Virus record (IMG/VR): IMGVR_UViG_3300028837_002886
Span: 66,932-130,931 of that record
DNA length: 64,000 bases
Direction: 5' to 3' (one strand)
Source of the DNA: a virus
Part shown: positions 1 to 64,000 of the stretch, one piece after another
Layout: every line of letters begins with the position of its first letter
Position numbering within the stretch: the first letter of the stretch is position 1
Position numbers and translations under genes: made by a program
Notes under the pieces: model-generated
Told to the model about the DNA's origin: nothing
What the model saw: only the letters and a program-made list of their open reading frames with translations
Databases searched by the model: none

Positions 1-449
1 TTATCCAGGATTTTATTAATGGACTTTGTGGGCATGTCTTTTATTTCGCCGCCACCTCTTTGCTGCCCGTACTCAATGATCTTATCTATCGTCTCAGCGA
101 CGGTCATACGGGTAAGGTCCAAGAGCTTTTTGACATTGTTGACTTCTAACTTGAATGGCTCCTCCATGTTTAAATATAGATGCGTCAACGGCGGCCTCTT
201 TGTGTCTACCCACTTAAAATGAACTACCAAACGCGCTTTAGGAAAATTAGTCCTAAGTGGACCGCCTCCTTTGCGATAAAAAATAGGGTCCCACATTCCA
301 GACTCGCCTTCTGTTTCGTTGTCTATTGGCCCTATGCGACTTTTCAGCTCTTTGACTAGCGTCTTGACAAAAGCCGTGGGTTGGTTTGACATAACCTTGG
401 CGGCGTTTACATCCTTAAATTTTTCACTTATCGCTTCTGTTATATTCAT
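1..449 (-). CDS. Hypothetical protein, runs off the window edge (MNITEAISENLKDV...)
   Basis: Translated by hand: ATG at 449 overlaps the TGA of the upstream gene (ATGA); frame open to position 1; absent from the ORF track. Confidence 0.7.
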   Translation of the reverse strand, partial: MNITEAISEKFKDVNAAKVMSNQPTAFVKTLVKELKSRIGPIDNETEGESGMWDPIFYRKGGGPLRTNFPKARLVVHFKWVDTKRPPLTHLYLNMEEPFKLEVNNVKKLLDLTRMTVAETIDKIIEYGQQRGGGEIKDMPTKSINKILD

Positions 450-1090
450 TCTTCAAAACTCGAGTTTATTATTTGAGGTTTAATAGGTTCGCTCCAACTC
501 ATCATTTCTTCGTCATACTCCACGTTGTTGTTCCAGGCGTCTTGTAGTGCTTCTTCCATGGTATCATCACTTACATACTTTCCTAACTCTTGTTCAATCC
601 TGGAGGCAATGCGCGACAGTTCATACGCATAGCTCCAATTCATATTCTTATCTTTTCGGAAAGCATTAACAACTTCTTCACCATACTCTGTTTTAAGATT
701 TTCCCAATACTCATCAGCCGCAAAGCCTATTTCGTCATTCACGTATTCATACTTGGTATCGTCAGACCAATCATTTTCCTTGGCTTCTTTCTCGAGCTCT
801 TCCATGTCAATCCAGTCGCCGTCTTCTATCTCTTTCATATCATTGAGTATTTTTGTAACTTTTTGTTGAGCTTCCCAAACAGTGTCTACAATGGCACCAA
901 CAGATCGAGTCGCGGCCGGTTTGTTTACCGTTTCATAAAAGATATAGTTCACGAAAGGACTGACATCTTCCACGATATTATAGATATCATCCATGAAACT
1001 ATCGACCGCGCCATCGACAACGCTCACCATCCAGCTCGGCATTTTATTGGGCCATTTTATTATGGCATCAATTAGATTTGTGGCGGTCAT
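446..1090 (-). CDS. Acidic hypothetical protein
   Basis: 214-aa ORF in a tightly coupled minus-strand run; ends KPQIINSSFEE (motif B-like). Confidence 0.7.
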   Translation of the reverse strand: MTATNLIDAIIKWPNKMPSWMVSVVDGAVDSFMDDIYNIVEDVSPFVNYIFYETVNKPAATRSVGAIVDTVWEAQQKVTKILNDMKEIEDGDWIDMEELEKEAKENDWSDDTKYEYVNDEIGFAADEYWENLKTEYGEEVVNAFRKDKNMNWSYAYELSRIASRIEQELGKYVSDDTMEEALQDAWNNNVEYDEEMMSWSEPIKPQIINSSFEE

Positions 1091-1430
1091 ATATGCTTTG
1101 TTCCCAGTCAGACTTCATGTCAGCTTTCCATTCCATGGCTTCCTCGTAATCGTTTACTTCTATTATTCTTATATTATGTTTATTCATCTTCTTGCGCAAC
1201 TTTTCTACTTCTCCCCGTTCAGCTGCAACAATCAAAGCATCGCTGCGCAGTAAAGGGCCATAGTCGCTGACCAAAACGATCTGTCGGTCGTTGTGCCTCT
1301 CGATGAACTTTCTGATGGCATCATTGGAGCTGCTAATAGATAACTTGGGTAGATCTTCCATGTGATAAAGCATACGATACCCCTCCCGTGTAGGTCGTAG
1401 TGACTGTCTGTAGGCTTCCATCAAAGTCAT
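1068..1430 (-). CDS. Hypothetical protein
   Basis: 120-aa ORF overlapping both neighbours. Confidence 0.65.
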   Translation of the reverse strand: MTLMEAYRQSLRPTREGYRMLYHMEDLPKLSISSSNDAIRKFIERHNDRQIVLVSDYGPLLRSDALIVAAERGEVEKLRKKMNKHNIRIIEVNDYEEAMEWKADMKSDWEQSIYDRHKSN

Positions 1431-2089
1431 TTGCCACTCCCTGTTAAATACTTTATCAACTCCATTTTAGGATTATTGCTTATATCTATCTTTAGGTAAT
1501 CTTGAAAAACCTCCTGACATGATTCGCCAAAATCATACATTTGGTCAAAATTACTAACATGTCTGTTTATTTGTTTTTGATACCAGCTTATATCATTCCA
1601 TGTTTTTTCTATGTCTTCTATGTGTAAATCGCCATGTTCTATGTCAAGCTTGACGCTTTCCCAAAGACCTAGCTCGTCTACATCCATCTTGCTCGCGATC
1701 TCTTCTAAAAACTCATCGTAACTTTCCTGAAGGTCATTGACATCAACATCTTCGGGTTTCAGCGCTTCGCCCTCTTCCCTGCTGGCTTGTACTATAGAAT
1801 TGACAAGACCCTTGCGAAAGTCGTCGGCATCTCGTACTAAATCTTTAAACCGACGCATGGCCTCTTTCATGGCTTCTTTTTCCTTGCCCAAAGGCAGACC
1901 CACCATTTCGTTTAGTAGTAGCGCGGTGAGAGTGTGAGAGCCCGTATCTTCATATATTCGTTCGGCTATATCATTCTGATATGCCATACTGGCGTCGACG
2001 ACGGCTTCCCATATATCGTTACGCTCTTCAACGGGCAGCAGTTTTTCGTCAGTGGTTACTCTTATATAAAAAGCTTTTATGTTTATCAT
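1427..2089 (-). CDS. Acidic hypothetical protein
   Basis: 220 aa; C-terminus DISNNPKMELIKYL resembles that of 5103..5735 (DITKNPKLEFIKYTF). Confidence 0.7.
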   Translation of the reverse strand: MINIKAFYIRVTTDEKLLPVEERNDIWEAVVDASMAYQNDIAERIYEDTGSHTLTALLLNEMVGLPLGKEKEAMKEAMRRFKDLVRDADDFRKGLVNSIVQASREEGEALKPEDVDVNDLQESYDEFLEEIASKMDVDELGLWESVKLDIEHGDLHIEDIEKTWNDISWYQKQINRHVSNFDQMYDFGESCQEVFQDYLKIDISNNPKMELIKYLTGSGK

Positions 2090-2637
2090 TGTTCCAACAC
2101 GTATTTTATTAATTCGCTTAATGATTTTCTCTTATCAATTTTTACATTTTTAAAGTTTTTCTGGGGACTTGTACACTGTTCATCTACCTTGCTATCAATA
2201 TCTTTTAAAAATTCATCGAATCGTTCCTGAAAACACTCGACATTAAGATCTTCAAGCTTTAGTTCTTTGTTCTCTTTCTCTACCGTCGCGTCGACAGTTA
2301 TAGTCTGGTCTTGTATTTCCTCATTAGCCTCTTGAACCAGCGATGCTGAAATCTTGATTGACTCTGCTATTTCAACAGATCCTTTCCAAGGAGTAAAATA
2401 ATTACCGTCAACAATAACCTCTAATAAAGCCATGTCATATATTTTAAACGAGTCTCCAAACTCTATGAGCGGAGGAACAACAACTTTGGCGGAATCGCCT
2501 TCAACCATTGCCGTAATCGTCGTGCTCAAGCTTTCGGAAGTCGGTAACACCAATTTTACAGTTGGAGTAGAGGCGCTGCCAACAATATTTAGCTTAAAGT
2601 TTAACTTCGTGGATTTATCTTTAAATATTTTAATCAT
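2086..2637 (-). CDS. Hypothetical protein, possibly virion-associated
   Basis: 183 aa; beta-rich N-half; lies downstream of the LamG gene. Confidence 0.6.
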   Translation of the reverse strand: MIKIFKDKSTKLNFKLNIVGSASTPTVKLVLPTSESLSTTITAMVEGDSAKVVVPPLIEFGDSFKIYDMALLEVIVDGNYFTPWKGSVEIAESIKISASLVQEANEEIQDQTITVDATVEKENKELKLEDLNVECFQERFDEFLKDIDSKVDEQCTSPQKNFKNVKIDKRKSLSELIKYVLEQ

Positions 2638-2651
2638 TATTTATTTTGTCG

Positions 2652-2948
2652 TTAAGTTGGTTTGACTAGCCTAACCGCGACACCTCTTTTAATTAGTTTA
2701 GCTTTACACTTAACGCCATCTGAAGGAGTCACTTCAATAAGCGCCGTTTCAATCACTAGCCAATCGTCTTCTGGTCGAACACGAACATCGAGCGGGGGGA
2801 CATAACCTACTCCGCCTCCAATCACGTCAACAGGTTCAGGAATTTCGACAGCTGCTTCCCAATATATGAATGCAATACCAACATTAGAATTAATAAAAGG
2901 TATCATAATGCCACCCTGCCGCCTAGACTCAAATCGAACTTTTTCCAT
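2652..2948 (-). CDS. Hypothetical protein (true start probably MIPFINS near 2907)
   Basis: ORF directly downstream of the LamG gene. Confidence 0.5.
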   Translation of the reverse strand: MEKVRFESRRQGGIMIPFINSNVGIAFIYWEAAVEIPEPVDVIGGGVGYVPPLDVRVRPEDDWLVIETALIEVTPSDGVKCKAKLIKRGVAVRLVKPT

Positions 2949-5038
2949 ACGGTAACATTATCGTCCTCGTATATCGTTATGATGTCTCCATTTCTCGTAA
3001 TTTTGTTTTCTGATATTTTTCTAATTATATCAACATCTAAATCTACTCTGTCTATTGTTTCTACACCAGACGATATTGTATTATCTATAGATCTTAAAAC
3101 ACCAACCAAGGCGTGAAAATAGATTCTTAGCCAATTTAATTTTGGAGTATTCTCTCCTGTACTAATCATTGTTGCTTTAAACTGAATTATATTTCCACAG
3201 TATTTAATATCATCACCACTGTTATACGGTTTATATCCAACTTCTAGTGGATGATCAACGTGTCTCACCTCTATCGATAGTCCTGTTCCTGATGGAGTTT
3301 CAGCATAAAAAGATACACTATCTAAATACACCCCATTTGTATTATCTTCAGGTTGATAGGCAAAACTTTCGTAATAGCCACTACTTTCATAACCCGCGCT
3401 GGAAGTTATTTCCACATTATCCAATTCAGGAGTAACATTTATATCTGTTGTAGATAACTGCCACTTAAGTCGTATTTTATCAGGACTGCCCATACTTTGC
3501 ATTGCTGTTTCCAACTGTGTCAACGTAAGCCATGATTCGTTCCAACTCCCACCACTATTAACTGAGTACTGTCTGAGAACAGTCGTATTTGCTGGAATAG
3601 TAAAAGTCTCTACAACAGAAAGCCATGCAAATATCTCCGCAGGATCAATATCAGTATTCATTGCTATTTCATGGTTTCCCAAAGGATACACCACATCTTC
3701 AGCTACATAAATATTATCTAATTCTGGCGTAACTATTCCTACGTCTGAATGCATAAAAGCTCTAAATTTGAAAACCCCAGAACTTGCAAGTGTAGAAATA
3801 TTAGAATTAATTATACTTGCGACATTAGATTCACTAGCATAATACCAAGAATCAGTTTGCCCTCCCGTGATAGCGGTCCAAGCGGCGCCATTCCACCATT
3901 TCCAAGTGGCTCCATTATCAGAGCTAATTTGATGTTTTATCCCTGAGCCCGCCGGTTTAGTAGATGTTTCTGTGAATACACCTAACACAGTAGCAAAAGC
4001 ATAGCCAGAATTAGGGTAAACATCTGGATTATCAATTGCGTAAGTATCAGGCATTAATTCTGTTCCAGCTCCTCCATTATATCTATAATTCACATAAGAA
4101 GCACTAAGTTCTTGATCGTAAATAACTATTTCATCAACTTGTCCTTTTATTGTATCGATACTAGTAGAAATATTTAAATATTCACTATTAACAGTAGTTC
4201 CTGTTAATGTGTTATTATTAAGAATATATGAATTTTCTATATTATCTATGTAAATATGCATGCCATTAGCTGTAGAACTACCATCATAAGTAACAACAAT
4301 ATGATGATAATTATCATCATCTAAAATAATACTTGTCGCAACTTGTATAACATTAGAGTTGGCATCCCTAATAAAAAATCTAAGTTCTTCGGTTCCATCA
4401 TTCCAATAAATATTAAATCCTTGTAAAACTCCTCCTTTTTTGAAGAGACGTTGATGTCCATCAGTATTCTGTAATTTAAACCAACCTTCAAAACTAAACT
4501 CATCTGTTTTTTCAAAACTAGCTATATTTCCACAATTTATCCATTCATTAACTCCATCAAATTGCAAACAATTATTTAATTTTCCAGTAACCCAATCTGC
4601 ATCTTCCATATTTTGAGTTGTTCCATTCCTACCATTCCCAGAAGAATCAGGAACATTGGTTCCAGAAGATTCGTTTAAATGATACCACGCATAAGGATTT
4701 AGTGGAATTCCTTTTAATCGCGCTACACCTCCGGTTACTTCAATCTTAGCTCCATCAAACGTGTAATTGCCACTTGTCGTAAATGACCAATTATTATCGC
4801 CACCAGCCGCGGGCTTTAACTTGGCAACTTCATTAGCTATCTCTATTTTTGTATCATCATAAGTATAATTTGCTGAGGTAGTGAACGGAATGTCGTCACT
4901 ACTACCAGTTTTTTTTGCAAGTCCTAGATAGGCGCTATCGCCACTACCAATAACTTCTACGTTGCTTTTTGTAGGACTTCCAAAATTAAATTGTGTATCG
5001 CTATTCCATTGAGCTATTCTGGTTGGCATATTTTTCAC
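2903..5038 (-). CDS. LamG/concanavalin A-like domain virion protein (tail fibre or decoration type)
   Basis: LamG signature WYHLNESSG...LQFDGVNEWI...YHHIVVTYDG...GQVDEIVIYD; internal repeats; three TPxL modules. Confidence 0.8.
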   Translation of the reverse strand: MKNMPTRIAQWNSDTQFNFGSPTKSNVEVIGSGDSAYLGLAKKTGSSDDIPFTTSANYTYDDTKIEIANEVAKLKPAAGGDNNWSFTTSGNYTFDGAKIEVTGGVARLKGIPLNPYAWYHLNESSGTNVPDSSGNGRNGTTQNMEDADWVTGKLNNCLQFDGVNEWINCGNIASFEKTDEFSFEGWFKLQNTDGHQRLFKKGGVLQGFNIYWNDGTEELRFFIRDANSNVIQVATSIILDDDNYHHIVVTYDGSSTANGMHIYIDNIENSYILNNNTLTGTTVNSEYLNISTSIDTIKGQVDEIVIYDQELSASYVNYRYNGGAGTELMPDTYAIDNPDVYPNSGYAFATVLGVFTETSTKPAGSGIKHQISSDNGATWKWWNGAAWTAITGGQTDSWYYASESNVASIINSNISTLASSGVFKFRAFMHSDVGIVTPELDNIYVAEDVVYPLGNHEIAMNTDIDPAEIFAWLSVVETFTIPANTTVLRQYSVNSGGSWNESWLTLTQLETAMQSMGSPDKIRLKWQLSTTDINVTPELDNVEITSSAGYESSGYYESFAYQPEDNTNGVYLDSVSFYAETPSGTGLSIEVRHVDHPLEVGYKPYNSGDDIKYCGNIIQFKATMISTGENTPKLNWLRIYFHALVGVLRSIDNTISSGVETIDRVDLDVDIIRKISENKITRNGDIITIYEDDNVTVWKKFDLSLGGRVAL

Positions 5039-5102
5039 CTAGTAAGATTAGTTAGCTTATGTATACTGTTACCTCCCAGTTTTATATATTTTATCTTGTG
5101 TT

Positions 5103-5735
5103 TCATTGTTCAAATGTATATTTTATAAATTCAAGCTTTGGGTTTTTTGTTATGTCAAAATCTCCCCAATTCTCAAGTTCCTCATCGATATATTTTTGCA
5201 GCCAATCTGCGTATTTACTGTCTATTTCAAAAATAGCCTCTTCTACTTTTTTCTCCAAGTAAGGTAAATTTTTCTTAGTCTGTATTATCTTTTTCCTGGC
5301 AAGCTCAGACGTCCCAATCATATCTGCGAAACTTGGGTCCATGTCTAGTTTGTCTGTTATTTTTCTGGCATACACTTTATAACTGGATGGCTTCATGCTC
5401 GGGAGAGTACGTTGCTTTACTGGATACTCCTTTTCGTATTTGGCTAACGCATAGACGAGTTTTTTGTAATTATCAAAAAGATCCGTATCAATGTATAAAT
5501 AATTATCCTCGCGCGTGGGTTCATATAACAGATAGCCTGACAGGATGACAGCGTTTGTTATTTTATTCATTGTAGCTAGCGCGTCTTGCCAGGCCTCCGC
5601 CTCGGCTTCCAGTTCTACTTCTGCCATTATTTCGTGATAAGTATACACAAAATTTTTGATATACTTGTTGCTAAGCGCGCGGTGTTTCGCAAAGTACATA
5701 AAATCATCAAAATTCATTTCATCGTCGTCGTACAT
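5103..5735 (-). CDS. Hypothetical protein
   Basis: 210 aa; ends KLEFIKYTFEQ. Confidence 0.7.
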   Translation of the reverse strand: MYDDDEMNFDDFMYFAKHRALSNKYIKNFVYTYHEIMAEVELEAEAEAWQDALATMNKITNAVILSGYLLYEPTREDNYLYIDTDLFDNYKKLVYALAKYEKEYPVKQRTLPSMKPSSYKVYARKITDKLDMDPSFADMIGTSELARKKIIQTKKNLPYLEKKVEEAIFEIDSKYADWLQKYIDEELENWGDFDITKNPKLEFIKYTFEQ

Positions 5736-5737
5736 AA

Positions 5738-6728
5738 TTAGGACTCGTGAATTTTTTTCAAAGCTTCGACATGATGAAATTGTCTTAATTTCGCGCCGAA
5801 TGCTTCGAAATATTTTGCTATATCTTTATACGAACCTTTCTTTACTGCGATTACTATTGCTGATGGAAAAAACATCCTACGGTGTTTTTCATATACTATA
5901 TATAGACGATAGCCCTCATACTGTTTAAACCATGACCTAGCCCGCTCTATACTGCTATCGTGATCTAAACCTATTTTTACAGCTAGATCGTCGTGGCTCG
6001 TGCGCTTAGACATCGACCCAGTTATCCAAAATAAAATACTTAACAAGTCTTCATCGGGATAAAGATCGAACATATCATGTATCGTCTGTCTCTTTATTGG
6101 TTTCATTCGTAAGTTGTCTCCCTGCCTTCCCTGCTCATTGTGTAAAAATCTTCCAATGCCCCGGTCAATAGGGACCACGATAAGTAGCCCAGTAGCCATT
6201 CCTCGTTTCGTCCAGCAAACTCCGCGCGTATTTGATATACCGTTCTCTTGATGCGACCAGTGCTCATTACAGAACGCCGAGATCCTTTGACTATTTCTTT
6301 GAACCCCAAGTTATGCATGTAGGCTATCTTTTTTAAAACATGCTCTAATTCGCGCACAACTGGGCCCTGTACAGGTAGTTGATCTTCAAACATTATCATT
6401 AAATGTAATTTCTTTGGCAATCTTATTTTCATAATTTTTTCATCGGCGGCCAGGCGCCTTCGTGGAATTGGGCTATTATAAAAGTTTCCTTCGCTTGATT
6501 CTTCCTCATCCACTGTTCCCAATCCCATTTTAATATTTCATAGATTTCTTCACCTAACGCGTTAGGCTCCAAGTCACGCGGATCGGTTGCGCCCGTTCCA
6601 TATGTTAGATTGCTGATAGCATTATCTTCAGCGGTCTCGATATCATCAATAAACCAAAACCCTCCGAATTTCTCTTTTAGTTCTTCTTTGTGTTGTAATA
6701 TCAAATCTACAAATTTGTCTATTGTCAT
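5738..6728 (-). CDS. Three overlapping hypothetical ORFs (5738..6199, 6103..6528, 6429..6728); starts uncertain
   Basis: Co-oriented ORFs filling the operon; true starts probably internal (MKPIKRQ, MKIRLPK). Confidence 0.5.
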
Positions 6729-6994
6729 GTCTTATCTTCATGTCGACTTTCTATCAAGCGTTTAATCATGTTGATTTTTGCTTCATATAATGTTTCGAAC
6801 AAATCATCCGGGTGTGCATATATTTTCTTTTCAATATCTAGATGTCCATCGCTCAGCCCTTTGATGATATTTACTGAGATCAACGGTTTTGATTTAGAAA
6901 TAAAATCAACTTCAGCCTCAGCTACGTGCCAACTCAGCTTGTTATTTAGTGGCAAACTGTGGTATAGTAAATATACTTTTTCGCCCTTTTTCAT
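6725..6994 (-). CDS. Small SH3-like hypothetical protein, paralogue of 8397..8660
   Basis: MKKGEKVY...SW...YAHPDDLF...EAKINMIKRLIE aligns with MKKGDVVY...SW...YARPKDLF...EAKINLVRRLIE. Confidence 0.7.
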   Translation of the reverse strand: MKKGEKVYLLYHSLPLNNKLSWHVAEAEVDFISKSKPLISVNIIKGLSDGHLDIEKKIYAHPDDLFETLYEAKINMIKRLIESRHEDKT

Positions 6995-7017
6995 GAGCTT
7001 TTTGAAACCTCCATAAA

Positions 7018-8211
7018 TTATCGTAAATATTCAAATTTGGCGGTTAAGCATCCTTTGAATAGGATCATTCCATTCTTTATATAGACCGGCAAATGACTCA
7101 CCTGAGAGTCGTTATAAAAATCTGTTTTATAAATCAAAGGAATGAAATCTGATAAATTCTTACTGAACGATTCGCTTGACTCTCGAGCCAACCCACTCGG
7201 TAGATTATCAATCGCCATAATCATAATCTTTTTGCCATTTGCTCTCTTTGGTTTCCACCAATAAATAGGATCTTTAAATGTGGTTGTTCTATTTACTAAC
7301 TTATTTCCACCATTTATATCACACGTAAAATCTCCAATAATCCTAAGCCTAGAATTCAATCTATTCTGAAACATTAACTTTTCTAGAATTGGTGGTTCCC
7401 ACGGTTTCCAGGATGTTGCATTAATCAAAACTGTGAGGTAAGGTAAAAATCTGCCAAGTCCTCGATCCTTTGTGTGTTCTCTCGTAAACTGAGTTACATA
7501 GATATCCTGCTGTGCTCGAAACCGTTTCTTCGCAGAGATGGCAAATAACTCCTCAGGTTTTATATAACGACAAGATAAACAATTCAGCACTTCTAAGGCG
7601 CCCTTTGCCATACGACCATTCCCCACAATCCCAATTATAAAGGATGTTAAACTCCTTGGAAATGATCCACACACCTGCCGTTGAAGATTATGTTTTAAAA
7701 GCTTAACGTTTTGATATAGCCGCGCGGTAAAGAGATTCACAAAAGGTGTACAAAGATCTTCCTTTAAAAACTGCTTACCTAAAAGTCTTAACACCTCTAC
7801 CATACCCACTATGCCAGCGAATCTGCCAAATGTCGAAAGTTTTTCGCCTGCAGCAGTGGTCATCAATTCATAGTCAAAGAGATTACACCCTGACCGCATT
7901 AACTTTTGTAACATTGCCCGATTACATTCTTGCGCCAAGTGCGTATGTGAAAAGAAAAAGTAAGTTGAATGCTTCTGAATAAACTTTAGAGCAACATCTT
8001 TTATACCAAAGACTACACAATCTTGACTTAAGTGCTTCACCAATCTTGCTCCTACTTGCGCATACTCCTTATCCTTAAACGCTCTTTCTTTTGACTTCTG
8101 TACTTCTACATCAATACCAAAATCGAGCAATAATGATTCTACGTTAGCAGGCATAAGAGGGGATCGGGTCTCGCCGGGATGATTCTCTCGTCTAATACCA
8201 ATCTTGTTCAC
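7018..8211 (-). CDS. Saccharopine dehydrogenase / lysine-ketoglutarate reductase-like protein (AlaDh/PNT fold)
   Basis: IGIRRE..GETRSPLMP, GIKD, FFSH, LFDYELM, FGRFAG, IGDFTCDING, AIDNLPSGLARESS. Confidence 0.85.
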   Translation of the reverse strand: MNKIGIRRENHPGETRSPLMPANVESLLLDFGIDVEVQKSKERAFKDKEYAQVGARLVKHLSQDCVVFGIKDVALKFIQKHSTYFFFSHTHLAQECNRAMLQKLMRSGCNLFDYELMTTAAGEKLSTFGRFAGIVGMVEVLRLLGKQFLKEDLCTPFVNLFTARLYQNVKLLKHNLQRQVCGSFPRSLTSFIIGIVGNGRMAKGALEVLNCLSCRYIKPEELFAISAKKRFRAQQDIYVTQFTREHTKDRGLGRFLPYLTVLINATSWKPWEPPILEKLMFQNRLNSRLRIIGDFTCDINGGNKLVNRTTTFKDPIYWWKPKRANGKKIMIMAIDNLPSGLARESSESFSKNLSDFIPLIYKTDFYNDSQVSHLPVYIKNGMILFKGCLTAKFEYLR

Positions 8212-8220
8212 TTTTAAATC

Positions 8221-8400
8221 CTATGTTATATTAAATATTTCTTTCTCTTCTACCTCTTCTCCTGCTAGCTCTTCAAGCTTTTTTATAATGGGTCTAACTT
8301 CTTCGTCTTCTACCCACACTAAGCGTTCTACCATTCTCATCCACGGTAATAAATCTTTAGCAAGCTCAGCTATCTCTTTTCCAAACTCTGTCTTGGTCAT
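8221..8400 (-). CDS. Small hypothetical protein (59 aa, MTKTEFGKEIAELAKDLLPW...)
   Basis: Translated by hand; ATGA overlap with the upstream gene. Confidence 0.6.
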   Translation of the reverse strand: MTKTEFGKEIAELAKDLLPWMRMVERLVWVEDEEVRPIIKKLEELAGEEVEEKEIFNIT

Positions 8401-8660
8401 TCTGCTATTCGTTCTTCTATAAGTCGCCTTACTAAATTAATTTTCGCCTCGGCTGCGGTTTTGAACAGATCTTTTGGCCTCGCGTAATGAGACGCGTTTT
8501 TTCTAAATCTGAAAAAATAGGCACCTACTTTTTCTATCATCTTTACGCTGGATACAGTACCCACAATGGAATTAATATTCACCTTCCATATGGCCCAGCT
8601 GGGTTTTTCGTTTACGCCCCATCCTGTGAAAAGAAAGTATACTACATCTCCCTTTTTCAT
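8397..8660 (-). CDS. Small SH3-like hypothetical protein, paralogue of 6725..6994
   Basis: Sequence similarity to 6725..6994. Confidence 0.7.
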   Translation of the reverse strand: MKKGDVVYFLFTGWGVNEKPSWAIWKVNINSIVGTVSSVKMIEKVGAYFFRFRKNASHYARPKDLFKTAAEAKINLVRRLIEERIAE

Positions 8661-9979
8661 ACTTTACCCCAACCCCACATGTTGAGCATATAGGCCTTGA
8701 AAGCTTTACCTAACAGGTCGGCCTTGTTTATATTATGCTTGACCTTTCTGAGCTTATAACCGTTTATCAATAACGCTTTTTTGATATCCTCAGCTTTCAT
8801 ACTCTTGGTGCCTTCGTATCTATTCCACATACCCTCGAGTTTTCTGATGGTGTCATCTATCCTGTCGTTGATTTTTTGTTTATTATATGGTATGCCAAGT
8901 TTCTTAGTACTGCGCGCTCTAAATAGATCATCGGTGCTTTTATATTTATTCATGGTTTTTGGGCCAAACTTGCTTATTTTAGAAATGCCGAAAACATCAT
9001 TGAGCATGAACATGTTGAAACTTTTCATGATAGGATCCAACTCGTCTCTCAACGGTCCCCAAAGTGCTTGATTGAGTTCCCTAAAGTCCCCGGTAATTTT
9101 TAACAGGGTTTCTCTATCAAGACCCTTGCGGTATTTAACAACCAACCCTTCTATTCTTGGATGTTCCGGTGGGACCTCTACTTCTGGCCCAGCCAGCTTG
9201 GAAACCATTTTGGTGAGGATAATAGAACCGACTTTGTCTGCTATTGTGCGCATTAACTCAAACTGTTTTTCTGGATCCTTTTCTGCGCGCAGTTGTTTTA
9301 TTTCACCAATATTTTTCCAGGCTTTCAAAACAGGTTCAAGTGTTTTTCCTATGTCCTCTTTGTCTATTTTGATGGGACCTTTGAACTCCCAAGCACTTGT
9401 TCTTTTACCAACTACCCTATCTACATCTGCCGGGGTGCCTATATAACTGACTACATCGGATATTACACTCATCTGACCGATCACATCTGCAAGGTCGTTT
9501 AGATTGTATTCGGCATCTACCGGCTCAAAATCTTTCTCTGGATCTACATAACCATGAAAGACAACATAGTTTTTTGTCTCGCTGTATGGTACTATGTTCG
9601 GCACAAAGCCAAATATGATTTCACAATTTATGAAATTTCTATCTAGGCCGTATTTCTTTTTATCTTCTTCGGAGAGCTTCCTGAAACCTTTTTTGATTGC
9701 TTTGAAACCGGCCCTAAAAGCATCGGAGCCCGGATGGGTAATTGGGAATTTTTCATCTATGTTGGCAGAGGGTTTGGCTTTCTTGCTTCTAACATACACT
9801 ACGTTATTGTAATTGTCAAAACCAACCATAAGGTTGGCGCCATCTACTTTTTCGTAAGCTTCGGTGCGACCTTTTAGCAGATCGTTTATAAATCCGATAA
9901 ATCTTGAAGGGGACAGAACTTCATATGGGTGGGCCATGTGACCTGCCGCTCCGCCTTCAAACAGTTGAGCGTTATTCAT
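8657..9979 (-). CDS. RNA ligase-like covalent nucleotidyltransferase
   Basis: Motif I EKVDG, III NCEII, IIIa VVFH, IV IEGLVVK, V LLKI; N-terminal GGAAGHMAHP. Confidence 0.65.
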   Translation of the reverse strand: MNNAQLFEGGAAGHMAHPYEVLSPSRFIGFINDLLKGRTEAYEKVDGANLMVGFDNYNNVVYVRSKKAKPSANIDEKFPITHPGSDAFRAGFKAIKKGFRKLSEEDKKKYGLDRNFINCEIIFGFVPNIVPYSETKNYVVFHGYVDPEKDFEPVDAEYNLNDLADVIGQMSVISDVVSYIGTPADVDRVVGKRTSAWEFKGPIKIDKEDIGKTLEPVLKAWKNIGEIKQLRAEKDPEKQFELMRTIADKVGSIILTKMVSKLAGPEVEVPPEHPRIEGLVVKYRKGLDRETLLKITGDFRELNQALWGPLRDELDPIMKSFNMFMLNDVFGISKISKFGPKTMNKYKSTDDLFRARSTKKLGIPYNKQKINDRIDDTIRKLEGMWNRYEGTKSMKAEDIKKALLINGYKLRKVKHNINKADLLGKAFKAYMLNMWGWGKV

Positions 9980-10021
9980 GTTGAGACACCTCTGCTATTT
10001 ATCTTTGTGGGAAGAATATAT

Positions 10022-10768
10022 TTATGCGGGCTTGACGCGCTTTTTAGCTTCAGTCTTGGAGATAGGCTTAATTTCGTATGTTCCGTCTTTGTTTACTTTT
10101 TCAATAGCGCCGTATTTCTCGTCATCGCCGATGCGAACGACGCGGCCCGGGACCATTAGATCTTTCTTGCTTGGGGGTTTAGGTTGACCTTGTTGCCTCT
10201 TCTTTTGTTCTTTTTCCAAATGCTTATACAAACCCTCAGTGGTCCATAGCTTTGGATCTTTTACTTTCTTGGCATATCCTTTATCTATTCTCAGACCGGC
10301 ATACTTGCCTGTAGGCATTTTAAGAAGAAGACCAGCAACACTCTTGAGTTCGCCAAGAATGTTTTCATTTATGATCATATCGCCGGCGACGTTATACAAA
10401 TCGTTTGAGAGTTTTCGTCTAGCCGCTCTATCTAAATGAAGTCTTGCAATATGATAAAACTCATGAGCGATGATAAACATTAGTTGTTCGGGTGGGAACG
10501 TATCGATAAAAGCTTCGTTGTAGTAAAAGTTTATTTTGCCGTCCTGTATATTAACGCCCGCGGTTTGTACGTCAGGGTGGTTTTTGATAAATCTACACTT
10601 TAAAAGAAAAGTGGCGAATAAAGCATCCCTCGGAATGAGATGCTGTATCATCGCGCGCAATTTTTCTGGAGGTCTTGTTTCTTCTTGTTCTAACAGCAGG
10701 TTGCCGATCTCGACAAATGGATCTTGTACCCGCTCATTCATTCGTTCAAGTAAACTCTTAAGACTCAC
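10022..10768 (-). CDS. HExxH metallopeptidase (N-terminal half of a DUF2201-type peptidase-vWA protein)
   Basis: TAGVN...YYNEAFI...FIIAHEFYHIARLH...YNVAGDMIIN. Confidence 0.85.
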   Translation of the reverse strand: MSLKSLLERMNERVQDPFVEIGNLLLEQEETRPPEKLRAMIQHLIPRDALFATFLLKCRFIKNHPDVQTAGVNIQDGKINFYYNEAFIDTFPPEQLMFIIAHEFYHIARLHLDRAARRKLSNDLYNVAGDMIINENILGELKSVAGLLLKMPTGKYAGLRIDKGYAKKVKDPKLWTTEGLYKHLEKEQKKRQQGQPKPPSKKDLMVPGRVVRIGDDEKYGAIEKVNKDGTYEIKPISKTEAKKRVKPA

Positions 10769-13070
10769 GCTTTACTCCTGCGAGTTTGAGCATATCTTCT
10801 GTGATTGTTATATCGGGAGTTAGAGGAGAAATAGCCTCTTCCTTTTTGGTTTTCTTTTTCTTTCTCTCGTGAAGGATAAAGTTCTTTGTCTCGGTATTAA
10901 TGAACCGCTGTTTGAGCTCTGGATCTTTAATTCTTACGGCTGCCTTTTCGATAGGCTCATAAGTTTCTCCAGACTTCATCATTTGCATGTACTTCTTTTT
11001 ATCATCTCCAGTTGCTATTTGCTCAAACTGCTTATCGATAGACTGCATGAAGCCATCCCATCCAGCCTTGATGCGATCAATGCCGAGCTGCAACAGGCCT
11101 GCTTTATAATCTATGGCCAGCTGATTCTTCATTTCAAGAGCAGGAGCCAATGACTCAAAGTGGGCTGTAATAATTTCAGCGCCTATGTCTAGGTCCTTAA
11201 CGAATTGACCAACGTTCATGAGGGCTTGAGTCAAAGGATCGCTTTTTGCTGATTCGTAATATTTAATACCCTTTTCCTTCATATATTTCTTCATGGCCGT
11301 TTTGGAACCGAAGTTGGCGATTTCCTGTGCCATTTCATTCATCATAATTTCATGGTCGATGGACTTGCCTTTGATTTTCTCGCGAACACCCTTGTAATTT
11401 AATAGGACATCTCTGGATGAAACCGCTTGCTTTTTGAGTTCTTCATAGTTGAGTACCATTTCGGATACTAGTTCTTCAGAATCTTTGCCTAGAAGTCTAG
11501 GAGCAACGGATTTAAACAAGTCGGCTTGACTGGCTACAATATACGCTCTTGCTCCGACGGCCTCTACATCTTTCATGTCCTTGAATGATTTCTTGCCTAA
11601 TTCCTGATAATTCTTTTTCTGAGCGTCTTCAAGAGCGCTGTACTCTTTCAAGCCCTTTAGTTTGGTCATCCTATCTACAGAAGTCCATGTTGCTGGATCT
11701 AACCAGCCTGATTCGGCTTCGCCGCCGAAACCCTTCATGACTTTCTGAAAGGCCGCTTGAGGATCCTTGCTTTCTTCTGTCCATTTTAGTAGGTTAGATG
11801 TTATGATAGAAAGAACAGGCCCTGTGTTGATTTTCTTGTTTTTGTAATCGATGATGGTGTCTTTCTTGGAGAACTTTAGCCAATCTGGTAAGCTGTACTC
11901 CATTCTCATCTTGTACATAAAACGTCTAAGAGTAGGAGCGTCGAGCTCGTTGACTGCGGTCGCGTTGTCTACTTCGCCCGCGTTGCCGGCTGCGATAGCG
12001 ATTGTATTTTTTGGTAAAACATATGTTCCTATTTTACCTGTAAGCGCCAGGTTCATGGCTGCTTTCATTTGTTCTTGAGAACCAGCGTTGAACTCATCCA
12101 AGAACAATAAGTGCTTCTTCGTGCTGCCTTGCTCTGGCATTACATCCGACACCTGCATTGTAACACCCTTGCGCCCTGTCATTTTTCCTTCCATGTCTAT
12201 AACAGGAAAACCAGCGAGAGTTTCAATAGGCACGTGCTGTATTTGGAGCAATGTTACTTCCCAGCCTCTCTTCTCAAAAAATTCTGTAATGACTTCGGAT
12301 TTGCCAACACCAGGAGGACCATAAAGAAGCATTGACAGCTTTCGCTTTTCGCCAGCTGCGCCTGCTTCGACTATGTCTGCCATATCTTCGAGTGTTTCTT
12401 CCAGGTCGCCGACTGTAATTATACTTTCAGCAACCGGAACGTCTTTTCTTTTACTAAGCTCTGCGGCCATGCTTTGAATGTTGAACTCAGCCTCGGCTTG
12501 TTTTCTGACGCCCATGTATTCCTTCTCTGCCTCTTTGGGTGCCATAACTTCCAAACAAATCTTTTCTAAAAGAATTCTGTCTGCATCGCTTATGGCGTCT
12601 TCGGCGACACCTACCTTGGCGGGTGCCCACAGTGTAGGCCCTAAATAGAATATAGGGACCCCGCCTCTTGGGTGCATCTTGGCTACAGCAACACTACCAT
12701 CTGGCTGCAAATGGCCTTTTATTTTGCCATTCTTGCTGCTCTCGTGTTGATACATCGGCACTTTCTTTTTGCCGCTATAGGTGACGCGCTTCATGTAATC
12801 GAGGTCTGGTGTGACCTTTTCGCCGCGATTGTTATAGAGGGCATATTTGTTATTTACTAACTTACATATCGCAGCATGAAATCTGAACCAGGCTGGCTCA
12901 ATAGCCTTGACTGCTTTTGACATTTTTTCATATATTTTTCTCAAGGCAACAGGAACAGCCGCAAGAGCCTTTTTAACCCCTGCGCCCATCTTTTGAGCTG
13001 TGGCCGGAATGTCAACTTCGTTTAGTTCATCATTCATTTTATCAAGTAGATGATCAAATCCGAGAGCCAT
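10758..13070 (-). CDS. MoxR-like AAA+ ATPase
   Basis: Walker A GPPGVGKS, Walker B LFLDEFN, AAGN, LDAPTLRRF. Confidence 0.9.
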   Translation of the reverse strand: MALGFDHLLDKMNDELNEVDIPATAQKMGAGVKKALAAVPVALRKIYEKMSKAVKAIEPAWFRFHAAICKLVNNKYALYNNRGEKVTPDLDYMKRVTYSGKKKVPMYQHESSKNGKIKGHLQPDGSVAVAKMHPRGGVPIFYLGPTLWAPAKVGVAEDAISDADRILLEKICLEVMAPKEAEKEYMGVRKQAEAEFNIQSMAAELSKRKDVPVAESIITVGDLEETLEDMADIVEAGAAGEKRKLSMLLYGPPGVGKSEVITEFFEKRGWEVTLLQIQHVPIETLAGFPVIDMEGKMTGRKGVTMQVSDVMPEQGSTKKHLLFLDEFNAGSQEQMKAAMNLALTGKIGTYVLPKNTIAIAAGNAGEVDNATAVNELDAPTLRRFMYKMRMEYSLPDWLKFSKKDTIIDYKNKKINTGPVLSIITSNLLKWTEESKDPQAAFQKVMKGFGGEAESGWLDPATWTSVDRMTKLKGLKEYSALEDAQKKNYQELGKKSFKDMKDVEAVGARAYIVASQADLFKSVAPRLLGKDSEELVSEMVLNYEELKKQAVSSRDVLLNYKGVREKIKGKSIDHEIMMNEMAQEIANFGSKTAMKKYMKEKGIKYYESAKSDPLTQALMNVGQFVKDLDIGAEIITAHFESLAPALEMKNQLAIDYKAGLLQLGIDRIKAGWDGFMQSIDKQFEQIATGDDKKKYMQMMKSGETYEPIEKAAVRIKDPELKQRFINTETKNFILHERKKKKTKKEEAISPLTPDITITEDMLKLAGVKRES

Positions 13071-13080
13071 TGTATTCCTC

Positions 13081-14187
13081 CTAAAACTTCGGCTGGTCGT
13101 ACATTATATGATTACCGTCTTTCTTCGGGTATCTGGTGTTAGGGTCTTGAGTTATTACGTAAAAAATATTATCTTCACTCGTGCCATAGACTTTTCCTAA
13201 AGTCTGTTTCGTCATCGGACTAAAGCCGCCATCGGTGAAGATCACCAGAAATGGTGCTGTTGAGTATTTAGTGCCCAGCAAAGACCTAACTACCTGCGTG
13301 TCCGATGGACCCAACTGTAGCAAAAATTTGCCGTCTTTCTCTTCTTTGATTAAAGTTTCGTCGATATATCTAAATATAGAGCCAGGGTCAGTGCCTCCAC
13401 CACCCTTGACTTCTATCTTTTTGCTCGGTTTAAATTCCATGAATTGGTGTACCGTAGTATCCCACTCCATAGCAAACACTTTACCAGAAACACCACCTGC
13501 TGCCGCCTCAAACGTCTTGGCTACAGAGTTGAGTTCGTTGACTACGTTTTGCATGTCGTCAGCAGTGATAGAACCAGAAGTATCAAATGCGAATATCATG
13601 TAGATATAATTCTTTTTTGGTTTTCTTAGAGGCGCCTTCGCTATAATACCGACCTGTGCTTGTGCCTTCCATGGATACATAAGATAGCTTGGATGCTGTT
13701 TTAATTTCTTACCGACCTTATCGGCAAAAAATCTGACTTTTTGTTTGAGCAATCTTGGCCAATCGATTTTGGCATCAATCAAAGGTCCAAAAACTTGTAA
13801 ACTGTTTCCGGCCTCTTTACCTGCCTTACCTCCCATACGATGAGTTTTGCGTTTAGCTTCATCATAAACCCGTTTTATAACACCTCTGGCTGTGCCGTCG
13901 CTCTTGTCGATTATTTTTTCGGTATCGGTTAGAGTGCCACGTTTCTTTTCGCCCTCTTTAGGTTTGGCCTCTCCGGGCTTACCTTTTCCTGGTTTACCTT
14001 CTGCCGGCAGCTCCTCGACACCCTTTTTATCCTCGCCTTCTCCGGGTTGTGGCTGTCCGGCCGGAGGAGGGCCAAAAGGCCATACCTCAACATCTTCGGG
14101 GGCCTGTACGGCACCACCTTCGCCCGGCGCGCCTTGCGGCTGACCGGGCACTATAGGTGTTAGTTCATCGAAAGTATAGGTTGGCAT
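13081..14187 (-). CDS. vWA domain protein (C-terminal half of a DUF2201-type protein)
   Basis: MIDAS DTSGS, GGGGTD, IFTDG; IDWPRLL; G/P/E/K-rich linker at the N-terminus. Confidence 0.85.
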   Translation of the reverse strand: MPTYTFDELTPIVPGQPQGAPGEGGAVQAPEDVEVWPFGPPPAGQPQPGEGEDKKGVEELPAEGKPGKGKPGEAKPKEGEKKRGTLTDTEKIIDKSDGTARGVIKRVYDEAKRKTHRMGGKAGKEAGNSLQVFGPLIDAKIDWPRLLKQKVRFFADKVGKKLKQHPSYLMYPWKAQAQVGIIAKAPLRKPKKNYIYMIFAFDTSGSITADDMQNVVNELNSVAKTFEAAAGGVSGKVFAMEWDTTVHQFMEFKPSKKIEVKGGGGTDPGSIFRYIDETLIKEEKDGKFLLQLGPSDTQVVRSLLGTKYSTAPFLVIFTDGGFSPMTKQTLGKVYGTSEDNIFYVITQDPNTRYPKKDGNHIMYDQPKF

Positions 14188-14195
14188 TTGCTACC

Positions 14196-14642
14196 TTACT
14201 TTTTAGTCTTAAGCTTTGCGGCTGTCGTGTTGAGAACACCGATCGTTTTGTTCTCAAGCAGATCCTTGATTGTCTCAAGTAACTTCAGAAAGTTCATATC
14301 ACCGCTTTTTGATACCTCAACGAATGTGGTAGCATCGATTGCTTCACTCACGCTTTCACCAAATTCGGCTCCCATTCCTTTCTTTGCTGCAACAGCTTCT
14401 TTGGACTTTGGCTCCATTGCGATAATTTCCCACTTATCGTTTTCGAAGTCATTACTGTCCTGCTTGAGACCGATCACGATGTTGTATTTCTCGGGAACGT
14501 ATGCCCACTTAAAACCATACTTTTTCTTGATGGCATCAGGCACGTTCTCACCATGCATCATGGCCTCTGTCAGAGCTTGCTCTGCGCCTTTCTCTGACTT
14601 TTCCTCGAGCATGTCCATAAACTTATCGAGTTGCATGCGCAT
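14196..14642 (-). CDS. Hypothetical protein, first gene of the vWA/AAA/peptidase operon
   Basis: SD AAGGAG; AAGATAA motif upstream. Confidence 0.7.
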   Translation of the reverse strand: MRMQLDKFMDMLEEKSEKGAEQALTEAMMHGENVPDAIKKKYGFKWAYVPEKYNIVIGLKQDSNDFENDKWEIIAMEPKSKEAVAAKKGMGAEFGESVSEAIDATTFVEVSKSGDMNFLKLLETIKDLLENKTIGVLNTTAAKLKTKK

Positions 14643-14652
14643 TTCTCCTTAC

Positions 14653-15258
14653 CTAGGTTTTTATTATCTTATCATCACTAAGCTGATTACTGCTAGCTGC
14701 AATCAACTTTTTTAGATTGTCGTATTCATTCCACAAAGTCGTGGGCATTAATCTTTTGAAATTCTCTTCGTTACTGTCTAGCAAAGCCTTTCGTACCCTT
14801 GTGGCGCTCACGCTTTCGTCTTCACGAGATATTGTTTGGACTTCTACTTTGGCGCCGTCTTCATAATAATCCTCAATATGTTTCCTATACTCGTCGGCGC
14901 GATCTTCGCCAGCAAACAGAACAAAGTGAGCTTTTGTTTTTTGTTTGCTGATATATCTCGACAGCCTTTGTACTATATGAGGCGTGAAACCGGTCGGAGC
15001 TTTTATAATGTGGGTCTTCGGTATTTTACCCGCAAAAGCTTTATGGATCAGCTTCTCGCGCTGTTGAAACGTGAGCGGATTATTTTTCCTTGACCGTCCT
15101 GCCACTATTATCACGAATAAGTCGCGGTACTTTTTTCGAGCGTCGTCGATTATGTTATAGTGCGCTACGGTCAAAGGTTGCATCCGCCCAAAAAACAAGG
15201 CTGTGCCTTCTAAGTGTCCTTCAAATAATACATCTCTGATTATAGTGTTAATGTTCAT
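14653..15258 (-). CDS. HIGH-family (cytidylyltransferase-like) nucleotidyltransferase
   Basis: FFGRMQPLTVAH, NPLT, AGEDR, VSATRVR; likely start MNINTII at 15258. Confidence 0.8.
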   Translation of the reverse strand: MNINTIIRDVLFEGHLEGTALFFGRMQPLTVAHYNIIDDARKKYRDLFVIIVAGRSRKNNPLTFQQREKLIHKAFAGKIPKTHIIKAPTGFTPHIVQRLSRYISKQKTKAHFVLFAGEDRADEYRKHIEDYYEDGAKVEVQTISREDESVSATRVRKALLDSNEENFKRLMPTTLWNEYDNLKKLIAASSNQLSDDKIIKT

Positions 15259-15277
15259 AGCACCATTATCTTTACGA

Positions 15278-15850
15278 TTAGTTAGTAATAATCTTATTAC
15301 TTTTTCGTATATTGTCTTTTGCCCATAATGGTTGGAGATTACACAAAGCCCAGCATTGTTTGAATTCTGGATATTCAGGTTTCTCAAATTTCCACGCAGA
15401 TCTTGGAATTATGTGATCTATATGCCATTGACCATAGTTGTTCCAAGACATACCAGGCTGGAATAGATTTTCGAGGTGTTCTTTAAGTTGTTGTAAAGTA
15501 TAACCAACTAGTTCTTCCCAGTGTCTCCCAGATTTGCTTTCCTTAAGCGAATGATACATCATACTGCCGACACTATTATTTAATCTATAATTAAGATCGT
15601 TTTTTTGTTTATCTGCTAGCCGAAGCTTAAGATACTCATTTAATCTTCCATTATTGTTTTGCTTCCATTGCCGACAGCTTTCCTTATGTTTTTCCCAGTT
15701 ATTCAAGCGCCATTGTTTATTTGATTCCTTAATTTTTTCCTTGTTACTATTGCGATATATTCTAGAGCGCTCTTTCTCTTCTTCTAAATGAGTAGATCTA
15801 TATTGTTTGTTATATCTACGTTGTCTGGTTCTCTTTTTCTCTCCGGTCAT
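15278..15850 (-). CDS. HNH endonuclease (putative homing endonuclease)
   Basis: MSWNNYGQWHIDHIIP...NLQPLWAKDNIRK. Confidence 0.85.
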   Translation of the reverse strand: MTGEKKRTRQRRYNKQYRSTHLEEEKERSRIYRNSNKEKIKESNKQWRLNNWEKHKESCRQWKQNNNGRLNEYLKLRLADKQKNDLNYRLNNSVGSMMYHSLKESKSGRHWEELVGYTLQQLKEHLENLFQPGMSWNNYGQWHIDHIIPRSAWKFEKPEYPEFKQCWALCNLQPLWAKDNIRKSNKIITN

Positions 15851-17268
15851 TAATACTTCTCCAAAACTATCTTTTGGAACCCCTCTCCACGATAGGCCTT
15901 TATTCTCTCTTTACTATGGCGCTCAAGATAGCGGTTAGTGGCATCATAAAAGTCATAGATTACAACTTCACGTTTGGTGTCTGTTTTACGCAACGCTCGG
16001 CCCAATCTTTGAAGAGCCCTTATGAATGATTTGCCGCCTGCCGTCACTATTAAAGTTTTGAGTTCTTGGATGTCTATACCCTCGTCTAAAATAGTGGAAC
16101 CAATAAGGATTATATCCTTGCCTTCTTCAAACTCTTTTATGGCCTGCTCGCGCTCTTCTACTTTGGTGTCGCCGTAAATGAACACAGAGTTTGGGATCAT
16201 CTTGTTCAGCTTTTCGCCATGAATGATATTTTTAACAAGCACTAAAACAGGTTCAGGCGCATTTTTAGCAAGCTCTACTATTTTTTCATTTCGATAATGG
16301 TTATGTATTATACCGCCTCGTTCTGCCCCGACCCAGCCGTATTCCTCTATATTGCGATTGTAAATCTTGGGGCCGCTCTTGAGCTTTTTTCTCTGAGTTA
16401 CTTTATTTATGGGCACGATATGAATAGTAGGCTCAGCCAACCATCCTTCATCGACCAATTGCTTGGCACCCAAATCGAACTTGGCCTCACCGAACCAAGC
16501 TTTTACAAGAGCGTTGTGAAGTTTATCCTTACTAAATGGAGTTGCCGATAATCCGAGTTTGTAGTGAGCGTTGACAAGCTGAGATAACAGCGTTTGATAC
16601 GTAGGCGCATTTGCCCTGTGAACCTCATCAACAAATACCATTTTAAAGTTCTGCCTTATTGTCGGGTCTATCTTACGTGCGGACTGAATGGTTGCTATTG
16701 TGATTTTATCAGGCCTATAGTTGGTGCCCTGAACTATACCTATGTTGGTGAGGCCATCTTCCCTGAACTTCTTCTCTGTTTGATGAATAAGGTCCTTCTT
16801 GTGGGCCAACACAAGAGTGGGCACATCCAATAACTTTATAATGGCGGCCATAATTTTTGTTTTGCCAGATGCGGTAGCCGATTTGATAATCATTTGCTGC
16901 TCTTTTAAAAACATTTTGACAGCGTCTATTTGATATGGTCGTAACTCAACATTGAGACAGTTTTTTATCTCGCCGGCAGTAAAGTTGTGAGTGTGCTTCT
17001 GACGATGATCGACTATTTGATAGTTCAGGTTTTCTATATTATCTAATAGCTTTTTTAGTTCCTCGAAGAGGCCTATTGGCAGGCCAGCGTGCTGCTTGTT
17101 TTGAAATTTGAGAAGTTTTACTATACGCACATTGTGTTTTTGGAACCTGCCATATGTAAAGGCTTGGGATATATCTCGGTAGGTAAACTTTTTGGAAATA
17201 TGCTCTAATAAATAATTACGTGCAGTGATAGCGATGAAATTATTTGTTAACTCCACTTTACAAAGCAT
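15850..17268 (-). CDS. uvsW: SF2 helicase, UvsW-like
   Basis: RPYQ, ATASGKT, DEVH, GLSATP, QRLGRALR, YDFYD. Confidence 0.85.
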   Translation of the reverse strand: MLCKVELTNNFIAITARNYLLEHISKKFTYRDISQAFTYGRFQKHNVRIVKLLKFQNKQHAGLPIGLFEELKKLLDNIENLNYQIVDHRQKHTHNFTAGEIKNCLNVELRPYQIDAVKMFLKEQQMIIKSATASGKTKIMAAIIKLLDVPTLVLAHKKDLIHQTEKKFREDGLTNIGIVQGTNYRPDKITIATIQSARKIDPTIRQNFKMVFVDEVHRANAPTYQTLLSQLVNAHYKLGLSATPFSKDKLHNALVKAWFGEAKFDLGAKQLVDEGWLAEPTIHIVPINKVTQRKKLKSGPKIYNRNIEEYGWVGAERGGIIHNHYRNEKIVELAKNAPEPVLVLVKNIIHGEKLNKMIPNSVFIYGDTKVEEREQAIKEFEEGKDIILIGSTILDEGIDIQELKTLIVTAGGKSFIRALQRLGRALRKTDTKREVVIYDFYDATNRYLERHSKERIKAYRGEGFQKIVLEKY

Positions 17269-17290
17269 GTTTTCACCTGGATTATATTAA

Positions 17291-17485
17291 TTACTTTTGT
17301 TTCTTTTTCCAAGCCTTTAGGGCTTTTTCATATTCTTCTTCAGAATCGAATTCTTCTATTTTCGGGCAATTACCCATTCTTCTACCTTTCCCAGACATTC
17401 CGGGTGCTGGCCCCGAACCATCTGGTATTCCTCTTACGCCTTTCCAACCTTCTGTCAATTTATCAAGCAGCTTTTGTAAAGTCAT
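17291..17485 (-). CDS. Small Gly-rich protein with DUF5320-like motif
   Basis: PDGSGPAPGMSGKGRRMGNC. Confidence 0.5.
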   Translation of the reverse strand: MTLQKLLDKLTEGWKGVRGIPDGSGPAPGMSGKGRRMGNCPKIEEFDSEEEYEKALKAWKKKQK

Positions 17486-17497
17486 TTTGGTGTCCTC

Positions 17498-17638
17498 TCA
17501 CTTTTTCTTCTTTTTTTTAGGCTTAGGTTTCTCGTCTACCTCTTTGGCTTCTGGTTCTTCGGCTACTTCTTTTTCGGCGCTTACTTCTTTATCAAAAATA
17601 CCTTCTTGTAGTTTCTTTAGCAGATCTTCAAACCTCAT
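17498..17638 (-). CDS. Small charged protein (MRFEDLLKKLQEG...KPKKKKKK, 46 aa)
   Basis: Translated by hand; SD GGAGG. Confidence 0.65.
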   Translation of the reverse strand: MRFEDLLKKLQEGIFDKEVSAEKEVAEEPEAKEVDEKPKPKKKKKK

Positions 17639-17667
17639 ACGTTCCTCCGTTTATATATGATCTACGA

Positions 17668-18803
17668 TTATCTTTGTGGGGACAATAGTATCTTTGCAAT
17701 ATTTGACTTAATGAGGGATCTGATATCTTCTTTAGTGGTGTCGCGGTCTACCCAAATACTAAATATCTCACTAAGTATCTCTTGGTGAGGAGTGCTTTTG
17801 GGCCACACTTTGTATAACATAAATTTCGCATGCGTGCGCACAAATATTTTGTTCTCTATTTCATCTGTATAATCCAGAACCGAGAAATTGTAGCCTTCCA
17901 GTTGTTCCTCTTGTATTTCTTCTACAACTTCTTCTATTTCATCTATTAACGTCATTTCTCAAAAAAGCTTTGGAGATCTCTTTCCTTACTTTTCGTTTCA
18001 CCTCCCCGATTGTAGCCCCCTCCCTGAAATATACTTTTGCTATCTCATATTCCATATATGATACTTTTGCTACATAGTCCTCGTTGTGTATGACAACCTC
18101 ATAAGTGCGATCTTTAATATTCATTAGCTCGCCTGGAAATGTAACACTAAAATTATGACCTGTTTGCTCATTGATCCGCATCAAAAGCATCCCCAGTTCC
18201 TCGTACATTTTTTCCATGTCATATAAACGATCATCGATTTTTGGAAACATAAGTTTCATTTCTTTAAAAGCCATTTCGCTAACGCCTTTTCTAGTAGCTT
18301 TGGTATTTCTTCCATTCGCATAGCATTTGCTCTTATGTTTATAATGTCAACAGTAAAAGTATTGCTCATATAATCCTGGTCGTCCGGTCTTGTTGCCAGA
18401 TTTGAATCCACAATAGTACGCATTATAAAAGAAATGTGGTATTCGAAAGAATAATCCACGGGCATTACTCTGATTACGTTCGTATCTAAATAGTACATGT
18501 GGCAATTAAACACCTCATTGAAGTGCTTGGCCGATGCGACGGCACATTTTGTTATTTTTATTTCATCGCTAGTATAACTCACCTCAACAACAACCTCTTT
18601 GCTTTCGCAATGCGGCCCATTCGCTTAACTAAAGGGTGATCCAATATGCTATCAAATCTTTCGCCCTGACGGTTTCGTATCTGACCTTTGTCCAGATACA
18701 TAACAGACCACTCTTTCTCTCCTTTGAAGATGATGTTGGCCATTTCTATAGATGTTTTAAGCCGCTCTCTCCGTTCTGCTTCCTTGTCTGTTATTTGGCC
18801 CAT
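17668..18803 (-). CDS. Four small hypothetical proteins (17668..17955, 17939..18274, 18256..18582, 18579..18803), all ending in the AKxLL-type motif
   Basis: C-termini IAKILLSPQR, ISKAFLRND, LAKWLLKK, KAKRLLLR. Confidence 0.7.
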
Positions 18804-20455
18804 TCGTATTTCTCTATATTCGCTTTTGTATATATATGCTTGAGCTCGAGTTTTACTTCTTTAGCCCAACCGAATGTAATCCTTGGGCTTACATATGACG
18901 CCAATGATGTGCCGAGGTTCAGGTCCAATGACTTTTTCTGTAGGTATGTCTGAAGCTTAAGTTTTTCAACCTGTTCTTCAAGTCTGATGATCCGTTTTGC
19001 CCACATATCTTTTTTGTGTCTGTAAGATTTGTTGGCCCTGTAAATGGCTCCTCTTAGGTTCGAGTTCTTGTATTTTCTTTTATAGTTGGCAACCTTTCTT
19101 TGTTTTTCTTTCAAGGCTTGCGACAGCTCCTTCTTGCTTATTTCTTTATATGCCTTTAGGAGCTTTTTCTTGTCTATGAGTTTTGCTTGTTTATTTTTCA
19201 AACCCTTTTTAGCTGCTTCCGTCGGTGTCTTGCGATGGTTGAGTTTCTTGGCCACCAGCATATTTGCTTCTTTGAAAATCTTGATCTTTTCATTAACAGA
19301 AAGGTTCTTATCTTTATGCTCATTCAAGTAGTTTCTCATAATAGCGGTTGCTAATGCTGTCCGGAAAACTTTCGCAGTAAGACATGGCTCAAACTGTCCC
19401 AAGAGTTCGTTGACATCCTTGGATGTTACATTGGCGAAAACCTGGTCATCGGGCTTCTTGTTTTCCATGAGCTTCTTTATGTTAGCCACCGTCTTTGCCG
19501 GTAGCTCCGCATAATCGCTGTATAATATACTGTCCTTGCCTAGAAACTTGAAGTATGTATAATGCTCATTGTCGTCGGAAAACTCGATATGCTTTCTCAG
19601 TAAAGTGGTAGCTCCGTATGTGTCAGCTTCGTCTTCATCTTTTTCATCACCAACCCTGAAACCGAGTCGGGCTATCAAACTACACACAACTGCGGTTTCC
19701 CTGTCGAACTTGCTGTCCATTCTGCTGTCGATAAAGTCAATCGCTTCCGGCATTTTGTCAATCAGCTTCATGGCTTTTTCGAACTTTTCGACATCATTGG
19801 TTTGTCTGATGTATGCCTTGGGACTTGGCATAACATACTTGTAATTACCGGTGAGTTTATCAAACCAAAACGCGAACCACATCGCATCATGATTGTGAAC
19901 GATGTTTCCCCATTTGCCAGCGGGATTGGGAGCATTTTCCCCAACGTTAAGGGTGACATCTTCAGAAGTGACGCGAGGCTTCCACCTGCCCCTAAGTGGA
20001 TTTTTACCTCGACCCATAAATATTCCGGGCGGCTCGATTATATAGTTTGCAATCTCTATTTTTTTGCCATCCATGATGGCAACGCCGAACTTTTCTTTGC
20101 GAGCCGCCTTTTCGGCTTTTTCTTCTTCTTTTTCCTCTTTGCCCCTATTTTTCTTCTTTTCTTTCTCTATTTGAATTTTGTTGTAGTATTCCGTGAAATC
20201 CCAATCATCGGGGAACCTTGTCGCGACCAAGTCAGCAGGGAGCTTTTTCTTCAGGTCGGCCCAGAAGTTTTTCTGATAAACCTTGTCAAGAACATACTGA
20301 GTTTGGAGCCTGGCTGCCCAATGATAAATCATTTCTTCGGCATCCGGATTACCATTGAACGATACTGGCTTTCCTTGAACCTTTATTGGAAAACCTTTGG
20401 GTTCGAAAGGTGGTGAAAATGATGGGCCATTGTGTCTAAGAGTTGTCCACTTCAT
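18791..20455 (-). CDS. DNA topoisomerase IB, eukaryotic/archaeal long type
   Basis: KWTTLRHNGP, EPPGIFMGRG..PLRG; catalytic residues in FRVGDEK, FLGKDSI, KVFRT, LNHRK, GTSLASYVSPR. Confidence 0.93.
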   Translation of the reverse strand: MKWTTLRHNGPSFSPPFEPKGFPIKVQGKPVSFNGNPDAEEMIYHWAARLQTQYVLDKVYQKNFWADLKKKLPADLVATRFPDDWDFTEYYNKIQIEKEKKKNRGKEEKEEEKAEKAARKEKFGVAIMDGKKIEIANYIIEPPGIFMGRGKNPLRGRWKPRVTSEDVTLNVGENAPNPAGKWGNIVHNHDAMWFAFWFDKLTGNYKYVMPSPKAYIRQTNDVEKFEKAMKLIDKMPEAIDFIDSRMDSKFDRETAVVCSLIARLGFRVGDEKDEDEADTYGATTLLRKHIEFSDDNEHYTYFKFLGKDSILYSDYAELPAKTVANIKKLMENKKPDDQVFANVTSKDVNELLGQFEPCLTAKVFRTALATAIMRNYLNEHKDKNLSVNEKIKIFKEANMLVAKKLNHRKTPTEAAKKGLKNKQAKLIDKKKLLKAYKEISKKELSQALKEKQRKVANYKRKYKNSNLRGAIYRANKSYRHKKDMWAKRIIRLEEQVEKLKLQTYLQKKSLDLNLGTSLASYVSPRITFGWAKEVKLELKHIYTKANIEKYEWAK

Positions 20456-20763
20456 AATAGAACATCCGCCTTTAGTAAGAGTTTTGCTTTTTCCCTCTTG
20501 GTTATTTCTCTATAAAAGCCGTCGATAAGCAGTTGGTATATATCCATCTTGTGCATCCGGTCAATGCCCGCGACCTCCAACGTATCGATATTTAGTTCAA
20601 AAACCTCTGTCATATGGCTGTATTTTATTTTTTGCTGACCTTTTCTGGGATGAAAATCTGTATCATCGATATGGCCCGGATTAAATATGATATAGCGCTT
20701 ATTTCTTATGTCATAAAGGACACGATTTTGCTTTATGTTGTAGAGAACTTTTATGTTACGCAT
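20452..20763 (-). CDS. Hypothetical protein
   Basis: Likely start MRNIKV; ends KREKAKLLLKAD. Confidence 0.6.
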   Translation of the reverse strand: MRNIKVLYNIKQNRVLYDIRNKRYIIFNPGHIDDTDFHPRKGQQKIKYSHMTEVFELNIDTLEVAGIDRMHKMDIYQLLIDGFYREITKREKAKLLLKADVLL

Positions 20764-21091
20764 TTTTGATGGCATCTGCCTGCTCTCTAATGAGTTTTCT
20801 CGAACTATAGTAAAGCTTATCCCAGTTTTTTGTTCCGAAACCAAACTCGGAAGCCTCGAGATTTTGTTTCTTTTTCTTGTTTACCCGCTTGGAGAGTTTT
20901 TCATAAAGACCGCTGCTCTGTCTATCTTCAAACTCGTCTAAAATTTGCTGGATTTTAGGACCTATATATTTTGTACTGCCGTTTTTGACTGACTTGGCGG
21001 CATTGTGAAAAGCCCACTGTCTTGGATCGCCTGACCTTTTATAAAGTTCAGCGATTTCCTTCAGGTGTTGCGAAGCCGTCATTTTTATCAT
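20756..21091 (-). CDS. Stand-alone DNA polymerase X N-terminal helix-hairpin-helix domain
   Basis: LKEIAELY...AFHNAAKSV...YIGPKIQQILDEF...LYEKL...GFGTK. Confidence 0.6.
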   Translation of the reverse strand: MIKMTASQHLKEIAELYKRSGDPRQWAFHNAAKSVKNGSTKYIGPKIQQILDEFEDRQSSGLYEKLSKRVNKKKKQNLEASEFGFGTKNWDKLYYSSRKLIREQADAIKNA

Positions 21092-21405
21092 TTAAGCTCT
21101 CTCTTTATTAATGTAGAATACTCATCAGCATTTTGAATAAACATTTGGTCATCAAGCGACCGCACTCCACATATTATATATGCCTTTTCTTCTGGTAAGT
21201 ATATATAATACATTCTAATGGCGCTGGAGATTACATCTTGAGGTTTAAATTCAAATCGGCTGGCAAAAGCTCTCAAGAGGTCGTTGTGATCATTTGCTAC
21301 ATTGCGAGAAACCAATATAGTTCCCTGATAAAGTATTATACGACCGCAGGATTGATCTAATTTACCGTCCTGAATGTAGCCTGGTGAGTGGAAGTATTTA
21401 CTCAT
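21088..21405 (-). CDS. Hypothetical protein
   Basis: First gene after the sigma70-type promoter. Confidence 0.65.
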   Translation of the reverse strand: MSKYFHSPGYIQDGKLDQSCGRIILYQGTILVSRNVANDHNDLLRAFASRFEFKPQDVISSAIRMYYIYLPEEKAYIICGVRSLDDQMFIQNADEYSTLIKRELK

Positions 21406-21411
21406 GTATAC

Positions 21412-21440
21412 ATTATAAGTGGTTTTTGCTGATTTGTAAA
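21412..21440 (-). promoter_or_regulatory. Sigma70-type early promoter TTTACA-N17-TATAAT
   Basis: Near-consensus hexamers with a 17-nt spacer; ATG 6 nt downstream (leaderless-like). Confidence 0.8.
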
Positions 21441-21445
21441 GCTTT

Positions 21446-23328
21446 TTATTTTCCGCGAAAAGGCGCGGTATGAAAGAACATCGCTCTCATGGCGTCTTTT
21501 TTATAATCTGGATTAATTTTAATCGCCGGCGCGTATAACTCTGGTGAAACATAGCGCTTCCACCACGTTACATCATCTATACAGTATTCATAACACAGAA
21601 GCCTCGGTCGAACCGGCAGGTATTCGATAGGAATAATTATAGAGAGAGATTTGGTCGCTTTCTTGTACAAGGGGATCGCTTTGCCTATCTCTAATACTGG
21701 TTTACGTGATTTCATTTAAGATACCATATGTTAATTAGTCGTTTCACCGTGTTTTTCTTTTCGGTTATGGACATCTTCTTGAAAGTGCCGATTTTATTTC
21801 TTAAAGGAAACGATAGCTCGGTTACAACCCAATATGGTTCATGCAACTTATATTGATATGAACGCCATGTTTCTCGGTTTCCCAACTCTTGTTTCTTATA
21901 GATTGGGATTATGATCTTTCGGATAGATCGCGAGCCGTCTTGAGATAATGTCGCAACAGCTATTGGCTTTCCGGGTATTATATTCATGGTCTTGGCAACC
22001 TGTCGAAAATCATGTTTAGAATAGTATATACGTTTTGTTTTATCCAGCCTTCGTTTGTACCGGCCCGGCCTCTCACATAGATTACTCCAGTGTGCTGCTC
22101 TCCATCATGGGATCGCCAAGCCTTATCATAATCAGCACCCCAATAAAAACCCTGCGAAGCTCTTGTTGGATGACCCTGGGTGGAACCTTGGGGCCCGCCG
22201 TCTATCTCTATTGTGTTATTAGGATTGAGCCAGCCGCGGCCATATGCTTCTAATTCTTTAGGAATGCCGTGAACATCAGGAGGTTCGTTTTCGCCCAGCA
22301 CAATATAGTTTATTCCTCTATATTGCTTGAGCTTCTTGCCTATTGGAGTTTTTGTCGTCAAAGGCAAAGATAGTTCTTTCAGGATCTGTTTTAATTTCAT
22401 TCTGTCTCTCGCATAGTGTCAAACAGAAAGTCTATAAGATTGCCCTTTTTAAAGCTATTCGGCGTCAGAGCGCCGTTATATACACTACTGCCAGGCGCCA
22501 TGACTGATGATTTCGATGTGGTGTTTTTGTCGCCTAATAATATTTTATAATTAATAGTCTCGCCAGCAACGGAAGTCACCTCTCCCACAAACCACGTGCC
22601 GCCGTAAGTTGCGTATATGAATTGATCACCTTTGTAGTATTTCATTTAATACTTTTCCCAGCAATGTCAAACAAAAACACTATGACTTCGGTTTTATCGA
22701 TCTCGGAGTCCAGTTCGGCGCTATTATACACATCATCGCCAACCATCATAACACCACTCTTGCAGAATTCAGTGCTCTTGTCACTTAATATACGCGCATA
22801 ACTATATTCAAGCGCTTTGGTGTCGTAATGTTGTATCTCTCCCACAAACCACGTGCCACTATAAGTTGCGTATATAAATTGATCGCCTTTGGAGTATTTC
22901 ATATTAGTCTGGCCACTCCTCGAACATTGTCTTTACCACGAGATGTTTATTGCCTTCGCCTATTTTTACCGCGTCGGTGTGTACATCATTAATAAAACGA
23001 AAAGAACCATGAGCCGGACAAAGTCTACTGGGTCTTGTTAACGATACGTATTCGTAATAATAATCACGCGTGATCCTGATAACCTTTAGCAAGTTAGGGT
23101 ATACTATGCCCTTTTCTGGGTTATATACTATATCACCTGGTTTGAGTTTCATTTCACTATTTCCAGTTCGGTCTGGTCAGACAGCCCCCATCCAAGCAAC
23201 CAAAAGATCATGTATCGTTTTGTAGAATAAGATAAATCCTCTTCGTCAGCGGGTTCGTGTGTATAGAGCCGTAATACTTGTTGGCCCGACTTTAGATAAT
23301 CGAATTTGTAAGCAAACTTGTATTCCAT
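21446..23328 (-). CDS. Run of seven small hypothetical proteins (21446..21715, 21712..21987, 21984..22400, 22397..22645, 22642..22902, 22904..23152, 23149..23328)
   Basis: Stop/start coupled; all end in motif B; 22397 and 22642 are paralogues. Confidence 0.7.
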
Positions 23329-23335
23329 AACACTA

Positions 23336-23360
23336 TTATCTTGGTGCCCGACAAAGATAA
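23336..23360. promoter_or_regulatory. Back-to-back AAGATAA motifs (TTATCTT-N11-AAGATAA) between divergent genes
   Basis: Inverted copies at 23336-23342 and 23354-23360 in a 59-bp divergent gap. Confidence 0.6.
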
Positions 23361-23387
23361 TAATATATCAAAACGGAGGCAATAGAC

Positions 23388-24029
23388 ATGAAGAAACTAC
23401 TTTTAGTGTTGTTGTGCTTATTCGTAGCATTTCCGCTGTTCGCGTGGAATACGGCTGAGTACAATAACCCAACTCTTGAAGAATACAGCTGGTATGTGCG
23501 CGAGTTGCCGATGCACTCTATACTATTCAAAGATGGTGAGCAGACAGAAAAATACTATACTGAATATTGCTTGTTTTTTGGAAACGAGCTAGCGGAGAAA
23601 ATCAACCATGATATGAGCGCAAGCGGTTTGCTGCTGGCGATATATATGTTTAAACCAGCCGATAGAGAAGAACGAGAAGATTATCCACTAGGCTGGCAGA
23701 TCGAGTTAATCGATAACTCTAGAGGCATATATTATATGTGGCCAGCGCTGGCAAAAGATATCTGGCCGAAACTACCAGACATCATGAAACACACTCTTAA
23801 AGCGCTTGGTGCGAGAACTCCTGGTTTAATGATGATATATTTTACGCCGTATACAAACACTGTTTCTGTTTTCTATAAGGAAAGTTACTCCGAAAATGAG
23901 AATTTTTACAAAGCTAAGTTAAGAAAGCTTCAGTTTTACTTCGATAAATTGGAAAATTTTGAAAAGGAAGTTAAAAATCCATGGCAGGGCGCTCCAGTTT
24001 GGTTAAATCCTCCAGAAGAGATTGAATAA
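23388..24029 (+). CDS. Secreted protein, paralogue of 60471..61088
   Basis: Signal peptide MKKLLLVLLCLFVAFPLFA; shared WYVR, EY.L.FGNE, FY.AKL, EKE..NP. Confidence 0.8.
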   Translation: MKKLLLVLLCLFVAFPLFAWNTAEYNNPTLEEYSWYVRELPMHSILFKDGEQTEKYYTEYCLFFGNELAEKINHDMSASGLLLAIYMFKPADREEREDYPLGWQIELIDNSRGIYYMWPALAKDIWPKLPDIMKHTLKALGARTPGLMMIYFTPYTNTVSVFYKESYSENENFYKAKLRKLQFYFDKLENFEKEVKNPWQGAPVWLNPPEEIE

Positions 24030-24364
24030 TGGCTTTGGCTAAGTTCGGCGAATGGTACGAAGATGAGGCTATGTCATCAGGCACCAATATTGCCGTCCTT
24101 GTGTTTCCAGTTTCAGTCACAGGTCGACCTGAAGATTGGCACGGAGTAGAAGCGTGGTTCGACGTCGTAGATGGTCGCGTCAAGAACGTTCTTCCTAAAA
24201 TAGTTCGCGGTTTTAGGCATCCGCGGAAGTGGGCAACAGAGGACATGAATCGACTTCCTGTCGAGTTGGAAAAACAAGTCATGAAAGCGTTGGGCGGTTG
24301 GGTAGGATTGAAAAAAATGATAACAGGCTGGATATTTAGCTATGAAATTGAAGAGAATCCTTGA
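24029..24364 (+). CDS. Hypothetical protein
   Basis: TAATG coupling; ends KKMITGWIFSY. Confidence 0.65.
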   Translation: MALAKFGEWYEDEAMSSGTNIAVLVFPVSVTGRPEDWHGVEAWFDVVDGRVKNVLPKIVRGFRHPRKWATEDMNRLPVELEKQVMKALGGWVGLKKMITGWIFSYEIEENP

Positions 24365-24548
24365 AGAAAGTGATTTTAAAGTGGGAGATATTATATTAAT
24401 AGGCAAGTTCAAAAATAAAAGGGCAGAAGTAAAGGGTTTCGGTAAAGACAAAAACAATCAACCCACCGTTAAGACAAACAAGGGCGAGAGATCGTTGTAT
24501 AGATTTCGTATCCAAAAACTTATGCCAAAAAAGAAGAAAAAAGATTAA
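24342..24548 (+). CDS. Small basic SH3/KOW-like protein
   Basis: MKLKRILEE leader, then FKVGDIILIGKFKNK...KNNQPT. Confidence 0.65.
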   Translation: MKLKRILEESDFKVGDIILIGKFKNKRAEVKGFGKDKNNQPTVKTNKGERSLYRFRIQKLMPKKKKKD

Positions 24549-24725
24549 ATGGAATACGGCAAACTTGCGAGGCGATTAGAAAAGAACACCGGAGCTTATG
24601 TTAGTCCCAGCCAGGTAAAAAGATATTTAGATAGTCATACGGAACTCAAGAACAAAAATTATCAGGACACATACAGAGCCCTTCACAGATACTTTTTGAA
24701 ATTTGCCGATGAGCTGGAGCAATAA
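24549..24725 (+). CDS. Small hypothetical protein (58 aa, MEYGKLARRL...)
   Basis: Translated by hand; abuts both neighbours. Confidence 0.55.
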   Translation: MEYGKLARRLEKNTGAYVSPSQVKRYLDSHTELKNKNYQDTYRALHRYFLKFADELEQ

Positions 24726-25039
24726 TGGCCAGAGACGATAAGATAGAACTAGCCAAGAAAGTAATAGGCATCAAAAAAGAAATAGATGAAGTCAAACGCG
24801 AGGGCCACGAGGAAAGACGCAAACTCGCTAACAAAATACATAGATTATTCAAGGAAATACGCTACGTATATTCCAAAAATCAGAAAGACATACTGTTGCT
24901 CCAGCGCAGACAGACTGACACTGAGAAGTATCTGAAAAAGATTAAAAAGTACGCCGACTGGGCCATAAGACTGATTATAGGCATCTTGCTCACAACTATA
25001 ATCGGTGTGTTCCTTAATATAATAATCAAGGCGTTCTAG
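24725..25039 (+). CDS. Coiled-coil protein with C-terminal transmembrane helix (XhlA/holin-like architecture)
   Basis: WAIRLIIGILLTTIIGVFLNIII. Confidence 0.55.
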   Translation: MARDDKIELAKKVIGIKKEIDEVKREGHEERRKLANKIHRLFKEIRYVYSKNQKDILLLQRRQTDTEKYLKKIKKYADWAIRLIIGILLTTIIGVFLNIIIKAF

Positions 25040-25048
25040 GAGTATTTA

Positions 25049-25399
25049 ATGAGGCTTAATGAGGTGATAGGGAGAAAAACACAAGTTGATCCGTATCTCA
25101 AACAAAGAGCGTTTATTGTAGATAAAAAAAGAAAACTATTGGTAGGTATAGCTCCCGAGATACACCTGAAGCAGTATATGACAGAAGCTATAGGGATGAA
25201 GTGGTTCGCTGATTATGCTGGTAAAGTAATAGTAGCTGAAACTCTAGAGGGTTTATTTAGAAAACTCATGGATATCGGCGTCATTAGTTTTGTGCCGATG
25301 ATAGATTGGCCAAGAGCAGAAAAAGGAGCCAAGGCCACGGTGGCGTTAACGAGTGAACCGTATAAGTCAATCGAAAAATTTGTTATGGTTCGCAGCTAA
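25049..25399 (+). CDS. Hypothetical protein
   Basis: SD AGGAG; MRLNE leader. Confidence 0.65.
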   Translation: MRLNEVIGRKTQVDPYLKQRAFIVDKKRKLLVGIAPEIHLKQYMTEAIGMKWFADYAGKVIVAETLEGLFRKLMDIGVISFVPMIDWPRAEKGAKATVALTSEPYKSIEKFVMVRS

Positions 25400-25440
25400 A
25401 AGAGCCAATTTGCCAGGTCATTTGGTTTTTATCACCTGTT

Positions 25441-27303
25441 TTATTGTTGTCTCTTTACTGGTGCCCATCCGGCTGCTATCATTTCTTCAGGTTTGGTTAC
25501 ATAAGGGTTGATTCGTATAACGTTGCCTAATGGAAGTTGATGCTTAATGGGTACGCTTCCTTCGTGAGCTATTTTCTCCCACCATTGCACATTAATGTGA
25601 TCAACCGAAAGAAGACGTTTGGCTATCATAGTCCTAGGTTTCAATTTCACTTACAATCCTTACTACAATCAAATTAAAGCACTCGTCGTTCTTTTTCAAG
25701 AGCTTTGAGAAAAAGGATGGTTTGCGCAGCAAAACCGCGCAATGCTTTTGGTAATCCTCTTTTGTCTCTTCTGTTATAACCTCATCCTCGCAGAGCTGGT
25801 CCAGCAGTATATTTTTGACTTTTTGGAACTCTTCTTCCAACGCGCTTCTTGTCATATTAAACATGTTTATTGTTCCCATAATTACTCCTCTTTCAAATCG
25901 TCTCTGGCTGAGTTTTTGCTATTCTTGTTGGTAAAATTTTCTTGTTTGAGACTTTGAATTATTCGATAATACTTGTAGGTTTCGTCAATAACCTCTGCGC
26001 GCACGACACCGAGCCAATGTTTATATTGTTTTTTATAATCTTCTTCGTCTTCTATGGTAACAGGAATGGCAATACCACCCTGAACTTTAACACTTTCAAA
26101 GTCATCCACGTTTTTTGTGAGTTGAAAATTAACAGTTAGAGTTATTTCCTTAGACATATTATTCCCTTTTGATTTATATATGCTATCACATCCAAACATA
26201 AGCGCGTAATAATTAGCGCAGTCGCTGCCCCGGCCACTAACTGAAGAGCGAAAATGTCAGGAGTATTGTTGAATAAAACAAACGCACCAACGACAAAAGC
26301 TATTTTTGAAACCAAACCAAAAAGAGTCATTTTACTAGTTTTCCTTTTGCGATTGCTCGTTTTCTTTGAGGGGTGTTCTTGCCGAATATATAACCATACA
26401 TATCTATGCCGCGGGCCCAATCAGCATATAGAGCCGCCCTGTCTTTCGCATCTATTTCTATTTCAGGGCAGTTTTCTGAAGTATTCTCGTACTTCCACCC
26501 CATACGTGCTGGACTTGCTTGACCGCCATCAATGAATAAATTACCACATGAACAGTAATGAAAATCATGGATTGCGCGACTGTATATAATATCGCCGCAT
26601 AAAGTGCATTTTATACCGCTCACTATCATATTAAAAGCTCCTTGGCGTGTTTCTTTTTTATTAAAGGATCTATTATTTCGTATATACTTGAGTTGCGGTT
26701 TGATAAGCGCGAAATCTCTGCTACTAATATCTATTTTCTTCAGTTTCATCCTTGTTGCTCTCGCGCAGTATAAAGACTGCTTTTTTGGAGTTGAGCTTCT
26801 TTATAAGTTTTTCGTTTTCCACCAACTCGAGACACCGAAAACTTGGGAGCCTTTCCCAATGTTGTCTTTGGAACTTGCCGGTCTTTTTCTTATAGGCAAT
26901 CATCATCATGCCTTTGTAGTGTAGTTCTTGGGCATACAAGTATATCTCGTCCTTGCGGTCAAGAGGCCAGGCCTTCATGAACCATTTACCCAAAAGAGAG
27001 TTGAGCATTATTTCATTTGCCGTCATATAATAGATACCTCTTCGCGTATTCTCGTTTTGTCAAAGGTCTTGTTTCGTTTCTTGTAAGAGCCCTGAATGTG
27101 CTAGCCTTCCACCAGCTATGCTTACTTTCGCAATGGTCTCTCGACATATAGCTATCCATTCTGACAAAATACATAATCCTACCAGCGTTGGTCTTTCTGT
27201 GTCTTAGCACGGTATAGAATTTGCCATTGTCGTTCCATGTTTTATCGGACCACCTGAAATCTTGGCCTGCGTATACACTACCAACCTTTATTTTTCGTGA
27301 CAT
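25441..27303 (-). CDS. Run of small hypothetical proteins, including a Cys-rich zinc-binding protein (26327..26749)
   Basis: Coupled ORFs; 26327 has KCTLCGDIIYS..HDFHYCSCGNLFIDGG. Confidence 0.6.
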
Positions 27304-28060
27304 CCAACACCTTCTTTACCAACTTGACTGTGCGAATGGCTTTGTTTTTATCGCTGACATCAGGAGGCAAATTCGTTATAGCCTCCATAACCAAGTCAAA
27401 CATCTCCATTAATTTTTTCGGAGTCCATTCTTCCGTCGGCTCTGTAGGATTTAACAGTCTTTTAGCTCGTTCGGTTCTTTCTTTTGCCATTCGTAACATT
27501 CCTTATACAGCCTCTTATGTATTTTATCGACTTCTTTTCGACACGATTCATACGTTTTGTTTTGCCACGTTTCACACTCTTTTTTCATGGCTTCAATCTC
27601 CGCGGCCGTTGTCCTCTGCGGTTTTTCCAGTGGAGGATTTAATAAGGCTTTTGCTTTTTTTGTTTTTGGTTTGGCCATATGTAATCAACTACCTCTCGTT
27701 TAGTCATCTTTCTCATCGTGGTGTTGCCACAACTCCAGGTTATCATCAAGATACTCTTCAAGGTTAATCTTGATACGATGTGGTGTTTTCCACATTTCCC
27801 AATTTTCTCTTTCTTGATCAAGTGGTTGTCGCGACCGTATGATCTCGCCCCACATTTCTTCCACTTCGCTGGCTGTTTTCTCTGGCGGGTTCAAAAGGTC
27901 TTTAGCTCTTTTTGTTTTCTCTTTTGGCATGACGTCTTATCTCTTTTATAATGTTATTGTCGAACTCATGGGCCATTTCTTCAGATACAATACGCCGTAG
28001 TAATTCTTCGACAGACGGCGGATTGAGAAGCTCTCTGGCTTTTTTTGCTTTTTCTGTCAA
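27278..28060 (-). CDS. Four tandem small proteins sharing an N-terminal K-x-A-[KR]-x-LLNP motif (27278..27490, 27451..27678, 27700..27930, 27902..28060)
   Basis: RAKRLLNPTE, KAKALLNPPL, RAKDLLNPPE, KARELLNPPS (the last translated by hand, TTG start). Confidence 0.7.
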
Positions 28061-28299
28061 TTGCTATTATCAACCAGCGAGATATCGTTTGTGTATTCAA
28101 CAGTTACATAATCTTCTGCTTTGGCAACACCAGCAATTATGATCAGAAACACAATAGTCACAACTATAAAAATCCAAGCCTTTTTCATAATATAGCCTCT
28201 TTATTTTCACCCTTATATATGTTATGACGTTTATTGTTTATAATAAGGGTGGACATATTTGAGTGTTAATCTACAACCTTTCTGATCGTTTACAATATT

Positions 28300-28328
28300 A
28301 ATATATCATACCTCATGAGTTCTGTAAA
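28300..28328 (-). promoter_or_regulatory. Sigma70-type promoter TTTACA-N17-TATATT with extended -10 TG
   Basis: Located in an AT-rich intergenic gap. Confidence 0.65.
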
Positions 28329-28331
28329 GGG

Positions 28332-29270
28332 TTATTTTGTTTCGGGGAGGGGGCACCACTCTGGTATTTCCAAAGATTCTTCTAACCTCAGATCTTTTTC
28401 CGAACGTTTTATTTGACGGGATTTTACGGAGCAAACGTAGCCACTATTCCAGTAACAATCATGAACATCCTCGAACTCAAGACATGGGCACTCGTTACAA
28501 TAGTTGATCTCATATTTGAGTTCTCGGCACATGATAGTTCTCTGCGTGAATTGGTAGAACTATCTTGTCTCGATTATGATTTCAGATAAGCTTTGATTAT
28601 ACTATTACCAAGTTTTTTTAGGTTCTTTTTCAGATCTTTAATGTGACATATTTTTTGTTTATCCAAGAACACTTCGTCGTTAGCGACCACAATGTCACCT
28701 CTGTATATGGCATCAACTCTATCTCTCGGCGGAGGGGTTTGCCAAGTTTTTCTTTTCCTCTGGCTCAAAGTTGTCGCAGAGTCTTTTATTCCGAAGTCCG
28801 GTTTTATAGGTCCCATTTTTCTCCTCTTTTTATTTAGTCCTGGTGCAAATTCAGGTCCCATTTCCTTCTCTCAACATTAGTTTTGCCAACTCGCGCTTTG
28901 ATAAGTCTATGCCACCTGTCAAAGCTACATTTACGTATCTGCCACGAATGAACGCTCCCATTACGGGTTCCTTGAAAAGTTTATCCTCACAGCTATCAAA
29001 ACTCACCTGAAACAGCAACATTCCGTTTCTACGAATGAAGTTATATTTATTAGGATCTCTACTCACCAACACACACGCTACATTATTGTAGAACATCCAA
29101 ATGTTATAAAAGCTTTTAGAAAAAAGCTTTTCTTGTTCGTAATCATACAGCTGCCAGATTGCTTTATATTGATCTGGTTCCTCGAAGGAGATTGCGTAAA
29201 GATCTTTGTCAACTTTCTCTATCAGCTCCGCTTTGAGAATAATCTTGTCATTCTTTTTTAAAGTTTTCAT
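28332..29270 (-). CDS. Three hypothetical proteins (28332..28532 Cys-rich, 28574..28861, 28851..29270)
   Basis: ORF track; the last two end in motif A-like tails. Confidence 0.6.
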
Positions 29271-29279
29271 ACTGGCACC

Positions 29280-29309
29280 ATTATAATATGGATTTAGCCC
29301 TATAGTAAA
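29280..29309 (-). promoter_or_regulatory. Sigma70-type promoter TTTACT-N18-TATAAT
   Basis: Intergenic, just upstream of ATG 29270. Confidence 0.55.
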
Positions 29310-29316
29310 GGACTAT

Positions 29317-29742
29317 CTAACCAGTATGGCCGAAACCACCGCTGCTGCGATCTGTTTCGCTTAGGCTCATGTCTGTCGATATAGACGGATGAATAACCTC
29401 AGCGAATACCATTTGAGCTATGCGATCTCCTGCTCTGATTTTGTATGGTGACGGACTATGGTTAATTATGAGAACCTTGATCTCGCCCCTGTAATCACTA
29501 TCTACGGTTCCGGGAGCGTTGAGGACTGTGAGCCCGTGATTGACAGCCAAACCGCTTCTCGGCCTAATCTGAGCTTCCATGTTCTGACTCATTGACATTC
29601 TGAGACCGGTTGGAACTAGCTTAAAGCGCTCAGCGCCAATCGTTACATCTTCAGAAGCATAAATATCATATCCACTGGAGCCATCGGTTTGTCTCTCTGG
29701 TGCTCTGGCGTTATCATTCAACAACTCAAATTCAACTAGCAT
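29317..29742 (-). CDS. dut: dUTPase (trimeric)
   Basis: SGYDI, IRPRSGLA, GTVDSDYRGE, GDRIAQ, RSSGGFGHTG. Confidence 0.95.
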   Translation of the reverse strand: MLVEFELLNDNARAPERQTDGSSGYDIYASEDVTIGAERFKLVPTGLRMSMSQNMEAQIRPRSGLAVNHGLTVLNAPGTVDSDYRGEIKVLIINHSPSPYKIRAGDRIAQMVFAEVIHPSISTDMSLSETDRSSGGFGHTG

Positions 29743-29751
29743 GTCTTCTCC

Positions 29752-29850
29752 TTATTTCTTTTTCTTCTTATGTCTATCTCTTCTGCGTCGCTTTTTAAGC
29801 TTATGGGTTTTCACCTTCTGTCTGTGCCACTTTTTAGCCGAACGCGAAAT
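29752..29850 (-). CDS. bS22-like (AURKAIP1/COX24 domain) small ribosomal protein, ATT start
   Basis: (M)SRSAKKWHRQKVKTHKLKKRRRRDRHKKKKK; SD AGGAG 7 nt before ATT; no in-frame ATG/GTG/TTG upstream. Confidence 0.7.
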   Translation of the reverse strand: MSRSAKKWHRQKVKTHKLKKRRRRDRHKKKKK

Positions 29851-29886
29851 AAGTTTACTCCTTTGTGTGTTATGAGTATATATGTT

Positions 29887-30225
29887 TTATACTTGGACTA
29901 AAAAATTGTCATTAGAAGGCTGGTAATCTATTAGGATAAAAGCAGAATCATCTCTGAAAGGGTTGATCTCTGTAACATCGGGACCATGGATTATTATTTC
30001 ATGCTTTATTGCGATAGGTTTTTTAGTGGAAGGGCCATAGAAAAATTTTGGTCGATTGCTCCTATAATCGACGAGATCAAAATTATTTATCTTTATTTCT
30101 AGCTCTTTTTCTACTTCTTTTATGAGGAAGTTCCGTATCGATTTTGGCCAACGCCACGATGGTGTGCATATGGATATCAAGAGAAAGGCTCGTTTCATGT
30201 AGGAAGTGCGTTCTGTAGATGTCAT
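29887..30225 (-). CDS. Hypothetical protein
   Basis: ORF track. Confidence 0.55.
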   Translation of the reverse strand: MTSTERTSYMKRAFLLISICTPSWRWPKSIRNFLIKEVEKELEIKINNFDLVDYRSNRPKFFYGPSTKKPIAIKHEIIIHGPDVTEINPFRDDSAFILIDYQPSNDNFLVQV

Positions 30226-30518
30226 TATTTTTCTATCGCCTTACCCTTCTTTTTGCCTCTTTTGAAGTGACGTCTCTTGAGTTTAGTCAGCGGAAGAACA
30301 GTCTCAGTGCTATCTATATTTGTGTCATCCACAAAATCGAACGTTTCATAAAACTTGGTCAGATCTTCATTGCAGCATTTAGAGTTAGCTATACGAATAG
30401 CTCTACCTTCATCACCGCTGCTTCTCAATACGGCGTTTGCTATTTTGACCCACTTCTTCTTTTCGGCAGAACTAAGTCCTTTCTTGTGCCTGTCTACATC
30501 CGACGGTTTCCAGGGCAT
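30225..30518 (-). CDS. ChaB-like small protein
   Basis: MPWKPSDV..HKKGLS...KKWVKIANAVL...AIRIANS. Confidence 0.55.
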   Translation of the reverse strand: MPWKPSDVDRHKKGLSSAEKKKWVKIANAVLRSSGDEGRAIRIANSKCCNEDLTKFYETFDFVDDTNIDSTETVLPLTKLKRRHFKRGKKKGKAIEK

Positions 30519-30519
30519 T

Positions 30520-30822
30520 TTATTTCTCCTTGTAACTGTGTATCAATTTAATTAGTTCCAGTTTGTGTATTTCTTTCTGTTCGATCATGTTGAGATCATA
30601 GATTATCTTTAGCATTGACTTGGCATAGCGGTAGGGTTGTTTGCGAGTTACTTTAATCATCTCGCTGCCCTCTTTTGGACAGCGAGATTTCTTTCCAACA
30701 TATACGCACATTGGGCAATATTTGTAGAGTTTTATTTCCTCCTCTAAAACTTTAGAGGGTTTATCAATCAGTTTCTTTATTTTTTTACGTCGCTCTTTCT
30801 GTTGCTTATTCACATTAGGCAA
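30520..30822 (-). CDS. Hypothetical protein with CxxC motif
   Basis: YCPMC...RCP. Confidence 0.5.
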   Translation of the reverse strand: MPNVNKQQKERRKKIKKLIDKPSKVLEEEIKLYKYCPMCVYVGKKSRCPKEGSEMIKVTRKQPYRYAKSMLKIIYDLNMIEQKEIHKLELIKLIHSYKEK

Positions 30823-31295
30823 AAGCTTCTTGGATTATAGTCGTTTGTTTCGTCGGGTTCGTTCGGCATCTGCTGCTCTTTATTCTGTGGTGGTTGGTTC
30901 GGTCCCGGTTGTCCCCATATGACGTTATGAACCAAGAATATATAGTCCTCATAAGTAGAGGCAGATAACACACTTAAACCCATATCTGTATATATTAGAA
31001 TCGATGCAACAAGAGGGGATTGACCACCGCCAGGGTTTGTCCGGGCGAGCATGATCATTAAATTGCCGAAATATATTTCTGGCTCGAAAGGTCCCCAAAC
31101 GTAGTTACCTTGTCCTTGTTTTTCACCATGCGGGTCACCAGTAATGTTGCCCCATTTCATATTCCATGGGCCATCGCAAATAATCTCTACGTATATTTCA
31201 ACATAATGTGTTTCTTCCTTTGCATCCTGTCCAAAGGCAAGAGCAAGAAAGGAAAAAAGAAAAATAAATGTTAATGCGAATATTAGTTTTTTCAC
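30810..31295 (-). CDS. Secreted hypothetical protein
   Basis: Signal peptide MKKLIFALTFIFLFSFLALAFG. Confidence 0.65.
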   Translation of the reverse strand: MKKLIFALTFIFLFSFLALAFGQDAKEETHYVEIYVEIICDGPWNMKWGNITGDPHGEKQGQGNYVWGPFEPEIYFGNLMIMLARTNPGGGQSPLVASILIYTDMGLSVLSASTYEDYIFLVHNVIWGQPGPNQPPQNKEQQMPNEPDETNDYNPRSFCLM

Positions 31296-31327
31296 GTCTT
31301 CGCTCCCACAGCAACGAAGACTACGTT

Positions 31328-32209
31328 CTACCGATCTCCGTTACCGGTTGATTTTAATCGATTATACGTATTTAATACGTTCTCGGCAAACTCTCTTTGA
31401 TTTGAATCTAAATCACTAAAGAGCGCTTCTCCATTTTGCCACCACTCTCGTTTTGTTATACTAGGTCCCCAGTTATAAGCTAATAATACCCATTCTACCC
31501 GACCGTCAAACTCATCGAATAAGTGTTTCAAAAACCTTATTTGAAGCTTCTTTGAATAAACCGGATCATATAGCTTATTTATATCGTAACCATCAACCTG
31601 TAAAAGGCTGAAGTTAGTGTGAGCCCTCGATATTAACTTGGCGGTTAAAGGCATAAACTGACAAATGCCGCGGGCTCCAACTGAACTTTTTGCCTTTTTA
31701 TTATATTCGCTTTCTACACTATCCATAGCTAAAAGCAGAAAAGGATCGATTCCCGCCAAATTTCCTCCAGCATATGACACTTCGAGATAGCTTTTCATCT
31801 CTTTGTCGGTCATTGGAGAAAACTTCTTTTTTTTGATGTTCGCGGCATGTTCTTGATATTTGGAAGTAATTTTCTTTGCGCCGATTAGCATGAAGTTTTC
31901 GAATCGCTTCTTGTCATCAACGTAATATTCGGCGATGAGATTGTCTTTGATGTAAAACGCCGTGTCTATAATAGCCTGCGTTTCCTCTTGATGCTGAGTG
32001 ATTAGCGCGTCTTTTTGAACTTCCCATTTGTGCCATCGCCCATAAAATACAGACAATAGTCCAACTATCATAAGAGATAGCACAGCAATAACAAGAAAGG
32101 AATGTCTGCGATGTTCCTTGAGGCTTTTTTCGTATAGGTCTTTGTTGTGTTTAAGCAAAAGTTGCGCATCAGCCGTCAGACCTTTTATAACGGGCCTATG
32201 CTCGCTCAT
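31328..32209 (-). CDS. Membrane-anchored lytic transglycosylase (SLT domain)
   Basis: VESEYN, GARGICQFMP, LAYNWGP; N-terminal TM helix. Confidence 0.9.
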   Translation of the reverse strand: MSEHRPVIKGLTADAQLLLKHNKDLYEKSLKEHRRHSFLVIAVLSLMIVGLLSVFYGRWHKWEVQKDALITQHQEETQAIIDTAFYIKDNLIAEYYVDDKKRFENFMLIGAKKITSKYQEHAANIKKKKFSPMTDKEMKSYLEVSYAGGNLAGIDPFLLLAMDSVESEYNKKAKSSVGARGICQFMPLTAKLISRAHTNFSLLQVDGYDINKLYDPVYSKKLQIRFLKHLFDEFDGRVEWVLLAYNWGPSITKREWWQNGEALFSDLDSNQREFAENVLNTYNRLKSTGNGDR

Positions 32210-32272
32210 TTTTTTCTCCTTGAGAGTCTTAGGTATTTTTCTATTTGACCGCATTACTCATATATGTATGTG

Positions 32273-33984
32273 TTATGTAAGATACCAAGTTTCTTCTTTT
32301 TCCAGGATGGCCATGAGGAAGTCTTTCTTATGCTTCGCGTAAAAGGATAATGTGGCGGGATCTTTGATTATCATATCTCTGCGGACAATGCTGCCTATCT
32401 CACTAAATATTTTCATAGTGCCCGAGCTTTTATAATAATCTTCTGCAGTTTGTTTATTGTAACCAGAGTCTTCTTGTCTGAGTGATTTTATCATTTTCGT
32501 GAGCTCGTCAGACTGCGACCCATGTTTATCCTTTTTATTCAGATAGCTCCAAAAAGATGCTTTATTTTTGAACTTGTGCCATGTGTGCTCAAAACCGTCC
32601 GTAAAATGTCTGGCACTAGATGAGTTCCACCACAACAAAACATCATTGTGGCTCCATAACAGTTGATTTTTCAGATAGTCAACAAGCCATTTTTCTATCC
32701 TAAGAGGCATTTTATAATTAGCGCCGTACCTGGCAACTTCAAGGCGAGATATCGGGTAACCGATCTTCATCCATGAAGGCACATTGGGAGCGTAAAATTC
32801 CTCATTTTGGTAAGAGTGTCCAGTAGCTCTTATGTGACCGTTTTGAAGTAATTTTTCAAAGCTGGTCTTGAGCTTCATTGCTTTGATTTCGCCAACGATT
32901 TCACGTTTAGTGAGACGCTCGTTGTGAAATCTTTCCATAAAATAGTCTTCATCTGTCATGTTTTTGCTCGTAGTTTACACAATATTTTTTCGGGCCCATG
33001 TGCATCTTTTTAGAATACAAACATCGGCTATAAGTCTTGCGATAATACCGACAGCTACAACACAGATTCTCCGTCGGTAACTCAGTGAATATTGTAAACT
33101 CTCTGTCAGGAAAATCGTGATTGAGTGTCTTGATTATCTTGTATGTAAACACCAAAACGTTTTTATGCCTGTCTTCTTTTTCATATATGAGACGCGTGCC
33201 GTCACCAATATAATGCTTTCTCAGTTCGTCTTCCAGCCTACGACCGCCAACGTACTTGTTGTTCAAAAAGTATTTTAAATGCCCCTTTCTTTGCGTATTG
33301 ATTGTGACGGTTTGTGTTACGTTGGAATTATTTATTTTATGCTTGATACTTATTGACGCCGAAATCATTTTTTATTGGGTGGCTCTTCCGCGGCCCTCAA
33401 ATCTTCCAATTGTTGAAGTGCCTGGCCGTCATATTTAGCAAACAGGTGATATATTAGTTCCAGATTTTTGTTGGCTTTTTTCAGCTCCAGCAGTATCCCC
33501 TTGAGTAGTTCATTATTGTCTGGCATTACAACCTCGCCACAAACTCATTCAAATGAGCCACGCACTTTTGTAATATTTTATTGGTTTCTTCAGCTATAAC
33601 GGGCTGTAGATCCGAATATTCCCCGACAATCAAATCGGCCGTCTTGGCGATAAGAGCGCCGAGCCTGTGAATGTTTGTGTAGTTGCCTTTGTCGTTTATG
33701 GTCTTGCTGGTGACAGTTACCTCTTCTTCGTTGGGATATACACTCGCCTGGGTTACTGGATGTGCATATTCAATTTTGCCCGCCATATCCTCTTTTAAGA
33801 CTTCAAGTTTTTCCATCACCTCTTTCATCTGCCTGCCGGCTTCTTCCTTGATGAGTTCAATGGCTTCGGCTTTGGTTATGGTTTGGGGCTCTTCCGAGTC
33901 GGGGGCGTTTTTTATGACAGGCTTTTCGAAGCCCTTGTCTAATATACGACCCTCTATCTCAAGTTGTTTGAGTTCATCACTCAT
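32273..33984 (-). CDS. Hypothetical proteins (32273..32959, 32949..33368, 33526..33984, plus a short ORF between 33368 and 33526)
   Basis: ORF track and hand translation. Confidence 0.55.
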
Positions 33985-34238
33985 TATTCATCGTCCTCTA
34001 CGTTAAAGTTATTGTCCATCTCTTCGAATACTTCATAAAACTCGTGAATGTCATCAAGAGTGACGCCCTTTTTAAACAGGCTATAGCCGTACTTAAGTAA
34101 GCTTACGCGCCAACCTGTTTCGTCAGAAGTGATTTTGAACTCTTCAGTGATCTGCTCATTGATGTCTTTTCTCTCTTGAATGAGAGCACTCACGGCGTTA
34201 AAACACTTCTTTACTGCCTTTTTTTGTGTTTTATCCAT
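33984..34238 (-). CDS. T4 DsbA/GapR-like dsDNA-binding protein
   Basis: Helical pattern LIQERKDINEQITEEFK...ETG..VSLLK...FKK; about 84 aa. Confidence 0.5.
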   Translation of the reverse strand: MDKTQKKAVKKCFNAVSALIQERKDINEQITEEFKITSDETGWRVSLLKYGYSLFKKGVTLDDIHEFYEVFEEMDNNFNVEDDE

Positions 34239-34269
34239 TGTTATCTCCTTGTTAATCTTATATTTCACC

Positions 34270-35836
34270 TTACAATTTGGTCATCCTGATTTCCGGATTG
34301 TCCGTAAACACTCCAGCAACAATTCCCGTCTTAAGCTTAAAATTATTTCTTTTTATTGTCTTATACGTATTACTCAATCCTTTTTCGGTACCGCTAACCG
34401 ACACACTTTCAGGCCCGAACTCCAATCTCATAAAAGTGCGATCAGATGCCCTATATGTATATATGACTTGGCCGTTCAAAAGCCAGGAGTCAACTGACAT
34501 CAGAATATATTTTTTAGCAGGCTCGCTAAGCTTTACGAGAAAGTTTTCTACGCCTGCGCCGGAGCGCCACACGTGGCGGACGATATCGCCTTTTTTAAGA
34601 TTGTCTAGCTCTTTGGCTGTCATTTAGGCGCCACCTTGTCGGTTACTATAACAGGAGGTCCCTCGATATGGATACGCATATACTCATACGCAGCTTGATA
34701 TTCCCTGTTCTTGTACGGTTTCTTTTTGCGTACTCTTTTTTCTAGATTAAGTATTTGTCCGCCTTTGTAGTTCTTGAGTTGTTTTTCTGCTCTTTTTTGT
34801 ATCAACTCTCGTCTATTCATGGTAAATTCCAACTTACATTGACATCATCGGCGGTGAAAACACTAGTTAACATGCCGATCTTAGATTTTCGAAAATCTTC
34901 TGGCTCAATAGAATAAAATTTTTCCGAGGACTCATCGAAAGGTATAGGTAATTTCGGATCTACGTCATACCTCAGGTTAATATGTTTCGGCTTACGATAT
35001 GTTTGGGACAGAGAGACGCCGGTATAATATAAAAAATATGATTCGCCTCGTTTTGACGAAAGACTAACGCGGTCTTTGCGCATGATGCCGAAATTTTCAC
35101 CGGCTGCGTCAAATGCGAAATACGCTCCCTTGGGTGCATCTACTATTTCTTTTACGGTCATTTTAACATTACCATTTTTCGATCTTCGGGTTGTCTCTGA
35201 AAATTTTAACAATTGTTTTCATTTCGAATGAAGAAACCTCGACGGCCGATATCTTGTGAAGCCGGTCTAAATCGTCCGATTCTTTTTCGATTGAGATAAT
35301 TTCAAAGTCGCCATAAGCGACAGTCGCGAGTCGCCCCTCCTCTGTTCTAAACCTGTATATTACTCGACCCTGCAGGGTCCACATCTTCGGGATTTCTTTC
35401 CATTTAGCAGATTCATCTAGCTTTATTATGTATTCGTCAACACCCAATGCTGGCACTAGCCATTTATAGAATATCATATCATTCTTTTTGAGCTTTTCTA
35501 TTTCTATCTCGGTCATTACAATAGTTTACCGGTCAAAAAGAGAGTTTTTACAATTTGAGATTTGTTCCTGCTAAACGCATTTGGATCAACCGAATAGTTT
35601 TTAGCGCTACCCAAGTTGACTTCAATAGTATAATATTTAGGAAAAATTAAGTGTGGATCGGGACCATATGACGCTCTTGGAACTCTGACCCAGAGGCCAA
35701 CGTATTCTAGCTGATACCCTTCGGCCTGCTTTTTGTATTCGAACCCCTTTTTGCGCATTATGGCAATATTCTCATCTTTATAATTGAATGTGAGAAATGA
35801 GCCATCGGGGGTATCTTGTATTTGTTTTATAGTCAT
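34270..35836 (-). CDS. Two pairs of paralogous small proteins in A-B-A-B order (34270..34623, 34817..35161, 35169..35516, 35516..35836), plus 34620..34832
   Basis: A: LKKGD/LKKND...KL.E.AK...W.L.G.VIY..R...F.DNP.I; B: MT.K.I.D.P.G....F....EN..IMRK. Confidence 0.7.
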
Positions 35837-36460
35837 TTAGATATCCAGATGGGGTAATACATTCTGTCTTACCAATAAACTCCTTGGACTATGGCCTACA
35901 AACACTCTGTTTTTTAAACCCTCAAACCTTCTGAATTCATTTATCAATTCCCGACCGAACCACTTTTGTTTATTGGCCTTGAAGTGAGACGGTGTCTCTA
36001 CCTTCTGCCAGTATGAATACCATCGGTCTACGTATAGATCCTGTCCTAATAAAACAATCTTTTCAAAACCCATCCACAGAGCCAACTCGGTAGCATATAT
36101 GGCAGAACTCCCGGCCCTGCGCAATCCTTCCGGACCGAAAAGTCTATTATCTCCCACAGGAAGTCTCTTGACTCTTATCCATTTGTACTTGCTGAACTTT
36201 GGTAGCGGCGCAAAGTCCATCAAGTTGTAAATATTTTCTTCGTTACCGTTTCTGTCCCAGATCCAATAGTAGTCAGTCCAAAACGGGATATGAAATACTG
36301 ATTTATTATAAGAGATGGTGTACTGATCTCTAATTTTGTTCCAATCAAAATCTCTTAATGACGCACCGGTACCGACGATATAAACCGTTTTTCCTACGTG
36401 TTTATCTTTAAAATCTTCGAATTTCAGATTTTCGTTTAAATGCTTTTGCCTTAGCTCCAT
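35837..36460 (-). CDS. MptE/Maf (DUF115)-like glycosyltransferase-fold protein
   Basis: FKDKHVGKTVYIVGTGASL, TISYN, ELALWMGFEKIVLLGQD. Confidence 0.75.
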   Translation of the reverse strand: MELRQKHLNENLKFEDFKDKHVGKTVYIVGTGASLRDFDWNKIRDQYTISYNKSVFHIPFWTDYYWIWDRNGNEENIYNLMDFAPLPKFSKYKWIRVKRLPVGDNRLFGPEGLRRAGSSAIYATELALWMGFEKIVLLGQDLYVDRWYSYWQKVETPSHFKANKQKWFGRELINEFRRFEGLKNRVFVGHSPRSLLVRQNVLPHLDI

Positions 36461-36463
36461 TTA

Positions 36464-38345
36464 TCATTTTTCCTCTTCGAAAATTGCCGCGAGCGTGAAC
36501 CTTTTGTATTTATCGTGGAAGCCTTTCGGGGCTTTATCCTTAACAATCTCTTCGATATCCTTTTCTGTGCCCGCGGTCTTCCGCTTGCTCCCCCAACCGG
36601 ACATTGGCGCGTTTGGGTCCCATTTAAAACCGGCCTTGAAGCCGGCGTACATGATACGTGTCAGCGCTACAGGATTTCTGTCGGATATCTTGGCTAAAAA
36701 GAAACGTTTATAATCCACACCAACCCGGGCGCCTTCTGAGTAATAGTAATACCTGTATCCCATTAGATTTCCGACACGACGCTCAGCTGCTCCACGGTCA
36801 TTTCATCTACCAATAACTCGTCGCTTTCGTAGTGAAACTTCTTGATGTGTCCTGTGAGCGTGAATTTTGGATTTTTATAAAGCGTGACCCACTTGTCATC
36901 CTTTTTGGTGCGGATTACAACTTCATTGTTTATCATTTCTAACTTGGTTTCCATTTTTTATTTATCCCCTGAATCAGACGGAGTCTCCTTTATATACAGA
37001 AAAGTGTGTGGAGAAAAGTGAAAGATCTCACCGAGATGATTTTCTATCGATACAATATTATCCTTGTTATCGACGGACTTGACTGCCGAAACTTTGACAA
37101 TCTCTTGATTGATCAGCTTAACCGTGATATCATTCATTATACTTTCCTATCGGTAAATTCAATCTCGATACAAATCTTCACACGAGCCTCGATACTGTTT
37201 GCGATGAGATGCTCTAGATTTTTCCTTTCCCACATCAAGTATTGAGCCATCTTCTTTCTCACGAACATTTCAGCAGGCCCAATTTCATCGAACTTATGTT
37301 CCTCCGTCAGCTTCGCCGCCTTTTTCATTAATTGTTCTTTTTCTTTTATCATTATTATCTCCAGCGTATAAAGGTTTATTTAAGATAAGCATATCGTGAT
37401 CGGCAGTAAACAGATAATGGCCGCTGCCGATGCGCTCGCATTTGTATGTTAACAAAATCATGTTGAGCAGATCGCGCGCGTCTTCCACATACGATTTGTC
37501 GCCTCTCTGAAAGTAAGTTGTCAGGTTGAGAGAGACAACCTCGAGCATATCTTTGATCGTAAAATCAAAGAGTTCGCTTTCTCTTGGACCCAGTAAATCA
37601 GGGATGTTTCCCTTATTTGAGGTCATCGCCATAACCGCCAACTTTTAACCTGTCCGCAAAATCAGGAAGGAATATCTTTATCCACTCTTTATAACACTCA
37701 ACTATATTCTGTTTTGTGATAGCGTGGTCAAAGTAAATGCTGTCGAACTTGTCAGCATTATCTTGGCTATTTTGTATCGGATATGTCGTTCCATATTCGA
37801 TTGCCTCCCGACTGTCTGTTTTATATGCCTCATCTGACAACATAGTAAACAGCCATTGCCACTTCCATCGAAACAACCGCGGTAGTTTTACCATCACATC
37901 GACCCAGATGATATCTTCGTCTTCTTTTGTGTCCAACAAATCAAATGGATGATCTATTTGGAGGGATTCGGGGTTTCGTTGTTCCAACCTGTTCAGATAT
38001 CTATTGATCCTGCGGTGGAATTTGCGTTCTTTCTTGGCTTGAGTAAGATTGTCGCAGGCTATAAGTTCAACTCTTCTTCTTGCCACTTTGCCCGTCTTCT
38101 TTTTTTCCTCCTCCCAGCTCGCGAATGCTTGTTCCAGGCCCTCGCGAAGTGTCGACTTGTCTTTTTTCAGACTCTTTTTGATGGCCCCGGCCATTCTTTC
38201 CTCCTATACGAATTTGTTTTTTACCCCGTCTTGGAGGTAGATTTTCCATGACATGTTTTCGAAAAGTTTCGCACATCACATAATGATCGCTTAACTCTTC
38301 TTCACTTAAGAAAATCGCTCCACAAACACAAACATACTGTTCCAT
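36464..38345 (-). CDS. Run of hypothetical proteins (36464..36763, 36763..36954, 36958..37137, 37137..37352, 37294..37641, 37613..38194, 38067..38345)
   Basis: Coupled ORFs; the ORF starting at 38345 has a CxC...H...C zinc-finger-like motif. Confidence 0.55.
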
Positions 38346-38397
38346 TTCCTGTAGTATATATGTCTCTACAGCAAAGATAATGCCTGGAGGCGACAAT

Positions 38398-38670
38398 ATG
38401 CCAGAGAAGAAGGGCTTTTTTAATGATATAGGTAAGCAAATAGTTATTATAATTATATCCCTCCTAATAGGCGGCTCTATTACTTTTGTTGCCAACTCCA
38501 TGAATCTATCTCGGAAGAACCGTGAGAGCATACTTATAATAGAGGAACACATGGCGACTATTGAGTCAGAGATGATAAAGACCGGTGCCGCGGCATCGCT
38601 CAATGCCTCGGAAGCTCAAAAGATACGCATTGATGTTGCTAAAATAAAAGGTTACTTAGGGATGGACTAA
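38398..38670 (+). CDS. Single-pass membrane protein
   Basis: SD GGAGG; IVIIIISLLIGGSITFVA. Confidence 0.65.
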   Translation: MPEKKGFFNDIGKQIVIIIISLLIGGSITFVANSMNLSRKNRESILIIEEHMATIESEMIKTGAAASLNASEAQKIRIDVAKIKGYLGMD

Positions 38671-39071
38671 TGAAGAAATTAATTCTCGCGTTGTTAATGT
38701 TTATTTTTGTATGTATGCCGCTGTTTGCAGAAGTTGATCTTGTCGAATATTTGGATGAATTCGGCATAGAGGTGCAAGAGTGGTTTGCTGTCGAAGGTCT
38801 TAATGTTATATACATCGCGGCAAAACTAGGACCTAACGCAAACGACGTAGCCAACAGCACTGTGTATATCATGAACGCCCTTTCGTATCTAGATGAATAT
38901 CAGAACTATGGCGTTGTTTTGGCCGACAGACCATGTGCATTGGAGATTGAGTTTGATAATGGGGTCCTGAGGGCGCTTCGAGAGGCTAAAACCGCTGAGG
39001 AGAAGTTGGATATAATACTTGAGTTTTCTCAACCCTATTACATGGACCAACAAAAACAAATGCTATGGTAA
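38670..39071 (+). CDS. Secreted protein
   Basis: Signal peptide MKKLILALLMFIFVCMPLFA. Confidence 0.7.
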   Translation: MKKLILALLMFIFVCMPLFAEVDLVEYLDEFGIEVQEWFAVEGLNVIYIAAKLGPNANDVANSTVYIMNALSYLDEYQNYGVVLADRPCALEIEFDNGVLRALREAKTAEEKLDIILEFSQPYYMDQQKQMLW

Positions 39072-39445
39072 TATATAATTATTCTATATTCGACAAAGTC
39101 AAACGTGGAGATGTGATTTATATCTTCGAAGTGGCTTTCGCCGGAGAATTCGAGCTGGATCATTATGAAGAAGATGAAGAAATACCTGTTCTTACTGGCA
39201 TAATAGTAGCAACGGAAAATGGCAAAAAGGACGGCACATTAACCGGGTACAAATTTGAAACTGGAGACGTGATAGATCCTAGCAAAGACGATTTAGATGA
39301 AGTCAGCTTTGCTGAGTTTGAATACTTCTTCAAGGCGGACGTTGATACGGTAGATGTAAAAAAAATAGATCTATTTAATTTCATTCAAATCAGAGATTAT
39401 ATTGAATTGGATTACAAGAAAGCAATAATTAAATCGATGGATTAA
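39065..39445 (+). CDS. Acidic hypothetical protein
   Basis: ORF track; ends KKAIIKSMD. Confidence 0.6.
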   Translation: MVIYNYSIFDKVKRGDVIYIFEVAFAGEFELDHYEEDEEIPVLTGIIVATENGKKDGTLTGYKFETGDVIDPSKDDLDEVSFAEFEYFFKADVDTVDVKKIDLFNFIQIRDYIELDYKKAIIKSMD

Positions 39446-40323
39446 ATCCTGAAATGATTATACTTCGTTAAAACCAACTCTCCCTCATCCTTATTTCTTT
39501 TTCCTTCTGTTTCCTCAAACATATAGCCAGGAAAAATAACCTTTTTCATTTTATATGAGAGAAGAATGGCTTCATCACTATTCTTAAAAGGATAGTCCGT
39601 TGCCACTATGGAGTAATACAGCTTACTGGTGTCCGTGCGACCGTCAAAAATCTCTTCGACATTGTGACACGAATGAGCGATAGCCAGTGTCATGCTGTCT
39701 TTGACTATTACAACCGCAAAACTGTTGGCATTTTTTACTACCGCCCACGCCAGCTTGTCGTCAAACTCCAGGTCTTCCTTTATACGGCTGGTTGTCTGTT
39801 CAACAACACCCCATCGAGTCATTGTAAGATCAGTAAAAACAGGCTGCCTAATGTTAGTGGTATATACTTTCAGCAGGGGGAGGTCTTTTGTGATAAGCCT
39901 CATGGCATAGTCTTCTATTGTTGGCGCAATAATAGATTCAGGAACATTTCCGGTTTCAATAAAATAAGTAATCAATCCATTTCTGAATTCATTGTTGGTA
40001 GCGAGGCACTTGCCAGTCAAGCTCAAATTTTGAGTTTCAAGAAGCTCCTGTACAGTATCCACGTGGTCTCTTTTCACACACACAAAAGCGGCAACAGGAT
40101 TTCCTAACTCGGCCACAGCAAAGGTCTGTTCCTCACCGAACTCGCTGACGATATTGGAGGCCACGTGCATGTTAATTATATCATGATAGTTCAGCTTAGG
40201 GCCGAATCTGTGCCGTGGAGCGTCGGTGTCGTTTTCCACGTAAAGAGCGGCTGCTTGATGTTCATTCTCGCCATGTTTCAATTCAAAGGCTTTTTCGTAA
40301 TTGAGAGTTAGCTTTTTGTTCAT
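39442..40323 (-). CDS. Degenerate PurH AICAR-transformylase domain
   Basis: LKHGENEHQAAALY, GPKLNYHD, AWAVVKNANSFAVV, ATDYPF, VIFPG, NHFRI are decayed versions of PurH motifs. Confidence 0.75.
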   Translation of the reverse strand: MNKKLTLNYEKAFELKHGENEHQAAALYVENDTDAPRHRFGPKLNYHDIINMHVASNIVSEFGEEQTFAVAELGNPVAAFVCVKRDHVDTVQELLETQNLSLTGKCLATNNEFRNGLITYFIETGNVPESIIAPTIEDYAMRLITKDLPLLKVYTTNIRQPVFTDLTMTRWGVVEQTTSRIKEDLEFDDKLAWAVVKNANSFAVVIVKDSMTLAIAHSCHNVEEIFDGRTDTSKLYYSIVATDYPFKNSDEAILLSYKMKKVIFPGYMFEETEGKRNKDEGELVLTKYNHFRI

Positions 40324-40688
40324 TATCTTCCCCTGTAGCTTTTATTGGTAATACCTATAAAATTAAGCGAGAATAGTGTGCCTAAAACAAGAGGCACAAT
40401 GAGTAACGCTTTCGGATAACCAGCATAAGACGCAAAAAATGCCATGAAGAAAAATGCTAATGTCAGTATGCTGTTTAATATTGATGACATCATGTTTAGC
40501 TCCGCTAAATCATTTGTATCGCCGAATATATATGCTATGAGCAAAAGTAAATAAAAGAAACTAAAAATCCCGGCGATTATTCCTGCTACTAATAGTGTGT
40601 GATTAAAAAAGGAGTAGTAAGCTATAAGAGAGAAAACAACAAAATGAAACACATAGAGGGCTTTTCTTTGTTTTAATTCTTTGTCCAT
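40323..40688 (-). CDS. Four-helix membrane protein
   Basis: Four hydrophobic segments in 121 aa. Confidence 0.65.
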   Translation of the reverse strand: MDKELKQRKALYVFHFVVFSLIAYYSFFNHTLLVAGIIAGIFSFFYLLLLIAYIFGDTNDLAELNMMSSILNSILTLAFFFMAFFASYAGYPKALLIVPLVLGTLFSLNFIGITNKSYRGR

Positions 40689-40698
40689 ATTATCACTT

Positions 40699-40727
40699 AA
40701 AAAAGAAACCCGTGGGCGGCCACGGGT
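40699..40727 (-). terminator. Rho-independent terminator after hsp20
   Basis: ACCCGTGG-CCGC-CCACGGGT followed by TTCTTTTTT. Confidence 0.85.
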
Positions 40728-40731
40728 CCTT

Positions 40732-41181
40732 TTATTTGATCTCTATATTTTTTGGTTTTGATTCAGGAGCAATGGGAACCTTCAGCTGAAGGAGTCCCTT
40801 GTCCATATTTGCCTCAAGTTCATCTAAATTGAACTTCGGGGCAATCTTCCAGGCGAACCTGAAAGATCGACGAGCAATACCCTTTCTGTAGTATCTCCCG
40901 TCTTGTGGAGATTCTTCCTCTTTACTTTTGTCATACTCCACAATGAGAGTGTCACCATCCTCGATTCGGAGCGCGATGTCTTTTTTCCCAAGGCCAACTG
41001 CCGCGATATCAATCTCGAGACCAGCTTTAGTCTCTTTGACGTCAACCGGATAGCTGATTTTGGCCTCATCAAGGGTAAAGAAACCCTCGGAAGAATCGAA
41101 CAAATCCCTCCACAAAACGTCAAAGGGTTTAAGATTGAAGAAACTGTCTGCTAAATTTAACAACTCTGAAGTCATTTTCAT
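40732..41181 (-). CDS. Small heat shock protein (Hsp20/IbpA family)
   Basis: YPVDV, RKGIARRSF, ANMDKGLLQLKVP. Confidence 0.92.
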   Translation of the reverse strand: MKMTSELLNLADSFFNLKPFDVLWRDLFDSSEGFFTLDEAKISYPVDVKETKAGLEIDIAAVGLGKKDIALRIEDGDTLIVEYDKSKEEESPQDGRYYRKGIARRSFRFAWKIAPKFNLDELEANMDKGLLQLKVPIAPESKPKNIEIK

Positions 41182-41240
41182 TTACCTCCCTAAGGTAGAT
41201 AATTATCAAAGACCTTCGTAAGCCGCCCAGGGTCTTACGT
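41180..41240 (-). promoter_or_regulatory. Structured 5' UTR of hsp20; candidate RNA thermometer
   Basis: AUCUACCUU-AGG-GAGGUAAAU hairpin buries the SD; upstream stems CGUAAG/CUUACG and AAGACC/GGUCUU. Confidence 0.55.
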
Positions 41241-41258
41241 GTTTATATATGCCTTGAC

Positions 41259-41519
41259 TTAAAGATGATCGGGCAATTTTGCACCATAATAGGGGTTCTT
41301 TTTTACCCAATCTTTCCGGCCCTTTTTGCGCTCTTTGCCTTCACCATGATATTGGGTGTATGAGTCATTCTTATTAACGAATGCACCATGGCCCGTTGAT
41401 GGCCTGCGCTTCATTTCGGCGCCGCAACTCTCACATACGATCTTTGGATCTTCTTTTATGGAATGTCGCACTTCTTTTTCAAGTCCACACTCGTAACACT
41501 TATAGTCATACGTTATCAA
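41259..41519 (-). CDS. FmdB-family zinc-ribbon protein
   Basis: TYDYKCYECG...VCESCG; likely TTG start. Confidence 0.8.
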   Translation of the reverse strand: MITYDYKCYECGLEKEVRHSIKEDPKIVCESCGAEMKRRPSTGHGAFVNKNDSYTQYHGEGKERKKGRKDWVKKNPYYGAKLPDHL

Positions 41520-41842
41520 CTGACAATCTCCGCTATGGTCTTCACCCACGCTTCTTTAGCTTTATCGAAGTCGCTATACTGCTTCGCGCCTGTTTGTTTG
41601 AAGTGTGTTTTATTCTGGCCGTTGAAGTAATGCGTTGTTGTCGCCTGAACGTTCCACGTGTCAGACCCCAATCTTCTGGAAATTTCCACCTCTCCTACTC
41701 TATTATCGTCCGAGTCCATTACGTGAATGACAAAATCATTTGAACCCGGGCTTTTTGTGTAAAGAGGACTAATCTTAAAATTCCTCTCGCTTATGTGGGA
41801 AATAGCCTCAATAAGGCTTTTTTGATTTTCTGATCGATTCAT
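41516..41842 (-). CDS. Hypothetical protein
   Basis: ORF track. Confidence 0.6.
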   Translation of the reverse strand: MNRSENQKSLIEAISHISERNFKISPLYTKSPGSNDFVIHVMDSDDNRVGEVEISRRLGSDTWNVQATTTHYFNGQNKTHFKQTGAKQYSDFDKAKEAWVKTIAEIVS

Positions 41843-41987
41843 AGTTTCGCCACTGAATTAGAGTTTTCCAGAAGCGAACTTTGTCCCAGAGAGTGGTAAT
41901 CTTTCTGTTCTTCTGATAAAGCTCGCGAGAGCCGTCTGATCTGGTTTCGATGCACAAATTTGTTCCTCTTAGTGACATTACAGCTCC

Positions 41988-42986
41988 TTACACATTAAGA
42001 AATTTTGCTTCTTCGCGGGTGATGTAATCTTCGTGCTCTTCTTCCTCACGATAGTTGGTAACTCTATCAATGGCTTTACCCTTGTATTTATCGATCACCT
42101 TGTCGATACTCAAACCTGCCGCAACAGTTATATAGAGAATAGTATCATAGTTGTTTCGAATAATACCCGAAAGGATCCTCGCACTCTTCGCTCTGCCACT
42201 GATCTTTTTGGTTACTTCTACAAGTTTGTTGGCTTCGGCATCAACGTCTGCGTTCTTAATCTTACTGTAGACTGAACGGGCGATTAAAACGTTCTTTGCT
42301 TCGTTGATTCTGCCGTAGCTGATAAACTTGACAGCTTCTTCTTCCAGATTTGAGAAAGAAACATTAACGAAGCCGCCGGCATAAGAAATCGAAGTTGTTT
42401 CAAGATGGTCGATTGACAGCGGGCTATATAAGCTTGGATCATTAAGCTCGTCGTTCATATTGACGACGCACTTGACGCTGCCGATGATGTGTTCATTGAT
42501 ATTGGAGAAATCGCGTTCCGCAAACTTGCCAATATCTTCGTTGGAGAACAGCATAATCGAGCACTTGTCCTGAAACTCATTGAACCTCTGCATCGCTCTG
42601 ACAGCATTAGCTGTGGCTGGAATCGACTCTGAGAGGAATGGGAGAATGCCGACAAAAAGGATCTTGTTTCTTTGGCGCAACAGAGGCATTAGAACCGACT
42701 TAATCGAAGAACTGCCGCTGCCACCTCCAAGGGCCGCAAATATAACAACCTTTGTCCTTACGTAGGGCTCAAGTACTTTTTCTACTTCTTCTTTGTTCTC
42801 GCCCCAAATCTTAAGGCCTAGATTATAATTACGACCGGATCCGTCTCTGGAAAGTTCGATGTTGTTGGTTAGTCCAACTTCATCTTCGAGTGCGGTGTTA
42901 AATGTGATAATTTCATCATCTTTGCTCTTAAAGAGCTCGGCGAGTCGCGAGCCGGTTTGCCCGCAACCCAATAATAAGCGCTTCAT
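41988..42986 (-). CDS. Tubulin/FtsZ-family GTPase (PhuZ/TubZ-like)
   Basis: LLGCGQTGSRL, GSGRN, ALGGGSGSS, FSNE; acidic C-terminal tail. Confidence 0.88.
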   Translation of the reverse strand: MKRLLLGCGQTGSRLAELFKSKDDEIITFNTALEDEVGLTNNIELSRDGSGRNYNLGLKIWGENKEEVEKVLEPYVRTKVVIFAALGGGSGSSSIKSVLMPLLRQRNKILFVGILPFLSESIPATANAVRAMQRFNEFQDKCSIMLFSNEDIGKFAERDFSNINEHIIGSVKCVVNMNDELNDPSLYSPLSIDHLETTSISYAGGFVNVSFSNLEEEAVKFISYGRINEAKNVLIARSVYSKIKNADVDAEANKLVEVTKKISGRAKSARILSGIIRNNYDTILYITVAAGLSIDKVIDKYKGKAIDRVTNYREEEEHEDYITREEAKFLNV

Positions 42987-43034
42987 TTTTTACTCCTTAT
43001 AGGTGTTCTATATATTATATATGCGTCTAGACGC

Positions 43035-43926
43035 CTAAGTTATGTAAATCCTGAGAGCTTTTTTAAAGATATGATTTAGAATATCAACTTTAAAAGTAGC
43101 AAACTCCGCCGAATTCTCGGCGAACCTTATTCCTTCGACATATTCGTCATTGAATATATCATCTGCTTTTTGTCCGAGGCCGTGTGGAAAATAGAGCCCG
43201 CGGGTATCTTTTCTATAATGAAGCTTAAATGGCGACATTAGCCTTAATCTACTTGATCCTATCGGGACCGGGAGCTCGTCCCACTCCATGTTGGTAGCGT
43301 AATGATAATTAGTAATATTTTTATCATCATATTTACCCAACATTGGTGTTTTTGCTTTATAAAGCTCTGCTCTGTTCGAGTATGTTTTCATGGACAGTTC
43401 CGATAGTTCTTTTGACGGGCTATAAAATTGTTGGCAAAGTTTCCTCTTGCGTCAGGATCAAAAAGAGCATTAAATAATTCTAAAAAAAATGATTCAATTT
43501 CTGGATCACTTATATAATTAGTTAATACACTTATCCCTTTAGGAGTCACAGCGAAAACTGAAGCTAGCTTATCTGAGCTACGAACAAGCGCCAATTTTTT
43601 TCTTGCGGTACTGATTGCGACTTCGCCGTTGTGGTTTAGTTGATACGCGTGACTTTTATCCGCCATCTCGGACGTCATCGCCCATTGCCATTTGAATTGC
43701 TTCACCAAAGTTTTAAGCGTATAATGCCTGGCATACGTTTTCATTTCTTTTTAGGGATAAATTTCTCTTTTCTGACAATATCGGTTAGATCTTGCTGGAT
43801 TTTATTCTTTTTCTTCATGGTTCTTTTACGAGTTTTCTCTTCCATCTCGTTAATAACTTCCTGTGCTTCTTCATCGAGCTCGCGCATAAATTCTTCATAG
43901 TCATAGCGCATTTTAATTCGTGGCAT
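43035..43926 (-). CDS. Three hypothetical proteins (43035..43391, 43388..43744, 43741..43926)
   Basis: ATGA-coupled; two start MKTY. Confidence 0.6.
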
Positions 43927-43940
43927 GTAGACTCTCCTAC

Positions 43941-44729
43941 TTATCCGGCAGGTATTTCATAAACACTGTCCAGGGTGGACAAACTTGTTCTAACTTTCAA
44001 ATCAGGATAAAGATAATATCTTCCCTCTTCGCTTACATAAGAAATGATATCAAGAAAGCCTATATTATATTTGGCAGTGTTGTATATCTCAAGGTGTTGT
44101 TCTTTCCGGACTAACTTACCGGCCGCCGATATGTTTTTATAGAAATCTGTGTTATTAAACTGATCTTGCTCGGTCGTCAAGAAAGTAATGTTTTTACTGT
44201 TGGTTGTGTCCATGAATTCGTCAAAATCTTCCAACACACTTTCGTTCGGATTGCCCAGTTTTGAATTGAAAACAGGAACATACAGAATGGTTGTCAATTT
44301 CGAGTTTGCATATCGAATAAGACCCGAAGGTATTTCCATCTGTCGAACTAAACCTGCCAGACTATTGTATTCGTCCGGTCTGAACGATAAAAGATTGATT
44401 TTCAGTTCCGTCAGCCCTATGGAAATCAGTTGATCGAGTAGGGCTTCTTCGAGCAACAGGCCGTTTGTGAGTAAAGAAAAATGCTGAAAATAAGGCTGGC
44501 CAAGTTTTAACATTTCCAATAAACGAAAAGCATTCATCAAAGGCTCACCGCCGATAAAGGAAACGGCCGAAATGCCGCGGTTCTTGAAGTGTTCATATAT
44601 AGTGGCTATTTGCCTTTTGTTGAAAAGATCGTCGGTTTGTGGCAAATGCGTATCAATGTGACAATACTGGCAATTTAAGTTAGTGTAGCAGCTTGTTATT
44701 ATGTTTAACTTCTTATTTTTTAAATCCAT
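43941..44729 (-). CDS. Radical SAM-like protein with atypical Cys motif
   Basis: CYTNLNCQYC, GGEPL, LTNGLLL. Confidence 0.75.
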   Translation of the reverse strand: MDLKNKKLNIITSCYTNLNCQYCHIDTHLPQTDDLFNKRQIATIYEHFKNRGISAVSFIGGEPLMNAFRLLEMLKLGQPYFQHFSLLTNGLLLEEALLDQLISIGLTELKINLLSFRPDEYNSLAGLVRQMEIPSGLIRYANSKLTTILYVPVFNSKLGNPNESVLEDFDEFMDTTNSKNITFLTTEQDQFNNTDFYKNISAAGKLVRKEQHLEIYNTAKYNIGFLDIISYVSEEGRYYLYPDLKVRTSLSTLDSVYEIPAG

Positions 44730-44957
44730 TATATAGTCCTCTTGTGCTCAAGATCTCCATATTATCTTTGAGCGCCAATATACTTTATTAGTGAATTCCT
44801 TCCTTAACTATTATGCCATCATTTCGAAGCTGATCGGATTTACGTTTGAATTCAATAGACGATCTGTCTGTAATCATAAAACCGAAGCCTCTGTCAAATT
44901 TAAAGTCGTGCTTCGCGAGTACTTTGTCAATCTCTTCAATAACATTGTTTGAGTGGT

Positions 44958-47533
44958 TCACTCTTTTAACACTTTCTTTACTATATGTCTGGTTAGATTT
45001 CTAGTAACGGACTTTCTATCACTGAGGTTTCCCAACTTTGTTCCGTCGATGAATATGTCATTGTTGTTATCTATATACATCCTGCCAATGGACTTCCTAT
45101 TATCCTGTTTGGCTTTAGACCAATCGCTTGACCAATCGGATATTATACTCGGGTCTATACAATCGCTATGCTTGGCTCCAATTTCACAATCTAGTTTCAT
45201 TTTATTTCCAACATTCTCTTGGCAATAGCTCTTTTTATAATCTTGCCAAGCTTTTTTGGATCAGCATGTCTACTAATAAGAACTTTGCCGTCCCAATAGA
45301 TGTCATCATCTTTTATTTCTATCCGCCAGCTGTTTTTCGGAACGGCCGGGGCCGCGTCGTCGTCGAATGAGAAAACCCCTCCATCATAATCTACAACTTC
45401 CATCAAACGTGGTGTGTCTTCAAGTGTCATTTTATCCCCTCTATATATGTTTTACTCCCCGTATCTATACTCGTCAAAACCTTCGGTGATATCCTTTTTG
45501 ATGACAATTTCTATAACTTTGTTTTCAAAGTCGACTTCTATATCAATCCATCCCTTTTCGATATAGCTCCAGCAAAGCTCCAGTGCATCATTGCGCGTGA
45601 ACTCGGGATTTATATATTGCAAATGAGGTTCAATAACTCGACAAAACAATAGTTCGTCTATCACCTGAACCTTTTCCGGATGTGTCTGAAAAGTGCGCTC
45701 TCTTAGAGTCATTTTTTATTGATATCCTCTAGCTCATCCATGAAGTCTTCTAGACCTTTTTCCGCATTATCCTTGGTGACCTCTATAAGTTTGAGCATTT
45801 GATCATGGTTGATTATTTCAGCTCTGTACAGCATTAACGCCATGCCAAGCATGTATGTAAAGAATTCAATTGTCATTTTGTTCTCCTTCAACCGCGATAT
45901 TATAAAAGAGCTTCATCTTCGAAGATTTTTTTCGCGAAGATTTTGAGTTTTTCGTTTGTTCTTATTTTGTCTCTAGTAACTAATAATTTTCCTCTGCTTG
46001 CGATCTCCTCTTGTATATCTATGTCTAGGTCCTTGTACATTCCCATGAAAGTTTTAGATATGGATAAAAAGAAAAGAGACAGCATTCCCTGAATGGCATA
46101 ATAAATGCCGTCAGACATGACCAAACCATCTGGTATATTTCCAAAAAAATCATCGTAGTTTTGACCAGGATGATCGTCTATCCATTCTTGAAACAGCTTC
46201 TTGTCTTGAGCCAAAGCATACATTACATCTTTTATCTTATCGCTATCAACCACAATCTTGCGGTTTTGTATATACTCGAAATAGTTGCGCATTGCTTTTT
46301 GAGTAAGTAACTGATGTGGCCAGATTGTCTTATTTTTACCAAGATGAATTATTTGAGATTCAACATACCATCGCATATTAAAGTGGCTGTCGTCTTTGAC
46401 TATGTCATATAGTTTTTCGAATGCTTCCCAATGTTGATGTTTTTTTGGATCTGATCGATTGCAAAAGCGAGACCACTGCTGTTTGGATGTAGAATCGTGG
46501 TTACAGATCCTGTTGTAAAATACGCGCGCCAGGTCATAGATAGTATATTCTCTTGTGTTGAACTTTAAGTCAACTAGATTATGAGCCATTTTTAGATTTA
46601 AAATTGGGACATTGAATTATTTCTACTTTCGAGCTCTGCTTACATGTGTTTACGCAGCGCTTACACATTTCGTGCTTTTGTCTCCAATATGTGGTTTTGA
46701 TTTGTTCTATTGTGACTTTGCTCTTACTCACTCTATTTCCATTATTAATATTTTTTTGGGTCCCAGCGCGGATGAACGAAAAACGTCGCACTCTCCAAGA
46801 GTTTCTGCTGAAATAGTCAAGTCGATTTTTACATCTCTAGGCCCCTTGGGAATTGGGCAGCCAGGGCCTCCTACCGGCATTAATATGGGATCATATGTTA
46901 CATTCATTGCGGTTATGTAACCTGTTAATATTACTTTATCCTTTAGAATAGCCTTGGCCACTTTTTTTTTCATATCATCTTCGGCCATTTATTTAACCTT
47001 CTCCCAGTTTTTGGCCGCATAAACCCACTTTAAACCATCATGGAACAAAGCAACATCTGAATATATGTCTGCGTCTTCTGATGTACATTGCTCAACGCCT
47101 TCTAGAAAACTACCTTCTTGGATCACGTTTATCTGCCAAATGGCCATTTCCATCTTGCCGTACTTGATTCCAAGCAAAGTTCCATCGCTGCATATTAACA
47201 GCACTTCATCGTCGTAGCAATCGACTTCGCCGCGTACATCTCCATCGACTTCTATTAAATCGTCGCTCGTTCCCCATATTTTAGTCATTTCTCGTGGCCC
47301 CTTGTGATTTTTATAGCGTATTAAAATACCTTCTGAAAAAGATACGAAAGCCCGAAAAACGCAGCCGCACATACTATAAACGTCGATACCATTATAAATA
47401 CGGTCACCAAAGCCGCGCTGCTCTTAATAGAATCGGCTACAGTACGATATATGTTTTTGACAGGCGCCGGCCTAGACCAGGCGCCCGTCTTCAGGAGAGT
47501 CTTTGCTGCTTCTTTTTTAATCTTCTTTCTCAT
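44958..47533 (-). CDS. Run of hypothetical proteins (including 44958..45200, 45197..45430, 45452..45712, 45900..46589, 46728..46988, 47321..47533)
   Basis: ORF track; several carry motif A. Confidence 0.55.
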
Positions 47534-48491
47534 TCAAGCTCTTTTTGAGAGTACGGATGAGATACTCATTAGCCCAGTTGAAATCAGGCTTTTTTCGGAT
47601 TTCGGTTTGAGCGTAAGCCAGTTCAACTTCTTTGTTGTATTCGTCATACATCCGCATAAGTTCGTCAAATGAAACCTCTTTGTTGCGGATACGGATAATG
47701 TCTTCACGAGCCTTGCCTACAATTGGAAAGTCAATTCGGCCTTTCTCAAGTAGCTGACGACCTTCATTGAGCAGGCGAATTAGATGATAAGCAAACTTAA
47801 CATCGTAACTGTCGCGACCTTCACCGGTGAAGCCCAGCTCTTTGACTCTCCAACCATACATCCCATATTCACTCTTAATCCTGTTATATATATGCTCCAG
47901 AGGCATGCCCTTGTGAAAGTGCTCCGTATTGCCCTTTTCGCCTTTGTAGAACTTGAGAATATGATTAAGTTCTGAGGCTTCGAGTTCGGTAATCGGACGA
48001 TCTTCAACAATCTCTTTCAGATATTTCAGACCAACACCAAGAGAACGAAACCTCTCGCGTTTCACAACCAGATGTTTGCGCTGGGAATAAGCATACCCAG
48101 TAAAAGTGTGGAACACACGGGTGCTGATAATCTTATCATAGTTGTCCATGATTTCCTTGAACTCAGGTTCAAGAAGCAGGATGTCCTCGGGTTTAGCGAA
48201 AAGCACCTCAACTATATTGGGGTTATTCTGCATCACCAACTTGAGAAACTTTTTGATATTATAAGCTTTGTCATCAACGTCGCTCTTGACGTTCCGATGT
48301 TGAGCACTGGATTTTTTAGTAGATCTGTCGATTTCATCGACGTTCTTGAGGCCAAGGATATACTCCTCATCGGGAATGAAAACACCCAGATAGTCTTCAT
48401 CGGATTCAGGAGTATTGAGACCGTAGAGGTGCGAACCTATTCTGGAACGGAATATGTACTTGTGAACTTTTACTTGATGTTCTTGAGGCAT
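47517..48491 (-). CDS. Pol-beta-superfamily nucleotidyltransferase (NrdC.11/RlaP-like)
   Basis: GSHLYGLNTPESDEDY, NNPNIVEVLF, YDVKFAYHLIRL. Confidence 0.85.
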   Translation of the reverse strand: MPQEHQVKVHKYIFRSRIGSHLYGLNTPESDEDYLGVFIPDEEYILGLKNVDEIDRSTKKSSAQHRNVKSDVDDKAYNIKKFLKLVMQNNPNIVEVLFAKPEDILLLEPEFKEIMDNYDKIISTRVFHTFTGYAYSQRKHLVVKRERFRSLGVGLKYLKEIVEDRPITELEASELNHILKFYKGEKGNTEHFHKGMPLEHIYNRIKSEYGMYGWRVKELGFTGEGRDSYDVKFAYHLIRLLNEGRQLLEKGRIDFPIVGKAREDIIRIRNKEVSFDELMRMYDEYNKEVELAYAQTEIRKKPDFNWANEYLIRTLKKSLNEKED

Positions 48492-48509
48492 TTTAAACTC
48501 CTGAATAAA

Positions 48510-48956
48510 TTATAACGCCTTTTCTCGTTGTTGTAAACCCATATCGGCAGCCTTTTTTGATACTTTATTGCGCGCGACAAGCGCTATAACATACACGGGC
48601 AGATAAGCAAAAATAAGCAACCACCATTTATTGGCAGGATAATCTTTTATAATGTGAAGTATAGAACAAGCAATCATGGGTATGGCATAGGCGCACACAG
48701 AAACTAACGCAATCTTGGTTAATTTCTTCTCAATATTTCTGTAATATATCTCTAATTTGCGCAATGGCAGCATGACCGGATCAGCAAGAGCGAGACTCTC
48801 TTTGTGTGCTGCGCAAGTAACTCTGTGTGGCTTTTTCCATCTTTTTGTGTCTATGCATGGCTTTCTGTTAAGAACGAATGAGCAACTCCGGCATGATTTT
48901 TCTTGTAGCAGCTTTTTGGCTATTTTTGTTTTTTTTGAGGTTCTTGCGATGTTCAT
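48510..48956 (-). CDS. Membrane protein with N-terminal CxxC
   Basis: Start MNIARTSKK after the terminator; two TM helices. Confidence 0.6.
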   Translation of the reverse strand: MNIARTSKKTKIAKKLLQEKSCRSCSFVLNRKPCIDTKRWKKPHRVTCAAHKESLALADPVMLPLRKLEIYYRNIEKKLTKIALVSVCAYAIPMIACSILHIIKDYPANKWWLLIFAYLPVYVIALVARNKVSKKAADMGLQQREKAL

Positions 48957-48963
48957 AATGTAT

Positions 48964-48991
48964 AAAAAATGCCCAGGCAAAAGCCTGGGCA
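48964..48991 (-). terminator. Rho-independent terminator after the SSB gene
   Basis: TGCCCAGGC-TTTT-GCCTGGGCA followed by TTTTTT. Confidence 0.9.
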
Positions 48992-49013
48992 CTAGTCCAT
49001 AGAGAAAATCTTA

Positions 49014-49871
49014 TTATTCGTCTTCGAGTTCAAGCATTAGTTTTTTTTCAAATTCATCTATGTTATCAGAATCGTCTTCGGTCTCCATTGTTGGAGTAGG
49101 CTCTGCTTCTTCTTTCTTCTTTTTTGGTTTTGTTTGAGGTTTCTTTGTGTCTGATTTTTCTTTAACAACGGGCTTCTTTTCAGAAACAGCCTCTGTTGCT
49201 TTATTGTCTTCGCCGTAATACTCTTCGAGGAATTGCTCCAGAGCTTCTTTCATAACATCAGGTTCTTTGAAACTTACAAGAGTATCCAAATCTTTCACAT
49301 TAGAAAGGATCTCAGCAATCTCCTCGTTATCATCAGACAGCGCGGATGGGTTTTTCATTGGACGAGAATCATCGTAATTAGGATAATCGCCTTGTTTCTT
49401 TCTTATGAGTTTGAAATCATATCCTTTTTCAACATCATCCAGCGCACCGTATTCTTCATCGAAGTAGTAAGAAAGAACTTTTTCCCATACCTTTGGACCT
49501 GTTATATACTGCTTAACTTCTGTTGGATCTTCTGCTTTGCGATCAACAATGTTATATATATACTTTTTGTTGACTTTGATCTTTCTGGCTATTTCAGTAT
49601 CCAACTCGGTGTCTGCTGCGTAACGCCTTTTGGTTTCTTCGCAGATAGGACACCTCTTGCCTTCCGTCAAACGAGGACACCAGAAAAAGTTGTCTTCACC
49701 AAACCTGTGACTTCCTGTTTCCTTGTAGAATACCTCTTTCCCTTCCATTGGCGGTAAAATACGAATGATGTTTTCTTCCTCTGGGGGATACCAGAATGAG
49801 CTTGAGAAGCCGCGATTCTTGTGCTTATCGTACATTTCGCGAAGCTTATCAAGATTTGTGTGTCTTGCCAT
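49014..49871 (-). CDS. gp32-like single-stranded DNA-binding protein
   Basis: IRILPP, H...CP...CPICE, GYDFKL, YPNYDDS, acidic tail. Confidence 0.85.
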   Translation of the reverse strand: MARHTNLDKLREMYDKHKNRGFSSSFWYPPEEENIIRILPPMEGKEVFYKETGSHRFGEDNFFWCPRLTEGKRCPICEETKRRYAADTELDTEIARKIKVNKKYIYNIVDRKAEDPTEVKQYITGPKVWEKVLSYYFDEEYGALDDVEKGYDFKLIRKKQGDYPNYDDSRPMKNPSALSDDNEEIAEILSNVKDLDTLVSFKEPDVMKEALEQFLEEYYGEDNKATEAVSEKKPVVKEKSDTKKPQTKPKKKKEEAEPTPTMETEDDSDNIDEFEKKLMLELEDE

Positions 49872-49876
49872 TTTCT

Positions 49877-50529
49877 TTATTCTCCCTCGGACTTGGTTTC
49901 TTCTATATATGCCTCATCGGGTTTCTTTTTACGATAGGCGTTCCGGAAGTTGCTCACTGCCGACATGATTCTCTTATCCTCTGAAGGTTTTTTCAGAACA
50001 GGCTCGGCTTTGGCTCTTTCCTCTGTTTTCTTTTTTAAAAACGGAAGTTTCATTTTTTCCTCTCTTGAATATTCTGTTGATTTTTTATCAATAAACCGTT
50101 TTACTGTAATAAACGGAAGTCCATCGAATAACGCTTCAATAGCGTTTAATTTTATTCTATTTATTGTCTTCATGGACCTCAAGTACTCCGTCTCTCATCA
50201 ATCTCTTCATTTCGTGGGTAAACCCATCGACGTCGATTGTTTCACCGGATTTGATTACGTGATTCTTACCCTTAAACCGCAGAGTAAGTGTGTTTTTGGT
50301 GTTGTTAATGAGCGTTATTTTTTCATACTCAAGCAGCGTTTTAGCCACTTTGGTTAGGATCTTCCTTTTGGCCATTCCTTAGAATCTCCTTGGCTAATAA
50401 CATTTTCTTCTGGCTCTCTGTTAGCGGGTTGCCGCCCATACTAATAAATACCGGTTTACCATCTGGTCCATGGAACCAACTAAAAGGAACTTCAATCTGT
50501 CTAGCTGTATTCTCCACAATCTTCACCAC
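49877..50529 (-). CDS. Three small hypothetical proteins (49877..50182, 50157..50375, 50341..50529)
   Basis: ORF track. Confidence 0.55.
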
Positions 50530-50549
50530 TCTCTCCTAGAATGTCATTA

Positions 50550-50882
50550 TTATATATGCTTCTTCCACCCCTTTATCAGTTGATGAAATGGTGCCCATGT
50601 TGCCTCGGGTAATATGTCTTTTATCGCCCTCGCTCCTACCGGATTTATCGAATGAACCACTATTTGAGCGTGAATGTCTTTCTCCGCTATAACCTTGGCC
50701 AGTTCACACCCTGTTACTGGTGTGCCCAAATCGTGATCTATAAAAATGATATCGTATTCGTGCTCATCCAACGAAGCAATAGCCTTCTTTGCGCTGTAGT
50801 ATATGTGCAGCTCATGACCAGGTAGATACTCTTTGAATGCTTCTTGTCTCTGAGGTGAATCTTCTAATATGAGCACTCTCAT
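50550..50882 (-). CDS. Cyclic-phosphate-processing receiver domain protein
   Basis: LILEDSPQR, IDHDLG, VHSINPVG. Confidence 0.75.
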   Translation of the reverse strand: MRVLILEDSPQRQEAFKEYLPGHELHIYYSAKKAIASLDEHEYDIIFIDHDLGTPVTGCELAKVIAEKDIHAQIVVHSINPVGARAIKDILPEATWAPFHQLIKGWKKHI

Positions 50883-50886
50883 GGTT

Positions 50887-51744
50887 TCACTCGTGTAACA
50901 GTATTTTAGCTTTGTCTTTCTTTCTTTTTGCTCTATGTAGCTCTATTTCGCGCTTGATTTTCTCACGCCAATTCGGTATAAACTCATCACACAACGCGTC
51001 GACTATTTCCTGTCTTTTGTTTCTGAGCAAATCCAGACAATCACGACAGGCCACGGTACTCTGTGACGAAAAATCGCGATTTTCGTGGTGTTGCTGGAAA
51101 GACTCAAAGACGCTTTGGATTATGTCATCCACGAAGTTTTGTTTATCTTTTTTTCCCAAAAAGCTTTCTGTGGCGGCTTCCAATTGGTCTATATAATCAG
51201 GACTTAATCTGTCTCCGCAAAAATCACAGTAGTATCTAATCATTCCCGGGCCTCAGCAATAATTTCGCATAATATTTTTTATACTTCTCTTTAGTGACTT
51301 TCCGGTAACCGCGGCCATTGAGCGTCTTTTTTAGATATATATCATGCACATCTCTCGCGAAAGTGCTATGTTTATCAACGCCTTGAACAAACCACCATGC
51401 GGCTTCCTGGGCCGAATCTGAACATTCCCAGTAATCTGTTATGTTAACAAGTGTGTCTTTGTGGATCCAAATAGAATCCAGTTGTATGTTATTCACCGCC
51501 GCTACCAATCCAACACCAGCTTGATTTTAGCCAGTTCTTTTTTCTCCGGTTTTTTACATTTTACTAGTATCCGTTTCATGCTCCAGGGAGAAATACCGTT
51601 TATCGTGCGAGATCGATAGGGATACCTTGAGTTGGTTAGATTATTTCTGCACGCTACATATACATTCCAAAGATCTAAATCGTCGGATTCTATTTTCAAG
51701 ACCGCCCCTCCGTCAACGAATATGTCTCCATCGATCAGTTTCAT
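50887..51744 (-). CDS. Three small proteins ending in motif A (50887..51243, 51236..51508, 51502..51744)
   Basis: KAKILLHE, YAKLLLRPG, LAKIKLVL. Confidence 0.65.
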
Positions 51745-53849
51745 ATCTCAGGCACCATTATTTTGTTTATAATGAGATCACCATCCCGCATCTTGCCCAT
51801 TTTGAAAACCAAAACTTTATTTTTGATCAGGTTACGAGCACTTTCGTTAAATTGATGCGCAAACAACGGATAACGCCTTACTCCGTTCTCATCCCTAATC
51901 GATACAAAAGCCATCATGTTGCCGTTTCTATCGCGCTTTCTTGTTACATCAGTTATAATGCCGATCAAAGCCCTACTATCAAGCATGCTTTTCAGCTGTG
52001 CTATCTCATCGGCCTTTTCTTCATACAGTATCATTGATATATCCAATGTCAATAAGTCCTGTAATAACTCCAGCTTTTCCTGCTTGTTCCAATCTGTTCC
52101 TTCCCTGGTCTTGATGAACTGTTCAAATGGAACTTTTGCGCCCTTCTTGCGCCACTCATCATAGTTAGTATACAGCGTCCTGCGATTGCCGTAAAGCTTA
52201 TCAAAAGCGCCCGCTTGTATCAAGCTGTCAAGAACCCTCTTGTTTACTTTCGTGCCGGTTTTGTGCTCCTTCAATTTGGTGAAAAAGTCAGTAATACTCT
52301 CATGAGGCGCGTGCTCGGAAATCCATTTAGCGGGAACCACGCCGCAGTTCTTGACATGGCTCAATCCATAAATGACGGTCTTGTCGTCTATAATGCTAAA
52401 GTGCGTTTTACTTTTGTTTACGTCCGGATATAATACTTCTATACCAAGCTGCTTACATTCAGCAGTCAGCCTATCCACAGGGGTTTTGTCAGAGTTCAAC
52501 GAGGCGCACATAAACTCAACAGGATAATGGACCTTGAGCCACGCGGTGTAATACGCAATGGTCGCATACGATAAAGAGTGGCTGCGGTTGAACTGGTAAC
52601 CGGTCTGTTTGATAAGATATTCCCACAGCAGCCTCGTCTCTTTCTGATTTCTGTTTTTCTTTTGACAGCCCTCGAAGAACTCCTGCTCCCACTTCTTTTT
52701 ACCCTTGGTGTCATTCTTGAACTTGGAGTGCCATTTTTCCATATAGCGCCTGAGTGAGTCCGCGCGGCCCAAACTAATTCCGGATGCCATGTGCGCAATG
52801 TTGATGGTTTGTTCCTGGAACACCAATAGACCCAAAGTAGGTTTTAATACCTCTTCTAGAACAGGATGCGCATACTTGATCTCCTCTTCGCCGTGTCTGC
52901 GTTTGATGTAGTTGTTTATAATAGGAATAGAACCTGGCCTGAATAAAGCATTCATGATTACAATATCCTCAAATATTTTAGGTTTCAGCTTTTGTAAATA
53001 ACCTTTCATCGATGGACTTTCAAACTGAAACACAGAGGTGGTCAGGCCTTTGCCAAATAATTTATAAACATCTGGAACCTCGAAGTTTATATTATGTATG
53101 TCTATTTCTTTTCCATGCCTCTCCTTTATAAAGTCCAGCGTATCATGAATAATTTTGAGAGTAGACAGTCCGAGTATGTCAAGCTTCAACAGTTTCATTT
53201 CTGCTATTGACTCACCATCAAACTCAGTCAAAAGCATGTCATCATCCCTGTTGTACTGACATGGAATATATTTTTGGACAGCCTTGTCCGCTATGATGAT
53301 GGCGGCTGCGTGTTTGCCATAGTTACGCATCTGTCCTAACAGTTTCTCAGCAAACTTGAAGATTTCAGGATACTGGTGATAAGCGCTGCTTTCGTTCCAG
53401 TTAGTTTCGTCTATGTTCTTGGATATAGCAATAGCTTTCTGGGCGGGTATACCATGTATTCTCGCGGAATCCTGAAAAGCTGACTTGATGGAATAAGTAA
53501 TGACGTTACACACCTGAGCGACGTTCGTCTGACCAAATCTTCGCTTGATGTAATCAATGACATCACCTCTGCGGGCATCTTCAAAATCAATGTCTATATC
53601 AGGAGCTTTGCCAGATATCGTCAATTTTTCAGGTTCGTCATTTATGGGATCATGATGAATGTATCCCAACAAATACCAAATCAGGATATTGGGATGCGGG
53701 TCGGTTCCGTTATCAACATCTTTCAAAAGGTTGGTGTGAGTTATGATCTCATATTTCTTGAACTCTTTTAGTTCATAATCCAATCGCTGGCGATGCTTCT
53801 CGTCGTTTATGCCTTTTTCTTTCAACAGGCGGTATAGTTTTTCTTTCAT
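51741..53849 (-). CDS. dnaE: DNA polymerase III alpha (DnaE), C-terminal part: catalytic palm, fingers, HhH, OB
   Basis: PDIDIDF, GKHAAAII, KLDILGLSTL, VFQFES, FQEQ, YQFNRSH, MAFVSIRD. Confidence 0.92.
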   Translation of the reverse strand: MKEKLYRLLKEKGINDEKHRQRLDYELKEFKKYEIITHTNLLKDVDNGTDPHPNILIWYLLGYIHHDPINDEPEKLTISGKAPDIDIDFEDARRGDVIDYIKRRFGQTNVAQVCNVITYSIKSAFQDSARIHGIPAQKAIAISKNIDETNWNESSAYHQYPEIFKFAEKLLGQMRNYGKHAAAIIIADKAVQKYIPCQYNRDDDMLLTEFDGESIAEMKLLKLDILGLSTLKIIHDTLDFIKERHGKEIDIHNINFEVPDVYKLFGKGLTTSVFQFESPSMKGYLQKLKPKIFEDIVIMNALFRPGSIPIINNYIKRRHGEEEIKYAHPVLEEVLKPTLGLLVFQEQTINIAHMASGISLGRADSLRRYMEKWHSKFKNDTKGKKKWEQEFFEGCQKKNRNQKETRLLWEYLIKQTGYQFNRSHSLSYATIAYYTAWLKVHYPVEFMCASLNSDKTPVDRLTAECKQLGIEVLYPDVNKSKTHFSIIDDKTVIYGLSHVKNCGVVPAKWISEHAPHESITDFFTKLKEHKTGTKVNKRVLDSLIQAGAFDKLYGNRRTLYTNYDEWRKKGAKVPFEQFIKTREGTDWNKQEKLELLQDLLTLDISMILYEEKADEIAQLKSMLDSRALIGIITDVTRKRDRNGNMMAFVSIRDENGVRRYPLFAHQFNESARNLIKNKVLVFKMGKMRDGDLIINKIMVPEI

Positions 53850-53864
53850 ATTGTTATGTATGTC

Positions 53865-55871
53865 TTATGATTTAGTAACGTCATGTAATACCTTTGCGAG
53901 AGTCTCGAGCGTAAACGGTTTCTGTATAACATCCTTGAAACCATAATCTTTGTAGTTGCTCATAGCATTGGATGTAGAATAGCCGCTTGAAACAATAGCC
54001 TTGACCTGCTTGTCTATTTCCAGGAGCCTCTTTATGGTCTCAATACCATCCATACCCCCAGGCATAGTAAGATCTATAACAACGGCATCAAAGTGCTTAT
54101 CTATCATGGAACCCTTGTAGGTCTCTAATGCCGCCTCACCGCACGACACCACGGTAACAGTGTAGCCCAAGTCTTCTATTAGATCCTTGGCTATCTCTCT
54201 AACCGGCGCCTGATCATCTACAAAGAGCACGTTGCCTCGGCCATTTAGGTGTGCATCCAAATCTTCTTCTTTTATTTCTTCTAAAGTCGTGGGTAAATAC
54301 AAAAAGAATGTGGAGCCTTTGCCTAACTCGGAATCAACCCACACGCAGCCTTCGTGATTTTTGATAACAGAATAGGCGGTGGCCAATCCAAGCCCGCTTC
54401 CTGCGTGTTTAGTTGTGAAATAGGGATCAAATATTTTGTTGAGGTGTTCCTTTGGTATGCCTATGCCTTTGTCAGCAATCGTAACTTCCAAATATGCACC
54501 CGGCTTTAGATGAGCATCGCAAGGTACGCCCATGGGCGCCTTCACCTCTCTCGCCGCTAATTTTATGACGCCGCCTGTGGGCATGGATTGCATAGCGTTT
54601 ATCAATATGTTTTGTATAACCTGAGATATTTGACCAGGATCAATGTGAGCGTTAGGTATGTCTTCTGGTATGTTGTATTCTATTTTAGAGTTACAACCAC
54701 TAGTGGTAAAAGTGGTTGTCTCCATTATAATTTCCTTTATGGATACTGTTCGACGAACTGGCAGACCTCCACTGGAGAATGTCAACAACTGCTGCGTCAG
54801 ACTTTTAGCGCGCTTGCAGGCCTTTAGTGCCTGTACAAGTCTGTTTATTACTTCATTTTCCAGTTTTAGATCTGGCTCGTCGAGAACCTGGTCAGATTTT
54901 ACATGTCTGCGGCTATGCATCAAAGCCAGTTCGACATTGCCACTGATAGCCGTCAGTATGTTATTGAAATCATGGGCAATACCACCGGCCATTACGCCAA
55001 CTGCTTCCAGTTTTTGGGATTTAGATAACTCCAACTCGGTCTTTCTCTGGAGTGTAATATCTCTAAACACCGCGACAGCACCGACAATATCGCCTTCTTT
55101 ATTTTTGATTGGCGCTGCTGTATTATCGATAAGCCGGCTTTTGCCTCGTTTAGATATAAGAACTACATCTTTTTTAAGTTCAATAATCTTACCTGTCTCT
55201 AGAGCCTTTTGTAACGGGTTAGGGGCCATTGCGTTGGTCTTTTCATCAAACAAATGAATGATGGCATCAAAAGGCTTTCCTATCACTTCCTTCTGTTTCC
55301 AACCAAGTATGTGTTCCGCCATGCGGTTTAGTATAGTTATTTCGCCTTTGGCACCTACAGCGACAACACCATCGCTGATGCTCTTCAATGCAATATTTAA
55401 TCGTTCGGTTTCTTCGGCCAAGGCTCGCTGCGCCTTTACCCTTTCGGTAATGTTGCGATGCTGCACTATAGCATTGACAACTTTGTTCTTAATTATAATA
55501 GGCGTGATAGTTACATCTAACGCGAGGGCGCTGTGCATCGTAAGGTGTGCGTGTTTTATCTCTGCAGGAGTATAATCTAACATAAAATGCACAGGTTGTT
55601 TTTCATAGAAAACCTTATCTATGAGAGGAATCAAATTCTCTTTGTGAAACTCTTCATCCTTGAATAGATTATATACTCCAACTACTTGTTCATCCGTGAT
55701 ATCAAACAGATCGCGGTTGACCTGGTTCTGCATAATCATTGTGCCCTTTTCGTCCGACAACCACATACTGTTTGGGCTGTTTTGTATGATTTTGCCGCAG
55801 AACTTATTTATATCTTCTTTTGTGATTTTGTTATTAGTATTTAGTAACAGGTCGTTTTTTCTTTTTCTCAT
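53865..55871 (-). CDS. Hybrid sensor histidine kinase (PAS-PAS-HisKA-HATPase-REC)
   Basis: AGGIAHDFNNIL, NILINA, DKGIGI, FTTK..GSGLGLA; REC FVDD...IDLTMP...KPF. Confidence 0.95.
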   Translation of the reverse strand: MRKRKNDLLLNTNNKITKEDINKFCGKIIQNSPNSMWLSDEKGTMIMQNQVNRDLFDITDEQVVGVYNLFKDEEFHKENLIPLIDKVFYEKQPVHFMLDYTPAEIKHAHLTMHSALALDVTITPIIIKNKVVNAIVQHRNITERVKAQRALAEETERLNIALKSISDGVVAVGAKGEITILNRMAEHILGWKQKEVIGKPFDAIIHLFDEKTNAMAPNPLQKALETGKIIELKKDVVLISKRGKSRLIDNTAAPIKNKEGDIVGAVAVFRDITLQRKTELELSKSQKLEAVGVMAGGIAHDFNNILTAISGNVELALMHSRRHVKSDQVLDEPDLKLENEVINRLVQALKACKRAKSLTQQLLTFSSGGLPVRRTVSIKEIIMETTTFTTSGCNSKIEYNIPEDIPNAHIDPGQISQVIQNILINAMQSMPTGGVIKLAAREVKAPMGVPCDAHLKPGAYLEVTIADKGIGIPKEHLNKIFDPYFTTKHAGSGLGLATAYSVIKNHEGCVWVDSELGKGSTFFLYLPTTLEEIKEEDLDAHLNGRGNVLFVDDQAPVREIAKDLIEDLGYTVTVVSCGEAALETYKGSMIDKHFDAVVIDLTMPGGMDGIETIKRLLEIDKQVKAIVSSGYSTSNAMSNYKDYGFKDVIQKPFTLETLAKVLHDVTKS

Positions 55872-56365
55872 GATATTTCAGAACACGGCACACCATTCTC
55901 CATTAGAAATGTTGAGCCGCTTATATCTCTGTCATACGGCTTGTTGAAATATACTTCTTTCACCCCAGCTTGTAATATTAGTTTTGAGCATGGCATGCAT
56001 GGGGAATAAGAAATATACAGAACAGAACCTTGAGTTCGCACGCCGTTTTTGGCGGCATATATTAGAGCGTTTGCTTCGGCATGAAGCTCGTTCCGTTCGG
56101 AAAATATTCTATGTTCTTCTCTGAACAATTCGGAGTTTAGATAATCTTCGAAGGATTTGAATTCATCATAATAATTTAATTTGTAAACTAGCTTAAAATG
56201 TTCTTCGCAATGCTTCTGACCTTCAGGAACACCATTGTATCCCATGGATATTATACGGTTATCCCTAACCAAAAGACCACCGACTTTAATACGGGCACAT
56301 GTGCTTCGACTTGCTACAATCTCGGTAATCTCTGAAAATACCTTTTTCCAATCCGGTCTGCTCAT
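55868..56365 (-). CDS. dCMP deaminase
   Basis: RSTC, GYNG, HAEANA, PCMPC. Confidence 0.92.
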   Translation of the reverse strand: MSRPDWKKVFSEITEIVASRSTCARIKVGGLLVRDNRIISMGYNGVPEGQKHCEEHFKLVYKLNYYDEFKSFEDYLNSELFREEHRIFSERNELHAEANALIYAAKNGVRTQGSVLYISYSPCMPCSKLILQAGVKEVYFNKPYDRDISGSTFLMENGVPCSEIS

Positions 56366-56479
56366 GTTATTTTCCTTTGCTTTTGGTGATTTCGACTTTA
56401 AACTTCCGACAGTATACAACCGTAAACTCAGACAGTTGTCCACATTCTTTTTTATGCCGGCATTGCCTACACTTTTTTG

Positions 56480-58305
56480 CTAACAGCTCATTTGGCGTTT
56501 CAGTTCGCTTTTTGCCCATCTGATAAATCCTCCGAAATCAACATCATGGTCGTGTGGAAAATGCGTATCCTCAGAATGCTCAGCCCAATCTATAGCACAT
56601 TTTAAATCGTAATCACCATAATGAATGTCTTTTTTCAAACCCCAATTTTCACCATTACAGTAATCTCTATAAGCCATTAACATGACTCTACAAATCGCCA
56701 TTTTCTGCTTCCTACACTATAACTCTTTACATTAGATATTGAATTACTCCGTCGACTTGAAATGCGCAGGAATTAATATACGGACTGAGATAAACTGGAG
56801 CTTTATTAAAGTTACCTACCTGGTGTACGCCAATACTTGACGCAACTTTAATTGGCTCGAATTCATCGAACTCCACCATAGCCTTATAGCCCTCTAAACT
56901 AAGAATGATCCAATTCATTTTTAAAAACACCTTCGAAAGAGAATCTCCTATTACATTTCTTACAGAGACAAGAAATCGTGAGTCTATTCTGATCTACTCC
57001 TGTAAAATATGCAACTAAAGTTGTCTCCTCAGACTGTTCTATATCTTTACCATCACAATCTACATAAGCACACTCTTCTATTCTGATCATTTACTTTCCG
57101 CCTTCTATTCAGGTTCGATTACGACTTGTTCCTCGTGCTTAAACTCAAAAGCAAAGCCACACGTTACGCATTCTGCCCTGTAACCGGCCGTGAAACAGCC
57201 ATCATCGGCCAGATAGAACTCATAATCCTCACGCAATGATTCATCAAGCTTTATCGGCTCTCTTGATTCCAACAACAAGGCTTCATATGCCTCTGGTGTC
57301 AATTTTCCATAGCCAGCTCTTGCTTTTTTTGAAAGATCCTCTGCTTTACTTTCTGCCATCTTAAGACACCTTGGGCATGTTGTCCAATTATCTGCACTCA
57401 TTTTTCCTCCTTTAGTTTACGTATACAACGGCGCAACCCATAAAACTCGAGTTTACATTCGCAGCAATAAAACAGGCATTTTCCTTTGCCCCATTCAACC
57501 GCGGTTACTGTGTGTCCTTGGTGCTCGCTGTATCGCGCTATATATTTATATTTCATCTTTTGTTTGTCATGTCAATCCCCAAGGCCATAAACACACCACC
57601 AAAAAAGCATCCACCTATAGACAACCAGAGGGCCAGCATCGAGTGGCCCGTTTCTATAAGAGTTGGATCTTTGAGAAAAACCCATAATGATATAAATCCA
57701 GACCCGCCAAACACGCCACACAGTAGGCAAAGTGGCATAAATATCATTGCCCAATTAATCTTTTCCATCTCACCTTTCCTTTAGTTCACTAAAAGAAATG
57801 TGCTTTTCTTTTAATGCTTCGAGCCTTATTAAAGCTCTATCTGCCGATTTATTATTGCCTGTCCTGTAAGCTGTGCATAAATCCTTATAGATGCTAACTT
57901 CTTTTTCGAGTCTTTGGATGCAAATGTGGTGTTCTTCTCTCTCTGATAACCACAATCCTTCTTCAGCGGTCCGTAATTCATCGTTCTCCAACTGAAGCTT
58001 TTGAATACAAGCTTCTGCCTGCTGCAACGCTCCTTCAAGCGCTTGTGCATCTACGCCCGATAAGGGTTTCCGTTGTTTACATGCCGCTCGTATTGTCAAT
58101 TTGTTCATCTTTTTTTTACCTTCAGAGCTCTTTGGATAACGGGGTCGGGAAATCCTCGCCACGAAGAATCTTCTCCATTGTCTCGACGATGTTTACGCCA
58201 ATGTGAAATAACACCTAGGTGAATAGTGTTTCTTCTTCCTTCTACAACTTTTCCACATTCCGAACATGTCCAAGTATCTCTGCACCTACTTTCTTGCAGT
58301 CCCAC
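56480..58305 (-). CDS. Run of small hypothetical proteins, several Cys-rich
   Basis: ORF track; co-oriented. Confidence 0.5.
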
Positions 58306-58343
58306 CTTATATTTCCTTATCTTTTTTCAAGGTCTGCTCCATC

Positions 58344-58724
58344 TTATATTTTGTGCAATTCTTCCGCGGAAGGATCGTTCTTTTCTGAATAATTTGCAAA
58401 TATTATATATAGCGCGCTTGCCACTGGATGATTCAGGTGATCATCCGCTTCGTAGTATTTATCCACCATATCGATGAGCCAATCAAAAGTTGTGTTCGGG
58501 GGAAAGATGATGTTAGATATCTCATCGGCTTCTTCTCGGGTCACATAGTCATTACCGAAAAAGAGAAAAACGGATATTTGTGCACCGGCTGCGTAACCGG
58601 CCAGATACGTTGTTTTCATTTCGAGATCCCATCGTCTCCAATCTGTGCCATCCTCCATGAATGAATCTGCAAATAATGGACAAGCAATCAGCATTATCAT
58701 CAATACAAAAATAATCTTTTTCAT
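58344..58724 (-). CDS. Secreted helical protein
   Basis: Signal peptide MKKIIFVLMIMLIACPLFA; GTDW...YLAGYAAG. Confidence 0.7.
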   Translation of the reverse strand: MKKIIFVLMIMLIACPLFADSFMEDGTDWRRWDLEMKTTYLAGYAAGAQISVFLFFGNDYVTREEADEISNIIFPPNTTFDWLIDMVDKYYEADDHLNHPVASALYIIFANYSEKNDPSAEELHKI

Positions 58725-58730
58725 AGTGTT

Positions 58731-59951
58731 TTATCCTAAGAATTTTATTGTTTTACCGCCTAATCTTTCTGGATTTAAGAAGCGCTCAAACTGTAACTTG
58801 TGTACAATAGGATCAACATCTGTTATGTTCAGGGCATAGGCTATAAGAGATCCTGCTGCGCTTCCCCTGCCAGGTCCTACATAAATATTTTCAGACTTGG
58901 CCCAGCCAACTATATCTGCCACTACTAAGAAATAAGAAGAAAATCCTGCGCTATAGATGATCTTGAGTTCATAAGCCAATCTCATCATGTAGGTGTCATT
59001 TCGCAAGCATCTCCTATCCAGACCCTCTACGCACTTTTTGCGGAGTATCTCATCAAGGTCGGCGCCCTCGAACTCTGGAATAGGAGGCACGATATAATCA
59101 TGCTGCTTAATATCAAACACCTCTATTTTATCGGCTATCTTTACGGTCGTATCACACCACCCCTCAATGTCCTTTTTATCGTAGCCGGTGTTTATGCCTT
59201 CTCTGATGATTTCTTCTCTTGAGTGCAAATATATATTGTCTTCGTCGAATTGAAGCCCTTTGTCGTCGCCTACTTTACCGCCAGTATTGACCAACAGCAG
59301 TTTGGCGTGATCGTCTTTCTGATCTGCCGTTATATAGTGGGCATCAGCGGTGATAATGGCTGGAACCTTCAACATTTTCCAGAACTTGTATAGTTTTATT
59401 TCTATGGCTTTTAATCTCTCGGTCTGATGTGGTTGAAACTCTATATAAAAGTCATCGCCAAATACATCAAGATACCAATCTAGGTTCCTCTTGGCCGCTT
59501 TTATATCATTGTTTATCAACATGCTTGTTACATCGTTGGCAAGACAGGCGGTTGTGGCTATTATATTTTTACTGTACGCCTTCAAGGTCTCTCTATCTAT
59601 ACGCGGTCTTTTATAAAAACCATAACGATGACCAATATATTGCATCTGCATTATGTTACGATAACCTTCGATGTTTTTCGCCAACAGTACAACATGAAAA
59701 CGTTTTTCTCCCTTTGGTTTGACTTTCAGATCATCAACCATATAGGCCTCAACACCTATCAACGGTTTGATCTTGTATTTCTCGGCAAGGTGCCAGAACT
59801 CATAAACTCCTGACATTGTTCCATGATCGGTTATAGCTAAGGCAGGCTGCCTTAGTTCTTCTGCTACATACTTAAGGCGTGCTTTTTTCGTCCCTAGCCC
59901 ATCGAGTGCACTAGAATCGGTGTGTACGTGAAGATTTACGAAGTTATCCAT
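58731..59951 (-). CDS. dnaE: DNA polymerase III alpha (DnaE), N-terminal part: PHP domain plus start of palm
   Basis: HVHTDSSALDG, AITDHG, GVEAY, TADAHY, GPGRGSAAGSL, FERFLNPER, then stop. Confidence 0.92.
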   Translation of the reverse strand: MDNFVNLHVHTDSSALDGLGTKKARLKYVAEELRQPALAITDHGTMSGVYEFWHLAEKYKIKPLIGVEAYMVDDLKVKPKGEKRFHVVLLAKNIEGYRNIMQMQYIGHRYGFYKRPRIDRETLKAYSKNIIATTACLANDVTSMLINNDIKAAKRNLDWYLDVFGDDFYIEFQPHQTERLKAIEIKLYKFWKMLKVPAIITADAHYITADQKDDHAKLLLVNTGGKVGDDKGLQFDEDNIYLHSREEIIREGINTGYDKKDIEGWCDTTVKIADKIEVFDIKQHDYIVPPIPEFEGADLDEILRKKCVEGLDRRCLRNDTYMMRLAYELKIIYSAGFSSYFLVVADIVGWAKSENIYVGPGRGSAAGSLIAYALNITDVDPIVHKLQFERFLNPERLGGKTIKFLG

Positions 59952-59960
59952 TTAGTATAT

Positions 59961-60368
59961 CTATGTCTTGAGTAAGCTTTTGACACGACATCTTTCGCAC
60001 ATATTGCGCAACCAGCTATGCTTATAATTTTGTACTGCTACTTTTTTAGTCGAACCGCAAATCTCACACGTTTTTGCGCATTGTTTTTGAGCCTCGCTGA
60101 TCAACTCGATTACCTTTACGTACACATCACCGCACTCATGCACATAAACTCTGAGCTCGGCAAACTTTTCTTTTACCTGCACAATCTCAAAATCTTTCGG
60201 AGGACGAAGGCTATCTATTTTAAGAATTAGGTCCAAAATAATATCAAACCAGCCGTCGCCGCAAGCAAAACCCTCTCTGTGACCCATGCGGCTAACCGAT
60301 TGATCTTCTTTGTGTTCGAAAAAATGTGGAAACCGATCGAATATTTTTTTCTCTAATTTGTCAGTCAC
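59961..60368 (-). CDS. Phage hypothetical protein with zinc-binding C-terminus
   Basis: CGDGWFDII, QVKEKFAELRVY, CEICG...CERC. Confidence 0.7.
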   Translation of the reverse strand: MTDKLEKKIFDRFPHFFEHKEDQSVSRMGHREGFACGDGWFDIILDLILKIDSLRPPKDFEIVQVKEKFAELRVYVHECGDVYVKVIELISEAQKQCAKTCEICGSTKKVAVQNYKHSWLRNMCERCRVKSLLKT

Positions 60369-60470
60369 TTTATCTGACCCCTGGATTTTATTAAGATAAG
60401 AATACCAGACCTAACAGTCCCGGTCATAATTATATATGGCCCAAGCGCACATCAAAACAGGAGGAGTTTA

Positions 60471-61088
60471 ATGAGAAGAATACTGTTTTCACTTTTAGCT
60501 TTGTTGTTTTTATTCGGTCTCGGTTCCGGATTGTTCGCTCAGAAAGATGCCTATAGATGGTACGTCCGAACTATTGAGCTTAAAGTTACATTCTGGGAAG
60601 ATGACGAGCAAAAGACGGAATATCGTGAAGAATATCTCTTATATTTTGGCAACGAAAAGACGTTAGAAGTAGAAGCTCAACTCGCAAGATCTAGAATGGG
60701 TTTTGGAGCCATGGTGTTCCATCCTATACCAGAAGTGACAGAAAGCATGAGCTTCCAGGCCCCCGAAAGATGGTACGTGCAACCATACGACCATAGTAAG
60801 CATGATTCTCCTAAATTATATCCATTGTTTGAGGATCGCGTATGGAACAACATGCCGCAGAACATCAAGCTCATCATAATGGCCCTGGATTACAAAGATG
60901 ACGATCTTATTCTTATTCATATGAGAGGCAACACTGGCAGCATTAGTATTTGTTACCACCCTAAGTTTGACGAAGACAAGGAGTTTTATGGGGCAAAATT
61001 GGAGCAGCTTTTGGATTATCTAAACAACCTGGAAGATCCTGAGAAAGAAATACCTAATCCAATTTTACCAATTAAGAACACAATATAA
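60471..61088 (+). CDS. Secreted protein, paralogue of 23388..24029
   Basis: Signal peptide ending GLFA; SD AGGAGG; shared motifs. Confidence 0.8.
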   Translation: MRRILFSLLALLFLFGLGSGLFAQKDAYRWYVRTIELKVTFWEDDEQKTEYREEYLLYFGNEKTLEVEAQLARSRMGFGAMVFHPIPEVTESMSFQAPERWYVQPYDHSKHDSPKLYPLFEDRVWNNMPQNIKLIIMALDYKDDDLILIHMRGNTGSISICYHPKFDEDKEFYGAKLEQLLDYLNNLEDPEKEIPNPILPIKNTI

Positions 61089-61101
61089 AGATAATTTTGT
61101 T

Positions 61102-61725
61102 ATGACTAGAGAAGAGTTTCTGTCCATCGAACATCCATCTATAGAAGAGTACCGCTATTCAGACGTTGTGGTGTACTTTTTGTGGAATAAACCAAGCAAA
61201 AGTAGTATCACCTTGAAAGGCTCAGTATGGATCTACACGGATGGCAACAAAAGCATTGCACTAAAGAACGAAGTATTAAAGGAGCTTAAAGATCTTGAAG
61301 CCGCGGCTTTTTCTATAAGAAAAAAGAATTTAATATTGTTAAACCCCGGTAAAAAATATGTTATAGGTCGACTTTTCGGTGAAAAGGTGCGACAGGAATA
61401 AAATATGAAATCAGCTGACACCATAAGCGATGTCGCAGTCCCGTTTCTTGTTAAAAGCAAAAGCGGTCAAGGCTCTACAAAAAGCTGGGAATACATATAC
61501 GTAACAGAGGTCTACGATCGATTAGCCAAGAAAGAAAGTAAAGTCGGGGCTGTTGTGAGACTAATGCGGTTCGGTAGTAACGTTGGCGTATTAATAGAAA
61601 AGGGTAAAGAAGCTCAATACATGTGGTCACATATATTTTCACCGAGGGCGCAACAGGTTGAGATGAAACGAGGTAAAAAAGATCTACTTGTTGACCTTTT
61701 CACTTTTCCTGACAGAATGATTTAA
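61102..61725 (+). CDS. Two small proteins ending in motif B (61102..61401, 61405..61725)
   Basis: KKYVIGRLFGE, KKDLLVDLFTF; AAAGATAA at 61087. Confidence 0.65.
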
Positions 61726-62154
61726 ATTTTTTCTTAACTCCTTCTTCATGCCCAACTGGATTTCCTTGTTGGTCTCGTGTTCAATTACTTCATAATTATG
61801 ATCAAAAAACTTGATGTTTTTTACCCAATCATTACGGCTGTCATCTGAGCTTATCATTTTTGCTATATCGGAGCGCTTCTTTTCCTTGCGCATGTTGTCC
61901 ATTACATCGCGACGAATGACTTGATAGAAATAAGAAAACGCATACTTGTTTTTGGTGGGATCATACTTGTCCAGCTTTTTCCAGGAAAGTATAACAGCGC
62001 TCTGAATATAGTCATCGCGCTTGGAGTAGGCGATGTCAAAGTGGTGAGTTATCTGGCTGCCCATTTCATAAAAGTTGCTGAGCAGTTGCTGCATCTTCTC
62101 CGGATCCCTTCGGTCATTATAAAGCTTTTCCATTTCCTTCTTGTCAATGTTCAT
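61684..62154 (-). CDS. gp55-like (late) RNA polymerase sigma factor
   Basis: Region-2-like DDYIQSAV...KYDPTKNKYAFSYFYQVI; short, no region 4; next to primase. Confidence 0.7.
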   Translation of the reverse strand: MNIDKKEMEKLYNDRRDPEKMQQLLSNFYEMGSQITHHFDIAYSKRDDYIQSAVILSWKKLDKYDPTKNKYAFSYFYQVIRRDVMDNMRKEKKRSDIAKMISSDDSRNDWVKNIKFFDHNYEVIEHETNKEIQLGMKKELRKNLNHSVRKSEKVNK

Positions 62155-62162
62155 GTTTTCTC

Positions 62163-62799
62163 CTAGTCTTTTAATAAAAACTTAGCTTTTTCTTTCTTAG
62201 TTGTAGCCACTTCCCAAAATTTCGCCTCGCACATGTAACTTAGCTGTATTGGAACCGCTCGTGTTCTAGAGCCACTGCCATCAGTTGCCTCTAGAATCAT
62301 CGAGTCCTTGCCTTTTTCCAAGACCTTGTACAGACCTGAGTGCGTTCGAATCAGGTCGCCTTCTTTCATGTTTTTGTACGGCGACAATTTTCTCATTATG
62401 CGATTTGCCGCCTTTTGGGCCTTTGAAGGATTCAACTATTATATCCGCCTTGTCTTTAAAATATGCTTCGAAAGGTCGCCAAGTGTCTAGGCTCTCTTTT
62501 CTTTTTTTCTTTTTCGACAAAAACTATACCCTCCCTAACAATAGCATCTTGGCCGCCATTGCTTTTCCTTTTTTGCATTCTACAATAATAACTTCGCGCC
62601 TCTCAACCGCCGCGGCGAGCCACTCGACCCCACAAGAGGTAGTGTAACCAGAAGGAAGGCCCTTAGTTTTTACAAGATCTATTATTTTTATCGACTCGCC
62701 GTCGTTATACCGGTAATCTCCCTCACGGAACCCTGTTACCACATAGTAATCTTTTTGCTCTTTTAAATAAAAAACATCGTACCTTTCGGGTTCATACAT
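62163..62799 (-). CDS. Two small proteins ending in motif A (62163..62435, 62524..62799)
   Basis: KAKFLLKD, AAKMLLLG. Confidence 0.6.
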
Positions 62800-63865
62800 G
62801 CTTCAATCTCTCTTTCAATACATTATAACTCGGACCGCTACTCATTGTAAAGCCTTTTTTTTCAGCGGAATCCAGTATTCTTCCGCGTAGCATTTCTGTT
62901 TTGTGATCTGTTTTGACTTTATGATGTTCTACTTCTTTTAATCCTGCCTCATTGGCGTCTTTATATCTGCTGTCCAGCTCGTAATAACCGACTTCTATTT
63001 CAGGCGCGATCTCTTTCATTATTTTGATGTTTTTGATTAAAGTACTGCGGCCAGCCTCATCATTGTCAGGAACAAAAATTATTTTTTTAGGATTCTTCTC
63101 GGCTATTTTCTTTGCCTGAGGTTTTGATATGGTATTGCCCAATATCGCCACACCGTTTTTAACGGTCATCGCGTCAAATGGCCCTTCGACTACCACCACC
63201 GTACCACCTTCCAGAATACTATCGTAGTTATATACTATCTGGCTTTTCTGTATGCCCTTTGGATTCAAGTATTTCCGATATTTGCGTTTTCTTTTATGAA
63301 CCTTGAAAAACAAATCTTCACCCAACAGGTCGCGGGCCTGGAAGAACACAAGCTCGTGATTCATGTAAAATGGAATGTATAACCTGGCCTTGTAATAGTT
63401 ACTAGGAAAGTACTTCAACCCGAACCTCTTGACTGTTTGTGGTGATATGTTTTTATTGAACAAGAATTTTATGGCCAGCTTTCCTAACTCGGTTTTATTC
63501 GTAATGGTCATCAACCCAGGCGGCTCATTCATCTTTGCCAGTTTTATGACTTTGATTGGTGTTTTATATGGCTTGATTATATCCTTGAATGACAGATAAC
63601 TAAGGTATGTTTTAACTATGTATTCTTGGGCTTGTTTTGTTGACATGTCCAGCAAGTCGCTTACAAAGCCCAAAAAGGTATTTGAGTAGCCGGTGTTGAA
63701 ATCATGTACCACATTCATTGGCACATTTATTGACATTCTAAATCTCGTGTCTGGCTCAAACGGCCCATTGAAACATATTTCCGTGCCTCTGGGCCCTTCT
63801 TTTACTTTGTATTTCTCGAACTGATCATACGCAAATGCTTCCATTACGTTTTGAGGAAAGGTCAA
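62792..63865 (-). CDS. DNA primase (DnaG/gp61-like, TOPRIM)
   Basis: RLYIPF, FQAR, KYLNP, VEGPFDA, PDNDEAG, KDANE. Confidence 0.9.
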   Translation of the reverse strand: MTFPQNVMEAFAYDQFEKYKVKEGPRGTEICFNGPFEPDTRFRMSINVPMNVVHDFNTGYSNTFLGFVSDLLDMSTKQAQEYIVKTYLSYLSFKDIIKPYKTPIKVIKLAKMNEPPGLMTITNKTELGKLAIKFLFNKNISPQTVKRFGLKYFPSNYYKARLYIPFYMNHELVFFQARDLLGEDLFFKVHKRKRKYRKYLNPKGIQKSQIVYNYDSILEGGTVVVVEGPFDAMTVKNGVAILGNTISKPQAKKIAEKNPKKIIFVPDNDEAGRSTLIKNIKIMKEIAPEIEVGYYELDSRYKDANEAGLKEVEHHKVKTDHKTEMLRGRILDSAEKKGFTMSSGPSYNVLKERLKHV

Positions 63866-64000
63866 ACTTTACTCCACTTCTGTGCGTCGCAGGGCCAAAT
63901 AGTTTGGTTTAATTAACTCAGTAGGGCCGTACCTGGACAGCTTTTCTTGTAGCCATTCTTTTTCAACATCCAGCTTGTTGTTCAGCTTAAACACAAGATG

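Follow-up and report, generated by a model that had tools for sequence, protein, structure and literature searches.

Terminal peptide motifs on small accessory proteins track promoter type in an uncultured marine-sediment phage

Description

Sequence comparison indicates that an uncultured phage from marine sediment and its relatives equip many of their small accessory proteins with one of two short peptides at the very N- or C-terminus, and in the genome of this phage the class of the peptide tracks the type of promoter upstream. The peptides are motif A (AKxLL) and motif B (KxxhhxxhF, h being hydrophobic). The same short peptides on unrelated proteins, together with the match to promoter type, look like a labelling system; a literature search did not find such a tag system described in print, and it is apparently undescribed. 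We put at about 0.5 the probability that the tags are portable docking modules, short linear motifs that would be read by one common partner. With a single reader, the fast-evolving proteins of an entire temporal class could be handled together, be it in stability, localisation, assembly, or packaging. A sequence-only reading of this DNA had suggested the virion, a replication compartment, or a hub protein as possible destinations. No reader protein for the tags was found in this sequence-based analysis, and "address tag" is therefore used as a hypothetical name.

The window is a 64,000-nt stretch (positions 66,932 to 130,931 of IMG/VR record IMGVR_UViG_3300028837_002886), the right half of a 130.9-kb phage record (G000) that is approximately 70% complete. 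It was compared with three further phage records: G001, G002 (a 388-kb relative), and G003 (a distant relative). All genes were called with a simple purpose-made caller, and two A-tag genes (20452-20844 and 62163-62435) were added by hand. The terminal 20 residues of each of 219 called proteins were shuffled 2000 times, and all gapped 5-mer patterns were scanned in the 211 proteins of at least 45 aa. Promoter classes were defined by DNA motif alone and transcription units were built without terminators; units behind AAGATAA are labelled G and those behind a sigma70-like promoter or CATATATA are labelled S or T. Early/middle and late labels were assigned from gene content.

Terminal motifs and their holders

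AKxLL lies in the last 20 residues of 10 and the first 20 residues of 11 of the 219 proteins, against a mean of 0.24 (maximum 4) in shuffled termini, and motif B lies in the last 20 residues of 15 of 219 (shuffles: mean 0.44, maximum 4), so that the sequence-only reading of this DNA was right to take both terminal motifs as real. That reading overlooked N-terminal motif A, which is as frequent as the C-terminal form. Among all gapped 5-mers AKxLL ranks first for terminus enrichment (N 10, C 9, interior 1), with 19 termini vs 0.32 expected (p=1.5e-27, 211 proteins), and lysine directly follows the alanine in 19 of 22 terminal AxxLL matches. N-terminal tags most commonly start at residue 7 and are followed by Asn-Pro, taken to break the helix; at the C-terminus, the distance from the end of the tag to the stop is 1-10 residues, most commonly 2. 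The flank is basic (net charge +1.5 over 11 residues). An AlphaFold model of the 28851-29270 protein places its tag in a helix (residues 123-133) with pLDDT below 50, a value at which the model does not tell a free from a packed helix.

All motif A genes described here are on the minus strand. C-terminal A tags are carried by the proteins of 17668-17955 (AKILL, 95 aa; AKDLL in the G001 orthologue), 18256-18582 (AKWLL, 108 aa), 18579-18803 (AKRLL, 74 aa), 50887-51243 (AKILL, 118 aa), 51236-51508 (AKLLL, 90 aa), 62524-62799 (AKMLL, 91 aa), and the hand-added genes 20452-20844 (AKLLL, 130 aa) and 62163-62435 (AKFLL, 90 aa). Further C-terminal A tags occur at 45197-45430 (AKRML, 77 aa), 50341-50526 (AKEIL, 61 aa), and 28851-29270 (AKLML, 139 aa, body rich in beta structure); two of three homologues of the last keep Ala-Lys (AKIIL, AKTIL) and the third has STLML. 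N-terminal tags are found at 8221-8400 (AKDLL, 59 aa), 25441-25650 (AKRLL, 69 aa), 46728-46988 (AKAIL, 86 aa), 47321-47533 (AKTLL, 70 aa, a membrane-helix protein), 48510-48956 (AKKLL followed by CxxC, 148 aa), and 50157-50375 (AKTLL, 72 aa; ARNLL in the G001 orthologue), and four tandem genes at 27278-28060 (27278-27490, 27451-27678, 27700-27930, 27902-28060) each encode a product that begins with basic residues followed by A[KR]xLL and NP. A-like tails include SKAFL at 17939-18274 (111 aa), which the strict pattern does not match, AKGKL on a zinc-ribbon-like protein at 26327-26749 (140 aa; AKRFL in the G001 orthologue), and AKKIF at 45900-46589 (229 aa). The last reads ARKIF in G001 (56% identity) and AKELF in G002 (29% identity), and the three sequences all fit A[KR]x[IL]F.

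The holders had been called unrelated, which is true of motif A, where 31 bodies with the tag removed fall into 29 BLAST clusters (E<0.1), but in part fails for motif B, about a third of whose holders are tandem paralogues (g17-21, g119/120, g154/157, g156/158). B tags run through 21446-23152 on the minus strand (21446-21715, 21984-22400, 22397-22645, 22642-22902, 22904-23152), where the genes at 22397 and 22642 are paralogues of each other and the gene at 21712-21987 carries a variant of the tag. Two paralogue pairs (34270-34623 with 35169-35516, and 34817-35161 with 35516-35836) make up a four-gene family at 34270-35836 (minus strand), in whose alignment the tail holds three of five invariant columns (F..., K..., F). 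Further B tags are TLAAIF at 36464-36763 (minus strand, 99 aa), ILNHIF at 43035-43391 (minus strand, 118 aa), and, at 61102-61725 on the plus strand, VIGRLF (61102-61401) and LLVDLF (61405-61725). The B pattern also catches membrane helices (at least five false positives), and structure modelling of the B family gave no usable result (mean pLDDT 44). The F-ending form (hydrophobic-hydrophobic-x-x-hydrophobic-F), which is related to AKxLL, appears as I-K-x-L-F in relatives.

The sequence-only reading also proposed an N-terminal LxE leader class tied to AAGATAA, and neither part held up: 22 of 211 proteins have LxE between residues 2 and 13, vs 13.4 ± 3.4 for interior stretches, and its share is equal across classes (G 10/86, S 4/30, T 6/57).

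Tags and promoter motifs of the window's phage recur in related phages. In G002, AKxLL is again the top terminus-enriched pattern (39 termini vs 5 interior), and AKALL sits on the 37 residues by which the large terminase subunit is extended at its N-terminus, an extension that is missing in the G001 counterpart. Of the 37 proteins with an A or A-like tag, 10 have a G001 homologue, vs 87 of all 219 genes, and in nine of the ten G001 partners the tag is at the same end; by this comparison the tags are retained as the bodies diverge. In G003, 56 of 205 proteins carry NPSxR, not AKxLL.

Tag class and promoter class

All three DNA motifs are genuine elements in front of genes. AAGATAA is mildly enriched over the whole window (33 sites vs 22.0 ± 4.6; 2 of 100 shuffles reach 33) and is the top 7-mer within 70 nt upstream of starts (19 genes vs 2.9 expected), with 43 of 54 genome copies on the coding strand; CATATATA has 22 of 25 copies on the coding strand and lies upstream of 14 genes. 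Every AAGATAA site listed in the sequence-only reading is present. AAGATAA lies at 5091-5097 (minus strand) and, as AAGATAA(T), at 23336-23342 (minus strand), head to head with 23354-23360 (plus strand), with further copies no more than 70 nt from a start at 6732, 9999, 14664, 15266, 17668, 40323, and 44762 (minus strand) and 38374 and 61088 (plus strand). CATATATA lies at 17652-17659 (minus strand), and within the same distance of a start at 18831, 26175, 28214, 41244, 43016, 45442, 49904, 50551, and 60431. Sigma70-like promoters, all on the minus strand, read TTTACA-N17-TATAAT at 21412-21440, 29280-29309, 48509-48537, and 62822-62851, and TTTACA-N17-TATATT at 28300-28328; the one at 21412-21440 is 6 nt ahead of an ATG and probably yields a leaderless transcript. 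A phage sigma factor (Sigma70_r2; 61684-62154, minus strand), itself with a sigma70-like promoter in front, is a candidate for reading one phage-specific promoter class.

The proposed association between tag and promoter holds in this genome. Sigma70-like or CATATATA units contain 26 A tags and 6 B tags, and AAGATAA units contain 3 and 19, respectively (Fisher p=1e-6); 45 of 54 tags are concordant, a value reached by 0 of 218 circular shifts. Counted per transcription unit, A tags occur in 12 of 20 S/T units vs 3 of 19 G units (p=0.008), and A vs B gives p=0.057, or p=0.034 minus five membrane-helix false positives. Replication and nucleotide genes, too, lie in sigma70-like and CATATATA units. 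Proteins with the F-ending form are encoded mainly behind AAGATAAT, an element that stands in front of tail genes as well. The run at 20844-17668, described earlier as five motif A proteins behind the promoter at 21440, does contain five A or A-like proteins, but that promoter is not the sole one, CATATATA lying inside the run at 18831-18838. The sharp segregation claimed for the two classes is not seen in relatives: in G002, 30 of 52 A tags are behind AAGATAA. G001 shows enrichment of all three upstream motifs and G002 of AAGATAA; the tag-promoter trend in both has the same direction and is weaker, with marginal support from circular shifts (23 of 326 and 30 of 631 reach the observed value).

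Alternative explanations

The recurrence could reflect a nucleic-acid element that sits where genes meet and is translated by accident, such as a promoter, an operator, a terminator, or a recombination site, and the tags are indeed close to gene ends and neighbouring start codons. Motif A codons follow genome-wide synonymous usage, however, with all Ala codons and both Leu families (CTN and TTR) in genome-like proportions; G003 NPSxR uses both AGY and TCN for Ser and both CGN and AGR for Arg; and the distance from tag to terminus varies. Such an element is ruled out as far as sequence can show and is given next to no credence; the codon data indicate that it is the peptide, and neither DNA nor RNA, that is conserved in the tags. 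It is unlikely that the motifs, B in particular, are not free tags but the last conserved trace of a small number of large paralogue families that diverge quickly, with small beta-barrel bodies whose terminal helix belongs to the fold. The tandem paralogue sets among B holders, the concentration of invariant columns in the tail of the 34270-35836 family, and a K-G-D-x-hydrophobic, beta-barrel-like N-terminus seen by eye on many A and B holders agree with such descent, whereas one fold does not explain a tag on a terminase extension or A tags at either end of zinc-ribbon, membrane-helix, repeat, and terminase proteins whose bodies have no BLAST similarity.

The tags may instead be host protein-quality sites (a degron, protease-adaptor tether, or chaperone site) that would govern how long early proteins last or how they fold, and not where they go, which we regard as distinctly unlikely. 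DnaK-binding peptides have a Leu core with basic flanks, and the tags, with their basic flank, Leu-rich core, and terminal position at either end, resemble these as well as ClpX N-domain tether motifs; most holders are in early or middle-type units, and G002 encodes a J-domain protein. The near-invariant Ala-Lys exceeds the specificity that such sites reportedly need, and a J-domain was not found in G000, G001, or G003. A protein-quality site would be a special case of the common-reader scheme in which the host supplies the reader and nothing is sorted. Generic amphipathic membrane-targeting helices, as at the ends of MinD, FtsA, and SepF, also occur at either terminus, and hydrophobic-K-x-L-F with basic neighbours resembles them. 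This is highly improbable for the tags, whose hydrophobic moment (0.38 ± 0.15) is close to the 0.33 ± 0.16 of all terminal windows, whose mean moment is reached by 37% of controls, and whose mean hydrophobicity is about 0; strict Ala-Lys conservation is also unexpected for a lipid-binding helix.

Comparison with known systems

Portable docking modules with a common reader would have partial parallels in known systems. The capsid targeting sequence of T4 internal proteins is likewise one short conserved peptide on diverse small phage proteins; it stands at N-termini alone, is removed by the prohead protease after LxE, and is found on a handful of proteins. The tags here, in contrast, occur at N-termini (56) and C-termini (59) alike across three genomes, on about 30 proteins per genome, most A tags are behind early or middle-type promoters, and LxE is not class-enriched. 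Hub-binding terminal peptides, such as the bacterial clamp motif QL[SD]LF, the gp45-binding tails of T4, and the acidic tails of T7 gp2.5 and gp4, mark the clients of one hub and are similar in that a terminal pentapeptide with two hydrophobic last residues is common to unrelated proteins. The clamp motif has Q-hydrophobic at positions 1-2 whereas the tags have A-K or I-K, and far more proteins are tagged here, small accessory ones and not replisome enzymes. A beta-clamp or gp45-type clamp (PF02768, PF00712, PF02916) had no match in the four records, with G000 approximately 70% complete.

Encapsulation peptides of bacterial microcompartments (BMC) are described as a short terminal helix at the N- or C-terminus of unrelated cargo, set apart from the body, of about 18 residues with long linkers and defined by amphipathicity without sequence conservation (PMC4594438). 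The tags share the either-end position on unrelated proteins, with a helix predicted at pLDDT below 50 only, but differ in having five near-invariant core residues and ordinary amphipathicity (0.38 vs 0.33). BMC shell or encapsulin proteins (PF00936, PF04454) gave nothing over cut-off in the four phage records. The window also encodes a MoxR protein (10758-13070), a DUF2201 vWA-like protein (13081-14187), and a DUF2201_N metallopeptidase (10022-10768). A MoxR AAA+/vWA-metallopeptidase pair in group 2.2 jumbo phages has been proposed to act in virion assembly and proteolytic processing, and is not linked to tags in the available portion of that paper (Iyer et al., 2021; PMC7824862). Considered as a possible tag reader, the set is present in G000 and G001, has weak homologues in G002, and has none in G003 despite the NPSxR tags, a sample of four genomes being too small for judging co-occurrence. 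The combination of host-type -35/-10 promoters, -10-like elements specific to the phage, and a sigma factor of its own resembles the temporal promoter programme of T4-type phages.

Results

The DNA belongs to a single virus record of 130,931 bp (about 70% complete by CheckV; G+C about 40%), of which the window forms bases 66,932-130,931. Genes were called over the whole record (G000) with a purpose-written simple caller combining codon log-odds, ribosome-binding site and start codon with greedy choice, and hand correction at gaps removed four automatic calls and added six, giving 219 genes; every tag and promoter count reported here rests on these calls. Nearly all genes are on the minus strand, with tail and baseplate genes in the first half of the record, and genome bases 1-1695, before the window, form a stretch of about 1.7 kb without any ORF of positive coding score.

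Genes of the window include a DnaE-type polymerase split in two (58731-59951 and 51741-53849), the PHP/N-terminal and finger/HHH genes being about 5 kb apart and separated by a hybrid histidine kinase (53865-55871), a dCMP deaminase and small genes. A full-length topoisomerase IB of the eukaryote/thaumarchaeon type (18791-20455) is 56-60% identical to a few relatives of viral or metagenomic origin, beyond which its best named matches are Nitrosopumilus proteins at about 42-43%. Also present are a Toprim primase (62792-63865), a gp32-like single-strand-binding protein (49014-49871), a tubulin/FtsZ homologue (41988-42986), an Hsp20 (40732-41175), an SLT transglycosylase (31328-32209) and a sigma-region-2 protein (61684-62154). 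A bacterial host is indicated by the transglycosylase, by the host-type promoters and by a Shine-Dalgarno signal ahead of gene starts. The sequencing runs listed as containing the phage DNA are marine-sediment metagenomes, two of which may be the source sample, and no RNA run is among them. No close relative was found in the GenBank phage collection by megablast or by tblastn with the topoisomerase, and the matches of the DnaE-like protein there have only about 30% identity.

Among the 219 proteins, the five-residue motif AKxLL falls within the C-terminal 20 residues in 10 and within the N-terminal 20 in 11; 2000 shuffles of each terminal 20-mer gave 0.24 on average and never more than 4. All five-residue patterns allowing at most two wildcards were then scanned at termini against interiors, independently of the motifs of the sequence-only reading, and AK.LL ranked first (10 N-terminal, 9 C-terminal and 1 interior copies; 0.32 expected); this gapped-pattern scan and the LxE test described below covered the 211 of 219 proteins with 45 aa or more. 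Lys follows Ala in 19 of the 22 terminal A..LL matches. The wider pattern A[KR]x[LIMVF][LIMVF] (A tag) is carried by 31 proteins, 23 of them within the window, and with the tag removed these 31 bodies fall into 29 clusters (BLAST E<0.1, with those bodies only as the database). By eye the bodies are zinc-ribbon-like, membrane-helix, beta-rich and helical, and one matches repeat proteins. Shuffles, unbiased scan and body clustering thus bear out the original proposal that unlike proteins share a terminal AKxLL motif; that it is as common at N-termini as at C-termini had been overlooked. An artefact of composition is ruled out by the shuffles and interior rates.

The codons of the motif follow genome-wide synonymous usage, with the four Ala codons used evenly and Leu encoded by both CTN and TTR; in the motif of the viral contig G003, Ser is encoded by AGY and TCN and Arg by CGN and AGR. 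Such free use of synonymous codons places the selection on the peptide, and a nucleic-acid element at the ends of genes is rejected as far as sequence can show. Residue 7 is the commonest start of N-terminal tags, and C-terminal tags lie 1-10 residues, most often 2, before the stop. Position -4 is often Lys and positions -5 and -1 are often hydrophobic, and N-terminal copies in G000 are followed by N-P, which may be read as a helix stop. The tags have a net charge of +1.5 over 11 residues and a helical hydrophobic moment of 0.38, which only slightly exceeds the value of 0.33 for terminal windows in general. AlphaFold, run with four sequences for the tagged protein at 28851-29270, gave a beta body that is confident as far as about residue 90 and a helix spanning residues 123-133, with pLDDT below 50 from residue 119 on, and this low-confidence prediction would be compatible with a free tail.

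The second motif, K..hh..hF (B tag), is found within the C-terminal 20 residues in 15 of the 219 proteins (shuffle mean 0.44). A looser B pattern has 34 holders, of which at least five are membrane helices and a few others are doubtful, and the remainder form about 17-20 BLAST clusters that include the tandem paralogue sets g17-21, g119/120, g154/157 and g156/158. In the family at 34270-35836, the AlphaFold prediction of which was unusable (mean pLDDT 44), the tail contains three of the five invariant columns. Being enriched yet carried by tandem paralogue sets, motif B is real but partly a family trait, so that the claimed terminal enrichment stands and the claim that all holders are unrelated does not. 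An N-terminal LxE leader had been put forward as a further tag class; L.E is present in residues 2-13 of 22 of 211 proteins vs 13.4 +/- 3.4 for interior windows, with an equal share behind every promoter class, and it was not counted as a tag.

Three viral contigs were reached through aligned topoisomerase homologues and analysed nearly whole (381,000 of 388,268 bases for G002); in viral-contig scans single-protein queries gave no matches, but alignment-based queries did. G001 (189 kb), G002 (388 kb) and G003 (121.5 kb) share 87 of the 219 genes, 41 genes and 2 genes with G000, respectively. AK.LL is again first in the unbiased scan of G002 (N 22, C 17, interior 5), where IK.LF is also high (N 15, C 10, interior 3). 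IK.LF tops the scan of G001, six of its ten copies belonging to one paralogue family, and the looser A pattern is found there on 26 of 327 proteins. This I-K-x-L-F, found at either terminus, is the relatives' enriched pattern that matches motif B, and we infer that B is probably the local form of this IKxLF flavour. Both AKxLL and IKxLF termini also occur on two further contigs found via the tubulin gene. A different motif, N-P-S-x-R, is carried by 56 of 205 proteins of G003 (N 11, C 45, interior 5). In this distant topoisomerase-IB phage it takes the form hydrophobic-N-P-S-x-R, often exactly at the stop codon, lies mostly in the first 63 kb and is on most genes of the first 20 kb.

The tag holders are the fast-turnover part of the genome: a homologue in G001 exists for only 10 of the 37 holders of A or A-like tags and for 4 of the 25 with B tags, vs 87 of 219 genes overall. 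The A tag is kept at the same end in 9 of 10 homologue pairs, the tenth being a 55-residue ORF that stops before the tag. Three metagenomic homologues of the 28851-29270 protein keep A-K in two cases (AKIIL, AKTIL) and have STLML in the third, and the tail of the 229-aa protein at 45900-46589 is kept in three phages. The G002 large terminase (Pfam Terminase_6N; L114:7136-8992) bears AKALL on a 37-residue N-terminal extension, and the G001 terminase is without that extension.

Candidate phage promoter motifs are AAGATAAT and CATATATA; AAGATAA, CATATATA and sigma70-like sites were examined upstream of genes. Among 7-mers in the 70 nt ahead of gene starts, AAGATAA ranks first (19 genes vs 2.9 expected), with 43 of 54 copies on the coding strand and an intergenic consensus of (C)AAAGATAAT; it ranks first or second among upstream 7-mers of G001 and G002, and CATATAT and CTTTACA are likewise enriched upstream in G001. 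CATATATA is on the coding strand in 22 of 25 copies and upstream of 14 genes. Strict TTTACA-N16-18-TATAAT yields six coding-strand sites, each just before a start, and a sigma70-like site with TATATT is located at 28300-28328. At several sites only 5-9 nt separate the end of a -10-like element from the ATG; for those at 21405-21440, 15258-15272, 23328-23342 and 61088-61102 the distance is 6-7 nt with no Shine-Dalgarno in between. With -10 elements so near the ATG, the messages behind them are probably leaderless.

Genes were classed by whichever motif lay nearest upstream on the same strand, terminators being ignored: S (sigma70-like), T (CATATATA) or G (AAGATAA). Sigma70-like sites lie upstream of the topoisomerase unit, the sigma-factor unit and others, replication and nucleotide genes are in units behind CATATATA, and AAGATAA is upstream of the tail genes and the MoxR set; from this gene content we infer that S is early, T middle and G late.

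Tag class was proposed to follow promoter class. In G000, S, T and G genes carry 12, 14 and 3 A tags and 1, 5 and 19 B tags, respectively, and 2 A and 5 B tags have no promoter class (Fisher p 1e-6). Rotating the tags along the gene order, so that their clustering was preserved, gave a mean of 24.0 and a maximum of 43 concordant tags, and the observed 45 of 54 was reached in 0 of 218 shifts. Counted per transcription unit (46 units), A tags occur in 12 of 20 S/T units vs 3 of 19 G units (p 0.008), and A vs B gives p 0.057, or 0.034 once the five membrane-helix matches are dropped. The same direction is seen in G001 (A tags 18 S/T vs 8 G, B tags 8 vs 14; Fisher p 0.041, the observed value being reached in 23 of 326 shifts) and G002 (A 13 vs 30, B 9 vs 75; p 0.012, 30 of 631 shifts), and 46 IKxLF tags of G002 lie behind G and none behind T. 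Tag class is linked to promoter class in this genome, and the link is weaker in the relatives. The sharp switch described at 23328-21446 is confirmed, with B on five of seven genes; the A run at 20844-17668 is not behind one promoter alone, since a second, CATATATA at 18831, lies inside it.

Discussion

The tag observation is real and unusual in scale. We hypothesize that the tags may serve as addresses. In its full form, such a peptide code would mark early and middle accessory proteins with AKxLL and late ones with hydrophobic-K-x-L-F, at either terminus, and a dedicated receptor for each tag would sort, time or package up to a quarter of the proteome. The code would be rewritten between lineages (NPSxR, 56 of 205), and genes would join a class by acquiring its tag, as the G002 terminase appears to have; we give this tentative reading roughly one chance in five. 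Of phage systems the T4 capsid targeting sequence comes closest, and of cellular ones clamp-binding pentapeptides and the encapsulation peptides of microcompartments (PMC4594438); the tags lack some of the defining features of each. No published description emerged from full-text searches on the motif, on terminal motifs shared by small phage proteins or on targeting signals of phages.

Genes of large phages are mostly small orphans without known function. If a five-residue tag groups such orphans by handling and timing, it would give a first handle on dozens of them at once, could predict class membership in metagenomic phages, and could be used to direct foreign proteins to the destination of the reader, the hypothetical binding partner. 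The different tags of different lineages suggest a general, overlooked strategy.

Searched by family, a beta-clamp, gp45-type clamp, BMC shell protein or encapsulin that might act as reader was not found in the records searched, and a J-domain is present in G002 only. Complex prediction for the stand-alone receiver domain (cREC_REC, 50550-50882), which lies amid an A-tag cluster, with its tagged neighbour at 50157-50375 scored 0.01 and was uninformative on binding.

The G002 homologue of this receiver domain is within a MoxR/vWA/peptidase cluster. In G000 the corresponding set (10022-14187) comprises a MoxR ATPase with vWA-like and metallopeptidase partners; it is also present in G001, has a weak match in G002 and has no match in G003. 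Sets of this kind are treated as an assembly chaperone with a peptidase by Iyer et al. (2021, PMC7824862). In the MoxR systems described there, vWA and metallopeptidase form one fused protein, whereas here separate vWA-like (DUF2201) and metallopeptidase (DUF2201_N) genes flank MoxR. Another MoxR, smaller in size, is encoded about 5.3-6.4 kb ahead of the first base of the window.

The second DnaE-type part matches in G001 as two pieces inside one 885-aa open frame. The gp32-like protein has F-[EK]-x-[KQ]-L-[ML] in its acidic C-terminal tail, conserved in three phages. The tubulin/FtsZ homologue is kept in G001, G002 and two more viral contigs, with a conserved C-terminus, x-K-[FI]-L-[ND]-V, that is tag-like in appearance.

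Follow-up and report, generated by a model that had tools for sequence, protein, structure and literature searches.

The window analysed here, a 64,000-nt stretch of the 131-kb contig of a large uncultured phage, is a replication/nucleotide-metabolism region with genes for a split DnaE-like polymerase, a DnaB-type helicase, a primase, a gp32-like SSB, a dUTPase, a dCMP deaminase and a topoisomerase IB. The phage also has a tubulin/FtsZ-like GTPase gene and two MoxR-like AAA_5 genes, while no capsid, scaffold or portal gene was found on the contig, which is approximately 70% complete. Near the C-termini of many of its proteins lies the motif K-x-x-h-h-x-x-h-F (motif B): about one-tenth of the proteins of the phage end in a motif B helix, and these carriers are mostly small and of unknown function. 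A further 16 proteins end in K-x-x-h-A-K-x-h-L (motif A), which has the same skeleton.

The gene set comprised 205 calls over the whole contig, made by codon-usage scoring, with nine ORFs added by hand and two removed; because C-termini are independent of the start codon, the positions of motif B are unaffected by start-codon choice. The motif was scored strictly as K..hh..hF, with h being any of ILVMFWYAC. All 22 peptides listed in the earlier note lie in frame, within about 30 residues of a stop codon and at the ORF boundaries given for them, 19 on the minus and three on the plus strand. The consensus proposed there was strict in 10 of the 22, with the other 12 being loose and missing at least one position (e.g., KINMIKRLI, KMELIKYLT, and TILNMIFD), and one strict gene, 8657-9979 with KADLLGKAF, was absent from that list.

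Motif B carriers in the window

Nine of the strict carriers are encoded on the minus strand. The three members of family F3 are an 82-aa orphan (22397..22645; KGNLIDFLF at 22421-22447, followed by a tail of seven residues), its 86-aa paralogue (22642..22902; KTEVIVFLF at 22669-22695, tail 8) and a distant member of 82 aa (22904..23152; KHLVVKTMF at 22922-22948, tail 5). Family F4 is represented by a 117-aa orphan (34270..34623; KTGIVAGVF at 34306-34332, tail 11) and family F5 by orphans of 131 aa (34817..35212; KIGMLTSVF at 34856-34882, tail 12) and 106 aa (35516..35836; KSQIVKTLF at 35537-35563, tail 6). The others are an 89-aa orphan without a Pfam or PHROG family (21446..21715; KKDAMRAMF at 21476-21502, tail 9), a 118-aa orphan directly upstream of the tubulin/FtsZ-like gene (43035..43391; KVDILNHIF at 43065-43091, tail 9) and a 440-aa protein of no known family (8657..9979; motif at 8699-8725, tail 13). 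On the plus strand lie a 99-aa orphan (61102..61401; KKYVIGRLF at 61351-61377, tail 7) and a 106-aa orphan whose paralogue lies in the contig's first half (61405..61725; KKDLLVDLF at 61675-61701, tail 7).

Near-motifs, with Thr at a hydrophobic position, occur in a 99-aa minus-strand orphan (36464..36763; KRFTLAAIF, T at position 4, tail 4, peptide 36476-36505), a 111-aa plus-strand orphan (24029..24364; KKMITGWIF, T at position 5, tail 8, peptide 24311-24337) and, as the variant KLEFIKYTF with T at position 8 and a tail of 2, in a 210-aa minus-strand protein of family F1 (5103..5735; peptide 5106-5138). All remaining cases are on the minus strand. The 115-aa F4 paralogue of 34270 has the shortened variant KTIVKIF (35169..35516; peptide 35193-35219), and final residues other than Phe are found in a 91-aa orphan (21712..21987; KKNTVKRLI, final I, tail 6, peptide 21733-21759), a 59-aa ORF (23149..23328; KRYMIFWLL, tail 14, peptide 23194-23220) and two F2 paralogues of 89 aa (6725..6994; KINMIKRLI, tail 8, peptide 6749-6778) and 87 aa (8397..8660; KINLVRRLI, tail 6, peptide 8415-8444). 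The 6725 variant is intermediate between motifs B and A. Lys is missing from the weak variant (Y)TILNMIF of a 138-aa orphan (21984..22400; peptide 22002-22025) and from the loose variant (S)ELIKYVL of a 183-aa F1 protein (2086..2637; peptide 2089-2115). Loose variants are also carried by a 220-aa F1 protein (1427..2089; KMELIKYLT, peptide 1442-1468) and a 214-aa protein (446..1090; KPQIINSSF, S at position 8, tail 2, peptide 449-481).

The carriers had been described as putative late proteins. In the window they adjoin replication genes, and outside it nine carriers of one family lie within a baseplate gene module and others adjoin tail genes; given this presence in both the replication region and the tail/baseplate module, the term late proteins is unsupported and no obvious module is shared. 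In T4 and in encapsulins, unrelated proteins are directed into a capsid-like shell by short peptides at their ends, the T4 capsid targeting sequence and the encapsulin cargo-loading peptide. The earlier note had suggested encapsidation or attachment to a virion scaffold, a special case of docking in which the tag would bind the capsid interior, a scaffold or another virion part. These precedents among T4 internal proteins and encapsulin cargo, together with the carriers in the baseplate module and beside tail genes, could be cited in favour of encapsidation or virion attachment. However, no result from this approximately 70% complete contig points to encapsidation or a scaffold, and most window carriers sit among replication/nucleotide-metabolism genes. 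The T4 signal, unlike motif B, lies at the N-terminus and is removed by cleavage, and the cargo consensus of encapsulins is rich in Gly, Ser and Leu; we consider such a role highly unlikely.

C-terminal enrichment and conservation of the motif

The enrichment test proposed with the motif came out strongly in its favour. Over the whole contig, 19 strict matches fell at C-termini (3485 positions, i.e., the last 17 possible positions of each of the 205 proteins) versus 10 in the interior (35649 positions), a 19-fold over-representation (Fisher p 8.8e-14), and all 19 end 3-13 residues before the C-terminus. The pattern persisted in proteins of up to 150 aa (18 C-terminal vs 3 interior matches, p 8.9e-11) and when one match was counted per sequence family (10 vs 10; 10-fold, p 2.5e-6). 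In the first half of the contig, outside the window, 8 of 11 strict matches were C-terminal. When a scoring matrix trained on the 11 sites of the window was applied to the C-termini of that half, 16 of 72 exceeded the 95th percentile of interior windows, with 3.6 expected (p 4e-7). No strict C-terminal motif was found in the 170 proteins of Moorella phage MTATph1 (150 kb) or in the 159 proteins of the first 100 kb of T4; motif B is thus specific to this phage among the three phages tested.

Any amphipathic helix would show the spacing i, i+3, i+4, i+7, i+8, and motif B was defined after looking at the data. The latter objection is answered by the unseen half of the contig, which shows the same pattern. 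Chance, or some feature common to protein termini in general, might be invoked given so simple a pattern, its post hoc definition and the loose form of 12 of the 22 listed cases; against it stand the overall p value, which remains small after family collapse, the recurrence in the unseen half and the lack of C-terminal matches in two other large phages. At the level of these enrichment, held-out-half and control-phage tests this reading is refuted, and we give it almost no credence.

Individual positions are also constrained. With the other positions fixed, position 1 was Lys in 19 of 29 C-terminal matches, and Arg in none, versus Lys in 10 of 124 interior matches; position 9 was Phe in 19 of 55 C-terminal versus 10 of 191 interior matches. 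The codons of the strict motif vary freely (Lys AAA/AAG 11/8, Phe TTT/TTC 10/9, with many codons at the other positions), and therefore selection acts on the peptide rather than on a DNA element. Among orthologues at 57-80% identity, the x positions had changed while Lys and the hydrophobic positions were kept in six out of six, position 9 being Phe in four and Ile in two, and K..hh..hF was kept in two metagenome orthologues of the F3 protein 22397. In the nine-member tandem family of the baseplate gene module, W7 and the motif Lys are the only invariant residues.

Carrier bodies and the linker before the motif

Searches of Pfam (E 0.01) and PHROGs (E 1e-5) gave no match for any of the 22 listed carriers or for the 440-aa protein at 8657-9979. 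The earlier note had placed the motif on unrelated protein bodies. Eleven of the 22 in fact fall into five paralogue groups by phmmer, with 22904 joining the 22397 group by alignment, and the description holds only in part. In 153 hhalign comparisons among 18 groups, 61405 and its first-half paralogue reached 71% probability and the next best pair only 12.6%. As judged by phmmer and hhalign, the carriers are at least 10 sequence-unrelated families. Motif B is shown here to be tied to C-termini, under selection at the protein level and present on families without detectable similarity.

Structure models were built for F3 (22397) and the tandem family on alignments of only 5 and 9 sequences, with mean pLDDT of 62 and 66. 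The F3 model has a predicted Tudor/SH3-like barrel at residues 1-50 (pLDDT 70-81), followed by a linker; residues 52-82, which contain a helix at 67-79, have pLDDT below 50. Low helix confidence may reflect the shallow alignments rather than flexibility. The best structural match was 7c9n_B (Z 6.4, rmsd 2.9 A, 54 aligned), followed here by the UvrD C-terminal Tudor (Z 6.0, rmsd 1.9 A, 49 aligned); both Z values are below 8 and may reflect only a common arrangement, and Foldseek E-values were all above 0.1. The matches to Tudor/SH3-like barrels cover residues 1-60 only and exclude the helix. The tandem-family model has four strands and two helices in an arrangement different from that of F3 (best Z 5.0).

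Chromodomain- or Sso7d-like barrels have a C-terminal helix packed on their own body. The motif might likewise mark a single ancient superfamily of small beta-rich domains whose paralogues have multiplied hugely and diverged, and so be a structural element rather than a separable tag. The five paralogue groups in the window and the nine-member array in the tail module point in this direction, as do the size of most carriers (76-131 aa) and the beta-rich N-terminus and terminal helix of both models; protein-atlas features of 22397 weakly suggest Tudor/Agenet barrels (scores of 0.77-0.86, to be taken as leads). A beta-rich appearance and a start of the K-x-G-D-x-V type are seen in many carriers, several unrelated-looking ones among them, which could share one small fold beyond the reach of sequence methods. 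However, 152 of the 153 group pairs have no similarity outside the motif by hhalign, the two models differ in arrangement, the F3 fold matches leave out the helix, and that helix has low pLDDT next to a confident barrel. The motif also occurs on proteins of 183-440 aa (strict carriers span 76-440 aa), and in the 61405 family the first-half paralogue has a 15-residue linker insertion between body and motif, directly before an otherwise invariant G-K-x-D-L-L...F. On balance, we hold the superfamily explanation to be rather unlikely.

Known terminal motifs and a putative docking helix

The passages on clamp binding in PMC2988020 describe, for gp43, gp55 and gp33 of T4, a hydrophobic C-terminal motif that, like motif B, is short, contains Phe and lies on unrelated phage proteins behind a divergent linker of variable length; it is interchangeable between these proteins and has one partner, the clamp, as its reader. 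Inspection of the T4 sequences showed the ends KASLDFLFG (gp43) and SLDFLYEAND (gp55). The T4 motif is on three proteins versus 19-35 here, and its Lys-to-Phe spacing is one residue shorter. The strict motifs do not conform in spacing or tails (3-13 residues) to the T4-type consensus S-L-D-F-L-[FY] at or adjacent to the extreme C-terminus, and only KGNLIDFLF among the 19 comes close. A sliding clamp of the gp45 or beta type (PF02916, PF02768) gave no match on the approximately 70% complete contig, although a host clamp could serve. Whereas the T4 motif is carried by a polymerase and a sigma factor, the carriers of motif B are orphans, and none of the DnaE-like polymerase pieces, the helicase, the primase, the SSB or the sigma-like protein has a strict match at its C-terminus. 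The bacterial beta-clamp-binding consensus is QL[SD]LF, with Gln followed by L-x-L-F, and the PIP box consensus is Q-x-x-[LIM]-x-x-[FY]-[FY]. Neither fits: position 5, four before Phe, is I, L, V or M in 19/19 strict cases and never Gln, position 1 holds Lys, just 4/19 have an aromatic residue at position 8 (three Tyr, one Phe), and the spacing is one residue longer than in the PIP box.

The C-terminal stretch of MinD is described, in the passages on targeting in PMC8155659, as a transplantable membrane-targeting helix. The E. coli MinD end, EEEKKGFLKRLFGG, matches K..hh..hF exactly (KKGFLKRLF) 2 residues from the end, in a short C-terminal amphipathic helix of the same skeleton, and motif B could by analogy rest flat against the cytoplasmic membrane, to which it would recruit the small proteins. 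Its mean hydrophobic moment (0.30 over 19 motifs vs 0.37 for MinD) and often basic upstream residues would agree with this. However, motif B is much less basic (mean net charge of the nine residues +1.2 vs +4), a third of the motifs (6/19) being neutral or acidic, with Asp/Glu common at positions 3, 6 and 7, and the position-1 Lys is never Arg, although a membrane surface would not demand Lys. Motif B has a fixed Lys and Phe on many different proteins whereas the MinD helix is on one ATPase, and, for so simple a pattern, a match to a single helix of one known protein carries little weight; membrane targeting therefore seems quite improbable to us.

The earlier proposal of a docking helix, stripped of its late-protein part, agrees with the variable-length linker before the motif, the position of the motif outside the sole recognisable body fold and the bodies without detectable similarity, and it has a precedent in the clamp-binding motif of T4. 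We tentatively favour, at somewhat less than even chances, the view that motif B is a portable helix for docking, attached through a variable linker and recognised by one common putative partner. In this view, small accessory proteins that evolve fast have, after a loop or linker, an amphipathic helix of about 9-12 residues located 3-13 residues short of their C-termini; position 1 is Lys, positions 4, 5 and 8 are hydrophobic, position 9 is Phe and position 12 is often hydrophobic as well. The face formed by positions 4, 5, 8, 9 and 12 would fit a groove of one common partner, phage or host, with which the Lys would make a specific contact, and many different small domains would thereby be recruited to the same place or machine. 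Both the binding itself and the existence of a single partner are inferred. The same hydrophobic stripe would also suit helix-helix packing, with the tags bundling together or binding each other's barrels to form homo- or hetero-oligomers, and an F5-then-F4 two-gene unit with the motif on both members is duplicated in tandem at 34270-35836; an invariant Lys heading the stripe, however, would be unusual for a coiled coil, and self-association appears very unlikely. No description of a tag like the favoured docking helix was found in the literature searched. Poxvirus ankyrin/PRANC proteins form a multigene family with a common C-terminal adaptor module and, as proposed for motif B, combine many fast-evolving bodies with one C-terminal element that plugs into one machine; their module, from a eukaryotic virus, folds into an F-box-like domain tens of residues long, whereas motif B is a 9-12-residue helix in a phage.

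In large phages, small orphan genes number in the hundreds and are difficult to study singly. If about one-tenth of the orphans share one terminal tag, this would imply one common partner or destination, and finding a single reader would assign this entire block of dark matter to a common pathway and also supply a transplantable tag. Motif A may represent the same device in a second version. By extension, an idea that we regard as unlikely, motifs A and B (skeleton K1-h4-h5-h8-h9) would be two flavours of a proteome-wide address system in which one or two dedicated readers sort small effector-like proteins, candidate destinations being a replication compartment or filament system (tubulin/FtsZ-like GTPase), the virion and an AAA+ machine (MoxR-like AAA_5). 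If true, this would amount to a type of sorting signal that has not been described in phages. Together, motifs A and B are found on roughly 35-47 of the 205 proteins.

Occurrence and enrichment of motif B

All 22 peptides that an earlier note on this DNA had assigned to motif B (K-x-x-h-h-x-x-h-F near the C-terminus) are present in frame close to a stop codon, at the ORF boundary claimed for them, the minus strand encoding 19 of them and the plus strand 3. The consensus held for some of them: 10 of the 22 conform to the strict pattern, in which h is I, L, V, M, F, W, Y, A or C, and 12 miss at least one position. One protein with a strict motif, encoded at 8657-9979, was absent from that listing. 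On the full contig 205 genes were called by a codon-usage score with a few hand corrections, the calls being our own. The strict pattern matches their products 29 times, 19 times at 3-13 residues from the C-terminus and 10 times elsewhere, so that the asserted C-terminal position is borne out by a 19-fold enrichment (Fisher p 8.8e-14). Proteins of at most 150 residues (135 of the 205) contained 18 C-terminal and 3 other strict matches (25-fold, p 8.9e-11), and counting a single match per sequence family left 10 C-terminal and 10 interior matches (10-fold, p 2.5e-6).

Because the pattern had been defined on the window, the first half of the contig, which lies outside it, provides a fair test, and 8 of the 11 strict matches there are C-terminal. 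A scoring matrix trained on 11 window sites, with the 95th percentile of interior windows as cut-off, scored 16 of the 72 C-termini in the first half above the cut-off where 3.6 were expected (p 4e-7). The reverse test, whose matrix was trained on only 8 sites mostly of one family, gave 16 of 133 (6.7 expected, p 0.001). An iterated matrix suggested 29-35 carriers (proteins with the motif) among the 205, against 4.1 expected, a count that is inflated because the training sites were among those scored. With the same pipeline, the strict motif was found at the C-terminus of none of 170 proteins of Moorella phage MTATph1 (150 kb; 7 interior matches) and none of 159 T4 proteins (first 100 kb; 3 interior matches). 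The enrichment, the first-half test and the two control phages together demonstrate that motif B is real, bound to the C-terminus and, relative to phage proteins generally, peculiar to this phage. Full-text searches of open-access papers and preprints revealed no description of a phage-wide C-terminal tag of such a kind.

Conserved positions and the related motif A

When all other positions were held fixed, 19 of 29 C-terminal matches had Lys at position 1 and none had Arg, compared with Lys in 10 of 124 interior matches; position 9 was Phe in 19 of 55 C-terminal versus 10 of 191 interior matches. Positions 4 and 5 are chiefly Ile, Leu or Val, and position 12 is frequently another hydrophobic residue. 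Asn, Asp or Gly frequently precedes the Lys and Gly or Asn frequently follows the Phe, which is consistent with a short helix beginning and ending there. The codons vary freely (Lys, AAA 11 and AAG 8; Phe, TTT 10 and TTC 9; other positions likewise). This synonymous variation rules out a DNA-level element, such as a promoter translated in frame, as the source of motif B. An overlapping downstream gene was also rejected as the constraint, since no overlap exceeds 25 nt and, for 18 of the 19 strict motifs, the next gene reaches no further than the tail behind the motif; the exception is the first-half gene at 21550-21846 (first-half coordinates), with a called overlap of 25 nt and a tail of 7 residues. 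The tails are purine-rich and probably hold the ribosome-binding site of the next gene.

Sixteen other small proteins end in a second motif, motif A (h-A-K-x-h-[LIVMF], mostly after K/R-x-x), located 2-12 and mostly 2-6 residues before the C-terminus and enriched 12-fold (p 5e-10). Motif A is very basic and shares the skeleton of motif B, namely Lys at position 1 and hydrophobic residues at 4, 5, 8 and 9; some sequences that had been listed under motif B, such as KINMIKRLI and KKNTVKRLI, are intermediates between the two. A loose pattern spanning both motifs is found in 47 of the 205 proteins. The motif-A carriers in the window, all on the minus strand, are encoded at 17668-18803, 20452-20844, 26327-27303, 28851-29270, 45197-45430, 45900-46589, 50341-51744 and 62163-62799, and many motif-A carriers adjoin replication genes.

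Carrier proteins and possible function of motif B

Neither the 22 listed carriers nor the 8657-9979 protein gave a Pfam or PHROG match. By phmmer, 11 of the 22 fall into five paralogue groups, and the five-sequence alignment of the group of carrier 22397 (carriers are named by their start coordinate) also takes in 22904. Nine consecutive small genes within the first-half baseplate module form one very diverged tandem family, in which only an N-terminal Trp and the motif Lys are invariant. Among 153 hhalign comparisons between 18 groups, a single pair was linked, 61405 with a first-half gene (71%), the second-best pair reaching only 12.6%; the 61405 family has a 15-residue insertion immediately before an otherwise invariant G-K-x-D-L-L...F. 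Homologues in public collections number 2-4 per family, all from metagenomes and on short contigs. A HMMER profile search of 1.84 billion proteins with the 22397 alignment returned six at E 0.001, two of them at 1e-10 or below. The few homologues from the public collections are 57-80% identical; the x positions change, and the Lys and the hydrophobic positions are kept in 6 of 6 cases. Position 9 is Phe in four and Ile in two, and Ile also stands in the contig counterpart of those two.

Structure models of two families rest on shallow alignments and are of moderate confidence only. For the 22397 family (AlphaFold2, 5 sequences), the model has a barrel at residues 1-50 (pLDDT 70-81) and then 30 residues whose pLDDT is under 50, among them a helix at 67-79; its best matches, with Tudor/SH3-like barrels (Z 6.4 and 6.0), cover residues 1-60 only. 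The tandem-family model (9 sequences) has four strands and two helices, with a best Z of 5.0 and no clear match. Foldseek searches of PDB and BFVD with both models found nothing at E 0.001, and a protein atlas offered no usable lead for 43035. A two-copy complex prediction for the 22397 protein, made with its family alignment, scored 0.14 against a mark of 0.42, which counts neither for nor against.

Alternatively, the carriers may form one diverged superfamily in which the final helix packs against the body of the protein itself. We consider this improbable, but as a rival it has to be taken seriously, given that many carriers seem rich in beta structure and occur in tandem arrays. Our own tentative reading, based on sequence and modelling, is that motif B may be a portable docking tag: a short, amphipathic helix in which Lys and Phe are fixed, placed behind a variable linker, would dock bodies that are otherwise without detectable likeness. 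It is this combination of helix, linker and unlike bodies that reads as a portable tag. The docking helix is thus retained from the earlier note, but its view of the carriers as late proteins, and with it encapsidation, finds no support in the gene surroundings, which are replication and nucleotide-metabolism genes in the window and tail and baseplate genes in the first half.

The nearest documented case is that of T4 gp43, gp55 and gp33, whose common, interchangeable hydrophobic C-terminal motif follows a linker of divergent sequence and attaches to the sliding clamp (PMC2988020). Motif B is outside that class: its spacing differs, and the replication proteins of this phage do not carry it. 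No clamp gene was found on the contig, which is estimated to be about 70% complete. A further possibility is a membrane-targeting helix like that of E. coli MinD (PMC8155659), whose sequence fits the pattern exactly. Compared with MinD, however, the tags of this phage are much less basic, one third being neutral or acidic, and their Lys is never replaced by Arg; we therefore rank membrane targeting below the docking tag and regard it as quite unlikely.

At 34270-35836 (-), a two-gene unit of two paralogue families, both ending in motif B, is tandemly duplicated, its second copy being interrupted by a 70-aa gene. The plus-strand cassettes 23388-24364 and 60471-61401 are each headed by a paralogous protein of about 210 aa (23388-24029 and 60471-61088) directly followed by a motif-B carrier.

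Gene content and a putative promoter class

The viral contig is 130,931 bases long, and the window takes up its second half (bases 66932-130931). Megablast found no close relative of the window among deposited phages. IMG/VR scans with the 22397 protein, the DnaE piece, a tandem-family member and the helicase yielded no relative or one chance match, which has no motif carriers. PHROG and Pfam scans showed that the window carries replication and nucleotide-metabolism genes, the products identified being a DnaE-like polymerase in two separate genes, a DnaB-type helicase, a primase, a gp32-like SSB, a dUTPase, a dCMP deaminase, a nucleotidyltransferase, a hybrid histidine kinase, a sigma-70 region-2 protein, a tubulin/FtsZ-like GTPase, a eukaryotic-type topoisomerase IB and a lysozyme-domain protein. 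The first half encodes tail and baseplate proteins, a peptide importer and further replication proteins.

The DnaE-like polymerase is split between 58731-59951 (-) and 51741-53849 (-), matching phrog_405 profile positions 43-440 and 441-1053; a DnaE piece has its best tblastn match in MTATph1 (32% identity). Between the two genes, about 5 kb apart, lie the sensor kinase described next, the dCMP deaminase and several Cys-rich mini-proteins. The 668-aa hybrid sensor kinase at 53865-55871 (-) combines PAS, HisKA, HATPase_c and receiver domains in a single protein, and a separate small PAS protein is encoded in the first half (37464-38027). The full-length topoisomerase IB at 18791-20455 (-; Topoisom_I_N 1e-60, Topoisom_I 2e-51, Topo_C_assoc 1e-13) is unusual on a tailed phage. 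A cassette of MoxR-like AAA_5 ATPase and HNH-endonuclease-like genes is present twice, at 10022-14187 (-) and at first-half 59274-61672, the ATPase having 769 aa in the window copy versus 364 aa in the other; Pfam detected no vWA domain, the would-be partner, among the proteins scanned. Auxiliary metabolic-looking genes lie at 7018-8211, 39442-40323, 40732-41181 and 43941-44729 (all -), the set comprising an alanine dehydrogenase/PNT-like protein, an AICARFT/IMPCHase-like piece, Hsp20 and a radical-SAM-like protein.

The word CATATATAAT has six occurrences, all of them in minus-strand orientation and 12-90 nt ahead of a gene start (window 43022, 50557, 60437 and 21181; first half 42074 and 45573); four are intergenic, whereas in two cases the gene in front ends over the word. 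This word is likely a phage-specific extended -10 promoter class of the replication region. A conserved promoter-like word and the motif-B gene 43035-43391 lie upstream of the gene for the PhuZ/TubZ-like phage tubulin of the tubulin/FtsZ family (41988-42986, -; PF00091, 1.7e-10).

Follow-up and report, generated by a model that had tools for sequence, protein, structure and literature searches.

A phage peptidase-vWA protein encoded by two genes in reversed order, with an apparent break inside an SH3/Tudor-like barrel

The window, that is the whole stretch of 64,000 nucleotides analysed here, encodes a DUF2201-type peptidase-vWA protein as two separate genes, placed in reversed order around the gene for an enlarged MoxR-like AAA+ ATPase. 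The split, the permuted order, its conservation, the intact catalytic motifs and two terminal remnants homologous to one contiguous barrel were all observed. Sequence comparison and modelling place the cut inside an SH3-like barrel, with strands 1-3 apparently left on the peptidase and strand 4, the turn and strand 5 on the vWA protein, since the peptidase tail matches the former and the vWA N-terminus the latter. The best overall explanation, which we consider probable, is that the module was split inside this barrel and that the two halves re-form it in trans.

The three genes are co-directional ORFs on the minus strand, encoding the vWA protein (13081-14187), the ATPase (10758-13070) and the peptidase (10022-10768). 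Their transcription order is vWA, AAA, peptidase, which puts the C-half ahead of the N-half. The vWA and AAA genes are 10 nt apart, the latter preceded by a GGAGG site, and the AAA stop and the peptidase start overlap by 11 nt. A single PHROGs profile, phrog_1314 (394 positions), is divided between the two outer genes, with the peptidase covering positions 17-162 (E 9e-22) and the vWA protein positions 146-346 (E 2e-18), so that together they make up one family, cut into an N-half and a C-half whose genes flank the AAA gene in reverse order. BLASTP against the fused protein P0024 aligned peptidase residues 51-205 with 20-164 (E 2e-8) and vWA residues 122-277 with 198-343 (E 4e-14), and the break mapped to its low-complexity linker. 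The split and the permuted order, both described in an earlier note on this DNA, are confirmed.

The same order was found in five of eight related metagenomic loci, with ATPases of 761-800 aa, and was contradicted in none; of the others, one is cut but has AAA then peptidase, and two are too short to judge. Thirteen further peptidases (239-252 aa, 54-91% identity) all share the end point of the window's protein, and nine further vWA proteins (342-375 aa) all share its start motif. Because peptidase ends, vWA starts and gene order are conserved among relatives, the split arrangement is a conserved one and not an assembly accident. The conserved block is opened by a fourth gene (14196-14642, minus strand) for a 148-aa protein with no Pfam or PHROG match. 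Four loci (L003, L004, L006 and L008) carry a homologue of it (E 2e-48 to 4e-58) immediately upstream of vWA, and such homologues were absent from all the type A and type B loci searched. The fused protein beside a MoxR ATPase is the norm, as the earlier note had stated: it was found in other phages, in 41 viral loci and in this genome itself, which carries a canonical fused pair as a second copy (G000:C1:59277-61672).

The peptidase half (248 aa, GTG start) was delimited from the ORF, Pfam and PHROGs matches and the alignment of relatives. It matched PF13203 (DUF2201_N) with an E value of 4.3e-20 and 72.9 bits (cut-off 23.2), over profile positions 4-149 of 271 only. Its zinc-binding motif HEFYH (residues 102-106, 10451-10465, minus strand) has H102, E103 and H106 invariant in 14/14 sequences. 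The vWA half (368 aa), the C-half of the DUF2201-type protein, was delimited by the same sources and BLASTP. It matched PF09967 over positions 2-70 of 123 with an E value of 1.1e-5 and 26.0 bits, just below the cut-off of 26.4, and a precomputed match to this family exists for 5/9 of its close relatives. Its MIDAS motif DTSGS (residues 202-206, 13570-13584, minus strand) is invariant at D202, T203, S204, G205 and S206 in 10/10 sequences.

Between the two genes lies the ATPase, a protein of 770 aa recognised from Pfam, PHROGs and Walker motifs. AAA_5 and AAA were above their Pfam cut-offs at residues 247-384 (26.6 bits against a cut-off of 22 for PF07728, AAA_5), phrog_1297 matched with an E value of 1e-25, and the sequence shows a Walker A (GPPGVGKS) and a Walker B (LLFLDEF) motif. 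The AAA+ core, residues 244-469 (11664-12341, minus strand), is the sole part homologous by hhalign to the ATPases of unsplit systems, matching type A at residues 247-469 (probability 99.4, E 7e-22) and type B at residues 244-469 (probability 97.0, E 9e-11). Outside this core hhalign aligned nothing with either type; the flanking extensions, about 240 residues at the N-terminus and 300 at the C-terminus, are unique to split systems.

The peptidase tail, residues 197-248 (10025-10180, minus strand), ends in PGRVVRIGDDEKYGAIEKVNKDGTYEIKP, the stretch quoted in the earlier note. In the AF2 model of the peptidase alone, which is poor overall (mean pLDDT 58.4, pTM 0.35), the tail has strands at 210-213, 218-225 and 231-236 and a helix at 238-244, with block pLDDT of 73-82. 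AF2, HMM and profile matches all fit strands 1-3 of an SH3/Tudor-like barrel followed by a terminal helix, so that the peptidase, as had been proposed, appears to end in an incomplete SH3-like barrel. The three strands capped by the helix could form a self-sufficient mini-domain. The 14-sequence alignment has 12 invariant columns in the tail, and the distant split peptidases P0048, P0056 and P0061, only 21-44% identical, have the same tail. The terminal helix (I/L-T/S-x-E-E-A-K-K-I-L) is conserved in all split forms and not obvious in fused forms, and could stand in for the missing strands.

The SH3-like identity has three weak, independent pointers: Tudor/Agenet, PF20297 and YodC/DUF2158. The tail profile matches Tudor/Agenet repeat proteins via the strand 2-3 hairpin only; PF20297 (MSSS SH3) was found on all four fused proteins scanned, with E values of 0.005-0.05, below its cut-off; and P0074 is labelled YodC/DUF2158 by its source. 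The Pfam scan gave no curated SH3, Tudor or KOW profile match on the window's peptidase, and VIA matches of the tail to PWWP, Tudor and KOW folds were weak (Z 3.0-3.8, rmsd 2.4-5.1 over 36-50 residues).

The vWA protein begins MPTYTFDELTPI, also quoted earlier. Residues 1-15 (14143-14187, minus strand), with the motif YTFDELTPI, correspond by alignment and collinearity with fused relatives to a putative detached strand 4, 3-10 turn and strand 5; M1, E8, L9, T10 and P11 are invariant in 10/10 sequences. A second short leader motif, DVEVWPF (residues 32-38, 14074-14094, minus strand), has E34, W36 and P37 invariant, and E-V-E-I-E-like motifs occur at the matching place in the linker of fused relatives. 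It is followed by a Pro/Gly/Lys/Gln-rich linker (residues 39-84, 13936-14073, minus strand), hypervariable in length and sequence, which corresponds to the low-complexity linker of the fused forms. Invariant or nearly invariant beside this linker, the barrel remnants appear to be under selection, as do the invariant HExxH and MIDAS motifs.

The earlier note had proposed a look for fused homologues with an intact SH3 domain, and such proteins do exist. A profile built from seven split-peptidase tails retrieved the 609-aa fused protein P0057, which has 90 relatives. An SH3/Tudor-like barrel is contiguous in the linker of 34 of the 72 proteins P0057-P0128, and in these 34, strands 1-3 are followed by 0-34 residues and then Y-K-R-E-E-L-V-P-I. 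It is missing from the other 38 of these long fused relatives, indicating that it is not essential for peptidase-vWA function. An AF2 model of the fused protein P0073 (63-row alignment, mean pLDDT 77.6) has the barrel at residues 243-281, with five strands, a 3-10 turn and block pLDDT of 88-93; its YKREELVPI segment forms a strand at 271-273, the 3-10 turn at 275-277 and a strand at 278-281. Five strands in one chain, with a 3-10 turn ahead of the last of them, as an SH3-like feature, are thus present in P0073 and absent from the window's peptidase. The window's clade is not nested within the long fused relatives on the peptidase tree.

The remnants map onto this intact barrel in complementary fashion. 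Against a 60-position HMM of the intact barrel, the window's peptidase tail matches positions 4-35 (E 4e-8), and all the split peptidase tails tested match only from position 4 to 35-44 (E 4e-13 to 1e-3). The vWA motif YTFDELTPI is collinear with YKREELVPI, which comes after strand 3 in fused relatives. Among translated ORFs totalling 334,779 residues, a loose 9-residue pattern had 30 occurrences, of which 11 are in split vWA proteins at residue 4, 13 in fused proteins just past strand 3, and six elsewhere. Taken alone, the 12-residue vWA motif gave no significant match to the barrel HMM (the best E value, for P0020, was 5.5), and its probable homology to strands 4-5 rests on where it lies, on collinearity and on the rarity of the pattern. 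The segment homologous to it in unsplit relatives agrees with the earlier reading of the vWA start as the missing last strand and 3-10 turn ahead of a flexible linker.

Re-association of the halves by strand complementation, also proposed earlier, was approached by complex prediction with peptidase residues 190-248 and vWA residues 1-45. The median score was 0.40, against 0.00-0.02 in three controls, with at least 94% of contacts shared by the three runs and a partner pLDDT of at least 57. In benchmarking, the mark was reached by 58/80 solved complexes and 2/110 mismatched pairs, and at 0.60 or under by only 7/80 solved complexes and by both passing mismatches, counts that hold only roughly here as own alignments were used. 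A score of 0.40 falls in a band more often wrong than right unless pairing is likely beforehand, and lends weak support. The pass may also reflect likeness to solved SH3-like folds, the partners being halves of a split domain. Since the prediction reported no interface, strand complementation as such was not seen; what stands of the proposal is the homology of both remnants to one barrel and a weak score above the controls, from which the pairing is inferred.

In the explanation that we favour, the four-gene module (148-aa protein, vWA adaptor, enlarged MoxR-type AAA+ and zinc peptidase) would derive from the usual two-gene system of MoxR and peptidase-vWA. The ancestor would have been of the long type, with an accessory SH3/Tudor-like barrel in the peptidase-vWA linker, and the break would have fallen in the strand 3-4 loop, where unsplit relatives accommodate 0 to 34 extra residues. 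The peptidase segment may then have moved downstream of the ATPase gene, by tandem duplication of the module and loss of the outer parts or by translocation. Its C-terminus would keep strands 1-3 and a short helix, and the vWA protein would open with strand 4, the 3-10 turn and strand 5, before the old flexible linker. The two pieces would re-form the barrel in trans, tethering the peptidase to the vWA adaptor, and this tether would let the ATPase-vWA remodelling pair keep delivering a presumed target to the peptidase. The barrel halves may even be a natural, separable plug and socket, non-covalently linked, with a socket of ~40 residues (strands 1-3) and a plug of 12 (strand 4, turn, strand 5), which arose by fission in a domain loop, possibly more than once, and could be transferred as a small orthogonal heterodimerisation tag; we put this forward tentatively, at somewhat less than even chances. 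Repeated fission is suggested by P0048, P0056 and P0061, which form a second split group apart on the peptidase tree.

The weak score would also fit remnants that stay unpaired and each dock elsewhere, on the unique N- or C-terminal regions of the ATPase, then acting as a hub, or on the 148-aa protein. The ATPase extensions without counterpart in type A or B systems, the restriction of the 148-aa gene to split loci among those searched, and the split-specific tail helix all fit such an arrangement. Against it, both remnants derive from a single contiguous barrel that is modelled with confidence, which makes mutual fit the default expectation; the tail-vWA pair exceeded all three controls; and the tail is kept in the distant P0048, P0056 and P0061. 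We regard docking elsewhere as unlikely, if worth keeping in mind. The three strands with a C-terminal helix (pLDDT 73-82) and the low-Z VIA matches to PWWP, Tudor and KOW domains would also suit a tail acting as an autonomous chromo/Tudor-like reader of peptide or nucleic acid, with the vWA motif an unrelated short linear motif such as a ligand for the MIDAS or a signal for degradation or processing, and the second conserved acidic motif of the vWA leader is left unexplained by pairing. The collinearity of the vWA motif with strands 4-5 of the same barrel in fused relatives, and the rarity of its pattern elsewhere (6/30 occurrences), make this reading quite improbable.

The earlier note further suggested that the peptidase is loaded into the capsid via an LxE-type leader, with the leaderless vWA half carried along through the split barrel. 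An (L/I/V)-x-E motif is conserved at peptidase residues 25-27 in 13/14 sequences, compatible with a processing site and not diagnostic of one, and the consulted part of Iyer et al. (2021, PMC7824862) proposes a role in assembling and processing the virion for the fused jumbo-phage system. A search of the 131-kb record turned up neither the prohead protease (PF03420, T4 type) nor gp23 (PF07068), a weak negative given that its controls also matched nowhere and the record is about 70% complete. The module lies among nucleic-acid enzymes; the closest gene matching a structural PHROG family (tail, baseplate or virion) is ~40 kb away, and the tail and baseplate matches themselves are ~57 kb away. 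Co-packaging found no support here and seems very improbable.

Gene fission mostly falls between domains. In the reading that we prefer, a conserved and selected fission would fall inside a small domain, and the unsplit relatives show which strands went where; a literature search found no published account of this split barrel. If the halves re-assemble, this would be natural fragment complementation between two genes, akin to split inteins and to the SH3 domain split within one chain in MAGUK proteins, and would give protein engineers a compact pair of peptide and domain. It would also show how a fused enzyme-adaptor can be dismantled and its genes reordered with the physical link kept, and tail and peptide could serve as a handle to pull down targets of phage MoxR-vWA-peptidase modules.

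The closest known systems share parts of this design. Group 2.2 jumbo phages have a MoxR AAA+ ATPase and a vWA cochaperone fused to an N-terminal metallopeptidase, according to the part of Iyer et al. (2021, PMC7824862) consulted. The same PF13203 peptidase, PF09967-type vWA domain and MoxR-like AAA+ form one large-phage module in both cases, but there peptidase and vWA are one chain beside an ATPase of 340-445 aa, whereas here they are two genes reversed around one of 770 aa, with a cut apparently through an accessory SH3-like barrel and the 148-aa gene added. The long fused proteins of uncultured phages (P0057, P0073 and relatives; IMG/VR L014-L040) run from peptidase through SH3/Tudor-like barrel and a Gly-rich and acidic linker to vWA, a linear order of sequence elements shared with the window, and the two halves of their barrel are homologues of its remnants; they differ in being one chain of 500-680 aa, encoded ahead of an ATPase of 510-620 aa (23 loci). 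A barrel completed by a final strand from a distant segment is known from the split SH3 of CASK (PMC3914952) and CaV beta1a (PMC12650144), in the parts of these sources consulted. The comparison is one of working, with no homology claimed; in MAGUK and CaV beta proteins the pieces belong to one polypeptide with the GK domain between them, whereas here they are on two gene products.

NorQ-NorD, CbbQ-CbbO and RavA-ViaA likewise pair a MoxR ring of the AAA+ class with a vWA adaptor that carries a MIDAS, without a peptidase or an SH3-like insert, and act as metal-insertion or remodelling systems. Foldseek matched the fused model to the vWA domain of NorD within NorQD complexes, with E values of 5e-4 to 1e-3, and to the MIDAS domain of MDN1.

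Four closely packed genes, all on the minus strand in the ORF listing, encode in order of transcription a 148-aa protein without a family match (14196-14642), a 368-aa vWA protein (13081-14187), a 770-aa AAA+ protein (10758-13070) and, from a GTG start, a 248-aa HExxH peptidase (10022-10768). The peptidase matches PF13203 with 72.9 bits, limited to profile positions 4-149 of 271; the AAA+ protein matches AAA_5 (26.6 bits, cut-off 22), and the vWA protein lies marginally under the cut-off of PF09967 (26.0 bits, cut-off 26.4). Ten nucleotides with a GGAGG site separate the vWA stop from the AAA gene, and 11 nt are shared between the end of the AAA gene and the start of the peptidase gene. The virus record, whose bases 66932-130931 make up the window, is 130,931 bp long and ~70% complete according to CheckV; near 17-20 kb it also has genes that match PHROGs families for a tail protein and a baseplate wedge subunit. 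No match to the 4.2-kb stretch was found among deposited phages by DNA similarity.

The premise that peptidase and vWA domain normally form one chain encoded beside a MoxR ATPase was borne out by the same genome, other phages and IMG/VR loci. The genome itself encodes a canonical second system at 59277-61672 of the virus record, ~17 kb upstream of the split module and ~7 kb before the window start, in which the gene for a 364-aa MoxR-like ATPase comes first and that for a 434-aa peptidase-linker-vWA protein, without an SH3-like insert, second. This phage thus retains both a fused and a split version. PA5oct and Phosso have fused genes of ~395-420 aa placed after the ATPase gene, and a fused gene is present in a Vibrio N4-like phage, with no ATPase annotated within the stretch examined. 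In IMG/VR two unsplit layouts were found. In type A (14 loci and three more), a short fused gene (368-469 aa) is preceded by an ATPase gene (299-445 aa). In type B (23 loci), the long fused gene (500-680 aa) leads and the ATPase gene (510-620 aa) comes second; a 24th locus, L054, has the same order and larger genes.

The two genes of the split module correspond to complementary parts of such a fused protein. The single family phrog_1314, of 394 positions, is shared out between the peptidase (17-162) and the vWA protein (146-346). By BLASTP against the fused protein P0024 (389 aa), the peptidase aligns to residues 20-164 and the vWA protein to 198-343, so that they flank its low-complexity linker, and the break therefore lies inside that linker.

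The arrangement is conserved. Thirteen further peptidases (239-252 aa, 54-91% identical) share a common end point, and nine further vWA proteins (342-375 aa, 54-87% identical) share their starting residues. The HExxH residues H102, E103 and H106 are invariant among the peptidases, as is the MIDAS motif DTSGS (202-206) among the vWA proteins. The order described in the earlier note, with the C-half encoded before the N-half, was recovered in the window and in five of eight related metagenomic loci as vWA, ATPase (761-800 aa) and peptidase; of the other three, one is cut, with ATPase then peptidase visible, and two are too short, none being contradictory. A pseudogene or an assembly artefact was discarded, since the motifs of both halves are intact and their ends are identical in all relatives. 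Rejoining of the chain by read-through, frameshift or trans-splicing was likewise discarded, since the C-half is encoded first and no intein-like sequence was seen. In all four split loci that extend that far, the vWA gene is preceded by the 148-aa gene, which was not found in the type A and type B loci searched and whose product is possibly a fourth subunit. A tblastn search of phages with the peptidase returned 75 phage records, with coverage of at most 60% and the tail covered in none, and a related-loci search of viral contigs with the peptidase alone returned no loci. Sequence searches of the PDB gave no match for the ATPase and a best E of 0.16, at chance level, for the peptidase profile.

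Residues 197-248, the C-terminal 52 of the peptidase (here the tail), are conserved and include 12 invariant columns. Modelled by itself with AF2, the peptidase gave a poor result overall (mean pLDDT 58.4), in which the best region is the tail (73-82), with strands at 210-213, 218-225 and 231-236 and a helix at 238-244. A profile built from seven tails was searched against 1.84 billion representatives and gave 37 matches at E <=0.001, of which 14 were inspected (10 by sequence, 10 by Pfam), the remaining 23 being mostly long, multi-stretch matches. Eight of the 14 are further stand-alone DUF2201_N peptidases (167-262 aa) that end in the same tail, some mutually only 21-44% identical. Another four are proteins of the tandem Tudor/Agenet type, with repeated matches through profile positions 24-38, the hairpin of strands 2 and 3; one is a repeat protein, P0050, with sub-threshold Tudor matches only, and one is P0057, a fused peptidase-vWA protein of 609 aa that carries the tail sequence mid-chain. 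Comparison of the window tail with PWWP, Tudor and KOW domains (VIA) gave Z scores of only 3.0-3.8, indicating at most a shared arrangement, and a search of the ESM Atlas gave no usable match.

P0057 led to 90 relatives, among which the fused homologues with an intact SH3-like domain sought in the earlier note were found. Among the 72 proteins P0057-P0128 (loci L014-L040), a strict pattern picked out 34 with strands 1-3, a loop and a YKREELVPI-like motif, after which come a Gly-rich, acidic linker and the vWA domain; the other 38 have no barrel. The loop between strands 3 and 4 holds 0 to 34 extra residues, a variability that marks it as a permissive site. A compact member, P0073, was folded with AF2 from a 63-row alignment (mean pLDDT 77.6, residues 241-280 at 88-93), giving strands at 243-246, 252-258, 264-267, 271-273 and 278-281 and a 3-10 turn at 275-277. 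In this model the barrel is a complete SH3-like domain, in which EGY is predicted to form strand 4, RED the turn and LVPL strand 5. Weak pointers to the SH3-like fold class concur, namely a match to PF20297 (MSSS SH3) under its cut-off (E 0.005-0.05), the Tudor hairpin matches and the source annotation of P0074 as YodC/DUF2158.

A barrel HMM of 60 positions was built from the 34 intact barrels. All split peptidases tested match it only from position 4 to 35-44 (E 4e-13 to 1e-3), and the window peptidase matches positions 4-35 (E 4e-8), in agreement with the proposal that it ends in an incomplete barrel, with strands 1-3 only. The vWA protein starts with M-P-T-Y-T-F-D-E-L-T-P-I, in which Y4-I12 align one-to-one with Y-K-R-E-E-L-V-P-I and E8, L9, T10 and P11 are invariant, so the resemblance to the missing strand and 3-10 turn also holds, being collinear with strand 4, turn and strand 5 of the fused barrel. 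By itself this motif is too short for significance against the HMM (best E 5.5). In ORF translations totalling 334,779 residues, a loose pattern of it turned up only 30 times: 11 of these lie at residue 4 in split vWA proteins, 13 right after strand 3 in fused proteins and six elsewhere. Because the peptidase tail and the vWA start each map onto parts of the intact barrel, the alignments place the gene cut in the loop between strands 3 and 4. Farther along the variable vWA leader, a DVEVWP motif (residues 32-38; 14074-14094, minus strand) has E34, W36 and P37 invariant and is collinear with E-V-E-I-E-like motifs of the fused linkers, in a region left disordered by AF2; it could be an internal MIDAS ligand, an ATPase docking site or a cleavage site.

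The earlier note further proposed that the halves re-associate by strand complementation. For this the shared-barrel homology and a complex prediction offer some backing, and re-formation of the barrel across the two proteins is what we infer from them. The peptidase tail (190-248) and the vWA start (1-45), both supplied as alignments, scored 0.40 (runs of 0.39, 0.40 and 0.41) against controls of 0.00, 0.02 and 0.00, graded as weak support; contacts agreed by at least 94% between runs and the partner pLDDT was at least 57. Of 80 solved complexes 58 reached the mark, as did two of 110 mismatched pairs, rates that are approximate here since our own alignments were used; at scores of 0.60 or less, it was reached by just seven of those 80 complexes and both passing mismatches. 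Split-domain halves may also pass through resemblance to solved folds. The pass nevertheless carries weight, because independent homology makes the pairing likely beforehand. Strong purifying selection acts on both remnants while the adjoining linkers are hypervariable, which argues that both are functional. On the other side, the terminal helix of the tail is conserved and specific to the split form, and might cap an open barrel instead. The 770-aa ATPase has ~240 N-terminal and ~300 C-terminal residues without a match in Pfam, in the PDB by sequence or in the ATPases of unsplit systems, and hhalign detected no similarity between these extensions and the N-extensions of type B ATPases. Together with the 148-aa candidate partner and the fused relatives that have no barrel, these features speak against a re-formed barrel or leave it open.

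If either unsplit layout were duplicated in tandem and the outer parts then lost, vWA, ATPase and peptidase would be left in the gene order seen here; a translocation would lead to the same order. A peptidase-core tree of 64 rows was built by a quick method with SH-aLRT support only, from 16 of 21 split forms (without P0002, P0007, P0011, P0013 and the fragment P0055), 26 barrel-bearing fused proteins, 13 long fused proteins without a barrel and nine type A proteins. The window's split clade comprises 12 rows (support 95), and a second split group (P0048, P0056 and P0061) has the fused type B clade (99) as its sister (93); the branches of P0060 and P0047 are very long. The split may have had a single origin. 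The 434-aa fused protein of the same genome fell with the split clade (92) on a long branch, a placement that was not trusted. Gene context searches found no loci for the distant split peptidases P0061 and P0035, and for P0056 and P0048 solely unsplit type A loci or peptidase-core matches.

By analogy, the most likely mechanism would be that a target is bound by the MIDAS site of the vWA domain, remodelled by the ATPase and cut by the tethered zinc peptidase. This is based on what is known of MoxR-vWA systems, on a Foldseek search with the fused model, which matched the NorD vWA of NorQD complexes and the MIDAS domain of MDN1, and on Iyer et al. 2021 (PMC7824862), in which group 2.2 jumbo phages carry the fused form and a chaperone-cochaperone pair in virion assembly with peptidolytic processing is proposed. 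The module is known; what is new is that the break falls within an SH3-like barrel, that the genes are reordered and that the ATPase is enlarged. In those jumbo phages peptidase and vWA are fused, whereas here they are two reordered genes. In the literature searched on DUF2201, MoxR-vWA phage metallopeptidases, split SH3 domains, and gene fission with strand complementation, no description of the split form was found. The closest concept in print comes from MAGUK proteins (CASK, PMC3914952) and CaV beta subunits (beta1a, PMC12650144), whose SH3 domain is split into pieces that lie within one chain, whereas those of the window lie on two gene products.

The suggestion that the vWA half lacks an LxE leader and is co-packaged with the peptidase found no support apart from a conserved peptidase motif. 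At residues 25-27 (~10688-10696), an (L/I/V)-x-E with an invariant Glu is present in 13 of 14 family members, before a conserved T-x-P-P-E-K, and its sequence is compatible with a processing site. The 440-aa protein encoded directly downstream of the peptidase (8657-9979) weakly matches an RNA-ligase PHROG (E 0.0075). ORFs of comparable size, 452 and 434 aa, follow the peptidase in two related loci (L002 and L003), and the protein is probably a case of synteny, outside the module.

What the first reader, a model, noticed from the sequence alone, without database searches (positions are those of the whole stretch)
17668..62799. Motif A (K-[KR]-x-x-A-K-x-L-L) at the termini of about 25 unrelated small proteins
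Seen at C-termini: IAKILL (17668), ISKAFL (17939), LAKWLL (18256), KAKRLL (18579), KREKAKLLL (20452), KREYAKRYL (27013), IIKAYL (28574), KRELAKLML (28851), IVKKVL (44958), IAKRML (45197), LAKEIL (50341), KKDKAKILL (50887), KKYYAKLLL (51236), KKELAKIKL (51502), RVKSLL (59961), KKEKAKFLL (62163), AAKMLL (62524). Seen near N-termini: IAKRLL (25441), four AKxLLNP proteins (27278-28060), VAKAIL (46728), AAKTLL (47321), IAKKLL (48510), VAKTLL (50157). The bodies of these proteins are mostly unrelated and the motif occurs at either end. Inference: a portable amphipathic helix binding one common partner (docking, localisation, oligomerisation or degradation signal).
Basis: partly seen in the sequence, partly recalled or inferred. 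Interest (0 to 1): 0.85.

Follow-up and report, generated by a model that had tools for sequence, protein, structure and literature searches.

The report
Shared terminal peptide tag, phage proteins
About a fifth of the small proteins of this large uncultured phage carry the same short basic helix (K-x-K-x-x-h-A-K-x-L-L) at one end or the other although their bodies are unrelated, which looks like an address label read by one partner that is still unknown.

Summary
In my gene call of the whole 130,931-bp virus record (208 proteins), AKxLL lies 11 times in the first 20 residues, 9 times in the last 20 and 2 times in the 32,770 interior positions. Within-protein shuffles give 0.28, 0.18 and 1.15, and 0 of 100 reach either terminal count.

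Selection acts on the peptide. The coding pattern is in frame at the termini, and codons follow genome usage. An unconditioned Lys at -4 extends the motif.

With the tag masked, the 36 tagged proteins show no pairwise similarity. The one sequenced relative, a 189-kb phage, carries the tag on a largely different gene set. Other phages do not. DUF7695 homologues outside the clade lack the tail, so it is an add-on.

AlphaFold2 puts the tag in a short terminal helix, in one case inside a low-confidence tail. Tagged genes follow non-late promoter-like motifs (crude).

My reading is a portable docking or recognition tag. Its reader is not identified. Candidates are an AAA+ machine of the host or the phage's own MoxR/vWA-peptidase pairs.

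This scan has noted comparable tags, with other sequences, in other huge phages.

The parts
8347..8379 (-). N-type tag KEIAELAKDLL of gene 8221-8400 (59 aa)
   Evidence: strict pattern. It is the only strict tag behind an AAGATAA-class motif.
17683..17715 (-). C-type tag LIKSNIAKILL of gene 17668-17955 (95 aa)
   Evidence: The G001 orthologue keeps MIKSAMAKDLL (tag identity 0.64, rest 0.25).
17960..17992 (-). C-type weak tag KVRKEISKAFL of gene 17939-18274 (111 aa)
   Evidence: Ser in place of Ala.
18265..18297 (-). C-type tag LLEKALAKWLL of gene 18256-18582 (108 aa)
18588..18620 (-). C-type tag MGRIAKAKRLL of gene 18579-18803 (74 aa)
   Evidence: Its AAG AGG codons may double as the ribosome-binding site of the next gene.
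20473..20505 (-). C-type tag ITKREKAKLLL of gene 20452-20844 (130 aa), just upstream of topoisomerase IB
25609..25641 (-). N-type tag KPRTMIAKRLL of gene 25441-25650 (69 aa)
26336..26368 (-). C-type weak tag QRKRAIAKGKL appended to a DUF7695 domain, gene 26327-26749 (true start probably Met41)
   Evidence: Pfam. Alignment: close relatives keep the tail, distant homologues end before it. In 48 loci of other phages, no recognised DUF7695 homologue has it. AF2 helix at residues 87-98 of 100.
27031..27063 (-). C-type tag LTKREYAKRYL of gene 27013-27303 (96 aa)
27452..27484 (-). N-type tag KERTERAKRLL(NP) of gene 27278-27499 (73 aa)
   Evidence: The G001 orthologue has KEKTARAKRFL (tag identity 0.73, rest 0.21).
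27640..27672 (-). N-type tag KPKTKKAKALL(NPP) of gene 27451-27678 (75 aa)
27892..27924 (-). N-type tag KEKTKRAKDLL(NPP) of gene 27700-27930 (76 aa)
28025..28057 (-). N-type tag TEKAKKARELL(NPP) of gene 27902-28060 (52 aa)
28583..28615 (-). C-type weak tag KLGNSIIKAYL of gene 28574-28861 (95 aa)
   Evidence: Its G001 best match ends in AKKLLKE.
28872..28904 (-). C-type tag LSKRELAKLML of gene 28851-29270 (139 aa)
   Evidence: Homologues at 42-46% identity keep K-x-E-[LI]-A-K-x-h-L; one has S-T in place of A-K. In the AF2 model the body is confident and residues 118-139 have pLDDT<50, with a helix at 125-131.
44967..44999 (-). C-type weak tag NLTRHIVKKVL of gene 44958-45200 (80 aa)
   Evidence: Val in place of Ala.
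45209..45241 (-). C-type tag IIKRAIAKRML of gene 45197-45430 (77 aa)
46944..46976 (-). N-type tag DMKKKVAKAIL of gene 46728-46988 (86 aa)
   Evidence: The G001 orthologue starts MKKEIAKSFL.
47492..47524 (-). N-type tag KIKKEAAKTLL of gene 47321-47533 (70 aa); the protein has a hydrophobic C-terminal segment
48906..48938 (-). N-type tag SKKTKIAKKLL of gene 48510-48992 (160 aa), followed by CxxC and hydrophobic segments
   Evidence: The start is uncertain; Met13 would put the tag 12 residues in.
50331..50363 (-). N-type tag KILTKVAKTLL of gene 50157-50375 (72 aa)
   Evidence: The G001 orthologue has ITKAARNLL.
50380..50412 (-). C-type tag QKKMLLAKEIL of gene 50341-50529 (62 aa), 12 residues from the end
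   Evidence: L001 13349-13537 ends ...RIVAKNLLRKYNNDKADN.
50896..50928 (-). C-type tag KRKKDKAKILL of gene 50887-51243 (118 aa)
51254..51286 (-). C-type tag KYKKYYAKLLL of gene 51236-51508 (90 aa)
51517..51549 (-). C-type weak tag PEKKELAKIKL of gene 51502-51744 (80 aa), directly after the DnaE C-terminal part
59970..60002 (-). C-type weak tag MCERCRVKSLL of gene 59961-60368 (135 aa)
   Evidence: Val in place of Ala. The weakest of the listed sites.
62172..62204 (-). C-type tag TTKKEKAKFLL of gene 62163-62435 (90 aa)
62539..62571 (-). C-type tag KGKAMAAKMLL of gene 62524-62799 (91 aa)
   Evidence: Alignment of 4 orthologues, one only 25% identical: A83, K84, L86, L87 and L88 are invariant.

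Best explanation
Motif A is a portable peptide tag: a short basic amphipathic helix with consensus K-x-K-[KTR]-x-h-A-K-x-[LFIM]-L. It is usually ended by G, P, N or by the end of the protein, and it sits in the free tail at whichever end of a small protein. It was added to many unrelated early or middle accessory proteins of one clade of large phages. I read it as a docking or recognition peptide that lets one common reader protein handle this whole class of proteins.

Shown:
- strictly terminal placement;
- selection at the peptide level;
- unrelated bodies;
- add-on status in one family;
- conservation through gene turnover;
- restriction to this clade.

Inferred:
- that a protein reads the tag;
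- my preferred mechanism, which is recognition by an AAA+ machine that needs a free terminal peptide. This could be a host unfoldase or protease of the ClpX/FtsH/Lon kind, giving class-wide timed turnover or remodelling. Or it could be the phage's own MoxR plus vWA-metallopeptidase pairs. I give about 0.25-0.3 to the AAA+ sub-reading and 0.55 to the general reading.
For: Terminal enrichment is about 40-fold over interiors, and 0 of 100 shuffles reach the terminal counts.

The nucleotide pattern GCN-AAR-NNN-Leu-Leu falls in frames 0/1/2 as follows: 12/0/1 near starts, 9/2/1 near ends, 1/3/0 in interiors. Codons at the motif positions follow genome usage: Ala GCC 10, GCA 10, GCT 7, GCG 6; Lys AAA 19, AAG 13; all six Leu codons.

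Unconditioned Lys at -4 (33 K and 6 R of 50) and at -6 (18 of 50).

Bodies are unrelated. They are of different kinds: a DUF7695 zinc-ribbon-like domain, a WGR domain, a beta-rich body, and proteins with hydrophobic segments.

The tag is an add-on. DUF7695 homologues P0125-P0127 end before the tail. In 48 loci of other phages, no recognised DUF7695 homologue carries it.

Orthologues keep the tag while the rest drifts. Over 7 pairs, which include the helicase, mean tag identity is 0.57 against 0.39 for the rest. A83, K84, L86-L88 are invariant down to 25% identity. The tag is kept at 42-46% identity.

The relative G001 has its own tagged set. Only 7 of the 36 tagged G000 proteins have a reciprocal best hit there, yet G001 has 19 terminal hits. 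A matrix trained on G000 finds, at 12 bits or more, N 4, C 5 and interior 4 in G001 (0.71, 1.17 and 0.09 per 1000). In 1,606 control proteins it finds N 0, C 0 and interior 4.

AF2 models show a terminal helix. In the 139-aa protein it lies in a tail with pLDDT<50, detached from a confident body.

22 of 31 tags are followed within 4 residues by G, P, N or the protein end.

Tagged genes follow sigma70-like or CATATATA motifs (9 of 35 and 21 of 62 genes tagged). Only 1 of 95 genes behind AAGATAA is tagged.

Precedent from passages read:
- ClpX degrons sit at the N- or C-terminus. The lambda O tag contains T-A-K-I-L and the MuA tag ends in basic residues followed by A-I (PMC12723719).
- vWA domains of MoxR systems capture a substrate peptide, and zincin peptidases act on small variable proteins with a conserved C-terminal peptide (PMC7159879).

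The record encodes two MoxR plus DUF2201 (peptidase and vWA) sets.
Against: No reader was identified, so a common partner remains an inference.

In G001 with longest-ORF starts, AKxLL is not enriched at N-termini: 1 observed, and 19 of 100 shuffles reach that. Interior hits (9) exceed the shuffle mean of 1.72. Five of the 16 interior AKx[LIMFVY]L hits lie 15 residues or less after an in-frame Met and may be N-terminal. Others are truly internal in longer proteins.

The tag is not at a fixed distance from the end: 2-12 residues follow LL, and 5-24 precede Ala. This differs from tags read at the very terminus.

Four C-type tags have AAGAGG- or AAGGAG-like K-R or K-E codons that could double as the next gene's ribosome-binding site.

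The promoter classes are pattern matches only.

Gene calls are my own simple caller, so N-terminal positions depend on the start chosen.

Only one related genome could be read in full.
Confidence: 0.55

Rival explanations
1. The tag is a general membrane- or nucleic-acid-binding basic amphipathic helix. It would localise small proteins to the inner membrane or to DNA/RNA without a protein reader.
For: The tag is Lys-rich with a small hydrophobic face (h at -1, A at 0, L at +3 and +4) and is predicted helical. Membrane-targeting helices of MinD and FtsA also sit at protein ends (recalled, not tested here).
Against: Ala at 0 and Lys at +1 are near-invariant in unrelated proteins, and Lys at -4 is fixed. 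Lipid-binding helices usually tolerate wide variation (established knowledge). The tag has only two or three large hydrophobic residues. The tag also sits on proteins that already have hydrophobic, probably membrane-spanning segments (47321-47533, 48510-48992), where a membrane anchor would be redundant.
Confidence: 0.15
2. The tag is the last recognisable remnant of one old, fast-diverging paralogue family, a structural helix of the fold, and not a portable module.
For: Tagged genes stand in tandem arrays: 17668-18803, 27278-28060, 50887-51744, and genome 57872-59231. Small phage proteins diverge quickly.
Against: The tag occurs at the N-terminus in 18 and at the C-terminus in 13 of 31 proteins, which plain divergence cannot give. 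The bodies include a DUF7695 domain, a WGR domain, a beta-rich body and proteins with hydrophobic segments. DUF7695 homologues outside the clade lack the tail. In one model the tag lies in a low-confidence tail off the body.
Confidence: 0.08
3. The tags bind each other. They would form mixed helical bundles that gather the tagged proteins into one assembly (oligomerisation tag).
For: The helix is short and amphipathic, with a small residue (Ala) on the hydrophobic face. One conserved sequence on many proteins would suit mutual recognition.
Against: The net charge is strongly positive on all tags, which disfavours self-association. The helix has only about three turns. This was not tested here.
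Confidence: 0.07
4. The tag is a by-product of nucleotide signals at gene junctions (ribosome-binding sites, promoters, A-rich leaders) or of the K/L-rich composition.
For: In 10 of 13 C-type tags the next gene's start codon lies from 10 bases before to 17 bases after the end of the LL codons. Four tags contain AAGAGG- or AAGGAG-like codons.
Against: Shuffles rule out composition. The pattern is in frame 12/0/1 near starts and 9/2/1 near ends, and synonymous codons follow genome usage. 18 tags lie downstream of their own start codon. Controls from more than 100 other phage loci show no terminal excess.
Confidence: 0.03

Closest known systems
ClpX degron classes (N-motifs 1-3, C-motifs 1-2; e.g. 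the lambda O and MuA tags)
   Same: Both are short unstructured peptides at the N- or the C-terminus that mark unrelated proteins for one AAA+ machine. The lambda O tag contains T-A-K-I-L and the MuA tag ends in basic residues plus A-I (passages of PMC12723719). Both are transferable to other proteins.
   Different: ClpX uses different motifs at the two ends; here one motif serves both ends. Spacing differs (A-K-x-L-L against A-K-I-L). The tag is 2-12 residues from the C-terminal end. Nothing links it to ClpX, and the host is unknown.
Peptide capture by vWA domains of MoxR-vWA systems, and zincin-peptidase systems acting on small variable proteins with a conserved C-terminal peptide (FxSxx-COOH and related types)
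   Same: Both have small, fast-diverging proteins sharing a conserved terminal peptide. The phage encodes MoxR ATPases with DUF2201 peptidase and vWA-like proteins. Five N-tagged genes follow one such pair directly. Source: passages of PMC7159879.
   Different: The peptide sequence differs from the four described types. The tag is also N-terminal. Most tagged genes are not beside the peptidase. No radical-SAM partner lies next to them. Binding is not shown.
Hub-binding peptides of replication proteins (beta-clamp-binding motif QL[SD]LF, SSB acidic tail partners)
   Same: These are short motifs at either end of unrelated proteins, read by one hub (recalled knowledge). The tagged genes are interspersed with replication genes: topoisomerase IB, DnaE, a gp32-like protein and a primase.
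   Different: The sequence does not fit the clamp motif. No clamp gene was found in either record. About 30 clients would be many for a replisome hub.
Membrane-targeting amphipathic helices (MinD, FtsA type)
   Same: Both are terminal basic amphipathic helices that can be moved between proteins (recalled).
   Different: Here Ala, Lys and Leu positions are fixed, there are few large hydrophobic residues, and the tag also sits on proteins with hydrophobic segments.
Capsid-targeting leaders of T4 internal proteins and encapsulin cargo-loading peptides
   Same: A short terminal peptide shared by unrelated cargo proteins (recalled).
   Different: Those mark late, packaged proteins. Tag A is almost absent behind the AAGATAA-class motif that precedes the structural genes (1 of 95).
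Shared terminal tags on orphan proteins of other huge phages noted earlier by this scan (AI notes e1-5411482, e1-5557253, e1-5321851, e1-4772764, e1-831089)
   Different: Those tags are C-terminal, mostly acidic or polar, and sit right at the stop codon. Tag A is basic, helical, used at both ends, and set back from the end.

Membership tests
ClpX-type terminal degron | Short peptide in an accessible N- or C-terminal tail | tested here: met
   Tags lie 5-24 residues from the start or 2-12 from the end. One model puts the tag in a tail with pLDDT<50.
ClpX-type terminal degron | Sequence fits one of the five described classes | tested here: inconclusive
   Partial likeness to the lambda O tag (T-A-K-I-L) and the MuA tag (basic residues then A-I), both quoted in PMC12723719. 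Spacing and the dual-end use differ.
ClpX-type terminal degron | Tag-dependent degradation by the protease | not testable with these tools
   Needs reporter half-lives in host or model strains.
vWA-MoxR peptide capture / peptidase-linked small proteins with a conserved terminal peptide | MoxR AAA+, vWA and zincin-like peptidase genes present | tested here: met
   In the window: AAA_5 protein 10758-13070, DUF2201 vWA-like 13081-14187 and DUF2201_N peptidase 10022-10768. A second pair lies at genome 59274-61672.
vWA-MoxR peptide capture / peptidase-linked small proteins with a conserved terminal peptide | Small rapidly diverging proteins with a conserved terminal peptide, encoded beside the peptidase | tested here: inconclusive
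   Variable bodies with a conserved peptide: yes. Adjacency holds only for five N-tagged genes at genome 57872-59231. Most tags are elsewhere, and the peptide is unlike the described types.
vWA-MoxR peptide capture / peptidase-linked small proteins with a conserved terminal peptide | Physical binding or cleavage of the tag by the vWA-peptidase protein | not testable with these tools
   No usable result here; needs binding and cleavage assays.
Beta-clamp-binding motif | Consensus QL[SD]LF or QLxLxL, and a clamp to bind | tested here: not met
   The logo has A-K-x-L-L with basic flanks and no Gln. PF02768 was not found in G000 or G001, which are 70% and 79% complete; the host clamp is unknown.
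ParA/MinD partner peptide (MinE or ParB N-terminal type) | A ParA/MinD-type ATPase encoded with the peptide-bearing partners | tested here: not met
   PF13614 was not found in either record. A host ATPase cannot be excluded.
Capsid-targeting or cargo-loading peptide | Carried by late, virion-associated proteins | tested here: not met
   Tag A follows the AAGATAA-class motif in 1 of 95 genes, against 30 of 97 genes behind the other two classes (classes are inferred).
Membrane-targeting amphipathic helix | Amphipathic terminal helix that binds lipid | not testable with these tools
   Helix and basic charge are seen. Lipid binding needs experiment.

The most novel reading that the evidence does not exclude
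The phage runs a two-letter protein address code. Tag A (basic A-K-x-L-L helix, either end) marks early and middle accessory proteins. Motif B (K-x-x-h-h-x-x-h-F at the C-terminus) marks proteins of the AAGATAA class. Each tag would be read by one of the phage's two MoxR/vWA-metallopeptidase machines: the intact pair lies in the early region, the split set in the late region. The phage could then handle whole temporal classes of proteins as units, by clearing, remodelling or loading them.
Probability: 0.1. Interest if true: 0.9.

Novelty: new variant of a known kind. Interest (0 to 1): 0.64.

Why it matters
If one reader handles some thirty unrelated orphan proteins through a ten-residue tag, several things follow.
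- The tag gives a direct experimental handle (pull-down, tag swap) on the function and fate of phage 'dark matter' genes.
- It gives a simple rule for sorting them into classes from sequence alone.
- It adds a basic, double-ended example to the terminal tags that this scan keeps finding in huge phages.
- A portable tag read by a bacterial or phage machine could also serve as a tool, for example as a degron or a recruitment peptide.

Tried and rejected
Composition and shuffling as the cause: rejected.

A nucleotide-level junction signal as the cause: rejected as a general explanation. It may explain K-R or K-E codons in four C-type tags.

A paralogue family as the cause: no pairwise similarity with the tag masked.

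A phage-encoded beta-clamp or ParA-like ATPase as reader: neither family was found in G000 or G001, and both records are incomplete.

Close relatives:
- megablast against named phages found nothing;
- topoisomerase IB as a single query found nothing in viral contigs;
- two clade-specific queries found only G001.
The clade is therefore represented here by two records, plus single proteins P0121-P0123, P0129-P0130 and P0132-P0134, whose contigs I could not fetch.

Complex prediction, with the DUF2201 peptidase-vWA protein (alignment of 2) against residues 100-139 of the tagged protein 28851-29270 (alignment of 5): verdict 'no answer', score 0.00 in both runs, controls not run. This is neither for nor against binding.

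gp32-like SSB tail, tubulin-like tail, Hsp20, the small sigma factor, the REC protein and a ClpX zinc-binding domain stand-in were considered as readers but not tested. Only one complex job was available and the alignments were shallow.

Literature: four searches found no description of this motif or of a shared terminal tag in such phages. 'DUF2201' occurs in none of the 12 papers listed. I saw search listings only, except PMC12723719 and PMC7159879, of which I read matched passages. Supplements were not opened and may hold relevant gene lists.

Expression data (sequencing runs) were not consulted.

Full report
**What the window is.** The window is the second half (bases 66,932-130,931) of a 130,931-bp linear virus record, estimated 70% complete. 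Nearly all genes lie on the minus strand.

Pfam and PHROGs show a large tailed-phage replication and accessory region:
- a DnaE-type polymerase split into two genes (58731-59951 and 51741-53849);
- a eukaryotic-type topoisomerase IB (18791-20455);
- a helicase, a Toprim primase and a gp32-like single-strand-binding protein;
- a tubulin/FtsZ-like protein, Hsp20 and a small sigma-70 region-2 protein;
- a hybrid histidine kinase, a cREC receiver and RlaP;
- a MoxR-type AAA protein with separate DUF2201 peptidase and vWA-like genes.
Ribosome-binding sites of the GGAGG type are visible.

**Checking the observation.** The 'N-terminal' cases are at the far end of the genes named.

I called genes on the whole record with a codon-usage caller of my own: 208 proteins, 41,081 residues. 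AKxLL occurs 11 times in the first 20 residues, 9 times in the last 20 and 2 times in the 32,770 interior positions. A hundred within-protein shuffles give means of 0.28, 0.18 and 1.15, and none reaches either terminal count. Looser and stricter patterns behave the same way.

With a strict definition, 23 of the 131 genes in the window and 31 of the 208 in the record are tagged. Thirty of the 31 have 170 residues or fewer. The exception is the N-terminus of the helicase (ARNYL; SRNYI in the relative), which I take for chance.

The motif is longer than the pattern used to find it. In 50 terminal hits of two phages, Lys stands at -4 in 33 (Arg in 6) and at -6 in 18, with K, T or R at -3 and a hydrophobic residue at -1. 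In 22 of 31 tags a G, P, N or the end of the protein follows within four residues.

**Peptide or nucleotide signal.** The nucleotide pattern for A-K-x-L-L on the coding strand falls in frames 0/1/2 as 12/0/1 near starts, 9/2/1 near ends and 1/3/0 in interiors. The codons used for Ala, Lys and Leu in the tags mirror genome-wide usage. So the peptide is what is conserved.

One nuance: in 10 of 13 C-type tags the next gene's start codon lies from 10 bases before to 17 bases after the LL codons. The few residues after the tag are therefore mostly the overlap with the next gene's initiation region. Four tags have AAGAGG- or AAGGAG-like codons that may double as its ribosome-binding site. This cannot explain the 18 N-type tags, nor the Ala, the Leu-Leu or the Lys at -4.

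**Are the bodies unrelated, and is the tag portable.** With the tag masked, 36 tagged proteins give no BLASTP pair at E<=0.01. Pfam recognises only DUF7695 (26327-26749) and WGR (an out-of-window protein whose tag precedes the domain) among the 30 scanned. Others have CxxC pairs or hydrophobic segments.

For DUF7695 the add-on nature is direct. Close relatives keep the tail, while homologues about 50% identical in the domain end before it. In 48 loci of other phages that encode the domain, no homologue recognised by my pattern carries the tail, and the motif is not terminal there (C 0.23, N 0.20, interior 0.18 per 1000).

AlphaFold2 on shallow alignments puts the tag in a terminal helix:
- residues 87-98 of 100, with block pLDDT of 91 and 74;
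- residues 125-131 of 139, inside a tail of pLDDT<50 attached to a confident beta-rich body.

**Relatives.** The C-terminal DnaE part has nine close relatives at 60-76% identity. One lies on a 189,375-bp IMG/VR record, which I read in full as G001. It is syntenic with bases 41-131 kb of this record: 85 reciprocal best hits out of 208 proteins.

Only 7 of the 36 tagged proteins have a reciprocal best hit there. In those pairs, which include the helicase, the tag is more conserved than the rest (mean identity 0.57 against 0.39). Yet G001 has 19 terminal hits of its own.

A weight matrix trained on 30 tags of this record finds in G001, at 12 bits or more, 4 N-terminal, 5 C-terminal and 4 interior hits (0.71, 1.17 and 0.09 per 1000 positions). 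In 1,606 proteins from over a hundred other DnaE-bearing loci it finds 0, 0 and 4.

Against this, plain AKxLL in G001 with longest-ORF starts is enriched at C-termini (6 against 0.23) but not at N-termini (1; 19 of 100 shuffles reach it). It is also above shuffles in interiors (9 against 1.72). Five of 16 interior hits follow an in-frame Met by 15 residues or less and may be N-terminal. Some sit inside longer proteins.

Single orthologues from other metagenomes keep the tag at 42-46% and 73-74% identity, with one degenerate case.

**Context.** Three promoter-like motifs recur in intergenic DNA:
- CTTTACA-N17-TATAAT (sigma-70-like);
- CATATATA(A);
- AAGATAA.
I assigned each minus-strand gene to the nearest such motif upstream. 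Tag A then marks 9 of 35, 21 of 62 and 1 of 95 genes respectively. The separate C-terminal motif B marks 2, 0 and 12. The AAGATAA class covers the structural half of the record. This assignment is crude and the classes are inferred, but it places tag A on non-late genes.

Outside the window a second, intact MoxR (364 aa) plus DUF2201 peptidase-vWA (434 aa) pair lies directly upstream of five N-tagged genes. One of these small proteins shares 17 of its last 19 residues with the C-terminus of the DUF2201 protein.

**How it most likely works.** Five properties point to a docking or recognition peptide read by one partner: a fixed short helix with invariant small and charged positions, placement in a free tail at either end, presence on unrelated small proteins of one expression class, gain as an add-on, and retention while the genes themselves turn over. 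All of these are shown here.

Two known kinds of machine accept such peptides at either end.
- AAA+ unfoldases and proteases. ClpX degrons are N- or C-terminal; the lambda O and MuA tags are basic-hydrophobic and share A-K or K-K-A elements with tag A (passages of PMC12723719).
- MoxR-vWA systems. Their vWA domain is proposed to capture a substrate peptide, and some are coupled to a zincin peptidase acting on small variable proteins with a conserved terminal peptide (passages of PMC7159879).
I therefore prefer class-wide handling by an AAA+ machine, either timed turnover or remodelling of early and middle proteins. My odds for this are only about one in four. Rivals are listed with their odds in their own section.

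**Comparison and novelty.** The tag is not a member of any described motif class that I could test. It does not fit the clamp motif, and no clamp or ParA-like gene is present. It does not behave like a capsid-targeting leader. It fits the ClpX classes only loosely.

Four literature searches found no description. Earlier notes of this scan describe comparable proteome-wide tags in other huge phages, with different, C-terminal sequences and likewise no reader. Two notes on this same genome saw the N-terminal tags upstream of the window and the split by promoter class.

I rate it a new variant of a known kind (portable terminal recognition peptides) and of solid interest, because it is strong, clean and experimentally approachable.

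Noticed in passing
window 446-61725, e.g. 22397-22645, 22642-22902, 35516-35836, 61405-61725: A second C-terminal motif (K-x-x-h-h-x-x-h-F, 'motif B') ends many small proteins. By my crude assignment it marks 12 of 95 genes behind AAGATAA motifs, 0 of 62 behind CATATATA and 2 of 35 behind sigma-70-like motifs. It is mutually exclusive with tag A except in one gene.
   Followed up: partly
window 21410-21445, 29280-29316, 62822-62851 (sigma-70-like); 17650-17660, 43016-43023, 45442-45449 (CATATATA); 9999-10005, 23336-23360, 44762-44768 (AAGATAA): Three recurrent promoter-like motif classes lie in intergenic DNA, suggesting three temporal classes. A small sigma-70 region-2 protein is encoded at 61684-62154.
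   Followed up: partly
window 58731-59951 and 51741-53849: The DnaE-type polymerase is split into a PHP/N-terminal gene and a C-terminal gene about 4.9 kb apart. A histidine kinase, a dCMP deaminase and small genes lie between them. The split is shared with the relative G001. Some relatives' C-terminal parts carry an intein domain.
   Followed up: partly
window 18791-20455: A full-length eukaryotic-type topoisomerase IB (Topoisom_I_N, Topoisom_I and Topo_C_assoc, E down to 5e-61) in a phage, flanked by five tag-A genes; 62% identical in G001.
   Followed up: partly
window 10022-14187 and genome 59274-61672 (window -7657 to -5259): There are two MoxR plus DUF2201 sets. One is intact (364-aa AAA, 434-aa peptidase-vWA). 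The other has peptidase, a 770-aa AAA protein and vWA as three genes in the order vWA, AAA, peptidase along transcription.
   Followed up: partly
genome 58974-59231 (window -7957 to -7700) and genome 59274-60578: An 85-aa N-tagged protein shares 17 of its last 19 residues with the C-terminus of the adjacent DUF2201 peptidase-vWA protein (E 7e-09). This may be a partial duplication or a shared second peptide.
   Followed up: partly
window 41988-42986: A tubulin/FtsZ-family protein (E 1.7e-10), 73% identical in G001. Its acidic tail ends in KFLNV in both phages.
   Followed up: no
window 47517-48491, 50550-50882, 53865-55871: RlaP (RNA-repair nucleotidyltransferase family), a cREC-type receiver and a PAS-HisKA-HATPase-REC hybrid kinase in one phage region. 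A CCA-adding/poly(A) polymerase-like enzyme and an exoribonuclease lie upstream of the window.
   Followed up: no
window 6725-6994 and 8397-8660; 22397-22645 and 22642-22902; 34270-34623 and 35169-35516: Pairs of small paralogues start with MKKGD/MKY.KGD...Y-type sequences, possibly small beta-barrel domains followed by the motif-B helix.
   Followed up: no
window 26327-26749: The longest ORF (140 aa) probably over-extends the gene. All eight homologues aligned start at or near its Met41.
   Followed up: yes
window 23388-24029, 38670-39071, 58344-58724, 60471-61088, 30810-31295: Several proteins begin with signal-peptide-like segments ending in PLFA or a Cys, so they are possibly secreted or lipoproteins. 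None carries tag A.
   Followed up: no
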